From an uncultured virus (IMG/VR IMGVR_UViG_3300046171_000301) (lineage: Duplodnaviria; Heunggongvirae; Uroviricota; Caudoviricetes): a stretch of DNA of 64,000 bases. The stretch lies in the IMG/VR virus record IMGVR_UViG_3300046171_000301; one strand, written 5' to 3'. Below the pieces are notes generated by a model, which was not told the DNA's origin, searched no databases, and saw nothing but the letters and a program-made list of their open reading frames with translations. Shown here one piece after another: positions 1 through 64,000 of this stretch (position 1 is its first letter; every line of letters starts with the position of its first letter). The translations under genes were made by a program, and so were the position numbers.

Positions 1-396
1 AATACCCTCAGTACCCGACTTGTCGGTTGAACAAAAAAAATAAACTAGTGACTACGCTTGTGTCACCTACGTTGTATTGATGTTCACTCATTCACTAACG
101 TTCATTCGTTCACGTTTGTACGTGTGTTCGTGAACTCAAGTTTCACTTTCGTGTTCACTCACGTTTGTTCGCTGTAGTTTTAATTACTGTTACACTTTCG
201 TAACATAACTAAAGATCTACAGCTCACGTTTGTCATCGCATTATATCTCTAACTTACTTCGTTCGTTGATACTAATGTCGCTGACTCACGCATATACTTA
301 TATGCTACACGACACGTGGGTACCTTCGGTATTTAACAGCCAACAGCCACACGCCTAACGGCGTGAGTGTGATGTGTGTTCTCACTGTAATCACAC

Positions 397-537
397 ATGT
401 ATCAACTGTTTGTTGAACGCAACGGCCATGTATCACGCATGAGTTATCCACCCATGTCCTACGAAAGAGCTATCGCTATTCGTGAACGGTATCAGCGTGA
501 TTGGCCATGGTTTAAATACTGGGTATCCCTCGGCTAA
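397..537 (+). CDS. small hypothetical protein (46 aa, MYQLFVERNG...), absent from ORF track
   Basis: Hand-translated open frame; its TAA stop is the loop of the first hairpin repeat. Confidence 0.55.
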   Translation: MYQLFVERNGHVSRMSYPPMSYERAIAIRERYQRDWPWFKYWVSLG

Positions 538-575
538 TGCCGGGGGTTTTTTCTTGTGCAATATACATTTCACTT

Positions 576-734
576 ATGGATTTCGACTACATAGACACTC
601 TTCGTGCACGTCTTGCACATGCTGAAGAGCAACTCATGATCGCTGACACTATGTCACAACAGTGTTACTGGGGTAACAAGTGTGATCAACTTGAGGCTTC
701 TATTAAAGCTATTAACTTTATAGAGGCTCTTTGA
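576..734 (+). CDS. small hypothetical early protein
   Basis: ORF track 537..734; internal ATG downstream of the hairpin is the more plausible start. Confidence 0.65.
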   Translation: MDFDYIDTLRARLAHAEEQLMIADTMSQQCYWGNKCDQLEASIKAINFIEAL

Positions 735-736
735 TC

Positions 737-859
737 ATGATTGCATTTGATTCTCAAACGATCATCCTTGCTGTTATCGGCATGGTCGGCTTGTTTGCTA
801 CCGCAACAGTCGTCAGCTATGCCTTTAAACGCAACAAGACAGGTACTGGACAGTACTAG
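737..859 (+). CDS. small membrane protein (40 aa, MIAFDSQTIILAVIG...)
   Basis: Hand-translated; one hydrophobic helix followed by a basic tail; ends just before a hairpin repeat. Confidence 0.6.
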   Translation: MIAFDSQTIILAVIGMVGLFATATVVSYAFKRNKTGTGQY

Positions 860-914
860 GACATACGCCGGCTAACGCCGGCTCTCCGTTTTGATGTTCT
901 TTATCTAAACGAAC

Positions 915-1079
915 ATGTCCGCTATCAAACACCTTCTCGAAGACAAGCTTGAGTTTGACGCCGAGATGGAACTCGAAGGTGAGCTCAACCCATGGGATGA
1001 CCCTGAGGTTATCGCTGAGCTTCATCGACTAGCAGACGAAAATCATCGGGCACAACAGATTCGTCGTCAGCCCTTTTGA
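915..1079 (+). CDS. small acidic hypothetical protein (54 aa)
   Basis: Hand-translated; fills the space between two hairpin repeats. Confidence 0.65.
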   Translation: MSAIKHLLEDKLEFDAEMELEGELNPWDDPEVIAELHRLADENHRAQQIRRQPF

Positions 1080-1138
1080 TTATCTTCCCTCGGTTAACAC
1101 CGGGGGTTTTTCGTCGTGTACTTCTTAACTTTACAGTT

Positions 1139-1294
1139 ATGAACTTTGACGACATGTTCCTCATCCCTAATGGCATGAATCAAGCTTCTGACATCAAGAC
1201 TTGGCTTGACGTTCGCTTGACTGCACTTCAGGATCCTGAGGAAGACTGTATGTCTACCTATGACGAGGAGGACACCCGTCCTATCCTCTTTTAA
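1139..1294 (+). CDS. small acidic hypothetical protein
   Basis: ORF between hairpin repeats, ATG at 1139. Confidence 0.65.
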   Translation: MNFDDMFLIPNGMNQASDIKTWLDVRLTALQDPEEDCMSTYDEEDTRPILF

Positions 1295-1370
1295 CTGCAG
1301 GTGGGGTCGGCTAACGCCGGCCCTTACCTTCATTGCCCCATAGGGCGATTGTTAAACATAGGAGACACTC

Positions 1371-1580
1371 ATGCGTTTCAAAATTCCTGGTCGGAATACA
1401 AACGTTCGTCTTTTCGAACGTGTCGAGACCACTGATCCCCAATACGACATCTTTGATGTAGGTATTGAGTACGAAGATGGTTCGATTGACTCACTCGTCG
1501 TACCGGGTAGCGGCTCGTACGCATCAGCTAAGGCATTCGTCAACCGTATTGACGAGAAGGCTGAGGCTGAAGTGCAGTAA
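1371..1580 (+). CDS. hypothetical protein
   Basis: AGGAG RBS upstream; lies between hairpin repeats. Confidence 0.75.
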   Translation: MRFKIPGRNTNVRLFERVETTDPQYDIFDVGIEYEDGSIDSLVVPGSGSYASAKAFVNRIDEKAEAEVQ

Positions 1581-1773
1581 CAGCTGCATAATCACCTCGC
1601 CGGCTTACGCCGGCTTATTTTTGTTTTTCCTGCAGCTTCCATGAATCCAGAAATGCTTCGGACATATGCGGTGTAGATATTACTTCTCTACTGACGCTTC
1701 GTCCAGCAACTACAGCTGACCATGGTGCATACAAAGGTCCCTGATAGTCTTTCTTTTTAGATTGATCGTGCAT

Positions 1774-2538
1774 TTATCTGAGGTTAAATGGACGTCGTGC
1801 ACTTCCGTACTCTTTACGATCATAATCAGTCTTTCGGCGATCTGGGGCACCTTTGCTTGCCATCAACAGTGCAGTTGCTTCAGGACTTCCTGCAAGTCTG
1901 CGGAACTCACTTCTGTCAGGTGCAGGGACATCCCGTTGGCCTCCACGTCTGTATCTCTCACCCGTATTGGGGTCTGTCCGATAGCTATCGTCTTCAGACG
2001 TACGGTATGGAGATTCATACTCTTCTTCAACAACGTCAGCAGCTGGATATTCCAGATTCATCTCTCTTTCCATAGCATGCTTACGTCCTAACTGATGCGC
2101 TGCACTATTAGCTGCACCGAATCCTCCCCCTACTAGACCAGCTGCCATGATGGTATCCATCGGGCTTAAATCAAGCTGACCTGGCTCCTGCATATCTGCT
2201 GGTCCACCTGTTTGTGTCATGAATGCATTAGTAAGTGCACTTAGACCCATTCCAGCTGCTGTGGCAGGCAAAGCGTATTTGGGTACAGCATTGATTGCTG
2301 GTGCTGCATGGGCTACTACACGTTCCACGCCTGTGAATGCTGGATCCCCAGCTTCAGGCTGTAAAGGACCACGCAGCGAAGGCATACCACCCCCCAGGGT
2401 GTGTCCGAAGCCTTTGACTGCACGTCCTACCCCGTTGTCGGGTAAACGGTCGTATTGATCGCTAATAAACTTAGAATATTGATCATCTTTCTCAGCTAAA
2501 AAGTCTCCCGCACGGCGGAGGTTCTTACGGATATCCAT
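1774..2538 (-). CDS. hypothetical protein, Gly/Ala-rich, possibly virion-associated
   Basis: Long minus-strand ORF; likely start MDIRKNL at 2538. Confidence 0.7.
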   Translation of the reverse strand: MDIRKNLRRAGDFLAEKDDQYSKFISDQYDRLPDNGVGRAVKGFGHTLGGGMPSLRGPLQPEAGDPAFTGVERVVAHAAPAINAVPKYALPATAAGMGLSALTNAFMTQTGGPADMQEPGQLDLSPMDTIMAAGLVGGGFGAANSAAHQLGRKHAMEREMNLEYPAADVVEEEYESPYRTSEDDSYRTDPNTGERYRRGGQRDVPAPDRSEFRRLAGSPEATALLMASKGAPDRRKTDYDRKEYGSARRPFNLR

Positions 2539-2587
2539 GAGCTCAGAGTTACAATATATATATTGTAAATGAAGCCACAATATTACT

Positions 2588-2764
2588 ATGCTTACCGTAT
2601 TACTGGCTTCAGTATTGCAACTAAATCTATTAACTTCATTTAATAACTGCAATGAAGTTCAAGCAATACTTTCAGAGAATGTAGAATCAGGATACATAAG
2701 CAAAAGAGAGGCTGATAAAATTTTAAGAAACTGCCGTAAATATCAAAAGAGATCTGCCGGATAA
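2588..2764 (+). CDS. small hypothetical protein with signal-peptide-like N-terminus (58 aa)
   Basis: Hand-translated; TAA stop is a hairpin-repeat loop. Confidence 0.5.
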   Translation: MLTVLLASVLQLNLLTSFNNCNEVQAILSENVESGYISKREADKILRNCRKYQKRSAG

Positions 2765-3190
2765 CTCCGGCTTCACTAACGATTGTATGAATGAAAAGCA
2801 AGTAGCTCCGCTTGGCCGAATCAAGCACTATGACCCCCGTAGGTCATTTCGTCGTATGGACGTATGTCCAAGATATAACTCTTCCAAACGCTGTCATTTC
2901 AGAGTTGTAGAAGACGAAAAAGGTTGGACAGCTGATTTAGACTGACTCAGTACTAAATTTACAATATAAGATGGCTCTTATAGCCAAATAACAACACTGT
3001 CGGCTAACACCGGCAGTTACAATTGATGTTCGATAATCATTTATGATTAACAACAGCGCTTTTTCAACTAAAGATTCACAACCTTTGACACGAGAAAAAG
3101 CTTTTGAACTTTTGAGAAGTATGTCGAAAGACAAGTTTCTTCAAAAGTTACATATCGATCACTTCAACAACTTAAACATAACCTCAAACA

Positions 3191-3316
3191 ATGGCCGTAT
3201 TTACTAAATCAGGTAATTTTGTCTCTAAGGCCAAGTTTAAAAAGACCCATCAAGGTAATTCCTGTAACTCCAAGCCTCGCAAAGGCAAGAAGTTATTGAG
3301 AGGTCAAGGCAAATAA
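3191..3316 (+). CDS. small basic protein (KKTHQG...RGQGK)
   Basis: Hand-translated 41 aa; resembles a common short basic cyanophage protein. Confidence 0.6.
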   Translation: MAVFTKSGNFVSKAKFKKTHQGNSCNSKPRKGKKLLRGQGK

Positions 3317-3371
3317 CAACCCTGCCGGATAACTCCGGCTCGGTTTTTTGATCGTTCTTCTCAGCAATACC

Positions 3372-3584
3372 ATGTCTGTGAATTTTGACTTTGAAATCAT
3401 CGATCGCTCCGGTGTAGCCGGTATCTCTCTTATCGTTGCTCGCAATGAAGATGCATTCCGCTATCTCACTGACGAGGCCGATATGTGCATCATGGACGAC
3501 GGCTCTGCGCCGCTCGCTACTGAGCATGTTGGAGATTTTATCTCTGATGCATCATGGGCTCACCTTTGCTGTGAGTATGCATGA
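3372..3584 (+). CDS. hypothetical protein
   Basis: ORF downstream of a hairpin repeat. Confidence 0.7.
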   Translation: MSVNFDFEIIDRSGVAGISLIVARNEDAFRYLTDEADMCIMDDGSAPLATEHVGDFISDASWAHLCCEYA

Positions 3585-3741
3585 TGGCCAACACGCCTAA
3601 CTGGATGCATCATTCCAGTAAGCAACAGAAGAGAAAGCTCAAGCCTGCGGCCCTGCGGGCTCGTAAGGCTGCATTGAAAGCTTTAAAGCGTAAATTGGCC
3701 GGTTAACTCCGGCTGTATTTTTTCTTGTTCTTTAAACCATA

Positions 3742-4125
3742 TTGATGGAAATCCCAAACGGTATCTCTACTGCTGATCTTGCTAGCTTGCTAGAGGATGC
3801 ACCTGATGAGAATACCTGCAATTGTTCAGATTCTAATCGTCTTTCCCAAGCACAAATCGAAGAAATTGCTTGTGATGTCCTTGACTCTGTCATGGACGAA
3901 TTGAATTCTGAAGATTGCACATTAGTTCACAAAGTCATTTGTCTAATGGCAATTAGTCGATTCAAGCTTTGGCATGAATCTCTTGCTGAAAACATGATTG
4001 AGGAGGGCATCCCCTTCGATCTTGTCAAAGGGTGGCTCTTCGACGCTGGCAAGCTTCAAGCTTGTGGACAGCTTCTGCAGTCCGTCAGCGTTTCTGACGA
4101 TGATTTCACTTGTGCTCATGCGTAA
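3742..4125 (+). CDS. acidic hypothetical protein
   Basis: ORF track; follows a hairpin repeat. Confidence 0.75.
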   Translation: MMEIPNGISTADLASLLEDAPDENTCNCSDSNRLSQAQIEEIACDVLDSVMDELNSEDCTLVHKVICLMAISRFKLWHESLAENMIEEGIPFDLVKGWLFDAGKLQACGQLLQSVSVSDDDFTCAHA

Positions 4126-4333
4126 AGTTGAAATCAGAGTTAACGAGCCCCCTCTTACTCGTTTTGTGGTGTCTGTCTCAACTGATGAAGAGACACCTGA
4201 GTGGCTAGAAGCCTCAGCCTTCAATACTTCTAAAGAAGTGAAAGAGTTTCTTATGGTTCTTGGGGTCTTTGACCCTGAGAAACCTGGTGACCCAATGTGG
4301 CCAGGTGATCCAATCAACCGAAAGCTTGACTGA
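4118..4333 (+). CDS. hypothetical protein
   Basis: ATG overlaps the upstream gene end; ends before a hairpin repeat. Confidence 0.65.
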   Translation: MRKVEIRVNEPPLTRFVVSVSTDEETPEWLEASAFNTSKEVKEFLMVLGVFDPEKPGDPMWPGDPINRKLD

Positions 4334-4387
4334 GACAATGCCGGCTAACGCCGGCTTTCTCTTCAGTGTTCACTTGAGTATCTACTC

Positions 4388-4567
4388 ATGTCTACTACTG
4401 AGTTACGTGCGTTCCCCCCTGTCTCCGATACTGTTGACTATGTCAAGCAGATCGACTGGCAGGACGTCCGTAACCGCCTCCGCAAAGGCGTCAACCTCAC
4501 TGGAGTCGCAATCGCTGTTGTAGGCGAAAAACTCCACGACCTCGGCACCTTCCTCGGCAATGTCTGA
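4388..4567 (+). CDS. hypothetical protein (59 aa, MSTTELRAF...)
   Basis: Hand-translated; overlaps start of the next ORF. Confidence 0.65.
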   Translation: MSTTELRAFPPVSDTVDYVKQIDWQDVRNRLRKGVNLTGVAIAVVGEKLHDLGTFLGNV

Positions 4568-4808
4568 TTTCATCACACGTTTCTTTGAGGAAAAAGACCT
4601 GGATAACCAGGTTTACGAGGTCACAAGTGCTAACGGTACCCACAACATTCTCTCTACAGACGATGTTGTATGGGCACTTAAGCAAACCTCTGGAACAGAA
4701 CGACAATCCATTGAACGAGTTTTACGTGAACTTGATCGTCGTAATGGGGATGTTCATCACTTCTTGAGACACATGGCTCAAGGTGTAGCCATCTCTCTTC
4801 CATTTTGA
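4560..4808 (+). CDS. hypothetical protein
   Basis: ORF track. Confidence 0.75.
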   Translation: MSDFITRFFEEKDLDNQVYEVTSANGTHNILSTDDVVWALKQTSGTERQSIERVLRELDRRNGDVHHFLRHMAQGVAISLPF

Positions 4809-4880
4809 ACTACTGGGTCGGTTAACACCGGCCCTTTTTTGATGTGGCCATTAGGCCGTAAACCGTAGATGTGATATCAC

Positions 4881-5099
4881 ATGATGTACACCCAGAAATC
4901 TCGTTGCCCTGTAACCGGACGTCTGTCCCGTAAGCGCAACCGATTCCATAGTGCAGAAGCCGAGCGTCAATATAACGCACGTCTTGGTACCGCAAGGCTG
5001 GTACGCAAGATCCTCCCTCGCAATGGCCATACCATCAAGTATTTGATGGATTATCGCCAAGCTGAGCTGGATACTCTCCGCAGTCTTCTGACTGATTGA
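4881..5099 (+). CDS. basic hypothetical protein
   Basis: ORF between hairpin repeats. Confidence 0.65.
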   Translation: MMYTQKSRCPVTGRLSRKRNRFHSAEAERQYNARLGTARLVRKILPRNGHTIKYLMDYRQAELDTLRSLLTD

Positions 5100-5154
5100 G
5101 ACCTTGGTCGGCTAACGCCGGCCTTTTTTCTCATTGTTCATTTTTTAAATTTCA

Positions 5155-5649
5155 ATGACCGAATTCACCAACTACGTCCAGTTCAACCAAGTGACCGTCA
5201 CCGGTCGCATTGCTAAGGCCGAAGTGGTTACTTCTAAGCGTGACAACGGTCAGTTTCTGGCTGTGACTGTTCTCACTACTCTGACCACAAACGGTCAGAC
5301 GTGTGCTTTCACATTCACTGACAACAATGGTCTCCTTAGCTTGCACAACACAGGTTATCTGCCTGTTGGTCGTCAAGTCACTGTCTCCGGCCACATTGCC
5401 GGTGTTAAAGAGACTTACGTCGACAATGCAGGCAACATCAACTTGTTGTCCACTCCTCAGATCAAGCTCTCTGGACCAATGATTCCTGATGGCGGCCTTG
5501 GTGCAATGCCCAAGGACAAGACAGCTGTTGTCTCCAAATCCACAGTGATCCGTCCGTCTGATGCAAACGCACAGGCTACGGCCCCTGTTGATGAAGCGCC
5601 TCAGCTGGCAACAGCCGGTGCTGGCAATGATCAGATCAAAGATTTCTGA
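5155..5649 (+). CDS. putative single-stranded DNA-binding protein (OB fold)
   Basis: NQVTVTGRI and GRQVTVSG SSB-like strands, disordered tail ending DF. Confidence 0.6.
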   Translation: MTEFTNYVQFNQVTVTGRIAKAEVVTSKRDNGQFLAVTVLTTLTTNGQTCAFTFTDNNGLLSLHNTGYLPVGRQVTVSGHIAGVKETYVDNAGNINLLSTPQIKLSGPMIPDGGLGAMPKDKTAVVSKSTVIRPSDANAQATAPVDEAPQLATAGAGNDQIKDF

Positions 5650-5720
5650 TAAAAGACTCCCTCCGGATTACTCCGGGGGGTTTTTTTATTTTCTAGAATA
5701 CGGACATCCGAGGACATCAT

Positions 5721-5960
5721 ATGTATGAACAATTTCAAGGCCCAGAATGGATTCAATGTCCTCTGGAGCCCTACCAAATAGTTAAGTCACGCTTTGGCCT
5801 TTATACCAGTATTGACACTAAAGGTACACGCATGACTACTGCTATGACAGAAGAGGCGTGCAAACTAGTTACTGAAGATATTCATTTGCCTGTTAGGCAC
5901 GGTTGTTATGACGGATGGGTCTCTAAAGGACGTTCTTCGTCTGTTGATGGAAAGCTTTAA
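5721..5960 (+). CDS. hypothetical protein
   Basis: GAGG RBS; ORF track. Confidence 0.7.
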   Translation: MYEQFQGPEWIQCPLEPYQIVKSRFGLYTSIDTKGTRMTTAMTEEACKLVTEDIHLPVRHGCYDGWVSKGRSSSVDGKL

Positions 5961-6760
5961 TGCTTTTTACCATTACCATTACCATTACCATTCATAGCTT
6001 TCCCAATAATTGCGGGTGCTCCGCCAGTATTAACAACAACAGTTTTGGTATTATCACTATCTATTCGTGAATCCCGTCCTGATTCTTGCTTAATTAAACT
6101 AATTAATTCATTTAATTTATCTTCCGCAAATTTATCTGCTGTATTTTCCATTCCCTCAGTTTCATACATAGATCTAGCTTTTCGTCCAGCTTTAATAGCA
6201 TTTCTCCATTGATCTTGACGTAGATAAGCATCGTCTATTATTTCCTTAGCAGTAGAAGCTGCGTAAGGTAAATATTCACGCGCAATGATCTCTAGCTCAT
6301 CAATAGTTGGATTGACCAATTCTTTCGTTAGTAATTTGTTAATTCCCATGTTTTGAATAAACTTGTTATTCGGTGATGGCTGCACTCCTAACTCGCGGTA
6401 ATGCCTATGCACATCATCATGCAATGGTTTACTGATATACATGGTTCCCTTTGGGTTACTACTTAAATTCAATTTAAGTTCATCACGAAATAAACTATTT
6501 AATCTTGCAATGTCATCCGGACTTTTTGCATGATCTAATATTAAACTTATTGTTTCTAATGGAATAATATGATGAAGCTTATCTTCAATATCACCTCTTA
6601 CAAAACTCAATGCAGTGTTATCACCTTGCATTAGTTTTTGAGCTTTATTATTTTCTACTTTGTATCCATTTGTAAATTGCATACCATAATTAGCCCTATT
6701 CTCACGAATAGTTCTATCTTTTGGAGCTGTTCTAGATGTTAATGGTTTATTTCTTGGCAC
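5957..6760 (-). CDS. hypothetical protein with HNH-like His motifs
   Basis: HHIIP...N...HDDVH pattern; AT-rich. Confidence 0.55.
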   Translation of the reverse strand: MPRNKPLTSRTAPKDRTIRENRANYGMQFTNGYKVENNKAQKLMQGDNTALSFVRGDIEDKLHHIIPLETISLILDHAKSPDDIARLNSLFRDELKLNLSSNPKGTMYISKPLHDDVHRHYRELGVQPSPNNKFIQNMGINKLLTKELVNPTIDELEIIAREYLPYAASTAKEIIDDAYLRQDQWRNAIKAGRKARSMYETEGMENTADKFAEDKLNELISLIKQESGRDSRIDSDNTKTVVVNTGGAPAIIGKAMNGNGNGNGKKH

Positions 6761-6886
6761 ATATGCCTATACCTTATGTTTACTCTTCTGTACTTATTTA
6801 AGTGGCATAAGATATTTCCTCCTCTAATAAGTTTATCTAATTCTTAATACTTACTAAGATAGATATAGTCGCCTTAACTAACTCTG

Positions 6887-7732
6887 ATGGGCAAGAAGAA
6901 AAAGTGGGCTAATTTAAGCCAAGCTCAAAAAGATAAGCACGGATCTAAGAAGGAGTGGGAGCAAGCTAAAAATAAAGCTGCTGCACGTAAAAACACTCCT
7001 GCTGAAAATCCTGCAAAGGCCGCTGCCCGGATTGTCAAAAATACAGGTGGCGCAAAATATAATCAGTTAAGTGACGTGCAGAAAACAAAAGTCGATCGCA
7101 AGACTTACAAACAAGCCAAACAAACACAATCAGTAACTCCTACTCCTTCCCCATCTCCTAACAAACCAAAAGCCGCTGCTGTACAACTTATAAATCAAGA
7201 TAAAGGTAAATTAAAAGAAAAAGATGCAGAAAGAATTGCTGGAGAGGCTGGACTGTCTGTCAATAAAATTATTAAGTTAGCTCAGAACAAAGTGAGCGAT
7301 AAAGTAATTGGCAAGAAACTAACTAAACCAACTTCTAATCAACCTGAGACTACTTCTACTCCTACTCCTACTCCTACAACACCGGGCGTAGAATCACCTG
7401 TTTATGGAAAAAGAATTGGAGCTCCTCCAGGAACAATGGGAACTCATGATTTTAAAGATAGTGACGGAGATAGCGTAGACGACCGACATCAATCAGGTGC
7501 AGGTATGCCTGACTCACGGTTTAAAACTCCCGAACAATCAACACAAGATTGGCAAGATGCTAAAACTAAAGCTACTGGATTCAAGGGTAAAGAAGCAAAG
7601 CCAGGTTATTCATATGAAGGCTCTAAATTTGATGCACAGTCATATATGCAAAATTTGACTGCTAACAATCAAACATGGCAAAACAAAGATAGACGGAAAG
7701 GCTCTACAAGCTATAACTTGAACCTAATGTAA
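6887..7732 (+). CDS. Lys/Pro/Thr-rich hypothetical protein
   Basis: 281-aa low-complexity ORF. Confidence 0.75.
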   Translation: MGKKKKWANLSQAQKDKHGSKKEWEQAKNKAAARKNTPAENPAKAAARIVKNTGGAKYNQLSDVQKTKVDRKTYKQAKQTQSVTPTPSPSPNKPKAAAVQLINQDKGKLKEKDAERIAGEAGLSVNKIIKLAQNKVSDKVIGKKLTKPTSNQPETTSTPTPTPTTPGVESPVYGKRIGAPPGTMGTHDFKDSDGDSVDDRHQSGAGMPDSRFKTPEQSTQDWQDAKTKATGFKGKEAKPGYSYEGSKFDAQSYMQNLTANNQTWQNKDRRKGSTSYNLNLM

Positions 7733-7898
7733 TGAATAATCAGAATTTAAATCCAGATATGTATCCTGGAATGAAAGATGATCCATATGGTTTTCCTATA
7801 AAAATGTCTACTGAAAAGTTGACAAAAAATGACTGGGTTGAGTATTATTATATTGAAGCAACTAGATATCAAGCTTTTATAAACTTCACTTCAAACAA

Positions 7899-8129
7899 AT
7901 GACTTGCAATAACTTTGATCACAAAGAAACTTCTGCGTATGGAACACGTAACTTCTACAAGAAAATGTTTGATGACTATCTTGCCGATGTAGGCGATGGC
8001 TATCATAATGCTGACAATCTTATTTTAGGTCTATTAGATTCAGCTTATGATTGGTTTGAATATCACGAAACTGCTGCTAAGCGATACAAAGGTTTCATAG
8101 AGAAAGCACAAGAGATCTGTAAAGATTGA
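7899..8129 (+). CDS. hypothetical protein
   Basis: ORF track. Confidence 0.7.
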   Translation: MTCNNFDHKETSAYGTRNFYKKMFDDYLADVGDGYHNADNLILGLLDSAYDWFEYHETAAKRYKGFIEKAQEICKD

Positions 8130-8478
8130 CAGATATGCCGGCTAACGCCGGCTTTATCTTTTGCGCTCACATTAATAGTGAGCTGTCCTATATCTACTGT
8201 GTTATGGCACTTGTAAAGCTTTCAGTGCAAATGAATGACGTTATTGTCACGACTTTGCGAAACCTCTCAGAGCAAGAATATCACTGTCCAGATACACTCA
8301 AAATGATTGCTGATGTTCTCGAACGCAGCAAAGAAGACAGTATTATTATGAATGAGTCCGAAGAAGAACAGCGTCAGGACTCCTCCAAGAAGGTTTCAAG
8401 TGTTTTTGCTGTTTCCGCTTGAGTAATTAACCGGGGTGCCAACTGGTGCCCCCACCCTTTCATTTATATCATTGACTC

Positions 8479-8754
8479 ATGACTTTTAAAAAGCCTAAAA
8501 AAACTGATCCCCTTACTCTTGATGAAATGCAAGAGGCAACAGACTTATTTATTGAGCGTTTTATGATTGTAAAATCTAGAATGCCTAAAGATTCCACTAC
8601 TGAAGATGCATTGAAAGTAATGGAAAACGTAGCAAAGCTTGGACATAAACGTCGCGCTGATAAAGCTGAAGAAACACGATTAGAAAGGTTTGGTTTTGTC
8701 AAAAATGCCGAACTAGATGCTATTGACGCAGCTCTAGATAAAATTTCTTTTTAA
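8479..8754 (+). CDS. hypothetical protein
   Basis: ORF track. Confidence 0.7.
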   Translation: MTFKKPKKTDPLTLDEMQEATDLFIERFMIVKSRMPKDSTTEDALKVMENVAKLGHKRRADKAEETRLERFGFVKNAELDAIDAALDKISF

Positions 8755-9082
8755 TTATCTAGACATACTTAAAGCCATGTCGATTGCAATCTTGGCAGTA
8801 GATCCCATGAGCCTGCCTTCAGATTGCTTTTTTGCCATTATGTGCTCACGTACAAGAAATCCTAATAAAGGATCTTGAGGAGTAAGGCTTTGTTCAGGAC
8901 CCCATCCAACTGGCTGTATGAAAAACAAACCAGCGTGAGCAATGCACTTCCATCCAATGTCTACAAAGCCTAATTCACGGAGAGCGCATTCAAGCTTTAA
9001 TGAATGACATGCCTCTTCTAAACACATATCAACTCATAGATAGCTATATTATTAATTGTAAAAAAGTATTGATACTTTACTC

Positions 9083-9736
9083 GTGAAAATCTTTTTAGAC
9101 AGCAGTGATATCAAAACTATTGAGCGTCACTATGACACTGGTTTAATCGACGGTGTTACTACTAATCCAACACTTGTCAGACAATCAGGCAAGGACCCAG
9201 AGTCTCTTTATTCTGAACTCGTTAATCTTGGCATTCCTGACATCAGTATGGAAGTCAGTGGTACTACTGGCGAGATGATTGACGAAGGATTGCGTCTGCA
9301 AGAAGTTTTTGGTGATCCTGTGACTGTCAAATTACCCATGACTCCTCAGGGCCTAACGGCCTGCCGCGAACTTTCTGAAGAAAACATCAGGACAAACGTT
9401 ACCTTGATCTTCACTCCGGCTCAAGCTGTTCTTGCAGCTAAGGCTGGTGCAACCTATGTCTCACCCTTTGTTGGACGTGTGGACGATCAAGGGTTCGCTG
9501 GCCTTGAAGTTGTACGAGCCATTGTCGATCTCTATCGTAGGCACGGAGTACAAACTGATGTACTAGCAGCTTCAATCCGAAGTGTTCAACGCGCTGTTCG
9601 TTCATTCTTCAATGGTGCTGACATTGTCACAATGCCACCCAAAGTATTTGAAGGCATGTATAAGCACATGCTCACTGATAAAGGGTTAGAGATCTTTGAA
9701 AATGATTTGAAATCAATTGCTAGTTCAGGGGTCTAG
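9083..9736 (+). CDS. talC: transaldolase (TalC/FSA family)
   Basis: IFLD, GVTTNP, VKLP Schiff-base Lys, NVTLIF, YVSPFVGR, LAASIR motifs. Confidence 0.97.
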   Translation: MKIFLDSSDIKTIERHYDTGLIDGVTTNPTLVRQSGKDPESLYSELVNLGIPDISMEVSGTTGEMIDEGLRLQEVFGDPVTVKLPMTPQGLTACRELSEENIRTNVTLIFTPAQAVLAAKAGATYVSPFVGRVDDQGFAGLEVVRAIVDLYRRHGVQTDVLAASIRSVQRAVRSFFNGADIVTMPPKVFEGMYKHMLTDKGLEIFENDLKSIASSGV

Positions 9737-9799
9737 CAATCTGGTGAATGCAGCAAACTCATAATTTGCCTAAGGCGAGTTCGATCCTCGCGACCCTTA
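9727..9799 (+). tRNA. tRNA with CAT anticodon (Met or lysidine-modified Ile2)
   Basis: Cloverleaf; anticodon arm GCAAA-CTCATAA-TTTGC; T-arm GCGAG-TTCGATC-CTCGC. Confidence 0.88.
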
Positions 9800-9813
9800 C
9801 TGCATTTAACTAA

Positions 9814-10149
9814 ATGGAAAAACCTGACCCTTATGTTGAATTTTTAGAAAACTGGATACCAGGCATAGGTGAAAGTACTGAACTTCATGATCAATTACAT
9901 GATCACTTTCAATTGGGATACAGAATCAATGATGAAGCTCGTATTCTAGGCTTTCAACTAGGACATCATCCTGCAGGGTCGATATTTCATGTGATTGTGT
10001 TTTCTCTAATGAGTATGCTTATATATCCAAGCACATACAGAAATACGTGGCCTGACATTGTAGACTTTTACACGTCATATAATTTAGGTAAGAGATGGCA
10101 GTCAGTTTCTTACTGGTTCATCCCGACAAATATTCTTAAATTAAAATGA
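9814..10149 (+). CDS. hypothetical protein
   Basis: ORF track. Confidence 0.65.
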   Translation: MEKPDPYVEFLENWIPGIGESTELHDQLHDHFQLGYRINDEARILGFQLGHHPAGSIFHVIVFSLMSMLIYPSTYRNTWPDIVDFYTSYNLGKRWQSVSYWFIPTNILKLK

Positions 10150-10358
10150 CTCCCTTAGTGTATTGCCGAATTATCGGTAGTACTTTAATTGTGTTAGCTT
10201 ACTTTGTAGTTTTACACATCAATGTATTGACAGGAGCTACTATACATACAGTAGGGACATTAATGTCAATACCATTTTTTGTAACTACTAAATCGTGGGA
10301 TGTTGTTGCTATGAGGGCTTTCTTAGTCTTCATAAGCTTAAGTAAATTCTTCACGTAA
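10146..10358 (+). CDS. small multi-pass membrane protein
   Basis: Three hydrophobic segments. Confidence 0.65.
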   Translation: MTPLVYCRIIGSTLIVLAYFVVLHINVLTGATIHTVGTLMSIPFFVTTKSWDVVAMRAFLVFISLSKFFT

Positions 10359-10431
10359 TGGCCTATAGCTCAGTTGGTAGAGCAGCTGACTGTTAATCAG
10401 CCTGTCCCAGGTTCGAGCCCTGGTGGGCCAG
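10359..10431 (+). tRNA. tRNA-Asn(GTT)
   Basis: Cloverleaf; anticodon arm GCTGA-CTGTTAA-TCAGC. Confidence 0.95.
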
Positions 10432-10434
10432 TTA

Positions 10435-10508
<74 letters not shown>

Positions 10509-10511
10509 TAT

Positions 10512-10585
10512 GACTTAGTAGCTCAGATGGTTAGAGCGCTGCCCTGTCACGGCAGAGGTCGAGGGTTCGAGCCCCTTCTAGGTCG
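10512..10585 (+). tRNA. tRNA-Asp(GTC)
   Basis: Cloverleaf; CTGCC-CTGTCAC-GGCAG. Confidence 0.95.
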
Positions 10586-10611
10586 TTTAACTAGTTATAG
10601 TTAATACAAAC

Positions 10612-10685
10612 GCCCGCATAGCTCAGCTGGATAGAGCAGCTGTTTTGTAAACAGCAGGTCGTCCGTTCAAGTCGGACTGCGGGCT
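10612..10685 (+). tRNA. tRNA-Thr(TGT)
   Basis: Cloverleaf; GCTGT-TTTGTAA-ACAGC. Confidence 0.93.
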
Positions 10686-10946
10686 TCAATCAGCTGAATT
10701 CTCAGAATTCGTTAGTTGTAAATTATTTTCTTCACGAATCTCTTTTACAGTCTGCCTAAGTGAAGCGGCAGTCTTTTCATATGATTCAGCTCTTGACTCT
10801 AATACAGCAATTTCTTTTTTTGCTTCTTCTTGCTTATATTTTTTATATTCAGAATCAGGAATTACATACACATCTGATCCAAATGGAATTTCAGAGTATC
10901 CAGTGATGTGCGGTTGAAGATGAAACGGAAGACGGTAGTATGACAT
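10686..10946 (-). CDS. hypothetical coiled-coil protein inside the tRNA cluster
   Basis: ORF track. Confidence 0.7.
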   Translation of the reverse strand: MSYYRLPFHLQPHITGYSEIPFGSDVYVIPDSEYKKYKQEEAKKEIAVLESRAESYEKTAASLRQTVKEIREENNLQLTNSENSAD

Positions 10947-11033
10947 AGTTTGTATGCTGACTATAAAAAGTCTACGCTAATAAAGCAAGCTAGTGTAGTT
11001 ATTATGTGAGAGTAATTACCGAAGTAATTAGTA

Positions 11034-11106
11034 GGGGAATTAGCTCAGTTGGTAGAGCACCTGCTTTGCAAGCAGGCTGTCAGCGGTTCGAGTCCGCTAT
11101 TCTCCA
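11034..11106 (+). tRNA. tRNA-Ala(TGC)
   Basis: GGGGAAT/ATTCTCC acceptor with G3:U70; CCTGC-TTTGCAA-GCAGG. Confidence 0.96.
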
Positions 11107-11164
11107 TTGATAGTTAATAGATAAATTCATTTATCATAAATAGTAGTGTAACTTATCCAAGTAA

Positions 11165-11815
11165 ATGGCATACAAGCGGTTTGATGAAGAAGGATATTCC
11201 CCTCGCTACGGAAGTGGAACGGGCAAAGTCCAAAAAGATGAATTCTCAATTGACGGCAAATCGTGGGAGCATCGTAATCCTGGTACATTGAATGCTGGGT
11301 ATAAAAAAGGCACAGCAGGTGACCATACTCATAACCGTCATGCATCTAATGACTGGAATCCGCTGTACGATTACTCATTCGGACAAGTGCGTGATGCTGC
11401 AAAACAACTTGGAATTGGAAACGTAAATAAGAAGGAAGAAGTCACTAGCATTATTGACCATATACAATCAGGATCTAAACTAAAGGATGAAACCAAACAA
11501 GAACCAAAAGAAAAACCTGACCCCTACGAAGGAACTACAAAATTTCAACAAACAAACTTAAAACCTGTACAGCTCAGTCAACGAACTGCTGAAGCATTGG
11601 CAGGAGTGCAAGCGCACAGGCAAAGGTTTGATTCTGCTGCATCTAAAGCTAATGATATGAAAGATGCTTATGCACTAAATCTTAAGGGTAGTGTCGGTAA
11701 AAGAGGTCAAGGAGCACAAACAAGCAGTGGCTGGGACAATGGCATTAATGATGACTTTTATCAAAATAAGCTTGCTCTTACAAAGCAGTATTTGAAAAAA
11801 GGGTATAGAGCTTAA
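11165..11815 (+). CDS. hypothetical protein
   Basis: 216-aa ORF. Confidence 0.75.
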   Translation: MAYKRFDEEGYSPRYGSGTGKVQKDEFSIDGKSWEHRNPGTLNAGYKKGTAGDHTHNRHASNDWNPLYDYSFGQVRDAAKQLGIGNVNKKEEVTSIIDHIQSGSKLKDETKQEPKEKPDPYEGTTKFQQTNLKPVQLSQRTAEALAGVQAHRQRFDSAASKANDMKDAYALNLKGSVGKRGQGAQTSSGWDNGINDDFYQNKLALTKQYLKKGYRA

Positions 11816-11818
11816 ATA

Positions 11819-12066
11819 CGCTACGTCGCTACGTTCCGCTACGTCAAATTTCTATAAACCTAGTTTTTAATTATTAGCACTCAACCCTCTAGCAGCTTCT
11901 GTGTGCATTAAAAAAGAAGAATATATAAGCATTAGCGTAGCGAGTGTAGCGACTGAGTAGGATTACTAGTTATACCAAGGGATTTAGACGCTACGTTTAA
12001 ATCGTTAATATTTAACTAAGAACAAAAAACTGTAAAACAGTAAAACTGTAAAACTGCTAAAATGTC
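11819..12066. other. candidate replication origin / protein-binding repeat region
   Basis: CGCTACGT x4 plus inverted GTAGCG x2 around AT-rich DNA, then AAAAC(T/A)G(T/C) x4 in tandem. Confidence 0.5.
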
Positions 12067-12101
12067 ATTTCCAAATTTTTACATCTAAAATAGTAGGGTT
12101 T

Positions 12102-12283
12102 ATGGCAAATCACATGAGGGGCTTATCAAACGTGTAACTGTTCAAGTCCCTAAAGACTTACACCAACAGCTTAAGATCATTTCTGTCAAAGACGATACAA
12201 CTATGCAAAAGTTGATTCTTGATTCTATAAAGCTGTATTTACAGCAATACGAAAATTTAACCACTGATTCAGATTTCAAGTAA
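12102..12283 (+). CDS. ribbon-helix-helix (CopG/ParG-like) DNA-binding protein; start out of frame
   Basis: KRVTVQVPKDLHQQLKIISVKDDTTMQKLILDSI matches the RHH pattern; ATG at 12102 needs one extra base to join the frame. Confidence 0.6.
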
Positions 12284-12367
12284 AAAGTATTCAGCCGGTT
12301 AACACCGGCTTTAACCATTCGTGCTCGTCATAAACACGGCGAGTGTTGTTTATATGAGATCTAATTC

Positions 12368-13330
12368 ATGCCCGCAAATTTCACATCTGGCTGGCTCGGC
12401 AATGGAGAACGTGCATGGCACGGTATGGGGGTCGTCACTGACGGCACACTCCCGGCGCGAGAGGCGTTTGAAACTGCAGACGCATTATTCACTGTCGAGA
12501 AGCGAGCGCTTCAATACCCGACATTCTCATCTGTTGGAGAGAATGACGCCAATTGCTGGTCAAATACACCAGCAGGTGTCTTCGGAGTTGTCCGCACTGA
12601 CACCCAAGCCCTCCTCGGCATCGTCACCAAGCAATACGAGCTGGTGCAAAACGAAGCCCTCTTACGCATGGCGGAGTTCATCCGTGAAGAGGTCGACATG
12701 GACGCCGTCGTCGTACTTGCGGACGGGGCCAAAGTCTGCTTTACCGCCACACTCCGTGGTGCGGAAACGGACATCGTCCCTGGAGACACAATCAAACGTC
12801 GTATTGTTGGCTACGTAGGCCACGACGGCAAGACCGGCTGTGGTGCCAAGTTCACTAACATCCGTGTTGTCTGTCAAAACACTTTGACTGCAGCGCTTGG
12901 TGAATCCGGTGCTCACAGCAGCATTACTCACAAAAATGGTGCTAACAACAACTTCGATGCTCTAATTAACAGTATTGATGTAGCACGTCAGGACTTTGTC
13001 ACTGAGTGCGACCTGATGCGTGAATTCTCACGTGTGTCTATGGGTGTTGATGCCTTCCACGAGTTTGTTGATGAGGTCTACAACATTGACGACAGTCAAG
13101 TGTTCCGTAAGCGCGGTTATCTTGAAACTGCATTCCGAGTTGGCTATGGCCAAGAGTATGCGCCTTTCTCTCTGTGGACTGGCGTTAATGCCATCACACA
13201 GGTAGAGACAAGTACTCGTGGCACAACTGCTGCCAAGGGTCGCGCTCAATTTGCTCGTGGAACCTTCGGTGCTGGCGCTCAAATAAGCAAGCGTGCGTTT
13301 GCTGTAGCAAGTGACTTAGTCACTGCCTGA
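12368..13330 (+). CDS. DUF932 family phage/plasmid protein
   Basis: WHGMG, VRTD..LGIV..Y..VQN, HDG, TNIRVVCQNTL motifs. Confidence 0.88.
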   Translation: MPANFTSGWLGNGERAWHGMGVVTDGTLPAREAFETADALFTVEKRALQYPTFSSVGENDANCWSNTPAGVFGVVRTDTQALLGIVTKQYELVQNEALLRMAEFIREEVDMDAVVVLADGAKVCFTATLRGAETDIVPGDTIKRRIVGYVGHDGKTGCGAKFTNIRVVCQNTLTAALGESGAHSSITHKNGANNNFDALINSIDVARQDFVTECDLMREFSRVSMGVDAFHEFVDEVYNIDDSQVFRKRGYLETAFRVGYGQEYAPFSLWTGVNAITQVETSTRGTTAAKGRAQFARGTFGAGAQISKRAFAVASDLVTA

Positions 13331-13651
13331 TAGTTATGTACTTGGAATCCTAGTAAATGATGTTTATTAGGATTCCTGTTATTTAAAGAAACCCGCAATG
13401 AAATTATTTGACTTTAATTATCAATTTGATTTCGGACACGAATTTTATATTCGAGTATTATTCAACAAGCACTGGGTATTTTTTCTAGGGTCAGTATCTT
13501 GGTCTGAATATTCTGGTTTGCCTTTTCTCCAGATACAGTCTGGTAGTGGTTCGTTGCTAAGTATCATATTGAATGTTTATAAGTTTGGTATTTCTGTCGC
13601 TATTGCAAGCGTAATGGTCTAGTTTATATAAAAGTGGATCCGGCCTTTTAC

Positions 13652-13737
13652 GGGGGCGTGGCGGAATTGGTAGACGCACCAGACTTAAAATCTGTTGACT
13701 AGTAATAGTCGTGGGGGTTCAAGTCCCCCTGCCCCCA
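13652..13737 (+). tRNA. tRNA-Leu(TAA)
   Basis: Cloverleaf with long variable arm; CAGA-CTTAAAA-TCTG. Confidence 0.95.
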
Positions 13738-14121
13738 TAAGCTTGAGATTATCTCTCGCTTAATTATTGTTAATCGCTAATATTGTATTAGTCGCAGATA
13801 TATTTATGTCTCGTACTTACCGCAAAGAACCTCAAAATCGTACTGGCCTTAGGCTTCCAAAAACAACAAGAGAACGTCGACAGCTAAAAGGTTTAAAAAA
13901 TGATTTGAGAGATAATGATTACGATGTCTCGCCTAGAAATCGAATTAATCGATATATTCCTACCTCATACGATGACCTTTGGGCCAGCTCACTAAAGCAA
14001 AATCATTACCACAAAAATTGAGTATTAATTCTAACCAAAATGAATGTTAAGAAAGTTAAACTAATTATGTAGGCAAATGCCGATATACATAATTCACTCA
14101 AACTTGCATTCATTTAATCAC

Positions 14122-15207
14122 ATGACTACTATCTCTCAATCTAAATCCCGCATGTCGGGTTATAGCTGGGAAGAATTTTGTCAGTGGGTTGCAAGTACAA
14201 ACAATCGGCTTTATGTGGGCTGGTTTGGTGTGCTTATGATCCCCTGTCTTCTTGCAGCAACTATTTGTTTTATCGTCGCTTTTGTAGCGGCACCACCCGT
14301 AGATATCGATGGAATTAGAGAACCGGTTGCAGGATCTCTCCTGTACGGAAACAACATTATTTCAGGCGCAGTTGTCCCCAGCAGCAACGCCATTGGCCTG
14401 CACTTCTATCCCATCTGGGAAGCCCTTAGTCTCGACGAATGGCTCTACAACGGTGGACCATACCAACTTGTCGTCTTTCACTTCCTTATCGGTGTCTTCG
14501 CTTACATGGGACGCGAATGGGAACTTAGTTACCGACTGGGAATGAGGCCCTGGATCTGTGTTGCTTACTCCGCTCCCGTCGCCGCCGCCTCGGCTGTCTT
14601 TCTTGTTTATCCGTTTGGCCAAGGTTCGTTCTCAGATGGTATGCCTCTGGGAATCTCTGGTACGTTCAACTACATGCTGGTGTTCCAGGCTGAGCACAAC
14701 ATTCTTATGCATCCTTTCCACATGTTGGGAGTTGCTGGTGTATTCGGTGGAGCTCTTTTCAGTGCTATGCACGGCTCTCTTGTCACGAGCTCACTCGTTC
14801 GCGAAACAACTGAAAAAGAAAGCCTAAACTATGGCTATAAGTTTGGACAAGAAGAAGAGACTTATAATATTGTTGCTGCCCATGGTTATTTTGGGCGTTT
14901 AATATTTCAATATGCCTCCTTTAATAACTCTAGGTCCCTTCACTTTTTCTTGGCTGCTTGGCCTGTGGTTGGTATTTGGTTTACTAGCCTTGGTGTTAGC
15001 ACTATGGCTTTCAATCTTAACGGATTTAACTTTAATCAATCCATTATCGATTCTCAGTCTCGTGTCATTAATACTTGGGCCGATATTCTCAATCGTCAGG
15101 GACTAGGTATGGAAGTGATGCACGAGCGCAACGCTCACAACTTTCCTCTCGACCTCGCTGCTGCATCTACAACTAAAGTGGCACTTGTTGCCCCATCTGT
15201 TGGATGA
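14122..15207 (+). CDS. psbA: photosystem II D1 protein
   Basis: [37 protein letters not shown]; start MTTISQ at 14122. Confidence 0.99.
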
Positions 15208-15266
15208 TCTAGCTATATTTAATGAATAGTATTTCAGTTAGATTTACTTGCATCTACGACTTGAAT

Positions 15267-15294
15267 GCCCTGGCAGCAATGCTGGGGCTTTCTT
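15267..15294 (+). terminator. probable intrinsic terminator after psbA
   Basis: GCCCTGGCA-GCAA-TGCTGGGGC followed by TTTCTT. Confidence 0.6.
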
Positions 15295-15637
15295 GTACTT
15301 GTTATTCTTGAAATAGAGATATACAACTTACCCATGCGTATTTTAGGAATTGTCGCATTATCATTAGTAGTGTCTTCTTGTATGCCTAAGGTTACTGACA
15401 TTATTGAATCACAGGTCCCAGACGTAGAAGATATTAAACCAGAAATTCCTTCTGATTTAAAACAAGCTTTACCGCCTTTTAAATAAATGTCTGAATTAAC
15501 TGTTTCAGAGCAACTACTGCTTAAAAAGATCCTTGTCTTTTACATGCATCATCACATGTCATTGAGAAATCCTCAATACAATGATGTGAATCAAATACTA
15601 GATAAAATAAAAGCAAGAGTAATCGACTCACCTGAAG

Positions 15638-15874
15638 ATGATTGAAGCCGGCGTTACATTAGCTATTGCAGCTGCTGCTGGCCTAGCTACGATTACTACA
15701 CGCCTTCATGGACGTATTCATGAAGTTGATCGACGATTAGATCAAGTTGAATTGCGTGTAGCTGAACGCTATGTATCAAAAGCAGACTTAAGTGAAATGA
15801 TGACACGTATGGAAGATCATATGGTACGTATTGAAGAAAAATTAGACCGCATCACAGTCAGAACTCACGTCTAA
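15638..15874 (+). CDS. small membrane-anchored coiled-coil protein
   Basis: N-terminal TM helix followed by heptad pattern. Confidence 0.7.
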   Translation: MIEAGVTLAIAAAAGLATITTRLHGRIHEVDRRLDQVELRVAERYVSKADLSEMMTRMEDHMVRIEEKLDRITVRTHV

Positions 15875-15916
15875 TTGATGACTCTGTTATATTATTTATT
15901 GTCTAGATATTGACAA

Positions 15917-16108
15917 ATGACAGTAACTGAAAACGAACAAGGACAACAAAATATTTTTGCTAAAGAACCTACTATGTACACACAGGAGATTACCGTGACT
16001 CACAACGAAAAAGCTGAAATGCTGAACGGCAGGCTGGCAATGCTTGGAGTAATTGCTGCTTTGGGTGCATATGCGCTAACCGGCCAAATCATTCCAGGAA
16101 TTTGGTAA
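15917..16108 (+). CDS. hli: high-light inducible protein
   Basis: AEMLNGRLAMLG...TGQIIPGIW chlorophyll-binding motif. Confidence 0.96.
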   Translation: MTVTENEQGQQNIFAKEPTMYTQEITVTHNEKAEMLNGRLAMLGVIAALGAYALTGQIIPGIW

Positions 16109-16719
16109 TTTAAGTTTTGATTTTAAGTAGAAATACACAATAAAATAACCTCCAAGCCGGCTAACACCGGCTATATTTATGTTGTGCCCGGCGATTGGGC
16201 CTGTTATATATTTGATGGCTAAATGCAAATTTCAAAAGAAACACTTCAGGATCTTACTGAGATAATTGAAGACACAGTCCAATATTTCTGTGATACTCAT
16301 CAAGCATCAGGACAGCTTGCATGGACATGTATCGAAGCCTTGTCCGCCGCTAAGCTTGCAGAACTCAATGGAGAACTTTCAGCAATCAACGGTTGACAAT
16401 GACATTAGATACAGATAAAGTAAGAATGCACTGGGAAAACCTTGCAGAACATCTAAAATATCAACTTCCAACTTTAATAGACGGCGAAATTCTATATTGG
16501 GTCTACGAGACCGCAGCTGAAGGCCAATGCTCTGATCAAGACGAAGACACACTATATGAAATCCTCTCAGATATGGCTGAGTGGAAAATCCTTGTGTCTT
16601 ACGACGTCAATCCAACTTATGGCGGTGATAAAAGTCACCCGCCTTGTGACATATAAACCTTGGCCGGCTAATGCCGGCTATATCTATCGCGCCTTTGGGC
16701 AATATTCACTGAATTAATT

Positions 16720-17364
16720 ATGACTCAAACTATTTCTGCTCCAGATACTGCTGCCATTGTTGCTGAACTTGGCGGTCAATCAACTGCTGAAGTCAGCGTA
16801 ATGATTGGCATTGGACTTGTTAAAGACAGCGATGCAGTCTATTTCCAATATGTTGGTGATGACAAGACACAAGCACTTGTCAAAGACAACGGAACACCAT
16901 TGACTCGTATCTCCCCTGTGCGTTTCAAAGGTATCAGTATTGCTGACGATATTTATAAAGATGCAGGATTTCAAGGCAGCAAGCTAAACGTGTTCTTTGA
17001 GACACAGCAGCAGCGCACTGTAATGCTTACCGCTGGCTTGACTACTATTTGGTCCCAATGCATCCTCAGCGGCCTTATGGGGCTGCTTGAGACAGGATCT
17101 ATTGATTCACTTGTGTCTGTAGACACTTGGAAAGGTAATTCCAAAATGAAGCCTTGCTTTGCTGGTATTCGCAACAACGGCATGAAAATCGTAAGTGAAG
17201 AGCTTAAGTCACTTCTTAGCGAAGCTCGTGCTGATCGCGACAAAGAAAAAGTGAATACATTGATTCGCAACGCAGTGGAGGCTCTCTCAATCCAAGAAGC
17301 TGTAGTAACTGAAGAAGTTCCTGCATCTAACAGTGAATTGGCTGCTGTTGCTGGCGATTTCTAA
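16720..17364 (+). CDS. hypothetical protein
   Basis: 214-aa ORF downstream of a hairpin repeat. Confidence 0.8.
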   Translation: MTQTISAPDTAAIVAELGGQSTAEVSVMIGIGLVKDSDAVYFQYVGDDKTQALVKDNGTPLTRISPVRFKGISIADDIYKDAGFQGSKLNVFFETQQQRTVMLTAGLTTIWSQCILSGLMGLLETGSIDSLVSVDTWKGNSKMKPCFAGIRNNGMKIVSEELKSLLSEARADRDKEKVNTLIRNAVEALSIQEAVVTEEVPASNSELAAVAGDF

Positions 17365-18410
17365 TGGCTACATTTGGTCAACCTGAGCTGGATCTTGTTA
17401 TTGATATTAATCAGTATCTAATTGACGAGTTCCCGCTCCTTTCTTTGATTGATAGAAAAGCTATTGGAACATTAATCCTAAGAGATGATGAATTTGACTT
17501 GACAGCAATTCATGATCAAATTAATCAGGCCACACTTAATTACATCAACAAGGAGAATGTAAACAATGGCTCCAATGAGGAGTGAAATCGCTTTAGTCGG
17601 TCGAATGCGTAAGGACTTAGCTGCTCTTATGCATTTGATTGATATTGACGATCAAATCACACTTGGAAAATTCAAGATTATTCTTGAAAAGCTTAAAACA
17701 AATCCAGGAATCATTCAGGACTTTATAGATGAAAGATATCAGCATCAAAGACTATGACCTTCAAGAAGCAGTAAACCTTTGCTACGCAGCTAATCAGCAA
17801 GATGCGCCTCAAACTTGTGAGTTCTATCTAAACCAAGTTTTAAATATCCTATATGGATATTTGCCACCAGATGGGCGCAAAAATCTTGATGCCTATCTTG
17901 CTGAGAAACAGTATCTCCCTCCTGTCACTATTCAACTTTCTAAATGACACCTGAAGAACGAGACAAACTCCAAGATAACTATATCAATCAAGTAGTTGAT
18001 GACATGGATGTCAAAACCTTGTGTGCGATTGTTTATGACAGTATGAGCGAAACTTTAGATGATTATTCAACTGAAGAGCTGATTACTGAAATCAAAGAGT
18101 ATTACCCCCACCTTCTTGACAAATGAAAAAGCCACCTCAGCCAATGAAAGCCGTAGTTGTTTCAGAGCCACGCATTTGCGACATTAATGACATAGAAGCT
18201 TTGGCCTACGAGGCTGAAATGGAATATGTCCGCAAAGAACCAAAAGTCAAGTACATACTTTGTACTCCTTTGGATGACGTCAGAATTGGGGATAGTGTAG
18301 ATCTTGTTTACAACGTAAACATGCGTTCTTATCAACACAAATACGCAAGTCGTTCAAACAATACAAACACAATTGGAGGATTCTATTACACTAATGGAAG
18401 GCCAGCATGA
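17364..18410 (+). CDS. run of five short overlapping hypothetical genes
   Basis: ORFs 17364..17585, 17566..17757, 17729..17947, 17944..18126, 18123..18410. Confidence 0.65.
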
Positions 18411-18587
18411 ATGCATCTCTAATGCTTAATAAAGAATATAAAGCTGTTTATGTAGACCAGAAAGGTGACAAACACACTGTTTTCGTAGCGTCATCAAACA
18501 CTATTCAAGCAATTGATACTGTATTAGATACTTGCAAGAATGCACGTCGTGTGATTCATTGCTGCCCATGTAATCCTGCATAAATAG

Positions 18588-18938
18588 ATGATGAAACTCT
18601 ATCAACTATATGTATTTACTCAAGACTCATGCCCGCCATGTACACGTCTTAAGGACTATATCAATACTCTTACGGAAGCTGAAAAAGGAGAGCTCAAAAT
18701 GGTCCCTTTTAAAGCACCCAATGGCACTCGAACGGCGCTGGCGGAGGAGTTTGAAGTGGTATCTACACCAACGCTTGTAGTCTGTCATGAAGATCTTGTG
18801 TGCAAGATTGATGAAGAAGACGAAGAGTGGTGTGACGCCAACGAATCTCTCGTAGAAAAAATTGCTGGTGCGAACAAAATAATCTCATCATTACCAGCAA
18901 CACTTGACGCTTACACATATGCTCATCCTGAAGATTAA
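18588..18938 (+). CDS. thioredoxin/glutaredoxin-like protein
   Basis: CPPC active site and TPTL cis-Pro loop; near RNR genes. Confidence 0.85.
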   Translation: MMKLYQLYVFTQDSCPPCTRLKDYINTLTEAEKGELKMVPFKAPNGTRTALAEEFEVVSTPTLVVCHEDLVCKIDEEDEEWCDANESLVEKIAGANKIISSLPATLDAYTYAHPED

Positions 18939-19182
18939 TAATGGCATTATCAAAATCAGTTACTGACTCATTAGATGCAGCTCAAGGACAATTGCGCAAT
19001 GCTCTTGCTTTTGCTGCCCGCCAAGAACGAGCTGTTACTTGTGCTGCTATAGCTGATCTCTTAGGAAGATTAGATAATGTGTCGTCTGTAGATAACATGA
19101 TTGACGAAATTGAAAATAATTTTACGGATTCAACTCCACCAGATTTTGATAATTGACAAACATATTTCGTTCACTTAATTCA

Positions 19183-19413
19183 ATGTCAAACAATAAAGCA
19201 AACGTAGTAGAAGCAACAGGTACAATTTTCAAAGAAAGTGGTAATGGTTTTTTCAATGTAGAACTGGATCAGCCAGAGGGACATGAGTGTCTTTGTAGAG
19301 CTTCAGGTAAATTAATTACACGCAAGATTCAGCTGCTAGTAGGAGATAAAGTGTCAGTAGAACTGTCTCCATTTGATTTATCAAGAGGTAGAATTACTTT
19401 TAGAGAAAAGTGA
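19183..19413 (+). CDS. infA: translation initiation factor IF-1
   Basis: F.VELD, SGK...I.LLVGDKV.VELSPFDLSRGRITFR. Confidence 0.92.
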   Translation: MSNNKANVVEATGTIFKESGNGFFNVELDQPEGHECLCRASGKLITRKIQLLVGDKVSVELSPFDLSRGRITFREK

Positions 19414-19455
19414 TTCATTCTGTCTCTAAACTTAAAAACAATAACAATATATATA

Positions 19456-19839
19456 ATGGATCCTAGTCAACAAGCTATTGAATTTAGACAAGCCTTTAAT
19501 GTAATCAACTCGCATCATAAAAGTGATTTTCAATTCACATTGATTGAAGAAGAATTTCGCGAATTTACAGAAGCACATCTTAAACTAGGTACGTATGAAG
19601 GATCAGAATCTGATGCTCTTAAAGAGCTGGCGGACCTTGTTTATGTAATATTTCAGTACTCTGAAAATCTTGAATGGGATTTGCTTGAAGCACTAAGGCG
19701 TGTTCATAAAAGTAACATGTCAAAATTAGATGATGAAGGCAAACCTATCTATAGAAATGACGGAAAGGTACTGAAAGGGCCAAATTACAAGCCGCCATTC
19801 CTTGATGACTTGTTTGACAAACGATTTGGATTTCACTGA
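19456..19839 (+). CDS. MazG-like nucleotide pyrophosphohydrolase (PRA-PH like)
   Basis: LIEEEFRE, KELADLVYV, VHKSNMSK, DGKVLKGPNY motifs. Confidence 0.9.
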   Translation: MDPSQQAIEFRQAFNVINSHHKSDFQFTLIEEEFREFTEAHLKLGTYEGSESDALKELADLVYVIFQYSENLEWDLLEALRRVHKSNMSKLDDEGKPIYRNDGKVLKGPNYKPPFLDDLFDKRFGFH

Positions 19840-19840
19840 T

Positions 19841-21250
19841 ATGAATAACTCAAAAATTGCCCGTACTGGGCGTGTTCAAAACTGGATGGATAATCCTGAA
19901 AGCAGGCTCCCGGTCAGCTGTACGGTATTTGTTGTAGAAGACTCAATGGAGGGACCTAATGGAATCGAAGCAAGCTGGAAATTTGTGTCGCACGCTTTAC
20001 GATATGGAGCTGGAGTTGCTGTACATCTTTCAAACATCCGACCTAGAGGAAGTGAGAATGGCCGTGGGCTCGTTGCGAGCGGCCCGTGTTCGTTTGCAAA
20101 ATTCTATAACGTCCAAAATTCCGAACTCCGAAGGGGCGGTTATTACAAAAACGGTGCAGTCGTTCTCCACTTAGACATTGATCATCCAGATATTATTGAA
20201 TTCTGCAACCTTTCTAGACAAGAATACAACTGGGTAAAACGCTGCATTAATCTTGACAAAGAAAAATGGATGCGTTCTTCTCAAGATGTAAAACAAGAAA
20301 TTATTAATGGCATTGCACGTGGTGATCTGTGGCTAGCAAAGATTAGACATGATCAACAAGGACAAAGAATTTATGCCAATGTTTGTCTAGAAGTATTTTT
20401 ACGTAGTCGAGGCACCTGTCTGTTAGAGCATATTAATTTAGGAGCTTGCACTCCTGAAGAAATTTCACAAGCTTTTTGCGAAGGAATGACTGAACTAATT
20501 AACTTGCATTCCAAGACAGGTGTTGAAAATACTGGAGAATATCTGTCGCAAGAAGAAGATAGGCAAGTAGGATTAGGTATGCTGGGGCTTGCAAATTTAC
20601 TGTCACTAGAAGGCGTATTATATGCTGAATTTGCCGATGCAATTGAATATCATTTAGGGTATTCACAGCAGTCATCAGTGACTCCTGCAGCCCTTAATAT
20701 TGTAAGAGCACTACGAAAGGGTATTGAAGATGCAGCTGAGATAGCAAGAAATGCGAACATGGATCGTGCTTTTGCTATTGCTCCAACAGCTTCTTGCTCT
20801 TATAGATATACAGACCGAGCAGGCTATACCACCGCCCCCGAGTTGGCTCCACCAATTGGGCGCGTAACGGATAGGGACAGCTCAACTTTTGGCGTCGAAC
20901 AAGTTAATTACGGAAACGTAGAAACAGCTGAAGAAGTTGGCTGGCGTGATTATACACGTGCAGTTGATGGAATCATGTACATGCTTAATCAGACAGGTTT
21001 AGCCCATGGGTATAGCTTCAACTCTTGGAGCGATGTTTGTACTTATGATGAATTATTCATTAAACAATGGCTAGAGTCCCCTCAAACAAGCCTTTACTAC
21101 AGCTTACAAGTCATGCAGAATACCCAGGCAAAAGACAATGCTATGGCTGCTTTAGATGACACATACGATTTCACTTTTAATGACCTCGATGCTGACGACA
21201 ATGACCTTCCAATTGAACTAGATAACTTCTGTTCAACTTGCGCCGAATAA
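19841..21250 (+). CDS. nrdA: ribonucleotide reductase large subunit (compact class I)
   Basis: PVSC, NVCLE, AIAPTAS, C-terminal CSTC; adjacent beta subunit. Confidence 0.9.
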   Translation: MNNSKIARTGRVQNWMDNPESRLPVSCTVFVVEDSMEGPNGIEASWKFVSHALRYGAGVAVHLSNIRPRGSENGRGLVASGPCSFAKFYNVQNSELRRGGYYKNGAVVLHLDIDHPDIIEFCNLSRQEYNWVKRCINLDKEKWMRSSQDVKQEIINGIARGDLWLAKIRHDQQGQRIYANVCLEVFLRSRGTCLLEHINLGACTPEEISQAFCEGMTELINLHSKTGVENTGEYLSQEEDRQVGLGMLGLANLLSLEGVLYAEFADAIEYHLGYSQQSSVTPAALNIVRALRKGIEDAAEIARNANMDRAFAIAPTASCSYRYTDRAGYTTAPELAPPIGRVTDRDSSTFGVEQVNYGNVETAEEVGWRDYTRAVDGIMYMLNQTGLAHGYSFNSWSDVCTYDELFIKQWLESPQTSLYYSLQVMQNTQAKDNAMAALDDTYDFTFNDLDADDNDLPIELDNFCSTCAE

Positions 21251-21263
21251 TTAATTTATTGAA

Positions 21264-22067
21264 ATGACTTACAAAGTATCTAAGCAAGAGATTGCTGTGC
21301 TTGGCAGCTCTGAAGAACAGGTGCATGCCGAAATTATTAGCCCTCGCTCGGCTTATGAAAAACTGTACGCTCGTAAACGTACATGGACTCCTGTTTCAGT
21401 TTCTGCAGGCAAGCTGCTTGAAGGTGGGGAAGATGTCGTTCTACGCGGATTATCTTTACGTTGCCTAGAGATTCCTGTAGGAGACTTTATTACGGAAGCA
21501 ATGAAAGGGGATCTTCCTGATGAAATCGGCTGTATGAAACTGCTCAAGTCCAATGTAGAAGACGAGGAGAAACATGATATCGCACTGGATTTTGCTGCCC
21601 AAGCTCATGAAACACCCGCCCGCTATGAAGCTGAAGCTCAGAGAATTAAAAAAGCTTGGCTGGAACTGGATCGACACCCTATTCTCAAGGCTGTGGTCCT
21701 TGAAAGATCCGTGTTCTTCGTGCTCCTGCCTATCTTCCGTTACCTCGGAGACACAGGATTGCGTACAACAAGTGCCGATATCAGTCGAGACGAGCAGACC
21801 CATGTTGCGGCCAATACGATTGTTTGCCAATCGCTTGGTCTCGGTTCAGACAAAAGACTCAACAATCTACGTAAAGCGACCGTCGACTGGTTCTTGCAAT
21901 CATTAGAAGCCGAAAGCGAAAACAAGTATTTGTCTCGAAACTTCTGGATGAATCAATCAAACAGTCTCTATGAGCGTGGCAAGGCGGCGGGACTCTCAGA
22001 TACAAGAGCAAGTCGTATGCCTGCGTTTTTCGAGACAAACAATATCAACCTCCCACAATACGCTTAA
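21264..22067 (+). CDS. nrdB: ribonucleotide reductase small subunit (ferritin-like)
   Basis: Di-metal motifs DEEKH and RDEQTH. Confidence 0.85.
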   Translation: MTYKVSKQEIAVLGSSEEQVHAEIISPRSAYEKLYARKRTWTPVSVSAGKLLEGGEDVVLRGLSLRCLEIPVGDFITEAMKGDLPDEIGCMKLLKSNVEDEEKHDIALDFAAQAHETPARYEAEAQRIKKAWLELDRHPILKAVVLERSVFFVLLPIFRYLGDTGLRTTSADISRDEQTHVAANTIVCQSLGLGSDKRLNNLRKATVDWFLQSLEAESENKYLSRNFWMNQSNSLYERGKAAGLSDTRASRMPAFFETNNINLPQYA

Positions 22068-22176
22068 TGGCAAAAACTTTTATTATTGCTTTGTTAGCTA
22101 TTGCTTGTTTTATTGAAGGTTATCATATTTACTGGCATGAACATTGTCCTAAATGTGAGGTTTGTGAGTACTAATT

Positions 22177-22812
22177 ATGCATAATGCAGAACTGATATGG
22201 GTCACTCCGAACGCGGAGTCACTCATAGGTAAGATTGCCCGAGTATCAAATCCAAAAAATGAAGACAACCCAGAAGTCTCAAAACTTTTGAGATATCTTA
22301 TTAAACATAAGCATTGGAGTCCTTTTGAAATGGTTTCCATGTGCTGTGAAATTCACACTACAAGAGCAATATCACCCCAAATTTTGCGGCACCGTTCCTT
22401 TTCTTTTCAAGAGTTTAGTCAACGTTACGCAATACCAACTGATACTTTTGCAACTGTTAAGCCAGATTTACGTCGGCAAGATTTAACTAACAGGCAAAAC
22501 TCAATAGATGACCTTGAATCTGAGCGAACTGAATACTACAACAAACGAATTGATGATCACTTCCGTGAAGCAGTCAATCTTTACGAATCACTCCTGCATT
22601 CGGGAGTTGCAAAAGAATGCGCAAGATCAGTACTACCAATCAATACTGTCACTCGTTTGTATATGTCTGGGACTCTGCGTAGTTGGCTCCATTACTGTGA
22701 CTTACGTTGCGGTAACGGTACTCAAGCTGAGCATAGGTTAATTGCTAAATCAATCAAGGACATATTACAAAATGAATTTCCAATTGTATCTCGCGCAATG
22801 TGGGGAGACTGA
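22177..22812 (+). CDS. thyX: FAD-dependent thymidylate synthase
   Basis: HWSPFE, RHRSFSFQEFSQRY, ECARSVLP. Confidence 0.97.
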   Translation: MHNAELIWVTPNAESLIGKIARVSNPKNEDNPEVSKLLRYLIKHKHWSPFEMVSMCCEIHTTRAISPQILRHRSFSFQEFSQRYAIPTDTFATVKPDLRRQDLTNRQNSIDDLESERTEYYNKRIDDHFREAVNLYESLLHSGVAKECARSVLPINTVTRLYMSGTLRSWLHYCDLRCGNGTQAEHRLIAKSIKDILQNEFPIVSRAMWGD

Positions 22813-22845
22813 TTAAACTTAAGACTGAAAATATATTCAGTCAAT

Positions 22846-23505
22846 ATGAATTTCATTGCCGCCACAGTCGACCTTACAGCACAATTACCAGGCACTGTTG
22901 AAGCATACGGACTTAACTACCGCAGTGCTTCTGCTGTAGTGCCAGCAGGAAATAACAATAGTCAAGTTCGTTTAAGGCTTCTTTGTTATCAGAGGGAGGG
23001 AGCAAAATTACAAACGTTTACTGATTGGCTACCAGGAACCAGAGCACTAGTAACTGGCAATATTGTTTTTTCTGACGATCCAACCCAAGAGCTAGACGTA
23101 ATTATTTCAACAATTGAGCCTAATATTCCAGCCGAAATGTATTGCAATCAGGTAATCCTAGGTAATGCTTTCTTTGGATCAAATGAAATTAAGGAAAGAA
23201 AAAATGGACAGATTGCAACCAAAATTGGATCGACACTTGACAATTCAGATACAACAACTTGGTTATTCCTTGAAGCACATGAAAGCCGTAAGGCCAAACT
23301 ACAAGATCGAATCCGCAAAGGACGTCCCATCTGCATTCAAGGCTACTTGCGCGAATATCGTAAGGATGATTCTGATTCTGCCTATAGAGCCATTGTTGCA
23401 AGTGATTTTACTACTCGTAAAGATCTCCCACGTAATGGACGGAATACAGCGCCGAACAGTACAGCGGCAGGTTACGGAGAAATTGATCCGACGCCGGATT
23501 ACTGA
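22846..23505 (+). CDS. putative SSB with tandem OB folds
   Basis: PGTRALVTG and KGRPICIQGYL SSB-like motifs; acidic tail. Confidence 0.6.
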   Translation: MNFIAATVDLTAQLPGTVEAYGLNYRSASAVVPAGNNNSQVRLRLLCYQREGAKLQTFTDWLPGTRALVTGNIVFSDDPTQELDVIISTIEPNIPAEMYCNQVILGNAFFGSNEIKERKNGQIATKIGSTLDNSDTTTWLFLEAHESRKAKLQDRIRKGRPICIQGYLREYRKDDSDSAYRAIVASDFTTRKDLPRNGRNTAPNSTAAGYGEIDPTPDY

Positions 23506-23549
23506 TCGACGTATTTATAAACAACTTAAGAGACCAGGCTGGGACGCGC

Positions 23550-23804
23550 CTATCTACGATACTTGGAAGTCTTAGAAGCTACGTCATCTGGCTGTCTACT
23601 ATGCTGCTTCCCTTTACGGATTGCAGCTCTTTTTTTAGCTGTTGAACGTGCATACTCTTTATCAGTCAAAGCTTCTCTAGCCTTTTTCGGAAGGTATCTT
23701 TCACCAGTTGCCTTTTTGCCTTGAGTAGAATTCTTACCTGACTTAGTGCCCCACTCTTCTTTAGTCCAACTGTCAAGAGACTTTTGTGATTCTGCTTTGG
23801 GCAT
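23550..23804 (-). CDS. small basic hypothetical protein
   Basis: WTKEEW..KSGK..ERYLPKKA, a recurrent phage family (DUF5872-like). Confidence 0.7.
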   Translation of the reverse strand: MPKAESQKSLDSWTKEEWGTKSGKNSTQGKKATGERYLPKKAREALTDKEYARSTAKKRAAIRKGKQHSRQPDDVASKTSKYRR

Positions 23805-24022
23805 CAGTTTGTGTATCCTCCGCCTTTTGCTTTGTACTCTTTAGCCATCATCTGGGCTTTACGCGCAGACCATTGACCAGGGCTGCCCCCTTTGCTTCCT
23901 GCTTTAATACGATTGAAAATGCTTTTGCGCAATCCAGGCTTAGTGTAATTGCCAGCCTCATTCACTCGTGATTTGGCCTTAGCTTTAGCTTTTTTACGAT
24001 CAGACATAATTAACAGTTCCAA
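23804..24022 (-). CDS. small basic hypothetical protein
   Basis: NYTKP.LR...GG.PGQWSARKAQ (DUF5872-like). Confidence 0.7.
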   Translation of the reverse strand: MELLIMSDRKKAKAKAKSRVNEAGNYTKPGLRKSIFNRIKAGSKGGSPGQWSARKAQMMAKEYKAKGGGYTN

Positions 24023-24312
24023 CGTTTACGTGCTGCCTTTCCGCGCTCCCCTGTCCATCCTCTAGACCTAGCACAGAAGCTCTTCCGTCTAGCTGCGTCT
24101 TTTTTAGTTTTGGGATTAGGAGCAGGTGCTTTCAAATTAGAGCCTGTTCTTCTATTAATTGATGCTCTACCTTTAGCTGACAATCCAGCCCCCTCTTTAA
24201 CTGATAATTTGTGACCACCTTTAACGGTCATACCGTCCATAGCGCCTTTCTTCTTACTTTTAGTGTATTTTTGAGCACGCTCTTTGGCTTTGCCACATTT
24301 AGTACACGCCAT
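24010..24312 (-). CDS. small basic hypothetical protein
   Basis: GL.AKGRA...NLKAP...RRKSFCAR (DUF6321-like). Confidence 0.7.
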   Translation of the reverse strand: MACTKCGKAKERAQKYTKSKKKGAMDGMTVKGGHKLSVKEGAGLSAKGRASINRRTGSNLKAPAPNPKTKKDAARRKSFCARSRGWTGERGKAARKRWNC

Positions 24313-24373
24313 TGAAATTATCCCACATCATTCAATTGTAGTACTTATAGTAAAAGTGTCTAACGTATATAAA

Positions 24374-25111
24374 ATGACACTTCAAATTTTACCCCCAGAA
24401 CTAACACAAGTATCAGATAAAATAGAAACTAAAGAACCCCAACCTTATTGGAAGCCTAGCTCATTAAGCGATGGTGAATCAGAAGAGTTTCGACTTCTTG
24501 GTTGTTATGAAACTGGGCATGCAATTGTTGGTTGGCAGTATGCATCAGAAACAACTGATCAAAAAACCAAAGAGCTGCGATTCAACGGATACGTAGTTAC
24601 TCGTAGTTATCCCAACAGTCCTCCCGATCTTGCACGAGAAACAGATTGGTCAAAACCTGATCGTCCAAAAATTGATGGATCTTATGTCAAGCCTCGTAAA
24701 TTTTTAGCTTGGGTTGCAACTAGTGCAGCTCGTGGAAGACTAGAAGTTTTGTTTATTGAGCAAAAATCATTGCGTGAACAGCTTACTGAAATACTTCAAG
24801 AAATTGAAGATTATACATGGACTGAAGATGGCCTTGCAAACTTCTCAATTAAAATCAGCCGTAAAGGTACTGGCTTGGAAACTGCATATAGCATTCTCCC
24901 AAAAGTACGTCCAGTACCGGAGAAAATTAAAAAACAGTGGACTAAAGAAAAGGAATCAATTTGGCTTCCTAACTTCTTTGAAGGTAAAGATCCTTTTGAC
25001 GGCAAACAAACTGACTCTAAAGGTTTACCGGCTGGCGGCACAGACAAAAGAGGGTCAACAGTACTACCAACACAGAAAGTAAAAACTACAACTACTAACG
25101 AAGAATTCTAA
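24374..25111 (+). CDS. hypothetical replication/recombination protein, possibly ssDNA-binding
   Basis: IKISRKGTGLETAY motif; upstream of exonuclease. Confidence 0.6.
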   Translation: MTLQILPPELTQVSDKIETKEPQPYWKPSSLSDGESEEFRLLGCYETGHAIVGWQYASETTDQKTKELRFNGYVVTRSYPNSPPDLARETDWSKPDRPKIDGSYVKPRKFLAWVATSAARGRLEVLFIEQKSLREQLTEILQEIEDYTWTEDGLANFSIKISRKGTGLETAYSILPKVRPVPEKIKKQWTKEKESIWLPNFFEGKDPFDGKQTDSKGLPAGGTDKRGSTVLPTQKVKTTTTNEEF

Positions 25112-25116
25112 TAATC

Positions 25117-25524
25117 ATGACTAACGCACTACAAAATCTGCCTCCTGAGCTTCAAGCTCGTCTAGCTGCAGTAATGGCCCAGCAACAAGGTCAAACTACA
25201 GAAACGCCTCAACAACAAGTACAGCTGCAGCAAGGGGGGCCTCAAATCCCAGTACAGCCTACGCAGCAACCTGCTCAAGCAGAACCAAAGCAGCCTTCAT
25301 TGATTGACATTCTCACAATGCTGCGTCAAGAGATTGGAGCGTTGCGTCAGGAAGTCGCAGCTGTAAGTCAGCAAATTGCGGCAGAATCTCAAGTCACCGA
25401 AGCTGTTGGCCATGCAGTGGGACGTATGTATCAGATGTTTCAACCGTCCGAACAATCAGCTGCAGCTCCAACGTATAGCCAGACGTTTCAAAACCAACAA
25501 GTAGAGGAGGAAGGTGACTACTGA
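25117..25524 (+). CDS. Gln-rich hypothetical protein
   Basis: ORF track. Confidence 0.75.
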   Translation: MTNALQNLPPELQARLAAVMAQQQGQTTETPQQQVQLQQGGPQIPVQPTQQPAQAEPKQPSLIDILTMLRQEIGALRQEVAAVSQQIAAESQVTEAVGHAVGRMYQMFQPSEQSAAAPTYSQTFQNQQVEEEGDY

Positions 25525-26287
25525 TCTGCCGTTTAGGATTCAAACGCCTAGCGGTTACCGTAAGTACCTCTGCTCAGGCATGTACTTGCCTTCAGTTACA
25601 ACAGTTCTATCCGCTACAGAGACGGAAAAATCTAAAGCTAGTTTACGCACTTGGCAGCTAAACAATCCTGGTGCACTAGAAGAGGCCAGTACCCGTGGAT
25701 CAGCAATCCATAAATGTTGTGAAGATCACATCAGAGGTTTGCCCATTGACTGCCCGCCAGAATATCAAGACTTCTGGAATGGAATGTCTCAGTACCTTGA
25801 TTGGTTTGATATAATTCATTGGTCAGAGCGGCCTCTCCGTAAGGATTGGTACCATTTACGTTCTGATGACAAGGAAGTTGCATTTGTTTGGAGTACTGAA
25901 CATAAATATGCTGGCTGTCCTGACTTGATTGGTGAAATAGGTGGAGTCAAGGTAATAGCGGACTTTAAGACCAGCAATGGCCCTTATATGAACCGCTTTC
26001 CTGACAAAGGTGATCGAATGGGTTTTGGAGGGTTTCGTAAGTATCAGAAGTGTGCACAACAAATGGCAGCCTATCGGTATGCATTAAATGAGCGCACAGG
26101 ATTCTTATGTGATGTGGCATTGATTATTGTCACAACTTCAGAAACCAATCAAGCTATCTTTATTGATGGTGATCAGCTTAGCCTGTACGAATCAAGGTTT
26201 ATTAAAAGAGCACAACAGTTCCACGAAATAGAAAGCGATAATGAAACTGAAAATTGCAGTCAACAAGAATTGCAAAAACAAGAGTAA
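25514..26287 (+). CDS. PD-(D/E)XK exonuclease
   Basis: PSVTTVL, RGSAIH, AGCPD, DFKTS, Q..AY motifs. Confidence 0.9.
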   Translation: MTTDLPFRIQTPSGYRKYLCSGMYLPSVTTVLSATETEKSKASLRTWQLNNPGALEEASTRGSAIHKCCEDHIRGLPIDCPPEYQDFWNGMSQYLDWFDIIHWSERPLRKDWYHLRSDDKEVAFVWSTEHKYAGCPDLIGEIGGVKVIADFKTSNGPYMNRFPDKGDRMGFGGFRKYQKCAQQMAAYRYALNERTGFLCDVALIIVTTSETNQAIFIDGDQLSLYESRFIKRAQQFHEIESDNETENCSQQELQKQE

Positions 26288-28478
26288 TCCTCAAGTAGCT
26301 TCCGGCTTTTTAAATATCTTTGAGGATGTCGAATGGTTACAAGGGTGGGTACAGGCTGGTTATGCCTGGTGCGCCACCCATTTTGCTGATCGTCACCGAA
26401 ATTCAGAAAACTCTCGTGGAAGCAACTTAGTTGTTATAGATATTGATGGAGATTTCACTCTTCAGCAATTCTGGGCAACCGATACAGCTAAAAACTGGTG
26501 TAAGGCAACTTACACATCCGCTAGCCATACAGAGTCCGAGCACCGCTTTAGAGCCCTTTTCCCCTTAGCTACCTCACTGGATACCAAAGCTCAGCACAAA
26601 GGCGCTTATTGGCTTGTTGTTGATAGGCTGGTGGCTGAAGTGGGTGTTGACACACTTAAAGATAATTGTGGCCAAAAGCCTGAACGTCTATGGTACGGCA
26701 ATACTAACGCAGAGTTTATTTATAACGCTACATCTGATGTTTGCGTTCCTGAATTTTTACTCGAAGATATAAGTTATGAAGAGCCAGAAAACTATATTCA
26801 TTCTGAAATTACTCAGCTTGATCTAAATCGATGCTCATGGCTATTACGTAACTTCCTTGAGCCAACTAATGACGGTGAGTATGAAGATCGATATGTTCCA
26901 GTCATGGCAGCATGTGCAGGAATTGGTGATGTAATCTTTGATGACTGGGTATCTTGGGTTTTAAAAGGCCATCATGGTCAAAAAGATGAAAACATTCGTC
27001 GATTTAAATGGAATGGTCTCGGCAACTATGCAGGACATACTACACTGTATTCGCTTGCTAAAAAGCAAGATAGTAGTTGGACAAATCAACTACCAGATGA
27101 ACTACGGTTCAATAATCAGCTGACGGCTGTGGGATATGGTGACAATGATCCTATCCCTAATTTTGACTCTTTAATCGATAATTTACAAATGACATCTCAA
27201 AATATTCCAGAAGAATCACCAGAGCCTTTACCAGACACTCAGGTTACTGCAAAACGTAAAGGTCGTCCTAAGAAGCGTGCTGATGACGCAGCTAAAGAAA
27301 GAGAACAGGACGTAGAAAAAGTCAAGGAATTACTTCCTAATTTGCGTAAAAACTTACTAACTCATGCAATTGAATACACAGACAGCAGAGGTAACGAAAT
27401 TGAACTACAAGGAAATGACCTTGATCTAATGACTGTCAAACTTTCCTGTGAACATGGTGTATTCATTCCGGAAATGAGAGTTAAAGCCGCTGTTCAGTAT
27501 GCAGCTGGAATTAATCGCTATTGTCCAATTCAGAGGTATCTCAATCAATGTGCTGAACATGCAATCCCCCATGCTGAGTGGGACAATATTGGCGAAATAT
27601 TCTTAGGCAATAGCAACAGGCTTGCGACACTTGCAATGCAACGAATGATGATTGGTGCTGTTGCTAGAGCAATGAACCCTGGGTGCTCGATGTCTTGGCT
27701 TCCAATATTAGTTGGTGCACAGGGTATCGGCAAATCTATGTTTAGTCGCAATCTTGTTCCAGAAAAATTGTTTTCTGAAGTAAGTACGCCTTTAGAAACT
27801 CTTATGAAAGAACAATATAGGTTGCATGTTGGTTGGTTATTAGAACTACCTGAGATTGATCATTTCTTTAATCACACGAGAAACATTGAAAATTTTAAAA
27901 ATTTAATTACTACTCGTGTTGACGAAGTACGTAGACCCTATGCAACGTTACCTGAAAGCCTGCCGCGCCGATTTGTAATGATTGGTACTACAAATAGAAA
28001 TCAATTCTTAGTTGACAGTACAGGTAACAGGAGGTTTGTACCACTTGAAATAGGCAGTGGATTTATTATTCCTTTTGAACGTCTAAAGCTAGAAAGAGAT
28101 TTACTTTGGGCATCTGCTGTACAAGCATATAGGGCTGGTACTCCATATGAATTTAGCAGCGGAGAAATCGCTCAGATATCAGAATATATCCAAGAATTTG
28201 GAGACCCTGATCCCTGGACTGACAAAATTCTATCTTTCATTGCTGATCGTGAGGAAGTCACAGCATCCCAAGTATTGGTGTACGCACTTGATTTAGATCC
28301 ACGTCAACAGGGGCGTAAAGAATCAAGACGAGTTGCAGATGTATTGCAAACAGTTGGATGGAGACGAGAAGTCACTCGACGAAAGATACAAGGAAACGAA
28401 ACTGGCAAATCAATTCGCATATGGAAGCGCCCAGCAGATGATCCTATTCAAGAAAATCACATTTTAAAAGACTTCTAA
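26241..28478 (+). CDS. primase fused to VirE/VapE-family helicase
   Basis: DID and SH..RFR primase motifs; Walker A GAQGIGKS; RRFVMIGTTN; DSTGNRRF. Confidence 0.88.
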   Translation: MKLKIAVNKNCKNKSNPQVASGFLNIFEDVEWLQGWVQAGYAWCATHFADRHRNSENSRGSNLVVIDIDGDFTLQQFWATDTAKNWCKATYTSASHTESEHRFRALFPLATSLDTKAQHKGAYWLVVDRLVAEVGVDTLKDNCGQKPERLWYGNTNAEFIYNATSDVCVPEFLLEDISYEEPENYIHSEITQLDLNRCSWLLRNFLEPTNDGEYEDRYVPVMAACAGIGDVIFDDWVSWVLKGHHGQKDENIRRFKWNGLGNYAGHTTLYSLAKKQDSSWTNQLPDELRFNNQLTAVGYGDNDPIPNFDSLIDNLQMTSQNIPEESPEPLPDTQVTAKRKGRPKKRADDAAKEREQDVEKVKELLPNLRKNLLTHAIEYTDSRGNEIELQGNDLDLMTVKLSCEHGVFIPEMRVKAAVQYAAGINRYCPIQRYLNQCAEHAIPHAEWDNIGEIFLGNSNRLATLAMQRMMIGAVARAMNPGCSMSWLPILVGAQGIGKSMFSRNLVPEKLFSEVSTPLETLMKEQYRLHVGWLLELPEIDHFFNHTRNIENFKNLITTRVDEVRRPYATLPESLPRRFVMIGTTNRNQFLVDSTGNRRFVPLEIGSGFIIPFERLKLERDLLWASAVQAYRAGTPYEFSSGEIAQISEYIQEFGDPDPWTDKILSFIADREEVTASQVLVYALDLDPRQQGRKESRRVADVLQTVGWRREVTRRKIQGNETGKSIRIWKRPADDPIQENHILKDF

Positions 28479-28742
28479 TTAAACTAAATCTATAAAGACA
28501 AATATCATGCTTGTACAAAATATTGAGATTGGATTGCGCGTCAAAGTCACTAACAATGGTCTGACTGCACTAGTTGTAGGCAAGCCTGAGTATTACACTC
28601 CAAAGGCAAAGCTTGTGCGCATTAAATACGAAAACAGTACGCGATATGAATATATCGTCAACAATCAAATTGAATCATTGCCTATTATTGAACAATACCC
28701 AGCTTTGGGTGGTAACTATTGTCGACCTGTAAATGGTTTCTA

Positions 28743-29558
28743 ATGTCAGAAGCAAGTCCTAGTAAAAAAAGTCATCCTTATGGAAGACGTAATCGACGTA
28801 TATCAAATACAGCAGAACAAGGAGAACTATGTCTTTACTCCGGCCACGGCATGGGCAGGTTCTCTTCTCATTCAATGAGATATGAAAGCCATCAAGCTTG
28901 TACAAGATGCGTTGCAGGAGCAAGAGAAGGACGACTGTCTTTTAATATTGATGGGCTATTGAAAAAGCATCGTCAAAGAGCATTAAAATTTTGGAGTCAA
29001 GTAGATATTGCAGCTCCTGACGAATGCTGGAATTGGCATGGCTGCATAAATTCACGTACACATCAACCTCAATTTTCTTGGCGAAGGCCAGGAATAAGCA
29101 CATCAACACAGCACCATCCACAGCGAGTAGCAATGTGGTTTAGCTGGGGTGATTTAGGTTATACAGGTGTTAAAACAACATGTGGAAATAAGTATTGCTG
29201 TAATCCATTTCATCTCATACCTCAAAACATTGGAGTGTTTGTAGATGATGATAGTTACATCGATAGTTTTGAGCTTGCCTGTCAAATTCATACTTTAAAA
29301 CAGCAAGTGCAAGAATACTTAGTTGAGCAAGCATTTGCAGAAGAGGCGAAACAAGATCAATCTTTAATTATTGATGAGAGAGCAGAACTTTTTCTAGACA
29401 ATGATGCAAGCTTCAACAAACGGGTACAAGCAGTAATGCATGATATTTTAGAAGGTCGTCATGTTTCACAAGCAGATCCTGAATTTCCTGGACTATATCG
29501 GCAATTAGATGTAGATAATGAAAATGACGATGATGATAATCCCACACATGAATATTAA
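28743..29558 (+). CDS. Cys-rich HNH-like (His-Me finger) protein
   Basis: FWSQV..DECWNW and TCGNKYCCNPFHL. Confidence 0.65.
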   Translation: MSEASPSKKSHPYGRRNRRISNTAEQGELCLYSGHGMGRFSSHSMRYESHQACTRCVAGAREGRLSFNIDGLLKKHRQRALKFWSQVDIAAPDECWNWHGCINSRTHQPQFSWRRPGISTSTQHHPQRVAMWFSWGDLGYTGVKTTCGNKYCCNPFHLIPQNIGVFVDDDSYIDSFELACQIHTLKQQVQEYLVEQAFAEEAKQDQSLIIDERAELFLDNDASFNKRVQAVMHDILEGRHVSQADPEFPGLYRQLDVDNENDDDDNPTHEY

Positions 29559-29590
29559 ATTGATTATCCTTATTAAAGAGTCATAACATT

Positions 29591-30010
29591 ATGTCAAGGC
29601 GAACAGATTTACTAAAAAAATTAGTTCAATCAAATAAATTTGGACAAGAAAAAGAGCAAGAGCAAAGTTTTCTTATTGCTACTGCTGAATTGATTTTATC
29701 CGATTTGATTGAAATAGCTCTAAAGGGTATTGAATCTCGTGGGCCAGGATCACTTGTCATTAATCTAATCAATGATTCTTCAGTCTATATGGCTGGAGCA
29801 GATATTGAAGGAGATTTACTTGTTGCCGAAGCACATAAGGATGAGGATGTTATTGATTTTTTACGACCATTAATCAACAAGGTTGATACAAATGATTGGA
29901 GTAAAAACGTATTAATTACATTAATTAGCGATGCAGGAACAAGAACATTTGCAGTTGAAGCAGGAGGGAGCCAAGAAAGCCTCCGAGCGTTCGCATCAGA
30001 ATTTACATGA
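29591..30010 (+). CDS. hypothetical protein
   Basis: ORF track. Confidence 0.7.
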   Translation: MSRRTDLLKKLVQSNKFGQEKEQEQSFLIATAELILSDLIEIALKGIESRGPGSLVINLINDSSVYMAGADIEGDLLVAEAHKDEDVIDFLRPLINKVDTNDWSKNVLITLISDAGTRTFAVEAGGSQESLRAFASEFT

Positions 30011-30599
30011 CAAACTAAAGGCGCAAGGCTTAAAGCTTCCCCTCTATCCCACTCCACAAATTATTGAGAGGGCTAGAACTGTAATGGGCAGCATTGACCT
30101 AGACCCTACTTCAGATCCTGTTCAACAAGTTCTTGTTGATGCTGTATCTGTCCCATCACTTGAAGTAAATCCACTCCAAGAGCATTGGCATGGAAATGTT
30201 TTTGTAGCTCCAAAAGGAGCAGTACGTAATAGCCGACTGTGGTTTAATAAAACACTTAGTGAATATAGAAATTCTTATATTGATTCATTTATATTTTTTA
30301 CAAGTGCCTCTGAATTATTAAGAGCCTGTCCTGCGATTTACGATTATCCATTTTGTATCCCTTTTAAACGTGTTAGACAGTTACGCGCCACTGGCAATGG
30401 ATTTGAACACGTTTCACCTTCTACGTGGAATGTTATTGTTTATGGGCCTCCACTTGATCAAGTTATATCAGATATTGATAAAGTAAGCCTTTTCTACAAT
30501 ACCTTTAGAGACATTGGCAGAATTTGCTATAACGAATACTCAGGTGATGATTGGTCAAAAGATCTTCAGTATTATGACGATAATCGGGGAAATGTATAA
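29931..30599 (+). CDS. phage N6-adenine methyltransferase-like protein with degenerate catalytic motif
   Basis: TP.IIE.AR.VMG.IDLDP.S and WHGNVF, but APKG in place of NPPY. Confidence 0.65.
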   Translation: MQEQEHLQLKQEGAKKASERSHQNLHDKLKAQGLKLPLYPTPQIIERARTVMGSIDLDPTSDPVQQVLVDAVSVPSLEVNPLQEHWHGNVFVAPKGAVRNSRLWFNKTLSEYRNSYIDSFIFFTSASELLRACPAIYDYPFCIPFKRVRQLRATGNGFEHVSPSTWNVIVYGPPLDQVISDIDKVSLFYNTFRDIGRICYNEYSGDDWSKDLQYYDDNRGNV

Positions 30600-31012
30600 T
30601 GCACAAACATATTCCCAAGCAATATCTTTATACACTTCCTTCAGGTACCAATGTTCATCCATGCAGATTAATAGTAAAAGATGGATCCTTAATGTGGAAA
30701 CATGCTCTATTAATGCAAAATAAATATTTATTTATTCCCGAATCATTAGCTCACGAAGTTCATATTATTAAAACTGCTCAACGAATTGAGGATTTAAATA
30801 CCTGGTTAATGGACGATTTAAATCCATGGGAAAGCTTAATTCCGCAATATTGGTACTATCCAGAAGACAAAGAGCTAAGCGAGGGGATTGCTTTGTATAT
30901 GAAACATTTTCTTCATTCGAATGATTATGTGCTGGAAAAACTTTCTGATCATCTTCAAGAGCATGAAACACTAACAATAAGAGACAATTATTTGTTTTTT
31001 AAACGTTGTTAG
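30599..31012 (+). CDS. hypothetical protein
   Basis: ORF track. Confidence 0.65.
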   Translation: MHKHIPKQYLYTLPSGTNVHPCRLIVKDGSLMWKHALLMQNKYLFIPESLAHEVHIIKTAQRIEDLNTWLMDDLNPWESLIPQYWYYPEDKELSEGIALYMKHFLHSNDYVLEKLSDHLQEHETLTIRDNYLFFKRC

Positions 31013-31103
31013 GCCGGCTAACGCCGTCAATTATCCATGTGAATACATCGCAAATCACGCTGATATTCTTTATATTGAAATTGAGATTACGACATACAAA
31101 AAT

Positions 31104-31418
31104 ATGGATTACGACCAGTTTTTAAAAGAAAACGAAGAATTCAAAAAATGGCAATTGTCTATTCTTTCTGACATAGATGAAGCATCTGAAGGCAAATGTA
31201 TTGATGACATGGTTAACCATCCGTCTCACTACACAGGAGGTAATCAAGAAGTTATAGATACTATTGAAGATGCTGTGAAAGATGCACCTTCTCCAGTACT
31301 AGGCGGTCTGCAATGGAATGTACTTAAATACATAATGCGTATGTGGCTTAAAGATAATCCAAAAAAAGATGCAGAAAAAGCGCAATGGTATTTGTTGCGG
31401 TTAATTGATAAGCTATGA
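31104..31418 (+). CDS. DUF3310 (SaV-like / T7 gp1.7-like) protein
   Basis: VNHPSHY, N.LKY..R, D..KA.WYL. Confidence 0.88.
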   Translation: MDYDQFLKENEEFKKWQLSILSDIDEASEGKCIDDMVNHPSHYTGGNQEVIDTIEDAVKDAPSPVLGGLQWNVLKYIMRMWLKDNPKKDAEKAQWYLLRLIDKL

Positions 31419-31885
31419 CACTAATTAAAGGAGACCCGTCATATATAGACGACAAAGATAAATACTTTATCAATATTGCAAAAGCTGTTAGAGAAGGATC
31501 AAACCATCCAACAATCCCAGGCGGCTGCATTATTGCCAGAGATCGTGAGATTATTGGGGACGGTAGAAATCTAATTGCTGCTTGTAAAGTAGAAATTGAT
31601 TGTATTTCGTATGCAATTGGAGTTGCTTCTAAACGAGGTACATCATTAGCTGGGTCAGTCGTATATTCAACACGATATCCATTTAGTTCTTCAATTTTTC
31701 AATTACATCTTATGGGCATAAAAAAAGTCATCGTCTTATCAGAAGGTGAATGGGAACCATATTATGTAGATGAATTTAGAAGAGCTAGTCGATTAGGAGA
31801 TGAATTACAAGTTAAGATAATTGATTACTATGAAGACAAAGATCAAAGGTTTGCAACAAATACCCAAGCACCAAAATTTAATTGA
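31415..31885 (+). CDS. dCMP deaminase-like protein lacking zinc ligands
   Basis: D.YF..IA..V...S, G.N, G.VVYST..P, GIKKV fold motifs; no HAE or PCxxC. Confidence 0.65.
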   Translation: MTLIKGDPSYIDDKDKYFINIAKAVREGSNHPTIPGGCIIARDREIIGDGRNLIAACKVEIDCISYAIGVASKRGTSLAGSVVYSTRYPFSSSIFQLHLMGIKKVIVLSEGEWEPYYVDEFRRASRLGDELQVKIIDYYEDKDQRFATNTQAPKFN

Positions 31886-31932
31886 AGCAAATAAATTTAA
31901 AGAAAACTTTTTGATAGAAAAAATCTAGACAC

Positions 31933-32457
31933 ATGACGCAAACATTACTATTTGATTTAGAAAGTACCGGTTTATTGCGCAGTGGGTCAAAAATTCACTG
32001 CATTGTTGCACGTGATGTTGAAAACTCTAATGATCATTTAGTCTATGATCATCGTCCGGATCAATCAATTGAGATGGGAATTGAACGGCTATTACGTTCA
32101 GATGTGTTAATTGGACATAATATCATTGGATATGATATACCTCTAATTAAAGAACAATATGACTTCGACTACGAAGGAGAAATCATTGATACTCTTGTGC
32201 TGTCTCGTTTGTTTTATCCCCATATTCTTGACCGTGATTACGAAAGACGCCCTACAGGCATGCCGCAAAAACTTTATGGAAGACACTCCTTAGAAGCATG
32301 GGGCTATCGACTGAAATGCTTTAAAGGCGACTATGCTAAACATGAAGGTGCTTGGGAAACATACAGCCCTGAAATGCTCAGTTACTGCATTCAGGATACA
32401 GCCGTAACACTAAAAGTATACGAACTAATGACTAGGAGGATGGAAGACTATGCTTGA
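31933..32457 (+). CDS. 3'-5' exonuclease subunit of a split family A DNA polymerase
   Basis: FDLES, GHNIIGYD, HSLEAWGYRL, YCIQD (T7 gp5-like). Confidence 0.92.
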   Translation: MTQTLLFDLESTGLLRSGSKIHCIVARDVENSNDHLVYDHRPDQSIEMGIERLLRSDVLIGHNIIGYDIPLIKEQYDFDYEGEIIDTLVLSRLFYPHILDRDYERRPTGMPQKLYGRHSLEAWGYRLKCFKGDYAKHEGAWETYSPEMLSYCIQDTAVTLKVYELMTRRMEDYA

Positions 32458-33751
32458 CTGTGTATCGTTAGAAATGCGCATGGCCACTATTATGGCTATG
32501 CAAGAAGCATCTGGATTTAAGTTTGATCTTGATAATGCTGATGCTGTAAGAGATAAGCTGCGCAAAGAATCAGAGGAAATTGAAAACCAGATACAGAAGC
32601 GTTATCGCTATGTTCCTGGAAAAGTGTTTACTCCAAAGCGTAGGGATAAAAAGAATGGATATCACTCAGGTGCCCCTATGACGCGCCTTGAGCCGTTTAA
32701 CCCCACTAGTCGTCAGCACATTGCCTGGGCACTAAAGACGCACCGAGGAGCACGTTTTACAAAGGTTACAGATACAGGCAAGCCTAAGGTCGATGAGGCG
32801 ACTCTTTCTGAAGTACGAGACATTGCACTTCAGCAAAAAAATACTGATTTACATAAAGAGTGCGAATGGTTTATTCGACTACTAACTCTCCAGAAATGGC
32901 TGGGACAACTATCAGAAGGATCTAATTCATGGTTTAACACTATTGAAGAAGATGGCTGTATCCATCACAGCTGCACTCTGGCTACGCAGACAGGCAGAAA
33001 CGCGCATCGTGGTCCAAACCTTGGACAAGTTGTGAGTGCTCCTTGGGCACGTGAGCTGTTTGTTCCTCACTCTGGCATGGTCATGGTTGGTAGTGACCTT
33101 GAAGGACTAGAGCTGAGGTGCTTAGGGCATTATCTCCACAGGTTTGATGAGGGGTCTTTTGCTCGTGTTGTTCTTGAAGGGGATATCCATCAGCAGAATG
33201 CTGATCGTGTGGGCTGCACTCGTTCTGAAGTTAAGACCCTTACGTATGCCTTTATCTATGGTGCAGGCGATCTGAAGTTAGGCCACAGCTTGCGTCCTGA
33301 ACTCTCTGATGCTCAGAAAAAAGCTCTGGGATCTGATCTACGAAAGAAATTTTTGGCAGCAATCCCCGGCCTTGAGCCGCTTGTAGAAGCTGTCAAAATG
33401 AAAGTACGTACAACTGGCCGTATTAAAGGGCTAGATGGTCGTCCTATTTTCTGTCGCGCAGAACATAGCTCGCTTAATTTCTTGCTTCAGTCTGCCGGCG
33501 CAATTTTGAGCAAGAGGTGGGTTGTTACTACTCAAGAAATGTTAGACAATGCTGGACTTACATATAATGTAGATTACACACGTTGTGCATATGTGCATGA
33601 TGAACAGCAGTTTTCTGTTGTTCCATCAGAAGTATTGCAAGTCCAAACCATATGTATTGCCGCTGCACCTAAAGCAGGTGAATACTATGGGTTTAAAGTT
33701 CCAATCGCTGCAGCCGCAATGACTGGTGACAACTGGGCTAAGACGCATTAA
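32450..33751 (+). CDS. polA: family A DNA polymerase catalytic subunit (T7-like)
   Basis: [17 protein letters not shown]...[15 protein letters not shown]. Confidence 0.95.
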
Positions 33752-33765
33752 ATAATTTATGGTTA

Positions 33766-34062
33766 ATGTCTAAATTTAAAATAAATATTACTACAAGCAA
33801 TGGAGAGTTTGAATTTGATTGCTACGACGATCAATACATATTAGATGCCGCTGAGGAAGCGAGTATTTATTTACCATCTGCATGTCGTGTTGGATCTTGT
33901 AGTACTTGCTGCGCTAAAGTAGTTATGGGTACTCTTGATCAATCAGCACAAAACTATCTTGATGATTATCAAATAGAAGAGGGGTTTGTAATGTTATGCG
34001 TTGCTTATCCCACTTCTGATTGCATAATACAAGGGGAGACCGAAGAAGAACTTTTGAGTTAA
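33766..34062 (+). CDS. petF: plant-type [2Fe-2S] ferredoxin
   Basis: [27 protein letters not shown]. Confidence 0.96.
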
Positions 34063-34281
34063 CTAGTATGGAAGATGATGATCTACTTCTCGCGTTACAT
34101 TTAAATGAAACGACTGCAAAACTATTATTAAAGTCAGTCGATTTCTTTTTACAGCGTTGGCCAGGAGGAGACCCTTCTGAACAGACTGGTTTGACAATGC
34201 TCAAAACGCGACTGCAAGGTTGTGTTCTTGAGTATCAAATGCGGAAGTAACAGATAAACAAACATTTTTTGATTATTAATT

Positions 34282-34950
34282 ATGTTCAAATATATTGCAG
34301 CATTATTGCTGATGACTTCTCCTGTGCAAGCTAAAGATCCAGAAGTCAACTATTACACATCTGAAGCTATGGGATGCATGATTTTAAAAGAATGCAACCA
34401 AGACGTACAACAAATTAAAAATTTTGCAGATTTGTACGCACACTACAACATAACTGAAATTGATAAATACAAAAAAGAAGTTGCAGGAATTCTTGCCGCT
34501 TTAAATGAATTAAATATTGAAGTGTATTTGGGGCCACAGCGCTACTTTAGGGTAGGTGAAAGAGGGCTTTATCATACAGAGCATAACCGTATGTTTTTAA
34601 ATGCAGGTTATCTATCAAATCCGGAAGCGTTGATTTCTACATTGCGCCATGAAGTATGGCATACTGCTCAAGACTGCATGGCAGGTACACTTGACAATAG
34701 TTATGTAGCTGTAATTTTAGATGAAAACACAATCCCTCCAATGTACAAAGCCCTAACACAAAGTAAATATGGCTTGTTGATGTCTGCGGCAATACCTTGG
34801 GAACAAGAAGCTGTCTATGCGGCTACTGTAGAAAATATGTCCTTGCACGCTATTGAGTCTTGTGCTGCCGGACCTATGTGGGAAGTCTATTCTCCGACGC
34901 CTCTGACAAAAAAGTACTTAGTGACCGAGGGTTTCATGGCACCACTGTAA
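34282..34950 (+). CDS. putative zinc metallopeptidase with signal peptide
   Basis: LRHEVWH HExxH motif and downstream EQEA. Confidence 0.7.
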   Translation: MFKYIAALLLMTSPVQAKDPEVNYYTSEAMGCMILKECNQDVQQIKNFADLYAHYNITEIDKYKKEVAGILAALNELNIEVYLGPQRYFRVGERGLYHTEHNRMFLNAGYLSNPEALISTLRHEVWHTAQDCMAGTLDNSYVAVILDENTIPPMYKALTQSKYGLLMSAAIPWEQEAVYAATVENMSLHAIESCAAGPMWEVYSPTPLTKKYLVTEGFMAPL

Positions 34951-35360
34951 ATCAATCAGAGCATTGGAATCTAAACAATGCTTTGAATTATTTAATAAGT
35001 AAAGGATTATCCGCAACTCATGCAAAAGGGATTTTGACAAATGCTTGGCGTGAGTCAGAATTTAACGCTGAAGCAGAGGGAGATTACGGCACTTCACTGG
35101 GTCTATTCCAATGGCATGCGGTGCGTAAGCATCACATGTTAAAAACATTAGGATCTCAATGGTCTAATCCTTTTAAACAACTTGATTACTTGTTTATTGA
35201 ACCAGTTAATTTGTCTGGTTATTCTATTAAAGATTATCAAAGTACAAACTTTAAATCAATTCAAGCTGCAGCTGATGAATGGATGAGAAGATGGGAAAGA
35301 CCTGCAAGTCCTTTTAAAGCTTCAATTAAACACCGATCAATTATCAAAAAACTCTGGTAA
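34860..35360 (+). CDS. phage tail lysozyme-like protein (start uncertain, TTG 34983 possible)
   Basis: GIL.N..RES, GLFQW, QLDY, WERP motifs. Confidence 0.8.
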   Translation: MCCRTYVGSLFSDASDKKVLSDRGFHGTTVNQSEHWNLNNALNYLISKGLSATHAKGILTNAWRESEFNAEAEGDYGTSLGLFQWHAVRKHHMLKTLGSQWSNPFKQLDYLFIEPVNLSGYSIKDYQSTNFKSIQAAADEWMRRWERPASPFKASIKHRSIIKKLW

Positions 35361-35402
35361 TGTTCGCCATAAACCAGTAACAACAGCTACAATTAATATA
35401 TA

Positions 35403-35451
35403 CGTTGATCCTCAGAGAGGACGCAAGTACCACCGCCAGTGGGAAGCAACG
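35403..35451 (+). ncRNA. glutamine riboswitch (glnA motif)
   Basis: P1 CGTTG/CAACG; P2 TCCTC/GAGGA; junction CGCAAGTA; P3 CCAC/GTGG; GAAG; 30 nt upstream of a YRG peptide gene. Confidence 0.85.
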
Positions 35452-35481
35452 GGAAATATAAACCTCTACTGGAAAATTTAA

Positions 35482-35667
35482 ATGACCGATCTTCAAGCTC
35501 GTGCAATCACTAATGCACGTAAAAACTTTGAGCGTGCCCGTAAAGAACTCGATCAAATTAAATTGAGCGAAACACGTTATCGTGGCAATCTGTATACCAC
35601 CGACGCTCGTCATCCTCAGAACGTGCACGGAACATTTACTTATCGTGGTCAGACTTACGTCAAGTGA
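35482..35667 (+). CDS. DUF4278-like small protein (two YRG motifs)
   Basis: RYRGNLY and TYRGQTY; downstream of riboswitch. Confidence 0.8.
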   Translation: MTDLQARAITNARKNFERARKELDQIKLSETRYRGNLYTTDARHPQNVHGTFTYRGQTYVK

Positions 35668-35714
35668 CTGCAAGGAACAATAGAATAATGAAAGCAACCC
35701 ATTGCTTATGAATA

Positions 35715-35906
35715 ATGTACCTCTATATTCCAAAAGACTTAGACAAACGTCGAAATAAAAAACGACCTATAGAGCCGGAAATGATTTTTGCTAGTCTTTG
35801 CTACAGAGGCGTCCATTATTCGAAATGGGTATGCATAAATTCATTAGCTTTAAATTATCAAAAAATACATGGTGAGCCAATGGAAGATTGGACACTAGAT
35901 TGGTAA
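35715..35906 (+). CDS. second YRG-motif small protein
   Basis: LCYRGVHY. Confidence 0.6.
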   Translation: MYLYIPKDLDKRRNKKRPIEPEMIFASLCYRGVHYSKWVCINSLALNYQKIHGEPMEDWTLDW

Positions 35907-35909
35907 GCC

Positions 35910-35934
35910 AAGGCCCACTAATGTGGGCTTTTTT
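35910..35934 (+). terminator. intrinsic terminator
   Basis: GCCCAC-TAAT-GTGGGC-TTTTTT. Confidence 0.75.
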
Positions 35935-35954
35935 ATATTTTCTTATAAACTTCA

Positions 35955-36464
35955 ATGAATTCTATCAACGAAATAATCATCAATTATTCAGTCGGAATTA
36001 TTGATTTTTTGTACAACGATAGGCCTTTCCAAAGATTTTGGGTATTAGAAACTATTGCACGTGCTCCATATTTTTCATTTTTAAGTGTTTTACACTTTAA
36101 GGAATCATTGGGATTACGAGGTGATTCACATTTATTTTTAATGGAAGAGCATTTTAAACAATCAGTCAACGAGACTGAGCACCTTGAAATAATGGAATCA
36201 CGTAACGGAAACGAACATTGGGTTGATAGATTTTTTGCATATCATTTAGTTCTGATATATTACTGGGCTATGGTGTTCTATTATCTTTTCTTTCCTGTTT
36301 ATGCTTATGACTTTAACGTTCGTATAGAAGAGCATGCAGTACATACTTATTCAGAATACTTAAAGCTGATTGATCCTAGTGATGCGCAGATAATTCAAAT
36401 TATGACTGATGAGCAAAATCACGTTAAAGAGCTTAAAAATGCGCAAAAACTAATCATCATTTAA
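35955..36464 (+). CDS. ptoX: plastoquinol terminal oxidase
   Basis: RFWVLETIARAPYF, NETEHL, EEHA..TY, DEQNH. Confidence 0.95.
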   Translation: MNSINEIIINYSVGIIDFLYNDRPFQRFWVLETIARAPYFSFLSVLHFKESLGLRGDSHLFLMEEHFKQSVNETEHLEIMESRNGNEHWVDRFFAYHLVLIYYWAMVFYYLFFPVYAYDFNVRIEEHAVHTYSEYLKLIDPSDAQIIQIMTDEQNHVKELKNAQKLIII

Positions 36465-36563
36465 GACACATATTATACTGTCTTTCCCCAATCATGGTCT
36501 AATTAGTTTATAGTTATTGAAGTGAAGAAATTTCACTAATCATTTATACCTACTATAAATTAA

Positions 36564-36941
36564 ATGTCTACTATTTCAAAGGCTGCAATTGCCGGTATTG
36601 TTTTTGTTTCAGCTCCAGCAGCAATGGCTGGTCCTTTTGTCAATGCTGAAACCAACGCTTCATACTTTGGTGACGCACGAGAATCGACTGTAACTGATGT
36701 TCACTTTGGTTATGACTTCGCCTTAAGCGAAAAAGCAACCGTGACTCTTCAAGGCGGCCCTGCATTTGTTTCTATTCCAGACACTGGCATGGAGCACGAA
36801 ATCTCTGGCAAAGTTGCGCTCAGCGTAGACGCAACAGAAAAGCTAAATGTATATGGAGAAGTGTCTGCAATCACTGTTGAGCGCGATATTGAAGCCGACT
36901 TCCCTGTAGGCCTTAAGGCTGGAGTGAAGTACTCTTTTTAA
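36564..36941 (+). CDS. small outer-membrane beta-barrel-like protein
   Basis: Signal peptide, alternating beta strands, terminal KYSF. Confidence 0.7.
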   Translation: MSTISKAAIAGIVFVSAPAAMAGPFVNAETNASYFGDARESTVTDVHFGYDFALSEKATVTLQGGPAFVSIPDTGMEHEISGKVALSVDATEKLNVYGEVSAITVERDIEADFPVGLKAGVKYSF

Positions 36942-38013
36942 TATCTTGGATTTTGTGGTTAGCTTTTTTAGCTTTTTTCAGTATTAATTGAGCTTCTTTT
37001 CGAGTTAAGCATTTTCTTGCTTTCTCTTGAAGAAGCTCTATTTTTTTCTGTTGTTTTAAAACACTCATAATTTTTAAGTACCACGAAGCTCTTTGAATCG
37101 TGCCAGTTCATTACTGCGAGCTTGAAGTGCGTTTATTTGTCGACCAATACCATAGTTAAAGGAACCAGCACCACCCATCTGTGCTGGAGAAAGGGTTGTT
37201 GACTTAGGTCTGTTCTCTTCGTATGCAAGCATGCCTAACCTTGTCTTAGCGCGTGATCGAGCGTTAGACCATTGATTGCGATCATTGGCATTAAGACGTC
37301 TACGGTCGACTGAGTTATCTCTTGTTAGTCTCACTATTTAAATCGCTGACAATCCTATTATATCCCCATTCACTTTCTGCGCTTTCAAATATAGTTATCC
37401 ACTCTGCATCCGCTTTTAATAGCTCTTCAGGCATTGATCGCATGAGTTCAATGATCGCTGCACGATGATGTGAAAGATCACTATTATATTGTTCAAAGTA
37501 ATGGTTTAAGTCAATCACTTTAGACCAACAAACTGTTGAATTTCTTTGATTGCTACAGACACTGGCTGCAGTGTGGTCACCATTTTTTGTAATGTCTGCT
37601 TGTCAATTACTTCAACAACTTTGTTAGTTTCTTCAAGTCGGGTATCAAACTCAGCTTGTTTAATTTCTACTACTTCAATTCTTGCAGAAGTATGTGCAAT
37701 TAAACTTTCCAGTTCTTCTTCAACTTTTTTGTTTTTATAAAGAGAAAATTTGATTCCAATGGCCAAAGCCAATGCTGGACCAATAACGTATTCCATATAC
37801 ATGTGTAATCTGAAATTAGTCTAGCTATATTTCTACATCAACATGAGGTCATCATCATCTAAATCCTCATCTTCCCAGCCAACATCCTCAATGTCAGTTG
37901 ACATCTCATCCTCAGAATTTAAAGTAAGAAGTTCGCAGAAGGTCTCTTCTGAAATAATTTCAGGTAGACCAGATCCTTGATTTTCTTCAATTTTAAATAG
38001 AATTCCATTTCCT

Positions 38014-38505
38014 CTAAGCATATTCTGCACACCATTCTTCATTTCCATCCTGGATCTTAATAACCTTAGAGCTACTTTTTCTAGAGCAGGTCGACTCATG
38101 CGCACAACTTCGTACCTTGCGCGTGTTAAAGCGAACCTTTGCTCTATGTTCAATTCGTTCATCTGTATCTGACTCCAGGTGTTTGTTGTCTATCCATTCT
38201 TGAATAAGTTCATGAGCTACTTCGTTATAGAAATCTTGCTCCTGATACCAGGTTAACCAATCTTGAGAACCTTTCGAGTGATTACACTGTAAGCAAGATG
38301 GAACTAAATTAGACCTAAGGCTGCTGCCACCTCGGCAACGTGGTTTTAAATGATCAAGCGTTGTTGCCCTACGACATCGGCAATAAATACATAAACCGCC
38401 AAACGCTCTTCGAATTGAACTTCGGAATTGTCGTTTGGCTGTGCTGCTTTTTAAGCAATGGAGCTCATCATACATAAGCTCACTCCAGTCTTCGACAATA
38501 TGCAT
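38014..38505 (-). CDS. HNH endonuclease
   Basis: CIYC, TLDHLKP, GG...NLVPSC..CN..K. Confidence 0.88.
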   Translation of the reverse strand: MHIVEDWSELMYDELHCLKSSTAKRQFRSSIRRAFGGLCIYCRCRRATTLDHLKPRCRGGSSLRSNLVPSCLQCNHSKGSQDWLTWYQEQDFYNEVAHELIQEWIDNKHLESDTDERIEHRAKVRFNTRKVRSCAHESTCSRKSSSKVIKIQDGNEEWCAEYA

Positions 38506-38922
38506 ATAGTTGTGGGGAACAACTTACGCTTAATATAACTACTTATCGATTCAAACTTCTAAATGTCTTTGCCGATGAATGGTGGACTATCTTTATCGTC
38601 ATCATCCTCATCTTCTAGTGGTATGAGCATCTGATGTTTTTGAATATCAATGCGCAGCTGCTTAATTCGCTCTTTTAGCTGCTTATAAAATTCAAGTTCT
38701 TCATTTATGTCGTCTTGTCTACTCATCACACCATTGTGTCATAACATTCTTCTGCGACCTTGCCACGAAAATAATCGATCAGCATCTGTTTATTACGAGC
38801 ATCTAAATTATCATCAATTAAAATTTCTATTTTCTTTTCCATCCAACGCTCGCAGCTCATATGCCAGTCATACGGGCTGTCACTGTGAGATACATTTAAT
38901 ATCACTATCAGCACAAAAGGAA

Positions 38923-39084
38923 TCATGCCTCAGGAAGCAGCGCATCTTTGACTGCTTTGACAGCAAGATCATCAAGAGTATTTTCAGTCTTCTTAGCTAA
39001 AGCTTCAAGAAGATCGACAATCAACTTCTTGACTTTTTTAGATGTAAGAAAACTAAAAAGGATGGGGCGAATAATAGCAATCAT
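38923..39084 (-). CDS. small hypothetical protein (MIAIIRPILF...ENTLDD)
   Basis: Hand-translated 53 aa. Confidence 0.6.
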   Translation of the reverse strand: MIAIIRPILFSFLTSKKVKKLIVDLLEALAKKTENTLDDLAVKAVKDALLPEA

Positions 39085-39110
39085 TGTATTGTCATAATCT
39101 TTTAAATATT

Positions 39111-39632
39111 CTAACTAAATGAAGGTAAAGGCTCGTAGAATGATTCTGGAGAGGTGGTCGAGTGGTTTATGGCTCCAGTCTTGAAAACTGGCGTGTCTTC
39201 ACGGGCACCAGGGGTTCGAATCCCCTCCTCTCCGTTCAATAATTTTTGAAGACGCTTTATTGCTCGTTGTATTTGAAATGAGCTACTTTTTCTGTCACCG
39301 TTTTCTAAGCAATCAATAGCGTTATTGACGAAGCAACCAACTTGCAAATTAGCCATACTATTGTTATTGTGATTCCCATCGATATGACAAGCCTGTTCCC
39401 AGTTTTCAAGTTCTCTCCCCAGCTTTGCTGACAAGACCACTCTGTGAGAAAGCTTGCTTATACCAGTACCATGTTTGCATAAACGTACACCTAAACAACA
39501 ACGCCTTGCAGTTGTCTTGTTAAAGGTCCATTGTTTTAACACTTTTCTTTGTCCCTGCTTATATGAAATAAATTCTCCGCTTTCTGTTGCAAAGTATCCT
39601 TCATAGCCAGGAACAGGATATTCCCGTTCCAT
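39111..39632 (-). CDS. NUMOD4-type HNH homing endonuclease
   Basis: PVPGYEGY N-terminus; SHRVV, HIDGN..NN...NL. Confidence 0.85.
   Translation of the reverse strand: MEREYPVPGYEGYFATESGEFISYKQGQRKVLKQWTFNKTTARRCCLGVRLCKHGTGISKLSHRVVLSAKLGRELENWEQACHIDGNHNNNSMANLQVGCFVNNAIDCLENGDRKSSSFQIQRAIKRLQKLLNGEEGIRTPGAREDTPVFKTGAINHSTTSPESFYEPLPSFS
39148..39234 (+). tRNA. tRNA-Ser(TGA)
   Basis: GGAGAGG/CCTCTCC acceptor; CCAGT-CTTGAAA-ACTGG; long variable arm. Confidence 0.95.
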
Positions 39633-39688
39633 ATATATTTAGCATTTCAATTACTTTAGCTAGACAACATTTACCATGTGAGGCCATT

Positions 39689-39716
39689 AAAAAAAGCCCG
39701 ACACATGGCCGGGCTG
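39689..39716 (-). terminator. intrinsic terminator after the recombinase
   Basis: Minus strand AGCCCGGC-CATGT-GTCGGGCT followed by a T run. Confidence 0.7.
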
Positions 39717-39732
39717 AAGTGTGATTTTGTGA

Positions 39733-40596
39733 TTATCGTCTGACTTTCTTGATAGCTTCAAATTTATCTTCCAGTGGCCAAGTACCATAACGTGCGGTCA
39801 TGCCGAACACTCGATGACCCACCAACTTAGAAATCATAGAATCCTGACCGGGTAAGGCAGTCCGAGCACGGGTGATGAAATTATGACGGAGGCTGTGGGC
39901 CGCTTCTCCTTTAGGAAGATTACAGACTTCACGCAATTTTTCTGACCAGTTCTTGCCTGGATACCGAGTTCTATCCGTTTCGAGCCTTCCGACCCATGGA
40001 TAGAACTCAGGGTGAATTGGTACTTGACGCCGGGCACCTCGCTTGATCAGTCGATTGCTGTTGTCTTGAACTTGAAAATATGGAATCTTATTGTCAAATC
40101 GTATTTCGTTGTTGAGCAAGCCGGCAATTTCTCCGACGCGGAAGCCGTGATACCAGATGGCTAAAAACAGCGGGTCATCGTGGAAGTCTTTATAAAATTC
40201 AAATGGCCTGACTGGATACTCCTTTCCGTAGCGTTCAGCAGCTTCATCGCGATCAGTTTTAATTTTGCGGCTTGCTCGGTACCAAACATTAATTTCAGTG
40301 TCTATGAGCTCTTCTTCAATGGCCATCGCCCAAATGCCCGAAAGCAGACTCAAGCGACGACGTACTGTTTCAGCAGAGCAGTTACCAATTGGAGTCAGTT
40401 GAGATCTCCAGTAGCGGTTGACTAAAGTCTTATCGACGTCAGCGACTGAAATATTTTCAATCGGCTTTGCGGCTGTTCGCCAGCATTTGAACGTACTGTC
40501 GCGGACATGTGTCGTCTCACGAACAGCATCAAGCAGGTGTAGAACTTTCATAGGGCTGTGTTTGGGATATAAGCAACGCCAATCAATTTCTAACAA
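39733..40596 (-). CDS. tyrosine recombinase/integrase
   Basis: GFR..E, K, HSLRH, LVGH, T.RY catalytic residues all present. Confidence 0.92.
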   Translation of the reverse strand: MLEIDWRCLYPKHSPMKVLHLLDAVRETTHVRDSTFKCWRTAAKPIENISVADVDKTLVNRYWRSQLTPIGNCSAETVRRRLSLLSGIWAMAIEEELIDTEINVWYRASRKIKTDRDEAAERYGKEYPVRPFEFYKDFHDDPLFLAIWYHGFRVGEIAGLLNNEIRFDNKIPYFQVQDNSNRLIKRGARRQVPIHPEFYPWVGRLETDRTRYPGKNWSEKLREVCNLPKGEAAHSLRHNFITRARTALPGQDSMISKLVGHRVFGMTARYGTWPLEDKFEAIKKVRR

Positions 40597-40630
40597 AAAA
40601 ACCCCACGTGATGTGGGGCTTTGGGTTAGG

Positions 40631-40660
40631 TGACGGAGAGCGAGGGATTCGATCTCTCGG
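40631..40660 (-). other. att-like site: 3' fragment of a tRNA-Ser
   Basis: Minus strand CCGAGAGATCGAATCCCTCGCTCTCCGTCA resembles T-arm plus acceptor 3' strand; directly upstream of the recombinase. Confidence 0.65.
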
Positions 40661-40868
40661 AATTGGCGTGGCAGCCTGAATGATAGCAGAAAAATATCGG
40701 ATAACTAATAAGGCAATCTTATTGATCGATACATGTGTTTTCCACAAGCGAAAACTCATGGCTGAATCATATCGTTGGTACAATAAGTTATATCTCTATT
40801 CACACATAATATGAGAATGGCAGGTAGTTCACAATTTTTAAAAACACTTGTAAATACAGGAGAGGGTT

Positions 40869-41252
40869 GTGCCACAAAACCAGAGCAATATCCCGCTAAG
40901 CCCAAAGGCGGCATCAGTCACGGGCCTCCACTTAAACAAAGATAAACATGAATATATGATTGAATTTACTCCTGAAGAATTACGGCGATCAAGAATACAA
41001 GTCATTGCTCACAATATAAGCATTGGTCATTTTGACGATCGTGAATTACCGACAGATGTTCATGTCGTTGAATTTAGAATCGGCAATAAAATCATTCATG
41101 ATGCAGTAAGAGCAAATTCAAAATCAGAAATATTTGATGAATATTATTTTAAAGTAAAAGATCTTGGAGGCGTAATTACATCTATCAAACATGGGTATGG
41201 AAGAATAAAACCTAGACTTTACGGAAAAATTGGCAAAGAACCCAAAACTTAA
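40869..41252 (+). CDS. hypothetical protein
   Basis: ORF track; start uncertain. Confidence 0.65.
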   Translation: MPQNQSNIPLSPKAASVTGLHLNKDKHEYMIEFTPEELRRSRIQVIAHNISIGHFDDRELPTDVHVVEFRIGNKIIHDAVRANSKSEIFDEYYFKVKDLGGVITSIKHGYGRIKPRLYGKIGKEPKT

Positions 41253-41467
41253 AAATCATCTTTTTTCTTTTCTTTATCTTCTTCTACTTTTGAGATACCG
41301 TAGCTTGCAAGAACAGTTGTTACTAGTGAGCTAATAAATGCTGCGTCTACATTTTTGGCCATACCAAAATAACTGGCAGTTAGCACACTTAAAGCCCACA
41401 CAAGCACACCAGCAGGTGCAAAGTTGACTAAAATATTTCTCAGTAAATTATTTCTTTGATTAGCCAT
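41249..41467 (-). CDS. small two-TM membrane protein (holin-like topology)
   Basis: Two hydrophobic helices and a charged tail. Confidence 0.55.
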   Translation of the reverse strand: MANQRNNLLRNILVNFAPAGVLVWALSVLTASYFGMAKNVDAAFISSLVTTVLASYGISKVEEDKEKKKDDF

Positions 41468-41893
41468 AAAATATCTTTAGAATATAAGTGTTACTTTTCA
41501 ACACAAACAATGAGTACAATTAAGTCCTTATTTCTATTATTGCTCATTGCGTCTCCTTCTTTAGCTCAAGGGCAACCACAGTTCACAACGGGAAGCATGA
41601 CTCAAACGGTCACCTCAACACAAACTGTTGCAGAGACTAGTAATATTGAGCGATACGGAACTGCTATTGGCTCTTGGAGCGGCGATAACATTCGTACAAT
41701 TGACCCTGCTGCAGCTAATGCCACAGTTGATATTGAAGTAGAAGGCATGAGTTTTGAAATTATTGACAATACCCAGCCATGGCAATTAGAAGTCGTCAAC
41801 CGTGGTGCTGGCGATCTCGTCGAAAGCATCAACATCGAACGTACAATCGAGACGGAATCAACTACAAATACATTATCGGTGTTCTCTCAATAA
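41456..41893 (+). CDS. secreted Thr-rich hypothetical protein
   Basis: Signal peptide MSTIKSLFLLLL at an internal start. Confidence 0.65.
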   Translation: MISHKISLEYKCYFSTQTMSTIKSLFLLLLIASPSLAQGQPQFTTGSMTQTVTSTQTVAETSNIERYGTAIGSWSGDNIRTIDPAAANATVDIEVEGMSFEIIDNTQPWQLEVVNRGAGDLVESINIERTIETESTTNTLSVFSQ

Positions 41894-42402
41894 TTTTATT
41901 TGGGTCACCTTGTTATTCTGAAGAGACTAACGTTAATGCAACGCCTCAGGCTGCTATAAGCGGCTCAGTGGCTAATCAGGCTGTGCAAATAAATCAAGGC
42001 TCTTTGAGCACTCAATCCTTTAAACAGGGTCATTACTGCAATGGTCCTGTGATTAGTTTTGCGCCATATATATTGCAGACTGAAGCGCCTAGTTCACTTA
42101 CGAGAAACTGGGGTGGGCAAATTAGCTTGTCTGTACCTCTTGATGGTGGATCAGTTGAAATGTGCAAACAACTAGCACGAACTCAAATTCAAAAAGCTCG
42201 TTTAGATTACGAATTGGTTCGTATAAAAGAATGCATCAACATATATAAACAGGGTTTTGCAATTAGATCTGAGAGTGATTTTTCCCAGATTTGTGCCGAC
42301 GTTGTTCCGCTCTCGCTCGCGCCCAAGTCAAAGGAGGCTTCTTCCCACGAACCTTTGCCAGCTTCTTTAGACCAAAAGTTATCAGAGGCTTTGCCAGAGT
42401 AA
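41779..42402 (+). CDS. hypothetical protein
   Basis: ORF track; start uncertain. Confidence 0.6.
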   Translation: MAIRSRQPWCWRSRRKHQHRTYNRDGINYKYIIGVLSIILFGSPCYSEETNVNATPQAAISGSVANQAVQINQGSLSTQSFKQGHYCNGPVISFAPYILQTEAPSSLTRNWGGQISLSVPLDGGSVEMCKQLARTQIQKARLDYELVRIKECINIYKQGFAIRSESDFSQICADVVPLSLAPKSKEASSHEPLPASLDQKLSEALPE

Positions 42403-42904
42403 TAATGTGCTTAAACAAAGCAGTAGCAGCTAGCGTTCCTCCGACGGAAGCAACAGAAGCCACGCCTGCTGTACTAACTGCGGTTACAATGATTTCAGGT
42501 TTTGGCGCAGGAATCTTTCCAATGAATGGTACTTCAACAGTTTGAATTTCTTTAAATTCACTTTTGGGAACGTCTATCGATAAATCTTCTTTCTTGATAG
42601 AAGGCGTAGAAATAGCCTCGTTAGTGCTTTTGCTGGGATTCTCTAACTTATTATTATTATTTGATTCTTCAAGGTCGGCCTTACTTTTAGGTCTGTCTTT
42701 TTTCCGCTTATTAGTAGTCTCCCCTTGCTCCTCTGAAGGTTTTTTACTACTAGTCTTCGGATTAAGCTCTTTAGGAATATCCTTGACGTAAATGGGGATC
42801 GGAACCCATTCAATCTGCTTTAACTGAGGCTGACTATAGTCAATCTCTGGAATAACAAAAGGCCCAGGCAACTCAATTGGAGGTGGCAGGGGCAGATTGG
42901 GCAT
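42263..42904 (-). CDS. Pro-rich membrane-associated hypothetical protein
   Basis: ORF track. Confidence 0.65.
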   Translation of the reverse strand: MPNLPLPPPIELPGPFVIPEIDYSQPQLKQIEWVPIPIYVKDIPKELNPKTSSKKPSEEQGETTNKRKKDRPKSKADLEESNNNNKLENPSKSTNEAISTPSIKKEDLSIDVPKSEFKEIQTVEVPFIGKIPAPKPEIIVTAVSTAGVASVASVGGTLAATALFKHIITLAKPLITFGLKKLAKVRGKKPPLTWARARAEQRRHKSGKNHSQI

Positions 42905-43584
42905 TTGAACTAATTACAGGTTTTTAGGTTTATCTTCTTTAATATCTAAGGGATCAGAATTGCCACTTGTAATAGCACATGCACGTTTATAATAAAACGA
43001 ATCTTTTTTATTTGCTTTCTCTAGTGCTGTTTTTACTTTTTGCCAGTTTTCTAATGTATGTTTATCCATCAGGGTTAGAAGCAAGGTGTTCCATTTCTGC
43101 TGTTATCTGATCACTGAGAGCACTTACTTGAGCACATGCGCCAATGATTAAACCCCTCTGATTAGGAGTTAAGTTATCAGCATCTACGGCATCTTCAGAT
43201 AATACTTCTGAGATCTCTCCTAGTCCCATAATGATTGCGGGTAAGCCCCACTTTTCTATTAAAGAATTTAGTACAGATAGCAGAGGATTAGAGCCGCTTT
43301 CAATTGCTTCCCAGAATCGTTTACGCTGCTCAGAATCCATGAGAATTATCGCACAATTAGTTAGCTACAGGCTCTAACTCTTCTGCATCATCATTAACTT
43401 CGTCTTCAATGACTTCTTCAGGATCATACTCAAGCGTATCGATTAATTGACTCACAAGAGCGGCAGAAAAATTAACAAGAGTTGAATCGTTTGTTGCACG
43501 AGCTGTCGCAAAGGAATTAATAGCCGAGACTAATTCAGATTTTTTACAGGCCATGAGAATAAAATAGTGTCATTAATACTATAA

Positions 43585-45477
43585 CTAATCTAATGATTCT
43601 TTGAGAGATTTAACTTCGTCTTCTAGGGATTCAATTCTAAGCATTGCCTCCTGTAACGCGCCGACTGCTTTTAAATACAAAATAGAATATTTAACACGTT
43701 CTGTTTTAGTGCCAGTATTTTGGATTGTTTTAATCATTTTCTGATTACCAAACTCATCCAGCACTGGCATACCCATTTCGTCAAATTCAGGGGTTACAGT
43801 CTCTTGTACATCATTTATAGAAGTCACTAATCCGGGGCTAATTTGTTTAACTTCTTGGGATATCACGCCTAATTGTTGTGATGTCCCATAACCTAAAGAA
43901 GGTTTAAATTGATAGTTTACAAGCCTTATATTTTTTATATCATTCCACTGTGATTTTGCTGTACTAATATTGGTTTTTAACTTTTGATCAGATAATGCTT
44001 GATAAACATTGTTTGTATTTTCAACATCACCATTGGAATAAATAGATAGATTATTACTTGCAAACATTGCAGACCCATTTGCGTTAATCTCAGAAGTAAT
44101 TGTGCTGCCCTGCTTACCGGCTATAACTTTATCAAGATTATTTTGCCCTGTAATTTCAACAGTATTAGAGCATGTGATTCCATTACAAGTTACTGGACCA
44201 AAAGCACTATCGCCAGCAATGGTGGCATTGCCAATTATACTTATAGAATCACTATTTAGTGAGCCTGAAAAAACAGCAGAAGCTGCCTGAATATCTCCAG
44301 CAATTGTAGCCGACGCCGAACTAAGAGCACCAGTGAAACTCGCTGTAGATCCTGCAACTGCGCCATAATTTGAAGCGTTTAGGGCACCTGAAATATTAGC
44401 GGATGCTGCAGTGATTGAAGTCCCTACACTTATGCTTCCAGAGAAGGCACCATTAGTGAAAGATCCTGCACCGGTAGAAGTTAAATTGCTTGACAAGGTC
44501 AGAGATTGTGCGGTTATATTATCAACAACGCAAGTTGTCGCTAAAATATCTGAAACATTTATATCAACAAATGACGCTGTTCCGTCCGCATTAATACTAT
44601 ATTTTTCAATCCCGGCAGTATAACTATTAAGATCTCCATTAGCACTAATAGAGACTCCTTGATTATCTTTTACTCCAACAACTACTTCTGTTCCGAACAC
44701 TCCATTACCAGAAAATTCAGCAGACCCTGTGGCGTTAATCTCTACAGAAGGCGTATTTCCACCAATAATAATAGTGCCATCTGTTAATACTTCATATGTA
44801 GTTTCAAGGAGCTTCTTGCCCACATAGAGTTGATCAGAATAATTAGATCTACTAACAGTAATTGCATCGCTGGATGAAACACCCGCTAGTGTGATATTGC
44901 CAAATACTCCACTACCACTACCATTAATTGATGATGTTAGATTTCCTTGACTGTCATATCCTTCGTATATATTACCTGCATCATTGCGTTTAGCAAAAAG
45001 CATTCCATTCCTGAGACCACCACCAACCTCATTTGGTGCAGGACTTGCAAAGTCAACATTACCAACAAGAAGATTTCCTCTAAAGGTTGCATCACCAGTC
45101 TGGCCCTCTAATGACACCGTTGTCACACTCAGGTTTGTCTCAAGATTTAAATCACCAACAATATTATTATTGTCATTTGTCAGAAAAGGGCTCTCTAGTT
45201 CACTATTTGCATTAGCTCTAAACAATTTGCCGTTAGCATCTACACCAAGCACAGCTGGGCCTAAACCACTTAATGTAGAGATTGTGAGATCTCCTGACGC
45301 AATCGTATCTCCAGTCGTATTGACGTATGTGTCTTCTACAACATTTTGGCTATTAGCTTTCCAGAATCCATTCGGAAAAATGCCGGAATACTCATACAAG
45401 ACACCTTCGTGTGAATGGATCGGGAATGATGTGGGATTCTCAGTTGTAGACGGTAACGGAAAACTAATTCTTGCCAT
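43585..45477 (-). CDS. tail fibre with C-terminal peptidase S74 chaperone domain
   Basis: Gly/Ser/Thr-rich beta repeats; SDQKLKTNI, LGVISQEV, terminal coiled coil. Confidence 0.85.
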   Translation of the reverse strand: MARISFPLPSTTENPTSFPIHSHEGVLYEYSGIFPNGFWKANSQNVVEDTYVNTTGDTIASGDLTISTLSGLGPAVLGVDANGKLFRANANSELESPFLTNDNNNIVGDLNLETNLSVTTVSLEGQTGDATFRGNLLVGNVDFASPAPNEVGGGLRNGMLFAKRNDAGNIYEGYDSQGNLTSSINGSGSGVFGNITLAGVSSSDAITVSRSNYSDQLYVGKKLLETTYEVLTDGTIIIGGNTPSVEINATGSAEFSGNGVFGTEVVVGVKDNQGVSISANGDLNSYTAGIEKYSINADGTASFVDINVSDILATTCVVDNITAQSLTLSSNLTSTGAGSFTNGAFSGSISVGTSITAASANISGALNASNYGAVAGSTASFTGALSSASATIAGDIQAASAVFSGSLNSDSISIIGNATIAGDSAFGPVTCNGITCSNTVEITGQNNLDKVIAGKQGSTITSEINANGSAMFASNNLSIYSNGDVENTNNVYQALSDQKLKTNISTAKSQWNDIKNIRLVNYQFKPSLGYGTSQQLGVISQEVKQISPGLVTSINDVQETVTPEFDEMGMPVLDEFGNQKMIKTIQNTGTKTERVKYSILYLKAVGALQEAMLRIESLEDEVKSLKESLD

Positions 45478-45763
45478 TTATTTTTGCCAGTACTATCTTC
45501 ATTTTATCTAATAACTACTGATGTTTTTAGGGGCACTTCCAGTGGGATAATAGGGTTGTGGGATTCTAGGCAGCTCAGAAACCTTAATGTTCATAGTAAA
45601 TAAAAACCCGCCGTTTCTGACGGGATGAATGTAAAAGAAAAACCCCGCGATACAGGCCACTAGGAGTGTGGATAAGGACTTACGGAAGAACGAACCCCAG
45701 GTTTTACCAGGGCTAGCCACCGTATTCAGAAACTTGAAAGCCTCATCCATGGTTATATTTAGT

Positions 45764-45832
45764 TAGAACGGTGAGAGCCGGTTAGGCCGGGCCTACCTCG
45801 CGGCATGGCTCTCCACCCGGCCACTCGTTCTA
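45764..45832 (-). other. GC-rich structured element (candidate pseudoknot)
   Basis: Three 7-bp complementary pairs plus a GCGA-capped hairpin in 69 nt. Confidence 0.55.
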
Positions 45833-47785
45833 CTTAGCTTTAAGGGCTTCTACTTCAGCCTTAAGCTCAGCCACAGCGCCAAGAAGCTTCATCACAAGGA
45901 TGTCGTGATTAATAGCTTTGTAGCTGTCTTTACCTTCGCCAACCTCATACGTGAGTGATGGGCAAACTTCTTCAGCCTCTTGGGCAATAAGACCCAGGAA
46001 CCGCTTGGACTTCAGCTCTTCGTTAAGAGGAGCCTCTTCCTTCCAGTCCCAGTTCTTCAGGGAGCTGCCGAGAGTAACTACATCATCGAGCTGAGGGTGA
46101 GCGTCGGTAATGTTCTCTTTGAACTTGATGTCAGAGACGTTGCCAGCAGTGATGTTGCCAGTGAATGTGGCTGCTCCGCTATCGTTGAAGGTGATAACGT
46201 CAGCGCCTGAACTACCATTCCGGCCTGTATACAAAACGCCACCATTACCACCACGCGAGATGATCAATCCATTTGGCTGTAAATTAACGTAGTTTCCTGC
46301 TCCTTGCGTAGCTGCAACAGTACCAGAAAACACGCCACTGCCGTCGATAGCACTGAGCACAACTTTAGGGCCATTAAAGCTGCCGGTGGAATCAAGGTGT
46401 AAAGTACCTGATGAATACAAGTTTGTTTTAATAATACCAGCACTATCAACTACAAAGGACCCATTAGCAAACGAGGCACTGCCATCTGCGTTAATGGAAG
46501 CTGTATAGGCTGGAGTACCTTGCTGAAAACAAGCGAATGCTGAATCAGAAGAACCTGCTGGGCGAGTCGTGTAGACGCCACCCATGTCTTGAATCCAGCT
46601 GCCAGTTGCTAGCGAGGCGTTGTCAGAACCAGTCTTTACCAGGCCAGAGAACGAGGCGCTGCCGTCTGAACTTAAACTATATTTCCTTGATCCACCATTA
46701 AAACCTTCAAGTGCGCCACCAGATGTCATAAAGACGCCTTGACTATCACGAACACCTGCGACTACTTCTGAAGCAAACGTGGCGGTGCCGTTATTGAGAA
46801 TGTCAACAAAAGTGCTACTACCAGTAAATACTTTATAAGCAGAACCAGTTGGTTGATACCCAGACTGAAGCTCGTTCAAAAACGTTGCTTTAGACGTAAC
46901 ATTACCAGTAAACGAGGCGACACCAGCAGCAGTAACGTGGAAGTTTCTATTAGTACCCTGATAGCCTGCAAAAAGCAGCGTAAACGCGCTAGCAGTTTGC
47001 TGACATTGTGCCTTTACAGTGGCTGCATTAGCCGCCATATCCACTTGAGCACCATATCCAGTGCTTGAAGAAATGTCGAGTGGCCCAGCAGTTATATCTC
47101 CCGAGCTGTTGATGCGCATTCGCTCCAAATCGCTTGTCTCAAAACGAATATCTATTGCTGAAGAAGTACCAATCCTAAATAAATCAGCATTGTCATATTT
47201 AAAAATTCCAGTGCGCAAAACGCCGCTACTATTTTTACCAGTGAGATATAAACCAGATTCACCAGGAGTTGCTGTGCTAGTTGCCTTAATAATTGCACCT
47301 GAAGTTGAGGATTCTACATCTAAAAGTGAAGTAGGACTCGCAGTGCCAATCCCGACATTGCTAGCAAAAGTGGCGCTGCCGTTAGCACCGTCCAGGATAA
47401 TGTCGCTGTCTGTTGGATTTGCTGGAGAATAGCCAAAGTAGCATTTACCATCTGCAGTAAATACGTTACTAATCACTGAGGACTTAATATTAAGCAATGT
47501 TGTACTGTTATTCCCTATCGTTTCACTACCAATGATCGCGTCGTGTGCCTGCAAACGTTCAGCAAACGTGGCGCTGCCGTCTGTTGCGTTGAGTACAATC
47601 TTATCTGTTCCTAATGTTAAGTTGCCAGTTAAATTATCACCGTCAACATCGACAAATAATTCTGGCGCTGTTTGAGCAGTACGTACGGCTTTCCATATGC
47701 CGTTTGACCATTCATATGTAATCCCTGTGTCAGGATTTGTGTAACTAGTTTGTACGTTGGGATCTGGAAAATTAAGTGCGGCCAT
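45830..47785 (-). CDS. tail fibre with DGSAxF repeats and peptidase S74 domain
   Basis: VSDIKFKENI, LGLIAQE. Confidence 0.88.
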   Translation of the reverse strand: MAALNFPDPNVQTSYTNPDTGITYEWSNGIWKAVRTAQTAPELFVDVDGDNLTGNLTLGTDKIVLNATDGSATFAERLQAHDAIIGSETIGNNSTTLLNIKSSVISNVFTADGKCYFGYSPANPTDSDIILDGANGSATFASNVGIGTASPTSLLDVESSTSGAIIKATSTATPGESGLYLTGKNSSGVLRTGIFKYDNADLFRIGTSSAIDIRFETSDLERMRINSSGDITAGPLDISSSTGYGAQVDMAANAATVKAQCQQTASAFTLLFAGYQGTNRNFHVTAAGVASFTGNVTSKATFLNELQSGYQPTGSAYKVFTGSSTFVDILNNGTATFASEVVAGVRDSQGVFMTSGGALEGFNGGSRKYSLSSDGSASFSGLVKTGSDNASLATGSWIQDMGGVYTTRPAGSSDSAFACFQQGTPAYTASINADGSASFANGSFVVDSAGIIKTNLYSSGTLHLDSTGSFNGPKVVLSAIDGSGVFSGTVAATQGAGNYVNLQPNGLIISRGGNGGVLYTGRNGSSGADVITFNDSGAATFTGNITAGNVSDIKFKENITDAHPQLDDVVTLGSSLKNWDWKEEAPLNEELKSKRFLGLIAQEAEEVCPSLTYEVGEGKDSYKAINHDILVMKLLGAVAELKAEVEALKAK

Positions 47786-49530
47786 TGTTTTTTACCTAAG
47801 GTTAGAAATAAATAAGTTAATAAAAATCAGCTAGCCTTAAGGGCTGCTACTTCTGCTGTAAGCTCTTTTACAGCTCCAAGCAATTTCATGATCAATACAT
47901 CATGATTAATTGCTTTATAAGAATCTCCGTCTTGACCTGCGACTTCATAAACCATCTCAGGACAAATTGCTTCCACTTCTTGTGCAATCAGACCAAGCTT
48001 GCGTTGTGCCTTGAGTTCATCTGAAATAGGAGCTTCATCTTTCCAATCAAATGTCTTGAGTTTAAATGCAGATATGTCAGAAAGCTGCGAAGGTGCTGCT
48101 TCGATGTTCTCCTTAAACTTAATGTCGGAAACGTTGCCTGCGGTGATGTTGCCAGCAAACATGGCGCTGCCGTCAGCCTTAATTAAGGATGTAGGTGATG
48201 ACGTTCCAACAGTATATCCTTCAAATACAGAAGAAGTTCCGGAATTTTGAGCAGCTCTGATCGTTCCAAACTCGTTAATCGATGTTCCTCTTGCCGTACC
48301 AGAGTTAGGGTCGCCTCCGGATTGAATTTTGCTAGCAAATTCGGCGCTGCCGTCTGCTTTAAGCTGGATATTTCGGGAAGCACCAGTACCTCCAATTACA
48401 ACATCATTATTATAAACAGCGCTGCCATTTGCATATAATAGGAGACCAGCATTACCACCATTTGTGTAATCACCAACCTGTACTGTTTCAGCAAATTCGG
48501 CGCTGCCGTCATTGCCAAAAGCAATTACTTCGGTGTCTGTAGTGTTGATGAACTTGAAGTTTTTACTGGTTCCTTCAGCGTTATCCGTGTAAATATAGAG
48601 ACCACCATTGCTATACACCTTCACTCCAGAGTTAGACGATCCCGTGCTTGGATTGCCAACATCAAGATCTCCAGTAAACGAGGCGCTGCCGTCAAGACCA
48701 AGCCCGACGTTTACTGTCGAACCATCACCAGCCGTTGAATAGAACGCATATTGCTTACCACCACTGCCGGAGCCGATGAAGATTTGATTAGGAGAATAAC
48801 TCTGACAGTGAACGTAGTTAGCAAACGTGGCTCTGCCGTCGCCGTCAACTGAAAATGTAGTTGTACCGGAACTATTTGCACCAACGAACGGGAATTTTTG
48901 TCCGTTATTTCCACCACTGACTTGTGACTTGACACCATATGACGTTGGTGCCGTAAACGTGGCGCTGCCGTCGTGATAAATACTTACTGGGTAGCTACTA
49001 CTACTGCCGTTATAAACTCCGAAAGCACGAGCAGCAGCTCCTGTACCGTTTACGTATAAACCTGTATTGCCACTATTATCGAAAATTTTAGCGCCTGCAG
49101 TATTACTGGCATAGTCACCGACAGTAAGACCACCAGCAAACGTGGCGCTGCCACTGTCGAAGAACTCCACAACTTTAGTAGTACCACCAGAACCATCACT
49201 CTTGAAAAACTGAAGCCAGGGGTGAGTTTCGGTGGTTGAATGGAACAGCTTTAGATAACCCTCCAAACCAAGTGTGGAACCACTTCCATTAACTGAAAAG
49301 TTATTGTTTGGACCGCCGTTGATGTCTCCGGTAAACTTGGCGCTGCCGTCTGCATCTAATGTGATTGTCTCAACGCCAGTGTCTTGCCTATAACCACGGA
49401 AGAACACATCAGTGTTGCCGTTTGCCCTGGTTGCATACCACCAACCAGCTGGATTGAATTTGAAACCGGTGTCAGACGGACCAGCGCCATCTCCAATTTC
49501 GAATACACCAGCAAAACTCGCGCTGCCGTC
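46334..49530 (-). repeat. in-frame dispersed repeat GACGGCAGCGCC-NNN-TTT, about 16 copies
   Basis: Exact 12-mer (plus GGCGCTGCCGTC) at 46655, 47570, 48163, 48343, 48499, 48682, 48961, 49339; variants at 46334, 46475, 46781, 47372, 48418, 48829, 49144, 49519. Confidence 0.9.
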
Positions 49531-50742
49531 GTAGTTAAGATCTATGGTTGTGCCGCCTTCGTTACTGGTATTAGAAATTTTTAAAGCTGCATCAGTTCTG
49601 GATGAGGTGAAGTTGTATAAGTAACATCCGGCTGTAACAGAGCCAGTGTTTTTTGACCAGAAATACTCATCAGTGTTTACATAGCTATCAAACTCGGCGG
49701 GGCCGGTTACGTTCATGTTACCGGTAAATGTAGAATCACCAGTATGAGAACCACTAAATCCAATTGAATCAGGAGCAGGGGAGGCTTCAATCCAATACTT
49801 ACCACCAGGATCGCCGTTGGGTCCAATCGGATCTTGATACAAGATATACAGAGATGTATCAGAAGAATCTGAGTTCCACCACATTGTTCCTACTTCATAA
49901 TTAGCAGGTGTGGGAGGAGTGTTTGAAATAATTGTTTCACTGCCAACGCCTGTAAGCTGTGAGCCATCACCAATGAAAGCATTTGCGGTCAAATCACCGG
50001 AGATAACATCTCCTGATTTACTTACATACGCTGTAGCAGCGGTTGCTTCGCTTGTGCTAATTGCACTTGTTACATAGGTTGTATTAGCCTTAAGAGCAAG
50101 CTGAGTATTGACGTAAGTTGTAGCTGCTCTTGTAGCAATTTGTGCATCAATATATGTACGCAGGGTCGTGTCCAAACCTGTGACTTGTCCATCAACATAT
50201 TGCTTTGGTGTCGCAGCCAGTGCCTCTCCACCAGGATTGCCTGAAAGCAGCAGTGGGCCAGTCATTGTGCTGCCAGCTTTAGCTACATATCGTGCATCGC
50301 TTTCATCTTTATCATAATAGCCAGCGCCTAATGTAAAGCTATCAGGGCTAGCATCAACCCAGCTCGAATTATCGCCATCATAAATATATAAACGGCCATT
50401 GGATGTATTCCACCACAGCTCACCATTTTGACCTGTTGTTGGCGAACCAATAGAAGTTCTTGCCACACCACCAATAAAACTAGGAGCTGTCAAGTTTCCT
50501 GTCAGTGTTGAGCCAGAAAGACTTACATAACGATCATCAAGTGTTTCACCGGCAGGAACGTCAGGCACTGCAGACACTTGAAGTTTCTGAATAACATTGT
50601 TACTATCTTTCAGAAAAATTGTAGCATCGGTAGTTGCGTAGTTAATGGCTAACTCGCCATACTCCATTTGATCAACGGTAGGAGCCTGCGCGGTAATATT
50701 GTCTGTGAGTGTTTTAAGGCTTCTTTTAAGCTGTAATTTCAT
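47827..50742 (-). CDS. tail fibre with DGSAxF repeats and peptidase S74 domain
   Basis: GELAINY N-terminus, AATPKQYVD, VSDIKFKENI. Confidence 0.88.
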   Translation of the reverse strand: MKLQLKRSLKTLTDNITAQAPTVDQMEYGELAINYATTDATIFLKDSNNVIQKLQVSAVPDVPAGETLDDRYVSLSGSTLTGNLTAPSFIGGVARTSIGSPTTGQNGELWWNTSNGRLYIYDGDNSSWVDASPDSFTLGAGYYDKDESDARYVAKAGSTMTGPLLLSGNPGGEALAATPKQYVDGQVTGLDTTLRTYIDAQIATRAATTYVNTQLALKANTTYVTSAISTSEATAATAYVSKSGDVISGDLTANAFIGDGSQLTGVGSETIISNTPPTPANYEVGTMWWNSDSSDTSLYILYQDPIGPNGDPGGKYWIEASPAPDSIGFSGSHTGDSTFTGNMNVTGPAEFDSYVNTDEYFWSKNTGSVTAGCYLYNFTSSRTDAALKISNTSNEGGTTIDLNYDGSASFAGVFEIGDGAGPSDTGFKFNPAGWWYATRANGNTDVFFRGYRQDTGVETITLDADGSAKFTGDINGGPNNNFSVNGSGSTLGLEGYLKLFHSTTETHPWLQFFKSDGSGGTTKVVEFFDSGSATFAGGLTVGDYASNTAGAKIFDNSGNTGLYVNGTGAAARAFGVYNGSSSSYPVSIYHDGSATFTAPTSYGVKSQVSGGNNGQKFPFVGANSSGTTTFSVDGDGRATFANYVHCQSYSPNQIFIGSGSGGKQYAFYSTAGDGSTVNVGLGLDGSASFTGDLDVGNPSTGSSNSGVKVYSNGGLYIYTDNAEGTSKNFKFINTTDTEVIAFGNDGSAEFAETVQVGDYTNGGNAGLLLYANGSAVYNNDVVIGGTGASRNIQLKADGSAEFASKIQSGGDPNSGTARGTSINEFGTIRAAQNSGTSSVFEGYTVGTSSPTSLIKADGSAMFAGNITAGNVSDIKFKENIEAAPSQLSDISAFKLKTFDWKDEAPISDELKAQRKLGLIAQEVEAICPEMVYEVAGQDGDSYKAINHDVLIMKLLGAVKELTAEVAALKAS

Positions 50743-50804
50743 TGCTAAAAAGCTCCAATGGAAATAGAAATCTCATTAATATGATAACTATTTCTTGTCT
50801 CTAT

Positions 50805-51368
50805 TTATGCATAAACACCACTATCGAAGCTGATAGGATCAATATCAATAGCCATGTAATTATCGTTTACAGCTGTACCACACGGAAGAATTACAGCATC
50901 TACTGATGTTCTATCTGGTATGGTTGTCCAGTATCCAGGGTTATTGGCACTTAAATAGTATATTGATCCAACTTCTAACGTTGTAGCACCTTCATCTGTA
51001 ATATCAGCACAGTTAAATAAATCAATTACAGAATTCTGCGTGAATTGTGTGACTTGTCCAACATTAGCCGCTTCGGTTGCTACACCAACAATTTTTGCTG
51101 TACCTAAAGATAATGAACTCCCGGCTACTGCTTCATCTGCATCATTTAAATATATTAGCATTCCACGTTTTATTGGCTGACTAATGGCAGCCACTGTTGC
51201 TTGACCGTAAATAGGAATATTAGAGATTGTGGGAGTTTCAGTATTGCCACTACTATCATTATCAGAAAGCAGCCATGTTCCTGGACCTAGAGCCTGATTA
51301 GGATTTACGTAGACATATGTCCTTCCGAATAATGTTTTTGTATCTCCAATACTAGGCATCGCTTTCAA
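50805..51368 (-). CDS. virion structural protein (fibre-associated)
   Basis: Context and G..YYLS...G motif. Confidence 0.6.
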   Translation of the reverse strand: MKAMPSIGDTKTLFGRTYVYVNPNQALGPGTWLLSDNDSSGNTETPTISNIPIYGQATVAAISQPIKRGMLIYLNDADEAVAGSSLSLGTAKIVGVATEAANVGQVTQFTQNSVIDLFNCADITDEGATTLEVGSIYYLSANNPGYWTTIPDRTSVDAVILPCGTAVNDNYMAIDIDPISFDSGVYA

Positions 51369-51604
51369 TCCACTTTGTTAAATTACCTTCAACAGCTTCT
51401 TTAGCTACTGCAGTCAAGAGGTGCTGATACACCATGATTAGCCTTGAGGTTTCTTTGAGATGATCTTTCAAAGATTCCACGTCATTGCAATTATCAATTT
51501 CATCATTGATAACTCTTAATCGTAGTTCAGACTCCAACGGTATTTTGAAGTCACTGTCTTTAAACATATGAGTTACATACGATCTATATCTTTAGTATAA
51601 GCAT

Positions 51605-51633
51605 TAAAAAAGAGCCTGCGTTAGCAAGCTCTT
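51605..51633 (-). terminator. intrinsic terminator
   Basis: Minus strand GAGCTTGC-TAAC-GCAGGCTC-TTTTTT. Confidence 0.75.
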
Positions 51634-51643
51634 AGTGCATAAT

Positions 51644-52204
51644 TCATGGATTACTTCCAGTAACCTTTAATGTCATATCAACAACTGAATTGCCAGTACC
51701 TGCAGAAGCTATAAAGTCAGCTAGCGCTGCTCCATTAGTTCCACCAAGTCCCATAGAAATCATTGAGAACTCTATGAACGTATCTAATTGACTAGGTTCG
51801 TAGTGATTTGCAGTCAAGGTGTCTAAACCTTGTTGCATCACTGCTTCTTCGTAATCATTAACTGTACCAACGCTTACATCTAGCACATTTGCATAGTTGT
51901 ATTCGTCAGACGTTTCGGAAACTTCTTCTTCAGAGTTGAGCCCGAAGGTCCCCTCCCAAGAGTAGAAGTTGTTGTTTGCGGCAGTGAAGACAATGGATCG
52001 ATCTGCAGTTCTCCATGTATCCATGCTGGCACGATCTTTAAAGTGAATAAAGAATGATGTGCCGGTGAGATCTCCAATTTGATCGATTCCGAAGTTTTCA
52101 TATAGGTCTTCCCCTGAAGAGAAGACCTGATATGAGACGTCGAACCCATTGCCATCAACCGCAGAGGTTGGTGTGAAGGCAAAGGTCGCACCCGCCGTAC
52201 CCAG
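51644..52204 (-). CDS. probable readthrough extension of the giant fibre (or separate gene from ATG 52024)
   Basis: Open and in frame with the upstream gene from its TAG for 186 sense codons. Confidence 0.65.
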   Translation of the reverse strand: MGTAGATFAFTPTSAVDGNGFDVSYQVFSSGEDLYENFGIDQIGDLTGTSFFIHFKDRASMDTWRTADRSIVFTAANNNFYSWEGTFGLNSEEEVSETSDEYNYANVLDVSVGTVNDYEEAVMQQGLDTLTANHYEPSQLDTFIEFSMISMGLGGTNGAALADFIASAGTGNSVVDMTLKVTGSNP

Positions 52205-55200
52205 CTACTCAGTTTCGAGGAAGGATTTCTCGATAGATTTAAGAGCACCTGTAGCTTTGTCAATCACAAGGAACAGATAATTATCTGTGCCTGTGCCGTC
52301 AACAGGAACTGAATCAGCAGTTGTTTTACCAACTAACTGAGCGTTCACACTATCACCAATCGCAACCTTAGTGTTATCAGCGGCGATACGTGCAGCTTCT
52401 TCGTCAGAAATTGCGGTAGCGTTTGCGGTAATGTTGGTTGTATTAGTGCTTACGTTTCCTGAGATAGTGGCGTCAGCTGCCTTATAGGCTGCATCCAGAC
52501 CAGACACTGCAGTGACACGAGCAGCAGTTTCATCTGCAATAGCAGTTGCATTAGTTGCAATGTTTGCGGTATGTGTATTGTCTGCTGCAATACGTGCATT
52601 TTCTTCAGCAGCAATTGCTGTAGTACGTGCTGATGCTTCAGCGGCATCAGCGGCAATACGAGCAGTTTCTTCTGCAGAAATGGCGGCTGTGTTAGAAGCA
52701 ACGGTGCCGTTCGTGAGAGCCAAGATTGCGTTAGCGCGAGCTGTAGCCTCTGCAGTTACAGCAGCTGAGCGATCAGCGATTTCCTGATTCAAGTTAGCTG
52801 TCAGAGTATTATCTGCAGCTATACGAGCAGCCTCTTCAGCAGAAAGTGCAGTTGCTGTTGTGGGATCCGCTTCTAAAACATCTAAGCGACCTGACAGCGC
52901 AGAGTCAGCAGAAGTCCGAGAAGTAGCTTCAGCAGTCAGCAATGTCTGAGTTGTAGGATCAGCTTCAAGAGTGTCCAGTCGGCCAGACAGTGCTGTATCA
53001 GCATTTGTACGTGCTGTTGTTTCAGTAGCAATTGCAGCTGCATTAGTAGCAATGCCAGACAGGTCAACACCAGCAACCAGGTTATCAGCGTAAAGCTTGT
53101 TAACCAGGTGTGCATCAGCTGTAGGAGCTGTAGCAGCAGAAATCAGACCAGTGAAGGAGGCTGTACCGTCAACACCAATGGTTGAAGATGCTCCTCCTGA
53201 TGTTGTGAAAGTCTGCCCATCAACAAGTCGTGTGCCATCAAGGATAATACCAGCCAATCCTGTCCAGTCGCCAGGGCCAGAAACAATCGTAATTGCCGTA
53301 ATTTGATCGCCAAACAGGGCATATGGATTGTTAACAACAGTCTTACCGAGAAGATTAAGTGTGTTTGGGGTAAGATTGACCGCTACCTCTCCGTTACTAG
53401 TAGTAAAGGACATGCTGCCATTACTTTCTGTGTGGTAACCCTTCTGATAGTAAGCAATCAGTTCAAGGGTACTTGTCGAAGTAAGAGGGATTGGATTATC
53501 AAGTGTGAAGGTTGCAGTTGAGCTAGTTCCACCACTTATGCTGGGCTGGAAGCCCCACATTTCACCCATGGCGTCACCTTCTTCTCCATTAGTGGTGAAG
53601 ATTTCTGTAACTTCATAACCAGCTCTTACAGGTCCAACTACTGTACCGTCGCTCCAAGTAACTGTGCTTGAAGTTGCACCTACACCCATCTGAATAGCAC
53701 CTGACATTGTGCCACCAGCCAGAGGCAGGAGCAAAGCATCAGCAGCTTGACGTGCGGTGGCTTCAGCAGTAAGCAGTGTTTGAGTTGTGGGGTCTGCTTC
53801 CAGTACATCTAAACGTCCAGACAGAGCTGAGTCTGCTGAAGTACGGGAAGTAGCTTCTGCGTCAATGTTGGACTGCAGGGTTGTGTCAGCACCAGCGCGA
53901 GCCGCAGCTTCTGAATCAATGTTTGATTGCAGAGTTACATCAGAGTTCTGGCGAGCAGTTGTCTCAGTGGCAATCTGGTTTGTAACGGTAGTCGAGAAGT
54001 TCTCGTCATCGTTAATCGCATTTGCCAACTCGTTAAGAGTATTCAGCAGATCAGGTGCGCCGTTAGTAAGTGCTTCGATAGCAGCTGCGTTGGTTGCAGC
54101 TTTGCTGTCCACATACAGCTTGTTGGTCAGATGCTCATCAGCTGTGGGAGCTGTAGCAGCAGAAATCAGTCCAGTGAAGGAAGCTGTACCGTCAACACCA
54201 ATTGTCGCTAATGAAGACGTAGCACCAGAGAGTCCTGGATTTTCGGTAGAAGCTGCAATAGACCCAAAGCCTGTAAGTGTCTTACCTGTTGCCTCTTCTG
54301 TTGCTGATTCAGAGGATTGGCAGCACAGAAGTTCTGTTGATGCAATCGCTTCAAGGTTTTCAGTTGGAACGGTAAAGTCAGCAGTGTAAACAGAAGATCC
54401 ATTTACAAAGCGGGCATTAGAAATGAATCCTTTAAAGTATTCGCTGCCGTAACCGTAGCCAATAACCAAAGCGGATATTTGATCTGCGCTTGCGTCAACG
54501 ACTTCCCAGACTTTCACTCCATCGACAAATGCACGTACAGTTGTACCTTCTTTTGTCAAGGCAACATGTGCCCATTGATTAAAGGAAACCGTACCAACCC
54601 CTCCACTGCTCTGGGCTTGAGTGAAGAATTCCCATGCACCATTGCGTACACGCATGTGGAAATATTCACTGCCATGAGTACTTTCGTTTGCACCCATAAT
54701 TCTGTAGGTGCCACTAGAATCTCCAGTGGGATACACCCAAGCTTCCATACTCCAGTTGGAATCTGCCGCTAATGTTCCAGGACCAGCAACTGACAGATAG
54801 TCATCAACTCCATCAAATTCAACTGAACCTGAAGTACCAGATGCTGCAGTTGCACCAAATTCAATGGCACCAGACATAGTGCCACCAGCCAGAGGCAATA
54901 GCAGAGCATCAGCCGCAATACGAGCAGCCGCTTCAGCGTCAATATTTGACTGAAGTGTAGTATCGGCAGATGTACGAGCGTTGGCTTCTGCAGTGACTGC
55001 AGTTGTACGATCACTGACTTCAGTAGCCAGATTTGTTGTCAGAGTGTTGTCTGCTGCAATACGTGCTGCAGCCTCTACATCAATGTTGCTTTGCAGAGTT
55101 GTGTCAGCAGCAGAACGGGCAGTAGCTTCGTTCGATACTGCAGTTGTACGATCACTGACTTCAGTAGCCAAGTTGGTCGTCAGTGTGTTGTCTGCAGCAA

Positions 55201-58200
55201 TACGTGCAGCAGCCTCAGAAGTAATGCTTTGCTGCAGATTTGTGTCACCGGTTTGACGTGCTGTTGTTTCAGCCGCAATCTGACCAGTAATTGTGGCCGA
55301 GAAGTTCTCGTCATCGTTGATTGCTTCAGCTAACTCATTCAGTGTGTTGAGAAGCTCAGGTGCTCCACCAACAACAGCTTCAATCGCAGCTGCGTTACTA
55401 GCAACTTGAGTGTCCACATACAGCTTGTTAGTCAAATGTGCATCAGCTGTAGGTGCTGTTGCAGCAGAGACCAGACCAGAGAATGAAGCCGTACCATCCA
55501 CACCAATAGTTGAAGCTGCACCTGAGCTACTACCATCAACAAGAACAACGCCGTCAACTTCAATTCCAGTTACTGCAAGGCTAATTCCATTATTGACTTC
55601 AAAACGAATGTTTTGCAGTCCTGACGCAGGTAATGTGGTCAGGGTGTCGAACGCGTTTGCACCACTCATGGTTTGAGTGACTTTGTCAGCTAAACCATAG
55701 TTAAGACAATAGGTGCCACCCATTCCCCAGTTACGAATACGAACAACTGAAGAACTGCTAATAGCGCTTGGGAAATTATAAAGAACAGCTTGTCCTGAAC
55801 CAGCACTTGTAATTGTTGTTAAATCTCCATCAAAAGCATTTTCTGGATTATTAACAGTTTGAACAAAACCAGTGCTGTAAGTTACACCTGCTGCTGAGCC
55901 CATCTGAATAGCACCAGACATGGAGCCACCAGCCAAAGGCAAGAGTAATGCGTCAGCTGTAATACGTGCGGCTTCTTCAGCAGAAACGGCTGTTTGACGG
56001 TTGCTAACTTCAGTAGCCAGATTTGTTGTCAGAGTGTTGTCTGCAGCGATACGTGCAGCAGCTTCTGCGTCAATGTTGGACTGAAGTGTAGTATCTGCAC
56101 CAGAACGAGCGGTGACTTCTGAATCAATGTTGGACTGAAGTGTTACGTCGGAGTTCTGACGTGCAGTTGTTTCTGCAGCAATTTGATTAGTAACGGTAGT
56201 CGAGAAGTTTTCGTCATCGCTAATTGCTTGAGCTAACTCATTCAATGTATTGAGCAGCTCAGGTGCACCACCCACGACAGCTTCGATAGCAGCTGCGTTA
56301 GTTGCCGCTTTGCTGTCCACATACAGCTTGTTCGTCAGATGTGCATCAGCGGTCGGAGCTGTAGAGGCTGAAACCAACCCGGAGAAGGATGCTGTACCGT
56401 CAACACCAACGGTTGCGTTGCCGCCAAAATCAATAGCACCACTCATAGTGCCACCAGCCAGATCAAGCTTCAGTGCGTCAGCTGCAATACGTGCTGTCTC
56501 TTCGGCGTCAATATTGGATTGAAGGGTCGTATCAGCAGATGTACGGGCAGAAGCTTCAGCAGAAACAGCTGCAGTGCGATCTGTAACTTCTTGCGCTAGA
56601 TTAGTTGTCAGGGTGTTATCGGCAGCTACACGTGAAGCAGCTTCTGCATCAATGTTGCTTTGCAGAGTTGTATCAGCATTTGTACGTGCTGTTGTCTCAG
56701 CAGAAATTGCAGCTGCGTTAGTAGCGATACCGGAAAGATCAACACCAGCAACCAGGCTGTCTGCGTACAACTTGTTAACCAAGTGTGCATCGGCTGTAGG
56801 TGCTGTAGAAGCAGAAATCAGACCGTCAAATGAAGCTGTACCATCCACATTAAGAGTTGCGGCGCCTTGCACAGTACCTGTGACAATAACTCCGTCAACT
56901 TCGATTGCGTGAATATCATAACGAGTGCGAGTGCCGTTGTAAGGAACAGAAATTCCCTCGAACACAAAAGGCGCACCGTTCACTCCAATCACAGGAAGTG
57001 TCAGCCACTCGCCCCCATTGGTTGTAACAGCACCCTCAGAGTAACCAACGTTACCACTGGCGGTATGAAGTGTCATACTCGTGGAACTGTAGTTATAATC
57101 TCCAGCAAAAGTGCTCTTACTCGCATACACACGTAATGTCGAGTTGACTGTAATCGGGTTAAACCTCAAAACCCCGGAGCTTGCCTGCAGGACAACAAAT
57201 GAATTCAGATCGCCGTCAAACGCACTTTCGGCAGATGATCCATGCTTTATGTTGTCGCCATGAGGGTTAATGGAACTGAAGTCCATACCACCAGATCCCA
57301 ACTGAATAGCACCAGACATGGTGCCACCAGCCAGAGGCAACAGCAGAGCATCAGCAGCTTGACGTGCCGTGGCTTCATCAGTTACAGCGGCAATTCTTGC
57401 TGCAGCTTCAGTGTCAATATTAGACTGAAGCGTTGTGTCAGCAGAAGCGCGTGTAGAAGCCTCACTTTCTTGTGCACTTTCAAGTGCTTGCAAAGCCTGC
57501 TTAACACTTGTGTTGTCGTTAATTGTAGAACCAGAGAAGGTACCCAAGGTTGTGCTACCTGTGCCCATACCAGTCAGGGTTTCTAAATTATCAACATCAT
57601 CTTCAACGTCACTAACAGCATTAGTACGTGCTGTTGTTTCAGCGTCAATATTGCCCTGAAGAGTGATGTCAGCGGCACTACGAGAAGCGGCCTCTGCTTC
57701 AAGAGCAGTCTCTAACAGTTGAAGAGCAGCTTTAATGTTAGAAGCATCAACAATAGTTGAACCTGTGAATGAGCCAAGATCAACAGAACCGGCTGCCAAA
57801 CCACTCAGTGCTACTAAGTCATTAGCATCAGACGTGACTGCATTCAAAGCAGTTGCATCACCCTTAGTCTCAACCTTAGTTTCGAGATCTTGCAGAGCGG
57901 TCTTGATGTCAACTGAATCACTGATTGTAGATCCAGTAAATGAGCCGAGATTTGTAGAATCTTTTGCAACACCTGTTAGTGTTGCCATGTTATCAACGTG
58001 AGTTTCATTTCCGTTGATTAGATTTGTAATTGTTGTTGAGAAATTACTATCTGCTCCGAGAGCATCAGACAGTTCTTTTAAAGTGTCTAATGCAGCAGGA
58101 GCGCCGTTTACTAGCGCATCAAGTGCAGATGTAACATATGATTCAGTCGCGAAGCCATTCAGAAAATTACCAACGGAGATGCTCTTAGAAGCATAAGAGA

Positions 58201-58291
58201 CGCCGCCATCAGTAGTATCTGACAAATAAAGGAGATCGTCAGCCGACGCCTCCCCTGTGGTCAACAGACCAGATACTTTGTAGGAAGCCAT
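52205..58291 (-). CDS. giant repetitive fibre protein (2028 aa), coiled-coil shaft with inserted globular domains including LamG/ConA-like
   Basis: ARxxAD heptad repeats, APELLNTLNELA, HLTNKLYVD; W.HVAL...FKGFISNAR LamG motif. Confidence 0.88.
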   Translation of the reverse strand: MASYKVSGLLTTGEASADDLLYLSDTTDGGVSYASKSISVGNFLNGFATESYVTSALDALVNGAPAALDTLKELSDALGADSNFSTTITNLINGNETHVDNMATLTGVAKDSTNLGSFTGSTISDSVDIKTALQDLETKVETKGDATALNAVTSDANDLVALSGLAAGSVDLGSFTGSTIVDASNIKAALQLLETALEAEAASRSAADITLQGNIDAETTARTNAVSDVEDDVDNLETLTGMGTGSTTLGTFSGSTINDNTSVKQALQALESAQESEASTRASADTTLQSNIDTEAAARIAAVTDEATARQAADALLLPLAGGTMSGAIQLGSGGMDFSSINPHGDNIKHGSSAESAFDGDLNSFVVLQASSGVLRFNPITVNSTLRVYASKSTFAGDYNYSSTSMTLHTASGNVGYSEGAVTTNGGEWLTLPVIGVNGAPFVFEGISVPYNGTRTRYDIHAIEVDGVIVTGTVQGAATLNVDGTASFDGLISASTAPTADAHLVNKLYADSLVAGVDLSGIATNAAAISAETTARTNADTTLQSNIDAEAASRVAADNTLTTNLAQEVTDRTAAVSAEASARTSADTTLQSNIDAEETARIAADALKLDLAGGTMSGAIDFGGNATVGVDGTASFSGLVSASTAPTADAHLTNKLYVDSKAATNAAAIEAVVGGAPELLNTLNELAQAISDDENFSTTVTNQIAAETTARQNSDVTLQSNIDSEVTARSGADTTLQSNIDAEAAARIAADNTLTTNLATEVSNRQTAVSAEEAARITADALLLPLAGGSMSGAIQMGSAAGVTYSTGFVQTVNNPENAFDGDLTTITSAGSGQAVLYNFPSAISSSSVVRIRNWGMGGTYCLNYGLADKVTQTMSGANAFDTLTTLPASGLQNIRFEVNNGISLAVTGIEVDGVVLVDGSSSGAASTIGVDGTASFSGLVSAATAPTADAHLTNKLYVDTQVASNAAAIEAVVGGAPELLNTLNELAEAINDDENFSATITGQIAAETTARQTGDTNLQQSITSEAAARIAADNTLTTNLATEVSDRTTAVSNEATARSAADTTLQSNIDVEAAARIAADNTLTTNLATEVSDRTTAVTAEANARTSADTTLQSNIDAEAAARIAADALLLPLAGGTMSGAIEFGATAASGTSGSVEFDGVDDYLSVAGPGTLAADSNWSMEAWVYPTGDSSGTYRIMGANESTHGSEYFHMRVRNGAWEFFTQAQSSGGVGTVSFNQWAHVALTKEGTTVRAFVDGVKVWEVVDASADQISALVIGYGYGSEYFKGFISNARFVNGSSVYTADFTVPTENLEAIASTELLCCQSSESATEEATGKTLTGFGSIAASTENPGLSGATSSLATIGVDGTASFTGLISAATAPTADEHLTNKLYVDSKAATNAAAIEALTNGAPDLLNTLNELANAINDDENFSTTVTNQIATETTARQNSDVTLQSNIDSEAAARAGADTTLQSNIDAEATSRTSADSALSGRLDVLEADPTTQTLLTAEATARQAADALLLPLAGGTMSGAIQMGVGATSSTVTWSDGTVVGPVRAGYEVTEIFTTNGEEGDAMGEMWGFQPSISGGTSSTATFTLDNPIPLTSTSTLELIAYYQKGYHTESNGSMSFTTSNGEVAVNLTPNTLNLLGKTVVNNPYALFGDQITAITIVSGPGDWTGLAGIILDGTRLVDGQTFTTSGGASSTIGVDGTASFTGLISAATAPTADAHLVNKLYADNLVAGVDLSGIATNAAAIATETTARTNADTALSGRLDTLEADPTTQTLLTAEATSRTSADSALSGRLDVLEADPTTATALSAEEAARIAADNTLTANLNQEIADRSAAVTAEATARANAILALTNGTVASNTAAISAEETARIAADAAEASARTTAIAAEENARIAADNTHTANIATNATAIADETAARVTAVSGLDAAYKAADATISGNVSTNTTNITANATAISDEEAARIAADNTKVAIGDSVNAQLVGKTTADSVPVDGTGTDNYLFLVIDKATGALKSIEKSFLETE

Positions 58292-58294
58292 TTA

Positions 58295-58567
58295 CTATTC
58301 CAGAATAAGAAATTGGGTACCCTCTAAAGTTTGCACTTTTGAGTTCAAATCTATTATATCTGCCTGCAAGTTCGTCACTAACAAATTAAGGCTGTCTAAC
58401 TTACTTTGTATGTCGTGCAAATCTGTAATTTCTGACTCTGTATGAGTATGGTCATCTTCTGGCGGACGTACTTGCCAAACGCCTCTTACATATTCCCAGG
58501 TTTCACCTGTAGCGTCATTAGTGACAACCGTAGTGACATTGGGATCTGGAAATATAAAAGGACTCAT
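58295..58567 (-). CDS. small fibre-associated protein
   Basis: FPDP N-terminus shared with 45830..47785; HTH.ESEITDL motif. Confidence 0.7.
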   Translation of the reverse strand: MSPFIFPDPNVTTVVTNDATGETWEYVRGVWQVRPPEDDHTHTESEITDLHDIQSKLDSLNLLVTNLQADIIDLNSKVQTLEGTQFLILE

Positions 58568-58608
58568 TTATTCTCTTTTATTGATTCTATTCTACCCTCC
58601 TTTATTTA

Positions 58609-60183
58609 CTATAACTGTGCAATTCGAGTCTGTAAATCAGAGAAATCGGTTGCTTCTGAAATGGCTTCTTTTATTTCATTGCTAGTGCTATCAAAATCAG
58701 CATTACGATCTGGATTTAACCATACTCCTTGGTGACGAACAAGGATGCGTAATTCTTCTGTGTCAAACCAAAAATCACCATTAGATAAATTGTCAACGGG
58801 AACAGTCGCGGAGTAGTGGATTTTAATCAGACCATCAAGCTCACTTTGAAGAGAAGAAATATCAGATGCCATTTGAGGCGCGTTAATATTATCTATTCGT
58901 ATTCCGAGCGCAATGTCTGCATTGTCATTATCAGTCTTATTATTAGTTACGGTATTGGTTAAATTTGTAAGATCTGTTGCTGTTGCAGTGTTAATTAATG
59001 TTGTTTCAGCTGTAGATAGCCTTGTGTCAAGATTGGTAATCGATGACAAGGATGATGTGATACTAACTAAATTAGTATCTATTTGTGTTTGTAGTGCAGC
59101 AAGTTGTTCAGGTGTTGCGCCTGTAGGCAATGCATTTACAACAGCTGTTAATGAATCAATTTCAGCTTCTAGATCTGACATCTGATTTGCAGTGACACTA
59201 ATTGTCATTGCATCAATTTGAGCTTGGAAACTAGCAATTTGGGCATCAGTATATTCAAGAGTTGCATACTCTTGATTTTGAGGATAAATAAAAACCTTTA
59301 CTAATTCGTCTGCTACAAGAGTTCTATTTCCTAAGACTTTAGTGACTGTATAAATGTTTTCATTCTTTTCAGTAATACTAAATCTTAATATTGATCCATC
59401 TGAAGCTTCAATATCAATAAGATCGCCAATTGCTCCAGGCTGGGAAATAATACTGTTTTGATCTTCATCAGAAACTGCAATGGTAGTGATCTGAGATGGA
59501 ATATTAGTGTTTGCACTAACCTTACCTGATGGAACATTAGTAGGAATTTGTGATAGATCAAATATTTGATATTCCCTTCCAGCACTTCTACGTAAACTGA
59601 CTTGATCTAACTGATTTCTTAATAAATCGATTTCTGTGCTCAATGCATTAAATGAATTATCTCCTCCTGTTAGTGCTACCCATACGGAACCGTCGAAAAT
59701 ATAGTAGATACCATTACTATCGTTATACCACTGTTCACCTTTCACAGGATTTGTAGGGGCTGTTTCTCCTACAGCAATGAATTCGTTACTGCCATTTGCC
59801 TGATAGAAACCATCATTTATCCATACCATTAAACGGCCTTGGCGAGTATCAAACCAAAGAGTTCCATTTTGAGGGGCGGGCTCCCAACCATCTCCTGTAA
59901 TATTCCCGTTTTCGTCTCTTGTTGGCAACCACTGAGGAGGAGTAATTCCTACAACAGATGGAGGTAAGTTCAGTGAATTAATAGCTGAGATTAAACCACC
60001 CATGTTTGATGGATAGTCTTTAATTCCGTACCCTTGAGCTGCAATCAAACTGTTAGCTGCTGCAATTGCACCGTCAAAATTAGAAGTCTGAGATGATGTC
60101 ACGGCACTACTATCTTTTTTCCCATTGTATAAAACTTTAGTAATTGCTATTGAGCAACACAAAAGCTGTTTCAATATCATCAA
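58609..60183 (-). CDS. virion structural/fibre protein (start probably GTG near 60102)
   Basis: P..G.LWFD and AP..P..G.QWY repeats; coiled coil. Confidence 0.8.
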   Translation of the reverse strand: MMILKQLLCCSIAITKVLYNGKKDSSAVTSSQTSNFDGAIAAANSLIAAQGYGIKDYPSNMGGLISAINSLNLPPSVVGITPPQWLPTRDENGNITGDGWEPAPQNGTLWFDTRQGRLMVWINDGFYQANGSNEFIAVGETAPTNPVKGEQWYNDSNGIYYIFDGSVWVALTGGDNSFNALSTEIDLLRNQLDQVSLRRSAGREYQIFDLSQIPTNVPSGKVSANTNIPSQITTIAVSDEDQNSIISQPGAIGDLIDIEASDGSILRFSITEKNENIYTVTKVLGNRTLVADELVKVFIYPQNQEYATLEYTDAQIASFQAQIDAMTISVTANQMSDLEAEIDSLTAVVNALPTGATPEQLAALQTQIDTNLVSITSSLSSITNLDTRLSTAETTLINTATATDLTNLTNTVTNNKTDNDNADIALGIRIDNINAPQMASDISSLQSELDGLIKIHYSATVPVDNLSNGDFWFDTEELRILVRHQGVWLNPDRNADFDSTSNEIKEAISEATDFSDLQTRIAQL

Positions 60184-61897
60184 GATTTAGTCCCTGTGAA
60201 AGCATGAAAATAACTTCAGCTGTTGTAATCTTTGATCGTTTAAGTTGAGATTTAAATTCATCGGCTACTTCATCCATATCTTTTTTTAGGCGCTGTTCAA
60301 ATTTATTTCTACTATCAAACGATGGATAAGCTTTAGGCTCTTGTACTTTGATTTTATTAATAAACATAGCTGCAATTGTATGTTTGCATATTCGAAAACT
60401 ATGTTTATATTTAGCAGTCTCCCAGCTTTGAAGTATACCTGCTGCCTCTATGACACCAGACTTTTCATAACTCGGTGAACTCATAGCTGATGGAATAGGG
60501 AAACGACGTTGTCTATTGCTTATTGTTCCGTCATCGTTTGTTGCCTCTGGCATACGTATGACTGCATGAGAAAAGTCAGGACAACTGCAACAAAATACCT
60601 CTGCATAATGTAATGAAGAATTTTCGGTAAATATAGGATCGTTCCATGGATCTACATCTGTAATTAGACGTCTCCATCTTTCTTCACCTGGTGCTGGCTC
60701 CTTATGTAGATAATTACCATCAGAATCATTATCAATAATCTTTTTAGTAAAGCTGTTGTCAGCACATATAATCCAATTAAATTGCTCTCCTGTTGTGAAA
60801 AGATTGATTGAGCCTTGCTGTTGAACTGCGGTAAGTTCTAGTTGATTTCCATTAATAAGGATAGACTGAATAGTAAACGGCATAACCGAATAAGACAGCT
60901 GGTTAACTTCTTGTTGTACAACGTCTGCAGTTAGATATTGACTGCCAAAGTATTCTTGATAATCGGCTTTTTGGAAAGTAAAATTTGCTTTTATAGTTCC
61001 AATGGCTTGTGATGTACTATAGATTTCATCTAATGCGTTTATATCTAAAAGCGATGGAGGTAATTCAGAAGTGTTATCGAGTAATTTAAAAGTTTTATTA
61101 GTAAGTTCTTCATTGACAAGCACATCAAAATATTTAGCTCCGTCATTAAAAGTTTCACTAATACCAAGATTTCGATCGATCAAGAAATCAGGGAAATATC
61201 CTATTTGACCAATTAATGCGTTAAAGTTTCCAAAATTTCTGACCATAAAAGGGGTCGCCTCAATATCTAATTTAGATAATGTAATTTTAATTACAACATT
61301 ATTTTGATCAATTGTTTTGCCGGTGTAGACTGCTGGCTTCTTATCTTCAGTGAGAACGTTTAATATATTTGCAGATGTCACACCATCAGTAATTCGTTCT
61401 CCAATTGATCGTCGTAAAGGTGAGATATTAGAGAATTCTTCTTGCTGAATTTTCAACCAAACTTCATTGCGGTCATATTCTGATTGATAAACTTGTTTGT
61501 TAACGTACTTTTCTACTACTGTTCCTAGATTTTTATTTTCAAGAATAGTACGCTTTGCTGTGTAGTGGCTTCGGCTATCAGCGTTGTTGGTGGCAAATTG
61601 TTTGCTGTCAAATGAAACATTGATTTCGTCTTCAGTTCCTTGATAAAGAACTGCTTCTAATTCATCAAAATCGAGATAAGCCCCACTGTAGTAATACTCT
61701 ATTCCCTTTCTCCATCTGGTCCAATCGCTATCTATATCGTATTTTTCAATAACTGTTCTATGTACAGACGAACCAAATTGACGATTGCCTGGATATGTCC
61801 CAGCAGCTCCAACAGATCTTTCTTTAGTCGTTTTATCGTTGTAGCCTTTAATCTTAAATGAGCCAAAATTACCAAGCCCATTTCTCTTTTTAGGCAT
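60137..61897 (-). CDS. hypothetical protein with C-terminal SWIM zinc finger
   Basis: CSCPDF...CKH. Confidence 0.75.
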   Translation of the reverse strand: MPKKRNGLGNFGSFKIKGYNDKTTKERSVGAAGTYPGNRQFGSSVHRTVIEKYDIDSDWTRWRKGIEYYYSGAYLDFDELEAVLYQGTEDEINVSFDSKQFATNNADSRSHYTAKRTILENKNLGTVVEKYVNKQVYQSEYDRNEVWLKIQQEEFSNISPLRRSIGERITDGVTSANILNVLTEDKKPAVYTGKTIDQNNVVIKITLSKLDIEATPFMVRNFGNFNALIGQIGYFPDFLIDRNLGISETFNDGAKYFDVLVNEELTNKTFKLLDNTSELPPSLLDINALDEIYSTSQAIGTIKANFTFQKADYQEYFGSQYLTADVVQQEVNQLSYSVMPFTIQSILINGNQLELTAVQQQGSINLFTTGEQFNWIICADNSFTKKIIDNDSDGNYLHKEPAPGEERWRRLITDVDPWNDPIFTENSSLHYAEVFCCSCPDFSHAVIRMPEATNDDGTISNRQRRFPIPSAMSSPSYEKSGVIEAAGILQSWETAKYKHSFRICKHTIAAMFINKIKVQEPKAYPSFDSRNKFEQRLKKDMDEVADEFKSQLKRSKITTAEVIFMLSQGLNLDDIETAFVLLNSNY

Positions 61898-62391
61898 TAA
61901 TACAATCCGCCAGACAACCCAAGCATAGGTGCATTTGTAATGTTATCGGCAAGATTAGAGGTTTGCCTTGCAGCCCATAGTGCTTTACCTTTAGGTACAT
62001 AGAAAGCTTTTAATCTAGAATCGGTACCCACCTGAGGAGTTGGAGCTAATACATATGGCATATCTGACATATGCACCCATTCGTTTTGAGTGCTTGAGGC
62101 TACGATTTGACCAACGAAGACAGCGCTGTCTCGAAGAAAGTCAAACTCTGTACTCATGTACAAATTAATTGGATAATTGTACGGTGTGCCATTATCGTTA
62201 CCAGGGCCTTGAGAGATAACATAGATATCTTCAACAATTGCTCCGTCATTATCTGTACAGTTTAAAACCAATTGCGCAAAATTAGTTCCCGTAACTTTCT
62301 CGGTCAAAATAGTTGCAGAGCCCATTTCATAAACATCGTGAAATACACGATCAATCAATAAAGGCTGTTTGTTAGTGGATGTAGATGCCAT
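61897..62391 (-). CDS. hypothetical structural protein
   Basis: ORF track; structural cluster. Confidence 0.7.
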   Translation of the reverse strand: MASTSTNKQPLLIDRVFHDVYEMGSATILTEKVTGTNFAQLVLNCTDNDGAIVEDIYVISQGPGNDNGTPYNYPINLYMSTEFDFLRDSAVFVGQIVASSTQNEWVHMSDMPYVLAPTPQVGTDSRLKAFYVPKGKALWAARQTSNLADNITNAPMLGLSGGLY

Positions 62392-62402
62392 TGTGATTTA
62401 CC

Positions 62403-63038
62403 TTATGCTTTTGATGGTTTATTACGTCCACCACCACGGCCCATGCTCATTCCTTGAGCATCAGCACTTCCACTTAATGGTAGCGCACCCTGTGGGCCTT
62501 CACCTTGAAATTGACCTTTCATCATTGGTGAGATACTGCCGGGCATTCCTTGCTGAATAGCATCTTGTGGAGACATTCCTGACATACCTAATCCGGGCTG
62601 TACTTTAAAACTTGGGGCCCCATCAACTGGATTAAGTTTGCCGCCAAAACCAGCGGCAGTTTGAGCCATATTCATGGCAAGCATTTGCTCTGACGTATTG
62701 TTATCAGGAGCTGCGAGCTGAGGAGCGCCATAAGGTGCTGCCATATTCTGACCTCTTCCTTGGACACCTCCTAAGCCTTGAACCATGCCGGAATTGCCTA
62801 CAAATCCAACTGCACCCATTCGTCCATCCGACATAGGAATTCCGCCGTCTCCATAAGGGAATTTATTCACACCACTAAGAGAACCAATCTGTTGATTAAA
62901 TGATTGACCAACCATAGGGTTATTCATCACATTATTGGTCTGGGGAGCGCCAGGGATCGGTTGTGGCGAAACTGACATCTTGAACCGATTGGGATCCATT
63001 TGTTCAGCTCTTGTTTTCTTAGAGTTAGCCATCATCAA
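62403..63038 (-). CDS. Gly/Met/Gln-rich hypothetical protein
   Basis: ORF track. Confidence 0.7.
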   Translation of the reverse strand: MMMANSKKTRAEQMDPNRFKMSVSPQPIPGAPQTNNVMNNPMVGQSFNQQIGSLSGVNKFPYGDGGIPMSDGRMGAVGFVGNSGMVQGLGGVQGRGQNMAAPYGAPQLAAPDNNTSEQMLAMNMAQTAAGFGGKLNPVDGAPSFKVQPGLGMSGMSPQDAIQQGMPGSISPMMKGQFQGEGPQGALPLSGSADAQGMSMGRGGGRNKPSKA

Positions 63039-63349
63039 TCTCCGTAAATTCCACTATTTAAGTTTTTGCGACGAAATCCAATGCCTCTAGGATCATTTTC
63101 AAACTCTTGCATTTTACCTACTTCCATATTTGGAGCGGCTGTTGTTGATAGACCTTGATCAGCATATGCAGTCTGCGCTACTTCATTTGTTCCAGGCTGA
63201 TTAAAAGGATTATCTTCTTGAAAATCAGGCAGTGAAACACCCATATCTAAAAATTTGGATTGAGACACTGCTGCTCGTTTTTTGGATTCATAATCCGTAT
63301 CGTTGCCACCTTTTCCAAACGTAATCTTTTGAGTACTCATAACTATCAA
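63035..63349 (-). CDS. hypothetical protein
   Basis: ORF track. Confidence 0.65.
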   Translation of the reverse strand: MIVMSTQKITFGKGGNDTDYESKKRAAVSQSKFLDMGVSLPDFQEDNPFNQPGTNEVAQTAYADQGLSTTAAPNMEVGKMQEFENDPRGIGFRRKNLNSGIYGD

Positions 63350-63372
63350 GCTATCCTAAAACTATTCTACTG

Positions 63373-63858
63373 TTATCGCCAATGAGCTGCTAAATAGATT
63401 CGTGACCCAATAGCAGTATCAGCAGGCCCAGGGATTGACATAATGAATTCAGATCCAGCCCTTTCAAATGCATATCTACGTGTTTCAGGTCTTCTATAGT
63501 TTGGTACATACAAAGTTTCTGCTAAACGATCACCTTCTCTTAAATAAATTTCTCTAAAATACTCGTCACCTTTTAATGGATCTGATGTAGCAATCGTACG
63601 TTGGACGTCTCCAGCAATTTGTTCTAAACGGCTGTAATTAGGCGAACCATTACTGTCTTGTGGAAAGTATTCTGAATTTTCCCATGCACGATCACAGCGC
63701 GTGATGTGATTGACAATTTGGTTATACCAAAATTCATCAGGTACTAGCGCCATTGCTTCTTCAAGACGCGCCCTGTCGCCAGCTGGGATCTGTGCTCCAG
63801 CATTAAATCCTAGATGAAATCTAACTTTAGATTTAAGATGATCATCAAGTTGCATCAT
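63373..63858 (-). CDS. hypothetical protein, possibly head-tail connector
   Basis: KVRFHLG N-terminus; structural cluster context. Confidence 0.55.
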   Translation of the reverse strand: MMQLDDHLKSKVRFHLGFNAGAQIPAGDRARLEEAMALVPDEFWYNQIVNHITRCDRAWENSEYFPQDSNGSPNYSRLEQIAGDVQRTIATSDPLKGDEYFREIYLREGDRLAETLYVPNYRRPETRRYAFERAGSEFIMSIPGPADTAIGSRIYLAAHWR

Positions 63859-64000
63859 ACTTCTCCGATAATTCCTTTATACGTAGAAGCCAGTAATGAT
63901 TCCAATTGCATTATTTCTGTCTCTGATAAACCCTCAGGATTTGTTTGTAATTTTGCAAGCATTTGAGAAGTGGGAGATTGATCAATCATCATTCGACGAG

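Follow-up and report, generated by a model that had tools for sequence, protein, structure and literature searches.

Small structured elements are known from the early regions of several phages. RNase E is exploited by some cyanophages, and RNase III carries out similar processing on the early RNA of T7, its substrate being about two helical turns of double-stranded RNA. The hairpin promoters of phage N4 have a 5-7 bp stem and a 3-nt loop and stand in few copies before early operons, and the attC sites of integrons are imperfect palindromes of 57-141 bp with two pairs of core sites and bulged bases, which are used by the integron integrase. The closest analogue of the repeats studied here is the promoter-early stem-loop (PeSL) cassette of the T4-type phages RB49 and phi1, which Arbiol et al. 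(2010; PMC2839356) describe as a unit in which a strong -35/-10 promoter of the sigma-70 type, AT-rich upstream DNA and a Shine-Dalgarno sequence are spread over about 100 bp; recombination between units was proposed there as the cause of gene gain and loss. Our repeats resemble the PeSLs outlined in that report in being a repeated intergenic unit whose stem-loop is a terminator or an attenuator, in flanking small orphan genes of a plastic early region, and in that a gene may lie between two units in one phage where a relative has a single unit. In contrast, the unit described here is about 50 nt long, without a -10, a -35 or a Shine-Dalgarno sequence, its hairpin always precedes a TG box in fixed register, and it belongs to another phage lineage and host. 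The PeSL analogy drawn in an initial annotation of this DNA was thus the nearest of those offered, but the missing sigma-70-like promoter and Shine-Dalgarno sequence led us to reject membership in that class.

The window, the whole stretch of 64,000 nucleotides that was analysed, comes from a BAC21E04-type uncultured marine cyanophage, as identified by psbA, talC, the integrase and the split DNA polymerase. The early and middle genes that carry the hairpins lie on the + strand. The exact pattern CGGNTAACNCCG was matched 14 times in the window, always on the + strand, where 0.03 matches were expected, and this count was reached in none of 100 shuffles. When up to one mismatch to CGG-N-TAAC-N-CCG was allowed, 18 + strand copies were found (the four one-mismatch copies are at 531, 1601, 5664 and 16665), while the two minus-strand matches, at 12583 and 48576, each fell within coding sequence. 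All 18 copies follow the ends of + strand ORFs, and 13 of them lie in 527-5680, so that our recount agreed with the initial annotation on number, single orientation, placement at gene boundaries and concentration in the first 5.7 kb.

Each unit is ordered as stop codon, GC-rich hairpin with a UAAC tetraloop, T-rich linker, TG-led pyrimidine box and start codon, the last about 19 nt beyond the box; the stop codon of the upstream gene is sometimes the TAA of the loop itself. The units and the associated features are as follows.

60..240, + strand: non-coding left control region, rich in GTTCAC and TTTGT(T/A/C)C words that resemble the TG box; shared in kind with the relative G004.
350..399, + strand: variant first unit, CACGCC-TAAC-GGCGTG (350-365), 11 nt, TGTTCTC box, ATG 397; only a 27-codon ORF upstream; not significant with covariance model R1 at E<=1.
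527..578, + strand: unit 1, 8-bp hairpin (dG -15.8, tail score 4.9) with TAAT loop whose TAA is the stop of ORF 397-537, T6 tail, GTG at +21, ATG 576.
867..917, + strand: unit 2, GCCGGC-TAAC-GCCGGC, weak tail, ATGTTCTTTA box, ATG 915.
1087..1141, + strand: unit 3, 8-bp hairpin, T5 tail, GTGTAC box, ATG 1139.
1303..1373, + strand: unit 4, two-hairpin class, 9-bp hairpin without T tract; TTG at +21 begins the second hairpin GCCC-CATA-GGGC; AGGAG Shine-Dalgarno present; ATG 1371.
1599..1614, + strand: hairpin 5, TTAC loop, T-rich tail; ends the first gene block, the next gene being minus-strand ORF 1774-2538; DNA contig joint beside it at 1596.
2756..2789, + strand: unit 6, GCCGGA-TAAC-TCCGGC without T tract, loop TAA the stop of ORF 2588-2764, ATG 2787; a homology block with the relative G001 begins at 2756.
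2996..3045, + strand: unit 7, C.A closing mismatch, no T tract, ATGTTC box, ATG 3043.
3324..3374, + strand: unit 8, GCCGGA-TAAC-TCCGGC, delayed T6, GTTCTTC box, ATG 3372.
3581..3706, + strand: gene of a conserved early protein of 41 aa, lysine/arginine-rich, pI 12 (phrog_3309).
3696..3747, + strand: unit 9, T.T closing mismatch, loop TAA the stop of the 41-aa gene, T6 tail, TTGTTCTTTAAAC box, ATG 3745.
4340..4390, + strand: unit 10, chimeric relative to G001.
4815..4883, + strand: unit 11, two-hairpin class, 8-bp hairpin, T6 tail; GTG at +21 begins the second hairpin GGCC-ATTA-GGCC; ATG 4881; DNA contig joint or loose end at 4840/4841.
5106..5157, + strand: unit 12, 7-bp hairpin, T6 tail, TTGTTCATT box, supplying start codon ATG 5155 of the SSB-like early gene 5155-5649; a homology block stops at 5125.
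5659..5723, + strand: unit 13, 9-bp hairpin, TTAC loop, T7 tail, no TG box, ATG 5721; the strongest terminator form among the units.
8137..8206, + strand: unit 14, two-hairpin class, hairpin, T-rich tail, second hairpin GCTCAC..GTGAGC from +22; DNA contig loose end at 8135.
12293..12370, + strand: unit 15, two-hairpin class, no T tract, second hairpin from +21, preceding a DUF932 gene; a homology block with G001 begins at 12294.
16155..16225, + strand: unit 16, two-hairpin class, C.A closing mismatch, second hairpin GCCCGG..TTGGGC.
16661..16722, + strand: unit 17, preceding a 214-aa gene.
31013..31106, + strand: unit 18, degenerate stem, the outer part (GCCGTC) being broken in the copy at 31015.
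35910..35957, + strand: extra family-like unit, variant stem AAGGCCCAC-TAAT-GTGGGCTTT (35910-31), T-rich tail, ATG 35955 of the PTOX gene.

The position of the hairpin is closely tied to the flanking genes. Among the 62 units that have an ORF upstream, 56 have the hairpin at most 11 nt past its stop or enclose the stop in the loop, and the start codon falls at +39 to +44 in 27 of 63 units having a downstream start, with a hairpin-to-ATG gap of 29-32 nt in the commonest unit class. No Shine-Dalgarno-like word occurred in 6 or more of 62 units at any single offset. A covariance model, applied to sequences outside its training set, matched on the gene strand in 28 of 28 cases, with no matches in the late regions searched.

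The hairpins are near-perfect and 16-22 nt long, with stems of 6-9 bp and loops of 4 nt, and their pairing is conserved. Across 62 units, taken from the window as well as from four relatives, the loop-closing pair was C-G in 35, U-A in 16, A-U in 5, G-U in 1 and other in 5, and the outermost core pair was G-C in 47, A-U in 5, C-G in 4 and G-U in 4; the covariation score was matched by none of 500 shuffles. These counts bear out the initial annotation, which had described a covarying closing pair with three mismatched copies (3001, 3700 and 16158) and outer stems that vary while keeping their pairing. Additionally, the unit ahead of the 214-aa gene is kept in 26 relatives, where both of its hairpins have undergone compensatory changes; all six pairs of hairpin 1 showed such changes among these orthologous units, and five of the six were compensated in at least 5 sequences. 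In a sister lineage, the TAAC loop was retained on the altered stem GCCGC/GCGGC.

About half of the window copies look like canonical intrinsic terminators. Twelve of the 17 copies within 1-18 kb passed a terminator scan, which returned 38 sites overall against 12.4 expected, and the predicted hairpin energies ranged from -4.9 to -17.1 kcal/mol. According to a T-weighted tail score devised for this analysis, tails were strong in 9 and weak in 9 of the 18 copies, as the earlier remark that many copies lack a T tract had implied; across relatives, 39 of 65 units had at least 5 T among the first 8 nt past the stem. The RNA cover of the region consisted of low-depth contigs from two oligo-dT RNA runs, in which neither transcript starts nor ends were visible. 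The units share with intrinsic terminators a GC-rich hairpin with a stable tetraloop right behind a stop codon, and the hairpin followed by TTT was found in single copies at 90 loci of other bacteria, as expected of ordinary terminators. They differ from them in being uniform in sequence within a genome, in the conserved box held in fixed register behind the hairpin, and in covariation that keeps the hairpin even where the tail is absent. In particular, the 214-aa-gene unit is well conserved but lacks a canonical tail in most relatives, and since 9 of the 18 window hairpins also have no U tract, termination cannot be the whole function.

The element is spread throughout the lineage with its shape and sequence conserved, and it is phage-specific, as proposed earlier. 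Forward and reverse copies in five relatives numbered 10/1, 1/10, 1/16, 22/1 and 6/3, with 0-3 for a reversed-pattern control, and the top relative carried 22 copies on one strand of a 78-kb contig. The small genes between units differ among relatives and shift between slots, so gene order is not invariant, and the one- or two-gene cassettes suggested in the initial annotation do appear to be swappable. Eight of 40 homology-block ends fell within -25 to +45 of a loop, compared with 1.4 expected, and several lay exactly at a terminal base of a hairpin. At the site of unit 10, G001 has two units flanking an extra 106-aa gene, and the window unit is chimeric between both; one cassette gain or loss thus lies precisely between two units. 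Breaks were found at 21 of 28 hairpin junctions and at 43 of 82 other intergenic junctions (Fisher p = 0.046; p = 0.087 for G001 alone), a modest excess. Two PeSL traits therefore recur here: a predicted terminating stem-loop, seen in the hairpin energies and the terminator scan, and variable orphan genes bounded by units, seen in the cassette map, the block ends and the chimeric unit.

Our preferred reading, to which we give roughly even confidence, is that the unit is a terminator or attenuator acting on RNA, fused to the start region of the next gene and doubling as a PeSL-like recombination joint. The repeats would act as intercistronic punctuation on the transcript of the + strand early and middle genes. 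The first half of the module would be the GC-rich UAAC hairpin, 0-11 nt past the upstream stop codon or enclosing it; where a U tract follows, in about half of the copies, it may terminate or attenuate transcription, and in every copy it may cap the upstream message with a nuclease-resistant 3' end. The second half, comprising the U-rich linker, the TG pyrimidine box and an A/U-rich leader without a Shine-Dalgarno sequence, would open the next gene. The units would then not be separate host-type promoters, and the host polymerase would transcribe from upstream through leaky or regulated terminators. As the same ~50-nt unit recurs so often, it could offer a homology patch for recombination between relatives, and genes between two units would behave as cassettes. 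Several points, some of them on the box described below, speak against punctuation. Thirteen serial terminator-like hairpins would silence distal genes unless read-through were high or regulated, and the first unit (350-399), with no sizeable gene upstream, fits a start signal better than a stop.

The lack of a sizeable upstream gene is in line with a possible, though clearly less probable, alternative: the hairpin would stop the upstream message, and the TG box together with the A/T-rich stretch behind it would form a non-standard promoter for a host polymerase modified by an unrecognised phage factor. The unit would then be a true PeSL analogue, and every cassette would be transcribed separately with a very short leader. 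Good terminators in a row require new starts, and PeSLs as reported show that such cassettes exist (PMC2839356). The box is also a conserved DNA word in a fixed place, which precedes the ATG by 19-27 nt in each of the two unit classes. Its T was at +22 in 47 of 61 units and its G at +23 in 38 of 61, and this register from the loop was kept even where the ATG sits at +50 to +63. The box is therefore tied to the hairpin and not to the start codon, which a plain translation leader fails to explain. Box-like words cluster in the non-coding DNA at the left end, both in the window and in G004, which is a hint of a reader that binds DNA. However, single boxes are degenerate past TG, and in two-hairpin units the TG at +22 is just the foot of hairpin 2. 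The -10-type hexamer TANNNT showed no peak at any fixed offset across 62 units and was rarer than chance in the stretch separating hairpin from ATG, occurring in 14 of 36 units where shuffles gave 27.5 +/- 2.4. Nor did the searches reveal a polymerase. No RNA polymerase or sigma family was found in 90 window ORFs (Pfam, PHROGs), and among 40 further ORFs (36 of G004, of at least 150 aa and searched with Pfam and PHROGs, and 4 of the window) there was no RNA polymerase family and one sigma-70, in G004. PF00940 was matched in none of five relatives, in a search whose positive control matched in no control genome; the DxDGD signature was absent except for a primase motif, and neither the window nor a 98%-complete relative yielded an RNA polymerase of the virion or T7 type. 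Of the phage RNA polymerase or sigma factor that the initial annotation had contemplated, only the latter came to light, in two of the five relatives and placed in the late block. Early genes must first be transcribed by unmodified host polymerase.

An unlikely alternative is that each unit combines a terminator with an antitermination site of the nut or rrn type, with the UAAC hairpin as boxB and the UGYUCUUUA box as boxA, loading host NusB-S10 and NusA, perhaps together with the small arginine/lysine-rich 41-aa protein, onto the polymerase. Many serial terminators call for antitermination; if this were true, polymerases would be re-armed gene by gene, the early genes would come on in a timed read-through cascade, and a nut system would have been multiplied about 20-fold in a host that, to our knowledge, has no Rho. 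In a variant, the U-G step 12-13 nt past the stem could be a hairpin-stabilised pause, an idea based on the geometry of his-type pauses. The box consensus, T-G-Y-Y-C-T-T-T-A, agrees with rrn boxA 5'-UGCUCUUUA-3' at 8 of 9 positions, and the match is position-specific, with at least 7 of 9 at +22 in 26 of 85 units compared with 1.1% at other offsets. The word boxA is given as 5'-UGCUCUUUA-3' or 5'-CGCUCUUA-3', and boxB precedes it in the rrn leader as described (PMC2724277). The UAAC loop is of the UMAC type, reported to adopt a GNRA-like fold, as is that of phi21 boxB, whose hexaloop CUAACC is bound by N peptide (PMC12550061). Units and nut sites have in common a hairpin whose loop can take a GNRA-like fold, beside a U-rich word similar to UGCUCUUUA (PMC2724277, PMC12550061), located on the transcript, in a single orientation, within a terminator-rich phage early region. 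Nevertheless, the box resembles boxA at the consensus level only, since 8 of 9 matches were reached in just 15 of 85 units and boxes such as TGTGCAA, TGTAACT and TGTCATT are far from it. The cyanobacterial boxA on record, GAACCTTGAAAA of the rRNA spacer (PMC8461337), differs and scored at background level in the units. In wider relatives, the hairpin-1 loop of the 214-aa-gene unit changes to GGTT, TGTC or TACC, so a loop-specific binder is not conserved. The units also differ from nut sites in their 12-nt spacer, in a hairpin that is itself terminator-like, and in number, 18-22 copies against 1-2; we know of no system that uses 18 or more nut sites. The 41-aa protein was present and conserved in four of five lineages compared, which makes it a candidate RNA-binding partner and no more: phrog_3309 is a family without functional annotation, no link to N protein was found for it, and no N protein was identified for the units.

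It is still less probable that the units serve RNA processing only, with host RNase E cutting the U-rich linker beside the hairpin to leave monocistronic, hairpin-capped messages. The linker (+10 to +19) had lower predicted pairing than shuffles, and A at +13 and U at +17 were present in about one third of linkers; the single-stranded RNA sites cut by RNase E of Synechocystis are reported to have A at -3 and U at +2 and to lie in many cases between genes or close to start and stop codons (PMC8682795). This signature is generic to any A/U-rich linker, however, and leaves the conserved TG unaccounted for. The RNase III sites proposed as an analogy in the initial annotation were rejected, as stems of 6-9 bp fall far short of the substrate. 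Use of the hairpins as purely DNA-level, attC-like recombination sites by the phage tyrosine integrase (39733-40596) seems very improbable. Oriented hairpins do stand at the 3' end of one-gene cassettes, with joints at hairpins, but they show neither the bulged bases nor the paired repeats, inner and outer, that mark attC, the integrase matched only the general phage integrase family, the strict tie to stop and start codons and the U tracts point to expression, and homologous recombination between 50-nt repeats is enough. Promoters of the N4 type read by a phage-encoded polymerase, the other analogy made earlier, are the least credible and close to refuted: small one-way hairpins do precede early genes including the SSB-like one, but the loops have 4 nt and not 3, the 18-22 copies stand at gene ends, many with U tracts behind, and no polymerase was found in the searches above.

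At the distal end of the array, unit 18 sits between gene 30599-31012 and the DNA polymerase module, and the hairpin is present at this site in dozens of related contigs. Further downstream, the extra unit ahead of the PTOX gene was matched by the covariance model with 27.9 bits (E 1.5e-5).

The favored reading of the hairpin element is an RNA-level punctuation module of the stop-and-restart kind, which also serves as a recombination joint. The pattern CGG-N-TAAC-N-CCG was found 14 times in exact form in the window, always on the plus strand, against 0.03 copies expected. With up to one mismatch allowed, the plus strand held 18 copies, in agreement with the one-orientation array described in the initial annotation, and the minus strand held two matches, both within genes. 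The reported clustering in the first 5.7 kb was also evident, with 13 copies within 527-5680. The stems of the window copies comprised 6-9 bp, and the loops were TAAC except for three TAAT or TTAC variants. A covariance-model scan, proposed along with these claims, recovered the 18 training copies and one extra copy at 35904-35954, with no matches on the window minus strand. The stems had further been said to vary while keeping their pairing; across the window and four relatives (62 units), closing and outer pairs indeed covaried with pairing kept, none of 500 shuffles reached the observed covariation score, and slid controls scored far lower. The covariance model had been built from these units.

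When viral contigs were searched for the 16-base hairpin, 89 loci emerged, most of them in relatives of the window phage at 65-80% identity. Pattern counts by strand in five related records were strongly one-way (10/1, 1/10, 1/16, 22/1 and 6/3), with 0-3 matches for the reversed-pattern control. All 28 covariance-model matches in relatives outside the training set lay on the gene strand, and none was found in the searched late-gene regions of relatives. In a sister lineage, the TAAC loop was kept and the stem was altered on both sides to GCCGC-T / A-GCGGC. The unit preceding a 214-aa gene was orthologous across 26 relatives, where its first hairpin showed compensatory changes at all six pairs (five of them in at least five sequences each) and a second hairpin, 11-13 nt downstream, covaried too; the loop of the first hairpin was not always TAAC in these wider relatives. 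This covariation, with both loop and stem spelling varying, indicated that the structure is family-wide and that the CCGG/TAAC spelling is a per-lineage house style. The element is genuine, far from random and present throughout the lineage. No Rfam family matched the units at gathering score, the hairpin strings were found in no paper, and a search for cyanophage intergenic stem-loops yielded nothing on this element.

The late block on the minus strand had a single clear terminator (51610-51633, minus strand), whose 10-bp stem is unrelated but whose loop is again TAAC with a C-G closing pair, and the unit at 35910-31 had the loop TAAT; preference for this loop seems not to depend on the stem. 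A reverse-strand near-match, CGGACAACTCCG at 12583-12594 (minus strand) in a DUF932 gene, was kept at the same site in three related records (G003, G004 and G005), which is probably coding conservation outside the hairpin family.

The anatomy of the unit was derived from 61 units aligned on the loop. The hairpin spanned -6 to +9 and was followed by a T-rich linker at +10 to +19 and a TG box, with T at +22 in 47/61 units and G at +23 in 38/61, and then Y-Y-C-T-T-T-A. For 36 of 62 units, an upstream stop codon lay 1-11 nt 5' of the stem, and the loop TAA itself served as the stop codon in up to 20 of 62, including those of the following window ORFs:

397-537, ORF ending on a hairpin-loop TAA
2588-2764, ORF ending on a hairpin-loop TAA
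3581-3706, plus strand, ORF for a 41-aa basic protein, ending on the loop TAA of the next hairpin

The next ATG was at +39 to +44 in 27/63 units and at +50 to +63 in 15 more. The TG register at +22 was the same in both classes, and in the long-spaced class the TG formed the base of a further, GC-rich hairpin. TG placement was sharper relative to the loop (38/52 at +22) than to the end of the extended stem. Shine-Dalgarno-like words were not enriched at any offset in the units. Folding of the TG box into a second hairpin in one-hairpin units was weak, with a mean folding energy of only -6.1 vs -5.0 kcal/mol for shuffles; predicted pairing at +21 to +24 was raised in these units (0.50-0.63 vs 0.36). 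An upstream mini-ORF beginning at the DTG of the box was unconvincing, as its stop preceded or overlapped the main ATG in 25/42 units vs 17/42 and 15/42 in the other frames.

As a stop signal, the hairpin passed a simple terminator scan in 12 of the 17 copies that the window has in 1-18 kb. Many copies had been said to lack the T tract of a terminator, and this was borne out for half of them: nine of 18 were canonical terminators and nine were not, as judged by a T-weighted tail score of our own devising together with the energy of the hairpin. The hairpin followed by TTT (GCCGGCTAACGCCGGCTTT) occurred at 90 loci in diverse bacteria, one copy per locus; no cyanobacterium was among the 80 titled loci, and prophage arrays were absent. 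The hairpin with TTT is a good generic terminator.

The start signal was less conventional. The TANNNT hexamer showed no peak at any offset in the units and was depleted between hairpin and ATG (14/36 units vs 27.5 +/- 2.4 in shuffles). Reading the TG box as a -35 hexamer would place the matching -10 within the coding region. The comparison with N4 hairpin promoters raised the question of a phage polymerase, and neither the window nor a 98%-complete relative yielded an RNA polymerase. The negative PF00940 search is weak on its own because its control gave a signal nowhere, and DxDGD-type matches to the two-barrel polymerase signature in large ORFs were only a primase motif, tail-fibre or other proteins. 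A complete sigma-70 family protein (313 aa; regions 1.2, 2, 3 and 4) was encoded at 662-1603, minus strand, of L096, a piece of G004, and also in L097 of G005; its gene sits within the late-gene block of both, and tblastn revealed it neither in the window nor in another related record, G001. Together, the missing TANNNT peak, the TANNNT depletion, the polymerase result and the restriction of sigma-70 to the late block of G004 and G005 indicated that the units are not host-type promoters and that no dedicated reader is in sight. Neither the N4 hairpin promoter nor the T7 RNase III site, both offered earlier as analogues, held up when the element was tested against them. Two oligo-dT RNA runs contained 5-10% of sampled words of the stretch in small, low-depth contigs, some across hairpins; these contigs gave no ends at this depth and were indistinguishable from DNA carry-over.

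Several readings of the TG box were compared. It may be a private promoter word, placed behind a hairpin terminator and read by host polymerase modified by a phage factor. A start function of the downstream half is favored by the first unit, a variant at 350-399, which is preceded only by a 27-codon ORF, and by the box-like words that are dense in the non-coding left end of the window and likewise of G004. In the window, this control region (60-240, plus strand) was packed with GTTCAC / CACGTTTGT(T/A/C)C words, was like in kind to 2880-3100 of L093 from G004, and might contain early promoters, operators or an origin.

The box may instead be boxA-like, as its consensus agrees with rrn boxA, 5'-UGCUCUUUA-3', at eight of nine places, although matches of at least 7/9 occurred in only 26/85 units. 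According to excerpts of the respective reports, a hairpin precedes boxA in the rrn leader (PMC2724277), and UMAC loops such as UAAC mimic GNRA, with the N peptide binding the phi21 boxB loop CUAACC (PMC12550061). The 41-aa protein (pI 12), conserved in four of the five compared lineages, those that show it, would also suit this reading; it belongs to phrog_3309 (function unassigned in PHROG), had no tblastn match among phages and fell only into unnamed clusters of a protein atlas. However, the host-type boxA recorded for a cyanobacterial rRNA spacer (GAACCTTGAAAA core) has a different sequence and gave a background score in the units. Alternatively, the U-G step 12-13 nt past the hairpin may be a hairpin-stabilized pause, and its position fits the geometry of such pausing. 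If the box is a Nus-factor or pause signal, it would represent a new wiring of a phage early programme. An RNase E site in the linker, suggested by excerpts of PMC8682795, is possible but generic.

As a recombination joint, the module behaved as the initial annotation had proposed for swappable cassettes: in a protein-family map, the early regions of five genomes shared a common backbone with many lineage-specific small genes in hairpin-bounded slots, and a few protein families occupied different slots in different genomes. Homology blocks shared by the window and G001 had 40 ends, of which eight lay within -25 to +45 of a loop vs 1.4 expected, and several fell exactly on a hairpin edge:

2756, 4338, 5125, 5673, 12294 and 31010, window vs G001 block ends on a hairpin edge

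Breaks occurred at 21/28 hairpin junctions vs 43/82 other gene junctions in informative comparisons (p = 0.046), and for G001 alone at 10/17 vs 16/48 (p = 0.087). In the clearest joint, the left flank of the window unit at 4340-4390 matched G001 unit 3606 and the right flank G001 unit 3978, and these two units are separated in G001 by an additional gene of 106 aa. Joints or loose ends close to hairpins were seen at positions 1596, 2758, 4840/4841 and 8135 in DNA contigs from two further samples, which is weak, contig-level support. Unit-bounded gene gain and loss of this kind is the behavior described for the promoter-early stem-loop (PeSL) cassettes of T4-type phages in excerpts of PMC2839356. 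In genome evolution the window unit acts as a PeSL does, but it has neither the sigma-70 promoter nor the Shine-Dalgarno, both of which are defining for PeSLs.

The element also shows modular gene shuffling at repeated regulatory units in a cyanophage group unrelated to T4-type coliphages, with a differently built unit, which helps to explain the gain and loss of small host-takeover genes in such phages. Such shuffling had, to our knowledge, been documented until now for T4-type coliphages. The 50-nt unit marks nearly every early gene and is a concrete, testable handle on gene timing in this lineage. It has no standard promoter or ribosome-binding site, yet the genes behind it must be expressed. 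The host is without Rho and has few Shine-Dalgarno sites in use.

PHROG and Pfam scans of the window revealed a cyanophage gene set (psbA, transaldolase, PTOX, ribonucleotide reductase, thymidylate synthase and primase-helicase) with the tail-fibre genes on the minus strand, and there were eight tRNAs and one glutamine riboswitch:

14077-15207, psbA (PHROG/Pfam)
31933-32457 and 32450-33751, split family-A DNA polymerase (PHROG/Pfam)
35401-35455, plus strand, glutamine riboswitch aptamer (Rfam RF01739, 37.7 bits, above gathering score)
39733-40596, minus strand, tyrosine integrase (PHROG/Pfam)

In the phage collection, blastn with window 1-8000 found no close DNA relative and tblastn with the 586-aa structural protein found no match; the DNA polymerase was at most 46% identical to those of T7-like cyanophages. 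The gene content matches the uncultured BAC21E04-type lineage, distributed ocean-wide according to the available text of Flores-Uribe et al. (bioRxiv 10.1101/325100), in which the words hairpin, terminator, promoter, stem-loop and motif are absent.

Additional features were observed. An IF-1 / eIF-1A-like translation initiation factor was encoded at 19183-19413 (plus strand; Pfam PF01176, E 3e-15), which is of note in a genome with no Shine-Dalgarno sites at its early genes. The early or middle proteins 5155-5649 and 16720-17364 (both plus strand) have acidic tails that finish in D-F, as in single-strand DNA-binding proteins, and neither matched Pfam or PHROG; 32 related contigs have the latter conserved. 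HNH or homing-type endonuclease genes numbered three (28719-29558, 38014-38505 and 39111-39632), one within the replication module. tRNA-Ser (39147-39235, plus strand) overlapped the opposite-strand HNH endonuclease ORF 39111-39632, adjoining the integrase, and this locus is a possible attachment-site region. A 254-aa ORF (1774-2538, minus strand) ran opposite to the surrounding early array. Relatives have a shorter version of it or something else in its place, and window 1596-2059 was skipped in a DNA contig from another sample, with 38 other letters instead.

What the first reader, a model, noticed from the sequence alone, without database searches (positions are those of the whole stretch)
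540..16695. Fixed-distance YG element after each hairpin, absent from the two TTAC-loop copies
Seen: counting from the 3' CCGG, a pyrimidine-rich spacer ends in YG (often TGTTC, TGCTC or TGCCC) with G at +15 in 9 copies and +14 or +16 in the other TAA-loop copies. The two TTAC-loop copies (1599, 5657) have no such G and run into T tracts. Inference: loop identity and downstream element are coupled, as expected for a promoter with a ruler-defined start site or a processing site. The TTAC copies may have decayed to terminators.
Basis: partly seen in the sequence, partly recalled or inferred. Interest (0 to 1): 0.78.

Follow-up and report, generated by a model that had tools for sequence, protein, structure and literature searches.

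The report
Hairpin-plus-TG-box joints between cyanophage early genes
An uncultured marine cyanophage separates its small early genes with one compact signal, a GC hairpin followed at a fixed distance by a conserved "TG box", which is real and conserved in related phages but matches no standard bacterial promoter, and what reads it is unknown.

Summary
The window carries 18 copies of the hairpin, all on the + strand (0.37 expected), plus one with a different stem at 350-365. Every TAA-loop copy has Y-G 13-16 nt after the 3' CCGG. Across 58 unique copies from the window and four related IMG/VR phage contigs, TG with G at +14..+16 occurs in 46 (10.5 ± 2.9 in shuffles). It persists when the stem sequence differs and when the spacer is not T-rich.

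The claimed coupling to loop identity is not supported. TAAC-loop hairpins without the box exist. The ortholog of TTAC copy 5663 has a TAAT loop and still lacks the box. That site instead carries a conserved canonical -10 box.

No phage RNA polymerase was recognised, and -10-like hexamers are depleted in the units. My best reading (0.4) is an RNA-level gene-boundary signal. The hairpin ends or protects the upstream message, and the TG box marks where the next short, SD-less leader begins. The main rival (0.27) is a pause or antitermination (boxA-like) site. A hairpin promoter of N4 logic is not excluded.

This scan noted the same kind of element earlier on other cyanophage DNA.

The parts
350..396 (+). 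First unit, with a different stem: hairpin 350-365 (CACGCC-TAAC-GGCGTG), TG box G at 378, ATG at 397
   Evidence: the same position is kept in G002 with yet another stem
527..575 (+). Unit: hairpin 527-546 (8 bp, TAAT loop, T6 run), G at 558 (also 556), ATG 576. The loop TAA is the stop codon of ORF 397-537
867..914 (+). Unit: hairpin 867-882, TG box TGTTCTTTA with G at 896, ATG 915
1087..1138 (+). Unit: hairpin 1087-1106 (8 bp, T5 run), G at 1118, ATG 1139
1303..1370 (+). Unit with second hairpin: hairpin 1303-1324, G at 1335 begins GCCCC-ATA-GGGC, SD-like AGGAG, ATG 1371. The spacer is not T-rich
1599..1628 (+). TTAC-loop hairpin 1599-1614 plus T-rich tail, no TG box. It ends + strand ORF 1371-1580 and faces - strand ORFs: a plain terminator
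2756..2786 (+). Unit: hairpin 2756-2771, G at 2785. The loop TAA is the stop of ORF 2588-2764. The spacer is not T-rich
2996..3042 (+). Unit: hairpin 2996-3017 (C:A at the loop-closing position), G at 3028, ATG 3043
3324..3371 (+). Unit: hairpin 3324-3339, T6 run, CG with G at 3354 (+16), ATG 3372. The G002 ortholog has another stem (GTCGC-TAATTC-GCGAC)
3696..3744 (+). Unit: hairpin 3696-3715, TG box TGTTCTTTA with G at 3727, ATG 3745. The loop TAA is the stop of ORF 3581-3706
4340..4387 (+). Unit: hairpin 4340-4355, G at 4368 (+14), ATG 4388. G002 has one extra gene cassette here, flanked by two hairpins
4815..4880 (+). Unit with second hairpin: hairpin 4815-4834 (T6 run), G at 4846 begins GGCC-ATTA-GGCC. 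G002 has GGTC-ATTT-GACC, a compensatory change. ATG 4881
5106..5154 (+). Unit: hairpin 5106-5123 (T6 run), G at 5136, ATG 5155. The G002 ortholog has stem GGCCGC-TAATTC-GCGGCC with the same TGTTCA box
5659..5720 (+). TTAC-loop terminator 5659-5680 (9 bp, T7 run), no TG box. It is followed by the -10-like TAGAAT (5693-5698), SD-like GAGGA and ATG 5721
8137..8203 (+). Unit with second hairpin: hairpin 8137-8152, G at 8165 begins GCTCAC-N7-GTGAGC (stem kept in G002 with loop changes)
12293..12367 (+). Unit with second hairpin: hairpin 12293-12310, G at 12323 (also 12321), before the DUF932 gene at 12368. The spacer is not T-rich
16155..16222 (+). Unit with second hairpin: hairpin 16155-16172 (C:A at the closing position), G at 16184/16186, GCCCGG-CGA-TTGGGC, ATG 16223
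16661..16719 (+). Unit: hairpin 16661-16680 (TAAT loop), CG with G at 16691, ATG 16720. The spacer is not T-rich
31013..31045 (+). Degenerate copy (3' arm CCGT) after ORF 30599-31012, TG with G at 31041

Best explanation
Each copy is a two-part gene-boundary signal that acts on the + strand transcript of the phage's early and middle genes.

Part 1 is a GC-rich RNA hairpin of 6-9 bp with a UAAC-type loop. It sits 4-9 nt after the upstream stop codon, or has that stop in its own loop. It ends or attenuates the upstream message where a U tract follows, and protects its 3' end.

Part 2 is the TG box (D-T-G-Y-Y-C, often TGTTCTTTA). Its G lies 21.5 nt (±1) from the loop centre. It marks the first nucleotides of the next gene's leader. 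The 5' end of the downstream message is made at or next to this G. That leaves either an 18-21 nt leader without a Shine-Dalgarno sequence or a flush 5'-terminal hairpin.

Shown: the anatomy, the ruler, the strand bias, stem covariation, conservation in relatives, and the absence of sigma-70 elements.
Inferred: that an RNA end is made at the G, and how. Within this reading I put cutting of read-through RNA by an unidentified hairpin-guided nuclease at about 0.25, and a fresh start by an unidentified hairpin-reading polymerase or factor at about 0.15.
For: (1) TG is anchored to the hairpin: 46 of 58 copies against 10.5 ± 2.9. In a stem-agnostic scan the peak lies at 21.5 nt from the loop centre, on the early strand only (74 against a background of about 22). 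Among hairpins with non-CCGG stems the box is present in 14 of 36 on the early strand and 1 of 10 on the late strand. It is also present in 5 window copies whose spacer is not T-rich.
(2) Conservation continues 3' of the G: +1 is Y in 47 of 52, +3 is C in 33 of 52, and -2 is never C in 52.
(3) The G-to-ATG distance peaks at 18 (13 of 52), and 27 of 52 fall at 16-21. An unsupervised motif search found the start codon at +30..+38.
(4) GC-rich second hairpins begin at +12..+16 in 13 of 58 copies, 8 of them at +14, against about 0.15 per position in shuffles. Compensatory changes between orthologs support them.
(5) The fold favours the + strand. All 6 stem pairs covary (these rows were chosen as hairpins). 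G:T-type pairs outnumber C:A-type pairs 14 to 4 at unconstrained positions. The same loops occur on ordinary terminators of both gene blocks.
(6) A unit precedes the first gene (350-396), and units lie only between same-strand genes.
(7) Units are cassette seams. G002 has one extra gene between two hairpins where the window has a single hairpin at 4340.
Against: No RNA end was observed. The only RNA run holding this DNA is kept as contigs.

For a cut: the box does not fit the cyanobacterial RNase E signature of A at -3/-4 and U at +2 (PMC8682795, passages read). The stems are far too short for RNase III. Four window hairpins look like efficient terminators (7-8 bp plus T5-6), so cutting alone would not express the genes behind them.

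For a start: there is no -10 or -35 element. TANNNT hexamers placed for a start at the G occur in 10 of 58 copies against 7.9 expected, and between the box and the ATG in 9 of 58 against 23.0 ± 3.4. No RNA polymerase was recognised by Pfam PF00940 in five relatives, by PHROGs on 47 window and 40 G001 proteins, or by motif scans.

The T before the G is often paired in the second hairpins, which a start at the G would leave out. GYYC may also simply be a convenient 5' arm for those hairpins.
Confidence: 0.4

Rival explanations
1. Pause or antitermination site (nut-like). Host RNA polymerase starts at a few left-end promoters and reads the whole early block. Once the hairpin has emerged, the enzyme meets a Y|G step about 11-13 nt downstream, which is the geometry of a hairpin-stabilised pause. 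The TG box RNA resembles boxA. At that point host Nus factors, or a small phage RNA-binding protein that recognises the conserved UAAC loop, decide between termination and read-through.
For: Units lie only inside same-strand gene runs. Restarts after - strand genes (before 2588 and 6887) use AT-rich, canonical-looking regions instead. Strong terminator-like hairpins precede genes that must be expressed. The consensus TGTYCTTTA resembles the enterobacterial boxA motif TGCTCTTTAACAA (recalled): mean 4.7 of 11 matches against 3.3 ± 0.2 in shuffles. Y at -1 and G at +1 is the recalled consensus of elemental pauses. The helix often continues to +3 (39 of 65 against 26.7 ± 3.8), which puts the T 11 nt from its base. 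The conserved loop and upper stem suggest a protein reader. Several early ORFs are small and very basic, for example 3581-3706 and 4881-5099.
Against: Only 11 of 52 boxes match the recalled boxA at 7 or more of 11 positions, and 3 at 8 or more. The boxA of a marine Synechococcus, shared by its rrn leader and spacer, is GAACCTTGACAA. The boxes match it no better than 3.5 of 11, and the window holds no such site above chance. The recalled G at -10 of the pause consensus is absent, since positions +4/+5 are T or A. This reading does not explain the fixed distance to the ATG or the second hairpins that start at the box. No N-like, Q-like or other known antiterminator was found.
Confidence: 0.27
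2. DNA-level signal. The hairpin and TG box would be a recombination seam, a priming signal for the phage's AEP primase-helicase (26241-28478), or the operator of a DNA-binding protein. The link to genes would then follow only from the need to lie between them.
For: Cassette gain and loss occurs at the hairpins. DNA-run joints end at hairpin edges, but only weakly: short sides, 90% likeness. G-Y-Y triplets resemble recalled phage primase recognition triplets. GTTC-rich repeats without hairpins cluster in the non-coding left end (60-300) and are shared with G001. The template-strand loop GTTA is a recalled stable GNNA-type DNA loop.
Against: All copies share the gene strand. They keep a fixed distance to start codons and sit just behind stop codons. 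Wobble pairs favour folding of the + strand. Recombination between repeats needs no ruler and no box.
Confidence: 0.1
3. No separate function. The units descend from one duplicated cassette border, and the TG is inherited sequence or the mere end of a terminator's U tract.
For: The copies are clearly related. Many spacers are T-rich, so a non-T base must end them somewhere.
Against: Spacers have diverged almost completely while T-G has not. The box is kept with unrelated stems and in units whose spacer is not T-rich. Orthologs with a 1-nt spacer indel keep the box at +14 or +15. C is excluded at -2.
Confidence: 0.06

Closest known systems
PeSLs (promoter-early stem-loops) of T4-type phages (Arbiol et al. 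2010, PMC2839356, passages read; Comeau et al. 2014, PMC4122927, one passage read)
   Same: Many copies of a compact intergenic unit with a GC stem-loop stand in front of small early orphan genes. The units act as seams for gain and loss of single-gene cassettes. G:T pairs occur in the stems.
   Different: A PeSL contains a strong sigma-70 promoter (-35, -10, AT-rich upstream part) and a Shine-Dalgarno sequence. These units have neither. -10-like hexamers are depleted, and a TG box sits at a ruler distance from the hairpin instead.
Hairpin promoters of coliphage N4 virion RNA polymerase (review PMC4496689, passages read)
   Same: A small GC hairpin with a conserved loop, a ruler-like spacer, then a fixed G. 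Both occur in the early region of a phage whose late genes carry host-type -10 boxes.
   Different: N4 has a 5-7 bp stem with a 3-nt loop centred at -11, only three promoters, and a giant virion polymerase. Here the loop has 4 (or 6) nt and its centre lies 21.5 nt from the G. There are 17-20 copies per genome and no polymerase was recognised.
nut sites and rrn antitermination leaders (boxB hairpin plus boxA; recalled from textbook knowledge)
   Same: A hairpin and a short pyrimidine-rich box at fixed spacing in the transcribed leader of phage early operons that contain terminators. The box consensus resembles boxA.
   Different: The resemblance holds for a minority of copies. The host's own boxA is different. 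There are many copies instead of two, and the hairpin here itself looks like the terminator.
RNase III processing sites between T7 early genes (recalled)
   Same: Conserved hairpins punctuate a one-strand chain of early genes, leaving 3' hairpins and defined 5' ends.
   Different: T7 sites are long double-stranded structures of about 20 bp or more. These stems are 6-9 bp, so another enzyme would be needed.

Membership tests
PeSL (T4-type promoter-terminator cassette) | Intergenic stem-loop able to act as a terminator or attenuator | tested here: met
   GC stems of 6-9 bp with folding energies of -9 to -17 kcal/mol. At least 6 T in the next 10 nt in 10 of the 15 CCGG-type window hairpins folded (3 of the 18 were not in that scan).
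PeSL (T4-type promoter-terminator cassette) | Sigma-70-like early promoter (-35 and -10) inside the unit | tested here: not met
   TANNNT hexamers: 10 of 58 against 7.9 expected in the spacer, and 9 of 58 against 23.0 ± 3.4 between the box and the ATG. The consensus scan shows no enrichment of promoter-like sites in 1-17000 (31 against 36.2 ± 5.8).
PeSL (T4-type promoter-terminator cassette) | Seams of cassette insertion, deletion or replacement between close relatives | tested here: met
   G002 has an extra cassette between hairpins at 3601 and 3973, against the single window hairpin at 4340. The early region is a mosaic. Mini-circles cannot be tested here.
N4-type hairpin promoter | 5-7 bp stem with a 3-nt loop centred 11 nt before the start | tested here: not met
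   Loops are 4 nt (TAAC 59, TAAT 4, TTAC 3 of 66) or 6 nt. The loop centre is 21.5 nt from the G.
N4-type hairpin promoter | A virion-borne single-subunit RNA polymerase gene | tested here: not met
   PF00940 found in 0 of 5 relatives, two of them at least 90% complete. Its control also rang in no genome, so it is weak alone. The largest G001 ORF is 739 aa and is the primase-helicase. No polymerase family appeared in 47 window and 40 G001 proteins. No polymerase motifs were found. About 60% of the proteins are orphans, so an unrecognisable enzyme is not excluded.
N4-type hairpin promoter | Triphosphate 5' ends at the fixed G | not testable with these tools
   Only contigs of one RNA run were available.
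Intrinsic terminator | GC-rich hairpin directly followed by a U tract | tested here: inconclusive
   Met by about two thirds of window copies. Five units (350, 1303, 2756, 12293, 16661) have no T-rich tail yet keep the TG box.
boxA / nut-type antitermination site | Match to the boxA consensus of the host | tested here: not met
   The host-type boxA GAACCTTGACAA comes from a marine Synechococcus rrn spacer, with a like motif in the leader. Boxes match it at 3.5 of 11 against 2.9 ± 0.2 in shuffles. The window has 6 sites with up to 2 mismatches against 6.8 expected, none of them in a unit.
boxA / nut-type antitermination site | Match to the enterobacterial boxA consensus (recalled motif) | tested here: inconclusive
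   Mean 4.7 of 11 against 3.3 ± 0.2. Eleven of 52 match at 7 or more of 11. The strict form TGYYCTTTA occurs at only 2 window units.
Hairpin-stabilised (class I) transcriptional pause | Hairpin base 10-12 nt from the RNA 3' end, pyrimidine at -1, G at +1, G at -10 (recalled) | tested here: inconclusive
   Y|G is met. The spacing is 13 nt from the 6-bp stem, or 11 nt if the frequent extra pair at +3 is counted. G at -10 is not met.
Cyanobacterial RNase E site | A at -3/-4 and U at +2 in single-stranded RNA (PMC8682795) | tested here: not met
   No register around T-G gives both features (profile against the passages read).

The most novel reading that the evidence does not exclude
The units are true hairpin promoters. 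A polymerase or an injected factor that no current profile recognises reads a small extruded hairpin and starts RNA at a G set by a ruler of about 21 nt. This would be N4 logic in an unrelated, abundant lineage of temperate-looking marine cyanophages whose late genes use ordinary host -10 boxes.
Probability: 0.15. Interest if true: 0.9.

Novelty: new variant of a known kind. Interest (0 to 1): 0.6.

Why it matters
This lineage is the uncultured psbA-, talC-, integrase- and split-polymerase-bearing cyanophage group of Flores-Uribe et al. (bioRxiv 10.1101/325100). It appears in many marine metagenomes: 24 runs from 18 studies hold parts of the stretch. How it controls its early genes is unknown.

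A rigid, portable boundary signal that is not a sigma-70 promoter implies an unidentified reader, which could be a nuclease, a polymerase or an RNA-binding factor. It would also explain how single-gene cassettes are swapped without loss of expression.

The signal is short and sharply defined, so the question can be tested directly by 5'- and 3'-end mapping or with reporters. The signal could also serve to annotate early regions of uncultured cyanophages.

Tried and rejected
(1) Mini-ORF reading. The box is always ATG, GTG or TTG, but the frames that follow are 1 to more than 43 codons long. They often run out of frame into the gene and are not kept between orthologs: window 3699 gives MFFKPY-stop, while G002 2923 stays open. 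Rejected.

(2) Sigma-70 promoter in the unit: rejected.

(3) RNase E signature and RNase III: not met.

(4) Host-type boxA: not met.

(5) RNA evidence. One oligo-dT RNA run (X24) holds a tenth of the sampled words and is kept as contigs. A few pieces of 151-253 nt lie on the region, and one spans hairpin 2756-2771. Contigs show neither ends nor strand, and DNA carry-over cannot be excluded. No conclusion was drawn.

(6) Search for a hidden polymerase. The 702-aa orphan next to the early region of G001 has 232 homologs. It has no Pfam, PHROG or PDB sequence match and no lead from the ESM Atlas (best score 0.81). Its AlphaFold model is poor (pLDDT 62, pTM 0.27, mostly helices and disorder), so no fold search was run. 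The 498-aa neighbour has 31 homologs and no match and was not folded.

(7) No close relative exists among 50,697 deposited phage records. Megablast of 1-9000 found none, and tblastn of a 586-aa structural protein found none.

(8) No whole genome is held for the window.

(9) Rfam finds no known family at the units.

(10) A phage sigma factor (group-2-like) exists in G001 and G004. It is absent from the window's 64 kb, from G002 and from G003, so it cannot be the general reader.

Full report
WHAT THE WINDOW IS. The 64 kb belong to an uncultured cyanophage.
- The + strand block from 1 to about 37 kb carries small orphan genes and auxiliary genes: psbA (14077-15207), transaldolase (9083-9736), plastoquinol terminal oxidase and a high-light-inducible protein.
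- It also carries eight tRNAs, ribonucleotide reductase, thymidylate synthase, an AEP primase fused to a VapE-type helicase (26241-28478), and a split family-A DNA polymerase.
- The - strand block carries an integrase, tail-fibre and other structural genes.
- Nothing close exists among deposited phages.
- The gene set matches the lineage described from Red Sea and Tara metagenomes (bioRxiv 10.1101/325100). I searched that text, and it contains no occurrence of hairpin, promoter or terminator.

THE OBSERVATION.
- The hairpin pattern occurs 18 times, always on the + strand, against 0.37 expected.
Ten are at +15, four at +14 and one at +16. The two TTAC copies have none.
- An exact search for the 16-nt hairpin in IMG/VR returned 89 loci. 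Among them are four related phage contigs that I fetched whole: G001 77.9 kb, G002 57 kb, G003 33 kb and G004 67 kb. G005 duplicates G002 and was left out.
- These contigs hold 20, 7, 13 and 5 copies, each set on a single strand.
- Of the 62 copies not lying at a contig end, 60 are unique and 58 have a TAA loop.
- TG with G at +14..+16 occurs in 46 of the 58, against 10.5 ± 2.9 after shuffling. None of 5000 shuffles reaches 46, and the sliding control peaks only there.
- The non-window copies alone give 35 of 44.
- A further 65 hairpins from 78 other loci, several clearly unrelated GC-rich contigs, give 25 of 65 against 11.4 ± 3.0.

THE UNIT IS WIDER THAN THE CCGG STEM.
- A scan for any GC-rich hairpin shows one peak of TG, at 21.5 nt from the loop centre, on the early strand only.
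- Hairpins with unrelated stems (CACGCC, GGGCGC, GGTCGC, GGCCTGC, GCCCGC, GGCCGC) and loops TAAC, TCACTC or TAATTC carry the box at the same place. The count is 14 of 36 on the early strand and 1 of 10 on the late strand. Most early-strand misses are coding-region chance hairpins or plain terminators.
- Orthologous units of the window and G002 can have different stems and the same box: 5106 against G002 4738, and 3324 against G002 2546.
- On 42 chosen hairpins all six stem pairs show changes on both sides. These rows were selected as hairpins, so the percentage paired is by construction.
- At positions the search did not constrain, G:T-type pairs number 14 and C:A-type pairs 4. The loop-closing pair is C-G 35, T-A 17 and A-T 7 of 66. 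The fold therefore favours the + strand, that is the RNA.
- An extra pair at +3, beyond a mismatch at +2, is more frequent than chance: 39 of 65 against 26.7 ± 3.8.

ANATOMY OF A UNIT.
- The upstream stop codon lies 4-9 nt before the helix in 10 window units. In three it is the loop's own TAA (527, 2756, 3696).
- The helix has 6-9 bp.
- A 13-nt spacer follows. It is usually T-rich, but not in 350, 1303, 2756, 12293 and 16661.
- The box is D-T-G-Y-Y-C. Position -2 is never C in 52 aligned copies, -1 is T in 46 and C in 6, +1 is a pyrimidine in 47, and +3 is C in 33. T-T-T-A often follows.
- The start codon lies 18 nt after the G in 13 of 52 copies and 16-21 nt after it in 27. There is no Shine-Dalgarno sequence.
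- In 13 of 58 copies a second GC hairpin begins at +12..+16 and the start codon lies further on. Two such hairpins keep their stems between orthologs, one through compensatory changes and one while its loop changes.

WHAT IT IS NOT.
- It is not a sigma-70 promoter. -10-like hexamers are not enriched in the spacer and are depleted between box and start codon.
- Host-type -10 boxes are easy to see elsewhere: TAGAAT-like boxes before late genes of G001, and after the TTAC-loop terminator at 5659, conserved as TACAAT in G002.
- It is not a translated mini-ORF.
- It does not fit the RNase E signature.
- It is not the host's boxA.
- Rfam has no family for it.
- No RNA polymerase was recognised in the window or in the 98%-complete G001. 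Many proteins are orphans, and one attempt to fold the largest orphan gave a poor model.

LOOP COUPLING. Two TTAC copies are too few to carry the claim, and the relatives speak against it.
- Six of 58 TAA-loop copies lack the box.
- TAAC and TAAT loops sit on plain terminators.
- The ortholog of 5663 has a TAAT loop and no box.
- What predicts absence of the box is the context. Copy 1600 sits at the end of a + strand gene facing - strand genes, and copy 5663 is followed by a canonical promoter and ribosome-binding site.

HOW IT MOST LIKELY WORKS.
- The hairpin is an RNA element of the terminator and 3'-protector kind.
- The box is a separate signal measured from the hairpin.
- Three features point to the G as the first nucleotide of the downstream message: the constant short leader, the flush second hairpins, and the presence of a unit before the first gene. 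I hold this reading at 0.4.
- Within that, a cut by an unidentified hairpin-guided nuclease is about 0.25 and a fresh start is about 0.15.
- The chief rival, at 0.27, is a pause or antitermination site. It explains how the polymerase passes the four strong terminator-like hairpins and why units occur only inside same-strand runs. It does not explain the distance to the start codon, and its sequence match to boxA is weak.
- DNA-level roles (0.1) and mere shared ancestry (0.06) are less likely.

EARLIER NOTES OF THIS SCAN. Looked up after my reading was formed, notes on other cyanophage DNA describe the same kind of element. They mention a GC hairpin, a fixed spacer, a TGYYCTTT or 'TG' box, an 18-nt leader and second hairpins. 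I treat them as leads, not as support.

Noticed in passing
window 19183-19413 (+): A 76-aa homolog of translation initiation factor IF-1 (Pfam eIF-1a/IF-1, E 3e-15, above the cut-off) is encoded in the early/middle block. This is of interest given the leaders without Shine-Dalgarno sequences.
   Followed up: no
window 35401-35455 (+): Rfam glutamine riboswitch (RF01739) at 37.7 bits against a gathering score of 35.
   Followed up: no
window 60-300; G001 (L093) about 6850-7000: The non-coding left end is packed with GTTCAC / CGTTCA / GTGTTCACTCACG repeats without hairpins. The same motifs, including GTGTTCACTCACGTTT, occur at the matching place in G001. The core resembles the TG box. It may be an origin, an operator array or a promoter battery.
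   Followed up: partly
G001 (L092:6161-7102, - strand) and G004: A 313-aa group-2-like sigma factor (regions 1.2, 2, 3 and 4) lies among the head genes of two relatives. No copy was found in the window's 64 kb, in G002 or in G003.
   Followed up: partly
G001 - strand genes (listing); window 5693-5698: TAGAAT-like -10 boxes lie 20-30 nt before many late-strand start codons. The same box follows the TTAC-loop terminator at 5659 and is kept as TACAAT in G002.
   Followed up: partly
window 2551-2570: A perfect 20-nt AT palindrome (TTACAATATATATATTGTAA) lies between the divergent genes 1774-2538 (-) and 2588-2764 (+). It is a likely bidirectional promoter or operator.
   Followed up: no
window 1596, 16154-16156: Contigs of DNA runs break away from the window right at hairpin edges. 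One joint runs 1596 to 2059 with 38 other letters between (two runs). Others run 16109 to 16154 and 16018 to 16156 (one run). The sides are short and likeness was set at 90%, so this is only a hint that strains differ by cassettes bounded by hairpins.
   Followed up: no
window 39147-39235 and 39733-40596: A tRNA-Ser gene lies beside a tyrosine integrase gene, the usual layout of an attachment site.
   Followed up: no
window 13344-13376: A 15-bp AT-rich hairpin is directly followed by TGTTATTTAAAG, with the start codon 20 nt after the G. This is a box-like leader behind a quite different hairpin.
   Followed up: no
window 52205-58291 (-): A 2028-aa protein carries tail-fibre repeats and a laminin-G/concanavalin-like domain. 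It is the largest gene of the window and shows no polymerase features.
   Followed up: partly

Follow-up and report, generated by a model that had tools for sequence, protein, structure and literature searches.

The window, i.e. the whole stretch of 64,000 nt analysed here, derives from an uncultured marine cyanophage carrying psbA. It contains two paralogous tail-fibre genes, g971 and g651, which both match PHROG tail-fibre families and are listed below together with two further fibre genes that served as controls.

47827..50742, minus strand: g971, tail-fibre gene of 971 aa (ORF, translation, Pfam, PHROG)
47947..48129, minus strand: Peptidase_S74 (intramolecular chaperone) domain of g971 (Pfam, residues 872-932)
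45830..47785, minus strand: g651, tail-fibre gene of 651 aa, paralogue of g971 (ORF, Pfam, PHROG)
45953..46135, minus strand: Peptidase_S74 domain of g651 (Pfam, residues 551-611)
43585..45477, minus strand: g630, 630-aa fibre with an S74 domain, control (Pfam; peptides NANGSAMFAS and others)
52205..58291, minus strand: 2028-aa giant fibre, in-genome control (five GVDGTASFxG copies)

The g971 product starts with an N-terminal part, followed by ten copies of a short motif and a C-terminal Peptidase_S74 domain, the copies bounding nine variable modules of 44-65 aa each. The g651 product has seven copies and the same type of C-terminal domain. Based on a C-terminal PF13884 domain, g971, g651 and g630 are all Peptidase_S74 fibres (E = 7e-12, 1.5e-6 and 3e-9, respectively, all above the gathering score), and the sole PDB sequence match of the g971 domain is the MYRF chaperone-like domain (MYRF ICD-like, E = 3.6e-5). 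AlphaFold2 predicts an all-beta structure for g971 residues 400-871, with a mean pLDDT of 65.2 and confidence only over about query residues 330-470. A Foldseek search of the PDB with this module model gave no match at E <= 0.001, the weak top rows being the T4 gp34 fibre, Rhs repeats and OspA. The fibre region had no blastn match among 50,697 GenBank phages, and tblastn of the repeat part retrieved only a weak match to Synechococcus phage ACG-2014i (47% over 15% of the query), in which the related modules lack fixed codons. Tandem Repeats Finder returned 0 rows for positions 43000-58400 because the repeat units are too diverged. A diversity-generating retroelement was rejected: no reverse transcriptase family was detected among the ORFs scanned (PHROGs, Pfam), and the repeats are short joints rather than template/variable pairs.

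The motif has the 21-nt consensus GAC GGC AGC GCC NNG TTT GCT, encoding DGSAxFA. A scan for GACGGCAGCGCCNNGTTTGCT allowing up to 6 mismatches among the 19 specified bases identified 17 in-frame copies in g971 and g651, all in direct orientation, and none off frame or on the opposite strand of these genes. They are listed below with the edges of blocks shared with related loci (L numbers) and the ends of joints in contigs from other seawater samples (X numbers) that fall on them; 'exact' denotes the 12-mer GACGGCAGCGCC.

49687..49707, minus strand: degenerate g971 copy ACCGGCCCCGCCGAGTTTGAT (TGPAEFD); L138 similarity stops at 49703, L024 similarity at 49689
49510..49530, minus strand: M1, g971 copy GACGGCAGCGCGAGTTTTGCT; one end of contig joint 46916->49520
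49330..49350, minus strand: M2, g971, exact; left edge of the single-module L142 block (84.7%)
49135..49155, minus strand: M3, g971 copy AGTGGCAGCGCCACGTTTGCT; right edge of the L142 block and upstream end of the 981-nt deletion joint
48952..48972, minus strand: M4, g971, exact (motif scan)
48820..48840, minus strand: M5, g971 copy GACGGCAGAGCC... (DGRATFA) (motif scan)
48673..48693, minus strand: M6, g971, exact; a run X2 contig leaves the window sequence at 48694
48490..48510, minus strand: M7, g971, exact; its first base is the start of the 959-nt L024 block (96%)
48334..48354, minus strand: M8, g971, exact (motif scan)
48154..48174, minus strand: M9, g971, exact; downstream end of the 981-nt joint, common bases GTTTGCTGG; a run X6 contig leaves at 48175
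47561..47581, minus strand: first g651 copy, exact; right edge of the L024 (47553) and L140 (47561) blocks
47363..47383, minus strand: g651 copy AACGGCAGCGCCACTTTTGCT; upstream end of the 717-nt in-frame deletion joint
46907..46927, minus strand: degenerate g651 copy GCTGGTGTCGCCTCGTTTACT (AGVASFT); one end of joint 46916->49520
46772..46792, minus strand: g651 copy AACGGCACCGCCACGTTTGCT; left edge of the 92.5% L140 block
46646..46666, minus strand: g651 copy, exact; right edge of the 92.5% L140 block and downstream end of the 717-nt joint (11 common bases)
46466..46486, minus strand: g651 copy GATGGCAGTGCCTCGTTTGCT; left edge of the 77.6% L140 block
46325..46345, minus strand: g651 copy GACGGCAGTGGCGTGTTTTCT; right edge of the 77.6% L140 block

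The exact 12-mer is present eight times, always on the minus strand (46655, 47570, 48163, 48343, 48499, 48682, 48961 and 49339), and 0 times in 100 dinucleotide shuffles. With up to two mismatches, 18 matches are found where 1.52 are expected, 14 of them on the minus strand within 46334-49530 and four scattered on the plus strand. An earlier reading of the DNA made from its letters (the sequence-only reading) had already noted eight exact and further mismatched copies spaced 132-195 bp apart, always in multiples of 3. Both observations hold: the spacing of M1-M9, taken from residue positions, is 180, 195, 183, 132, 147, 183, 156 and 180 nt, its divisibility by 3 being trivial since all copies share one reading frame. 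The 17 copies delimit modules of 44-65 aa, mostly without sequence relation to each other; when 49 modules were stripped of their motif ends and clustered, most remained singletons.

Within the motif, codons are locked beyond codon bias. Eight of ten DGSA sites use the same four codons, GACGGCAGCGCC, for which the genes' own usage gives a per-site probability of 0.0019 (binomial 7e-21; none of 200,000 simulations reached eight). Outside the motif, g971 uses GAC at 25%, GGC at 29%, AGC at 15% and GCC at 9%, with a GC3 of 0.33. Gene-wide or donor codon bias, the latter named by the sequence-only reading as one outcome that would undo its proposal, can therefore be rejected as the cause of the fixed codons in the window, based on this own-usage null and the GC3 of the modules. 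The codon following DGSA ends in G in 13 of the 17 copies, versus 12.6% G-ending codons elsewhere in the genes. Over the 17 copies, the same codon is used at the same residue in 521 of 617 comparisons (0.84), against 31 of 71 (0.44) in the paralogous C-terminal domains and 34 of 62 (0.55) in the DGTASF copies of the giant fibre. Even a 17-aa peptide identical in g971 and g651 differs in 8 of its 17 codons. The neighbouring 630-aa and 2028-aa fibres contain similar peptides in varying codons, again in line with the first description.

The same wording recurs beyond this genome. A 20-mer, GACGGCAGCGCCNNGTTTGC, is found in 23 stretches on 21 IMG/VR contigs with a locus GC of 0.39-0.59, often several times per fibre ORF, and the 12-mer is common to contigs otherwise without nucleotide similarity. 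In a codon-blind scan, 14 of 55 ADGSAxFAG sites carry the exact 12-mer versus 0.39 expected, the next variants occurring two times each. Ten codon-blind ORFs hold at least two DGSAxF copies; six use the dominant codons, and the remaining four are each internally uniform with a codon set of their own. Among these four ORFs (11 pairs), 3.09 out of 4 codons are identical within an ORF versus 1.66 between ORFs, while the modules between their DGSAxF copies are only 31-64% identical. Lineage-specific codon 'dialects' thus exist. No earlier account of the motif or of codon-locked fibre linkers was found in the literature covered, i.e. main texts, including few from subscription journals.

Comparison with related loci shows mosaic blocks bounded by the motif. 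L024 shares 959 nt at 96% identity, from the first base of M7 (48510) to just beyond the copy at 47581-47561, with unrelated flanks on both sides. L142 has exactly one module in common with the window (49349-49122, 84.7%). L140 shares three blocks, each motif-bounded on at least one side and the third beginning at the S74 domain start; its g651-type modules are reordered and fused to a g971-type C-terminus. Module order is therefore not fixed, and the reordering and swaps at the repeat anticipated by the sequence-only reading are indeed observed. Counting all blocks, a motif copy is found within 15 nt of 12 of the 23 edges, where 17.6% would be expected (P = 1.8e-4), although the blocks do not fix the exact crossover point because BLAST carries a match on through any common motif. 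The other 11 edges lie at the S74 start at 48129 (twice), the gene end at 47843, 49998 and within the C-terminal domains. The S74 start of g971 is thus a second kind of mosaic junction, seen in L140 and L141. At other fixed-codon loci, an all-versus-all comparison with few informative pairs placed 4 of 20 edges at the motif and the remainder mostly in C-terminal domains. That blocks end at module boundaries might in part be due to selection for proteins able to fold, instead of a preference at the DNA level.

Contigs from other seawater samples contain in-frame deletion variants joined within the motif. Joint 46654->47372 skips 717 nt (239 codons) in frame, at 11 bases common to two motif copies; it is present in runs X3 and X6 from two studies, with 0 mismatches and a shorter side of 196 nt in X6 record 25. 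Likewise, joint 48151->49133 skips 981 nt (327 codons) in frame at nine common bases and is covered by 1270 nt without mismatch in X3 record 19. These two clean joints bear out the predicted loss of modules with breakpoints at the repeat. A further joint, 46916->49520, connects the g651 copy at 46907..46927 to M1 of g971. Motif copies coincide with all ten joint ends (P = 3e-8); among the five joints, three are weak because of short sides (21-46 nt) and a stretch between recorded as not known. Loose contig ends fall on motif copies in 11 cases among the 24 listed of 59. Gaps in contig cover were left out of the evidence, and since all runs consist of assembled contigs and not raw reads, the joints give no estimate of exchange rates.

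Taken together, these data argue that fibre modules are shuffled at the motif, which acts as a short-homology recombination joint, a reading to which we give a probability of roughly 0.7. DGSAxFA would form a turn-plus-strand joint between consecutive beta-rich modules of the two paralogous fibres. Because its codons are identical in all copies, 9-21 bases of exact GC-rich homology are available at each module boundary, whereas the modules themselves are too diverged to be recognised at the DNA level. Any two boundaries could then be connected by homology-dependent recombination, whether through crossing-over, single-strand annealing or a template switch while the phage replicates, and the partners could belong to one gene, to both fibre genes or to different phages infecting the same cell. 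All products would be in frame with the structural joint intact, and receptor-binding modules would be deleted, gained, replaced or reordered. Codon locking beyond codon bias, motif-bounded blocks, in-frame deletion variants joined within the motif and codon dialects are seen in the sequences themselves, whereas the enzymes, the frequency, the selected or by-product nature of the locking and the effect on host range are inferred.

The sequence-only reading had likewise proposed DNA-level sites for exchanging in-frame fibre modules, a proposal that the blocks and contig joints uphold, and had left two agents open: micro-homology or the tyrosine-type recombinase encoded at 39733-40596. Of these, micro-homology is favoured by the data, and no evidence supports the recombinase. 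Its product scores 26.6 bits against Pfam Phage_integrase (cut-off 27.1) and matches the PHROG integrase family phrog_1 (E = 1.9e-18). No integron integrase (IntI) model matches, the best NCBIfam scores being 16-18 bits to XerC/XerA-type models with cut-offs of 220-335. The gene adjoins an inverted copy of the 3' end of tRNA-Ser, the usual setting of an integration module, and encodes a generic phage integrase; as agent of the exchange it was rejected. That the copies are attC- or sfx-like sites cut and rejoined by this enzyme, or that breaks by one of the HNH endonucleases stimulate exchange at them, is hardly probable at all, even though the window has genes for the recombinase and for three HNH endonucleases and a stem of 3 bp is possible in the core GGC-AGC-GCC. 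The bulged hairpin with two extrahelical bases described earlier (GAC-GGC-[AGC]-GCC-NN-GTT) can be drawn, but finds no support in folding: 15 copies of 27 nt folded as ssDNA with DNA parameters gave -1.3 to -5.6 kcal/mol, on average -2.8 versus -2.2 for 300 synonymous recodings each, with structures inconsistent between copies. An attC-like hairpin was therefore rejected. The 17 direct copies likewise make inversion impossible, so a shufflon does not fit. Moreover, crossovers have no fixed point, some being located in the 5' half (ACGGCAGCGCC), others in the 3' half (GTTTGCTGG) or from ACGTTTGCT onwards, and other lineages carry other nucleotide versions of the motif. The integron/shufflon-like part of the original proposal is thus unsupported.

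It is also very unlikely that the fixed, partly rare codons act in translation, slowing the ribosome so that the preceding module folds. GCC (9%), ACG (9%) and TCG (7%) are rare in g971 outside the motif and recur at every boundary, but the rarity does not extend to GGC and GAC, the motif codons show no particular link with the phage tRNAs for Asp (gtc), Ala (tgc), Thr (tgt) and Ser (tga), peptides of this type are written in free codons in the 630-aa and 2028-aa fibres, 41 of the 55 codon-blind ADGSAxFAG sites in other phages lack the 12-mer, and the junctions within the motif would be left unexplained. A passive by-product, which we consider rather improbable, involves the same mechanism as the recombination joint, the sole difference being whether the locking is adaptive. 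Here, a conserved structural peptide would have its copies homogenised by conversion or unequal exchange, or derived from a GC-rich donor; recombinability would not be selected, and junctions would fall there as the sole homology. GAC GGC AGC GCC are the default codons of GC-rich genomes, and uniformity within a gene with different sets between lineages is the expectation of concerted evolution. The 20-mer also has at least 120 single matches in bacterial contigs, mostly GC-rich (median GC 0.63), with 98 of 120 in the DGSA frame among the matches listed; ordinary codon bias explains these, which makes them uninformative on fibres. However, a GC3 of 0.33-0.37 shows that the modules around the motif were not recently imported from a GC-rich donor, the equally fixed TTT, GCT and G-ending x codon are no GC-rich defaults, and the 12-mer recurs in contigs sharing no other nucleotide similarity. 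Selection for recombinability and passive homogenisation are not separable on the present data. More tentatively, and with the odds against it, the codon-locked joint might be an evolved recombination 'grammar', with marine cyanophage fibres keeping one exact nucleotide word at all boundaries and different words defining separate exchange communities, in which high-frequency in-frame shuffling, loss and gain of modules within populations is selected for host-range evolvability, possibly aided by an unrecognised phage nuclease or annealing protein. If so, viruses would have a natural equivalent of exon shuffling or modular cloning.

The phages controlling marine Synechococcus and Prochlorococcus have their host range determined by tail fibres. 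Botstein, and later Krisch and co-workers, reportedly proposed short conserved linkers as drivers of modular exchange in phage genes, and conserved-motif exchange in T-even tail-fibre adhesins is said to have been described by Tetart and colleagues in 1998; the linker proposal rests mostly on T-even coliphages. Uncultured ocean phages now provide a clean, countable example in the present locus, with a defined 21-nt joint, a codon-level signature that tells DNA-level from protein-level conservation, lineage-specific variants, and deletion and swap variants in independent seawater samples. The linker hypothesis is now open to direct test by recoding, and the joint can serve as a natural rule for designing chimeric fibres in laboratory phages.

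Among known systems, integron attC sites are folded ssDNA hairpins and shufflon sfx sites are inverted repeats, both recombinase-specific. Like these, the motif is a repeated short DNA site delimiting exchangeable units; unlike these, it shows neither hairpin nor inverted orientation, and no matching recombinase was found. Relaxed homologous recombination by phage recombinases also produces mosaics, the exchange depending on homology that is short or diverged (De Paepe et al. 2014, PMC3945230). Whereas that work concerns temperate coliphages and Rad52-like recombinases, Pfam and PHROGs revealed no Erf, RecT or Rad52-like recombinase in the window, only an exonuclease, a primase-helicase and HNH endonucleases, and the homology spans only 9-21 nt. 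In the sections of Arbiol et al. (2010, PMC2839356) drawn on here, the PeSL cassettes of T4-type phages have scattered short nucleotide-conserved repeats as recombination sites for modular shuffling, as in our fibres; those are intergenic promoter/terminator cassettes moving whole genes, with mini-circles, whereas the present joints are coding and in frame, and it is sub-gene modules that they move. In T-even adhesins, according to the part of Trojet et al. (2011, PMC3157838) used here, gp37 His boxes and gp38 glycine-rich motifs (GRMs) mediate exchange: short conserved motifs lie between hypervariable receptor-binding segments, and crossovers in or near them swap specificity determinants. Our locus is alike in that its motifs delimit variable segments and natural junctions lie in or beside them. 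It differs in concerning S74-type fibres of an uncultured cyanophage with the motif DGSAxFAG, in having up to ten copies per gene along the shaft instead of motifs clustered at the tip, in codon locking tested against a null with lineage-specific dialects, and in in-frame deletions in natural populations and module movement between two paralogous fibre genes, known here from sequences alone. The locus thus resembles T-even conserved-motif exchange, with the frozen codons and their lineage-specific dialects as the new elements.

The 971-aa tail fibre of this cyanophage and its 651-aa paralogue carry an in-frame repeat, GAC GGC AGC GCC NNG TTT GCT (DGSAxFA), with 10 copies in the former gene and seven in the latter. 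No copies were found in other frames or on the opposite strand of these two genes. The exact core GACGGCAGCGCC occurs eight times in the window and never in shuffled sequences, which confirms what the sequence-only reading had reported, and 14 minus-strand copies with two mismatches or fewer lie within 46334-49530. The commonest codons are GAC (11/17), GGC (16/17), AGC (11/17), GCC (15/17), TTT (16/17) and GCT (10/17); at the variable position, 13 of the 17 codons end in G, versus 12.6% of codons elsewhere. Copies are spaced 132-195 nt apart, and the intervening DNA (the modules) is unalignable. The two genes belong to a group of four large tail-fibre ORFs at 43.6-58.3 kb:

43585-45477, minus strand, 630-aa fibre
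45830-47785, minus strand, 651-aa fibre
47827-50742, minus strand, 971-aa fibre
52205-58291, minus strand, giant 2028-aa fibre

Three of the four (630, 651 and 971 aa) have a C-terminal Peptidase_S74 intramolecular-chaperone domain. In the giant fibre, residues 1160-1297 form a Laminin_G_3 (concanavalin-like) domain, and five GVDGTASFxG peptides with drifting codons and several extended internal repeats are present; numerous window segments match a single 500-nt stretch of L024, a 67-kb IMG/VR contig, at 70-85%.

The window covers the greater part of an uncultured marine cyanophage genome. Based on PHROGs and Pfam, it encodes psbA, a transaldolase, a plastoquinol terminal oxidase, a ribonucleotide reductase, a thymidylate synthase, a primase-helicase, a split family-A DNA polymerase and an integrase, and eight tRNA genes are present. 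The polymerase is ~46% identical to those of the T7-like cyanopodoviruses S-CBP42, Syn5 and NATL1A-7. A 586-aa late-region ORF and the fibre DNA gave no matches among 50,697 GenBank phage records. Alongside its T7-like cyanophage polymerase, the genome has structural genes without a match in isolated phages. Host-like genes are found at 9083-15207 and 33766-36941 (transaldolase, psbA (D1), a 2Fe-2S ferredoxin, the plastoquinol terminal oxidase and a cyanophage outer-membrane-protein-like beta barrel, PF24653). Further features are:

9727-11106, tRNA cluster of six genes, plus a tRNA-Leu at 13652
28719-29558, HNH endonuclease ORF upstream of the split polymerase
31933-32457, exonuclease part of the family-A DNA polymerase, overlapping the polymerase-part ORF
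32450-33751, polymerase part, a separate ORF

The fixation of the motif codons exceeds codon bias. Outside the motif, the 971-aa gene has a GC3 of 0.33 and uses GAC, GGC, AGC and GCC at 25, 29, 15 and 9%, respectively. The pooled chance of a DGSA site reading GACGGCAGCGCC is 0.0019, versus 8/10 observed, a result matched by none of 200000 simulations. The fixed synonymous sites noticed from the sequence therefore stand, and bias fails as their explanation. Codon identity at identical residues is 521/617 (0.84) among the motif copies, 31/71 (0.44) between the C-terminal domains of the 971- and 651-aa paralogues and 34/62 (0.55) among the five GVDGTASF copies of the giant fibre. Since a 17-residue peptide common to both genes has different codons at 8 of its 17 positions, conservation of the peptide alone does not freeze codons.

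Relatives are mosaics with blocks bounded by the motif. In L024, the closest relative, a 959-nt block with 96% identity (window 48510-47553) begins at the first base of the copy at 48510 and stops just past the copy at 47581-47561, with unrelated flanks on either side; from the 971-aa gene it takes in the final two modules plus the S74 domain, then crosses the intergenic spacer and covers codons 1-67 of the 651-aa gene. An 82.6% block of L024 and a 92.6% block of the metagenome contig L138 both stop at the degenerate copy 49707-49687. Contig L142 has exactly one window module in common, from motif to motif (49349-49122, 84.7%), and otherwise resembles contig L008, apart from a stretch of the L008 fibre flanked by two motif copies. 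The 1786-nt contig L140 has two 651-type modules in the order opposite to that of the window followed by a 971-type C-terminus, and a module in its next gene is 97.9% identical to a module that L024 carries in its 971-type gene. Modules have therefore changed order and been transferred between the paralogues.

For internal edges of blocks with at least 77% identity, 12/23 lie within 15 nt of a copy versus 17.6% expected (P=1.8e-4). The remaining 11 are at the S74 domain start (48129, twice), the gene end, 49998 and inside C-terminal domains. The similarity of L140 and of a further metagenome contig, L141, to the window begins exactly at 48129, the first residue of the Peptidase_S74 match and 25 nt past the last motif copy. 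This position marks another type of mosaic junction, located where the chaperone domain begins. At the other fixed-codon loci, the motif is found at only 4/20 edges, most others being in C-terminal domains.

The N-terminal part of the 971-aa fibre (50462-50756) is 70% identical to the N-terminus of an upstream 1102-aa fibre gene of L024 (816-1113). As this is a different fibre gene, N-terminal attachment parts have also been exchanged between fibre genes. The L024 block edge at 49998 coincides with another conserved fibre peptide, LTANAFIGDGSQLTG, rather than with the DGSAxFAG joint, and a similar peptide, LTGNLTAPSFIGG, lies near 50500. The peptide at 49998 may represent a second joint class for the N-terminal region.

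Population variants were sought in assembled Logan contigs from four seawater or viral metagenome runs of four studies, aligned to 45700-50800. Five joints were reported, with all 10 ends at motif copies (P=3e-8). Two are clean, in-frame micro-homology joints. One connects 46654 to 47372 with the loss of 717 nt (239 codons) at 11 shared bases (ACGGCAGCGCC); it occurs in two runs of two studies, in one record with 0 mismatches and a shorter side of 196 nt. The other connects 48151 to 49133 with the loss of 981 nt (327 codons) at nine shared bases (GTTTGCTGG). The record with this second joint is 1270 nt long and has 0 mismatches. The other three are weak, with sides of 21-46 nt and the letters between not known; one of these connects the first motif of the 971-aa gene with a copy in the 651-aa gene. 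Among the 24 loose ends listed, out of 59 in total, 11 coincide with motif copies (P=1.3e-3). Logan contigs are presumably built from 31-mer graphs, and a repeat of 9-11 nt could thus not generate these joins during assembly.

The locked codons extend to other phages. The 20-mer GACGGCAGCGCCNNGTTTGC was found in 23 stretches of 21 IMG/VR contigs (locus GC 0.39-0.59), often two to six times per fibre ORF, and further, unselected copies in those ORFs share its codons. When open frames of 150 aa or longer were scanned for ADGSAxFAG irrespective of codons, 55 in-frame sites emerged, 14 of which carry the exact 12-mer versus 0.39 expected; any other variant occurs at most twice. Among the 10 ORFs with at least two copies, six use this dominant word and four have dialects, each with its own uniform word, e.g. 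GATGGCTCCGCT or GACGGCTCTGCG, and modules that are 31-64% identical. In this sample of four ORFs and 11 pairs, what seems to matter is that the copies agree with one another, not which sequence they carry; the uniform words fit homology-driven exchange and argue against a sequence-specific enzyme. Bacterial genomes often contain single copies of the 20-mer where the DNA is GC-rich (median GC 0.63), because the motif codons are the preferred codons there.

Units running from one motif to the next, 49 in all and drawn from the window and 12 loci, can be aligned on a shared pattern made up of glycines and short hydrophobic strands. Most are singletons once the motif ends are removed. One module family recurs at differing positions across fibres, including three places in the window. 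A profile-free search returned 378 cluster representatives at E<=1e-3, 115 of them reaching 1e-10, and most match the last module. An AlphaFold2 monomer consists entirely of beta structure, with confidence limited to the last two modules; the motif is predicted there to form a turn (DG) and a strand (SAxF), placed between strands of the adjacent modules. Comparison of this model with solved folds gave no significant match. In the T4-like cyanomyovirus ACG-2014i (KJ019082.1, 165917-170107), a structural protein ends with modules related to the last modules of the window (GDPNxG...FxGY and LDSTGxF types) without the fixed codons; module families therefore cross phage morphotypes.

The sequence-only reading had proposed integron- or shufflon-like swapping at bulged, attC-like hairpins, by the recombinase at 39.7 kb or by micro-homology, the second of which the data favour. 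Module exchange at the motif is borne out by the mosaics and in-frame joints; the hairpin, inversion and integrase parts are not. As single-stranded DNA, copies of 27 nt have folding energies of -1.3 to -5.6 kcal/mol (mean -2.8, versus -2.2 for random synonymous recodings), with predicted structures that differ from copy to copy, leaving a hairpin recombinase site unsupported. Shufflon-type inversion is excluded because every copy is in direct orientation. The features around the recombinase are:

39147-39235, tRNA-Ser(tga) gene, overlapping an HNH-endonuclease ORF (39111-39632) on the opposite strand
39733-40596, integrase, a generic tyrosine recombinase (PHROG integrase, E=1.9e-18)
40633-40652, inverted 20-nt copy (85%) of the 3' end of the phage tRNA-Ser(tga), just upstream of the integrase

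The integrase scores 26.6 bits in Pfam, below the cut-off of 27.1, and had no match to integron-integrase models. Integration modules that target tRNA genes typically have a copy of a tRNA 3' end beside the integrase, and the 20-nt copy resembles an attP core that would be directed at a host tRNA gene.

The best-supported reading of the motif is a short-homology joint. The codon-locked joint would supply short, GC-rich, exact homology at each module boundary, at which homology-dependent recombination or template switching could produce in-frame deletions, gains, swaps and gene-to-gene module transfers. The locked codons, the mosaics bounded by the motif, the in-frame micro-homology joints and the dialects are observed; what we infer beyond them concerns the enzymes, the rate, the consequences for host range, and whether locking is selected or a by-product of exchange. 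No Rad52-like recombinase was found in the window with PHROGs or Pfam. Phage recombinases are known to act on short or diverged homology (PMC3945230). The main interest of the joint is that, in ocean viruses, it makes the linker hypothesis of phage modular evolution testable on sites that can be counted and recoded. A literature search of limited coverage turned up no earlier account of the motif or of fibre linkers with locked codons. Among known systems, the exchange at conserved motifs in T-even adhesins comes closest, and PeSL cassettes (PMC2839356) are an intergenic analogue of this coding joint.
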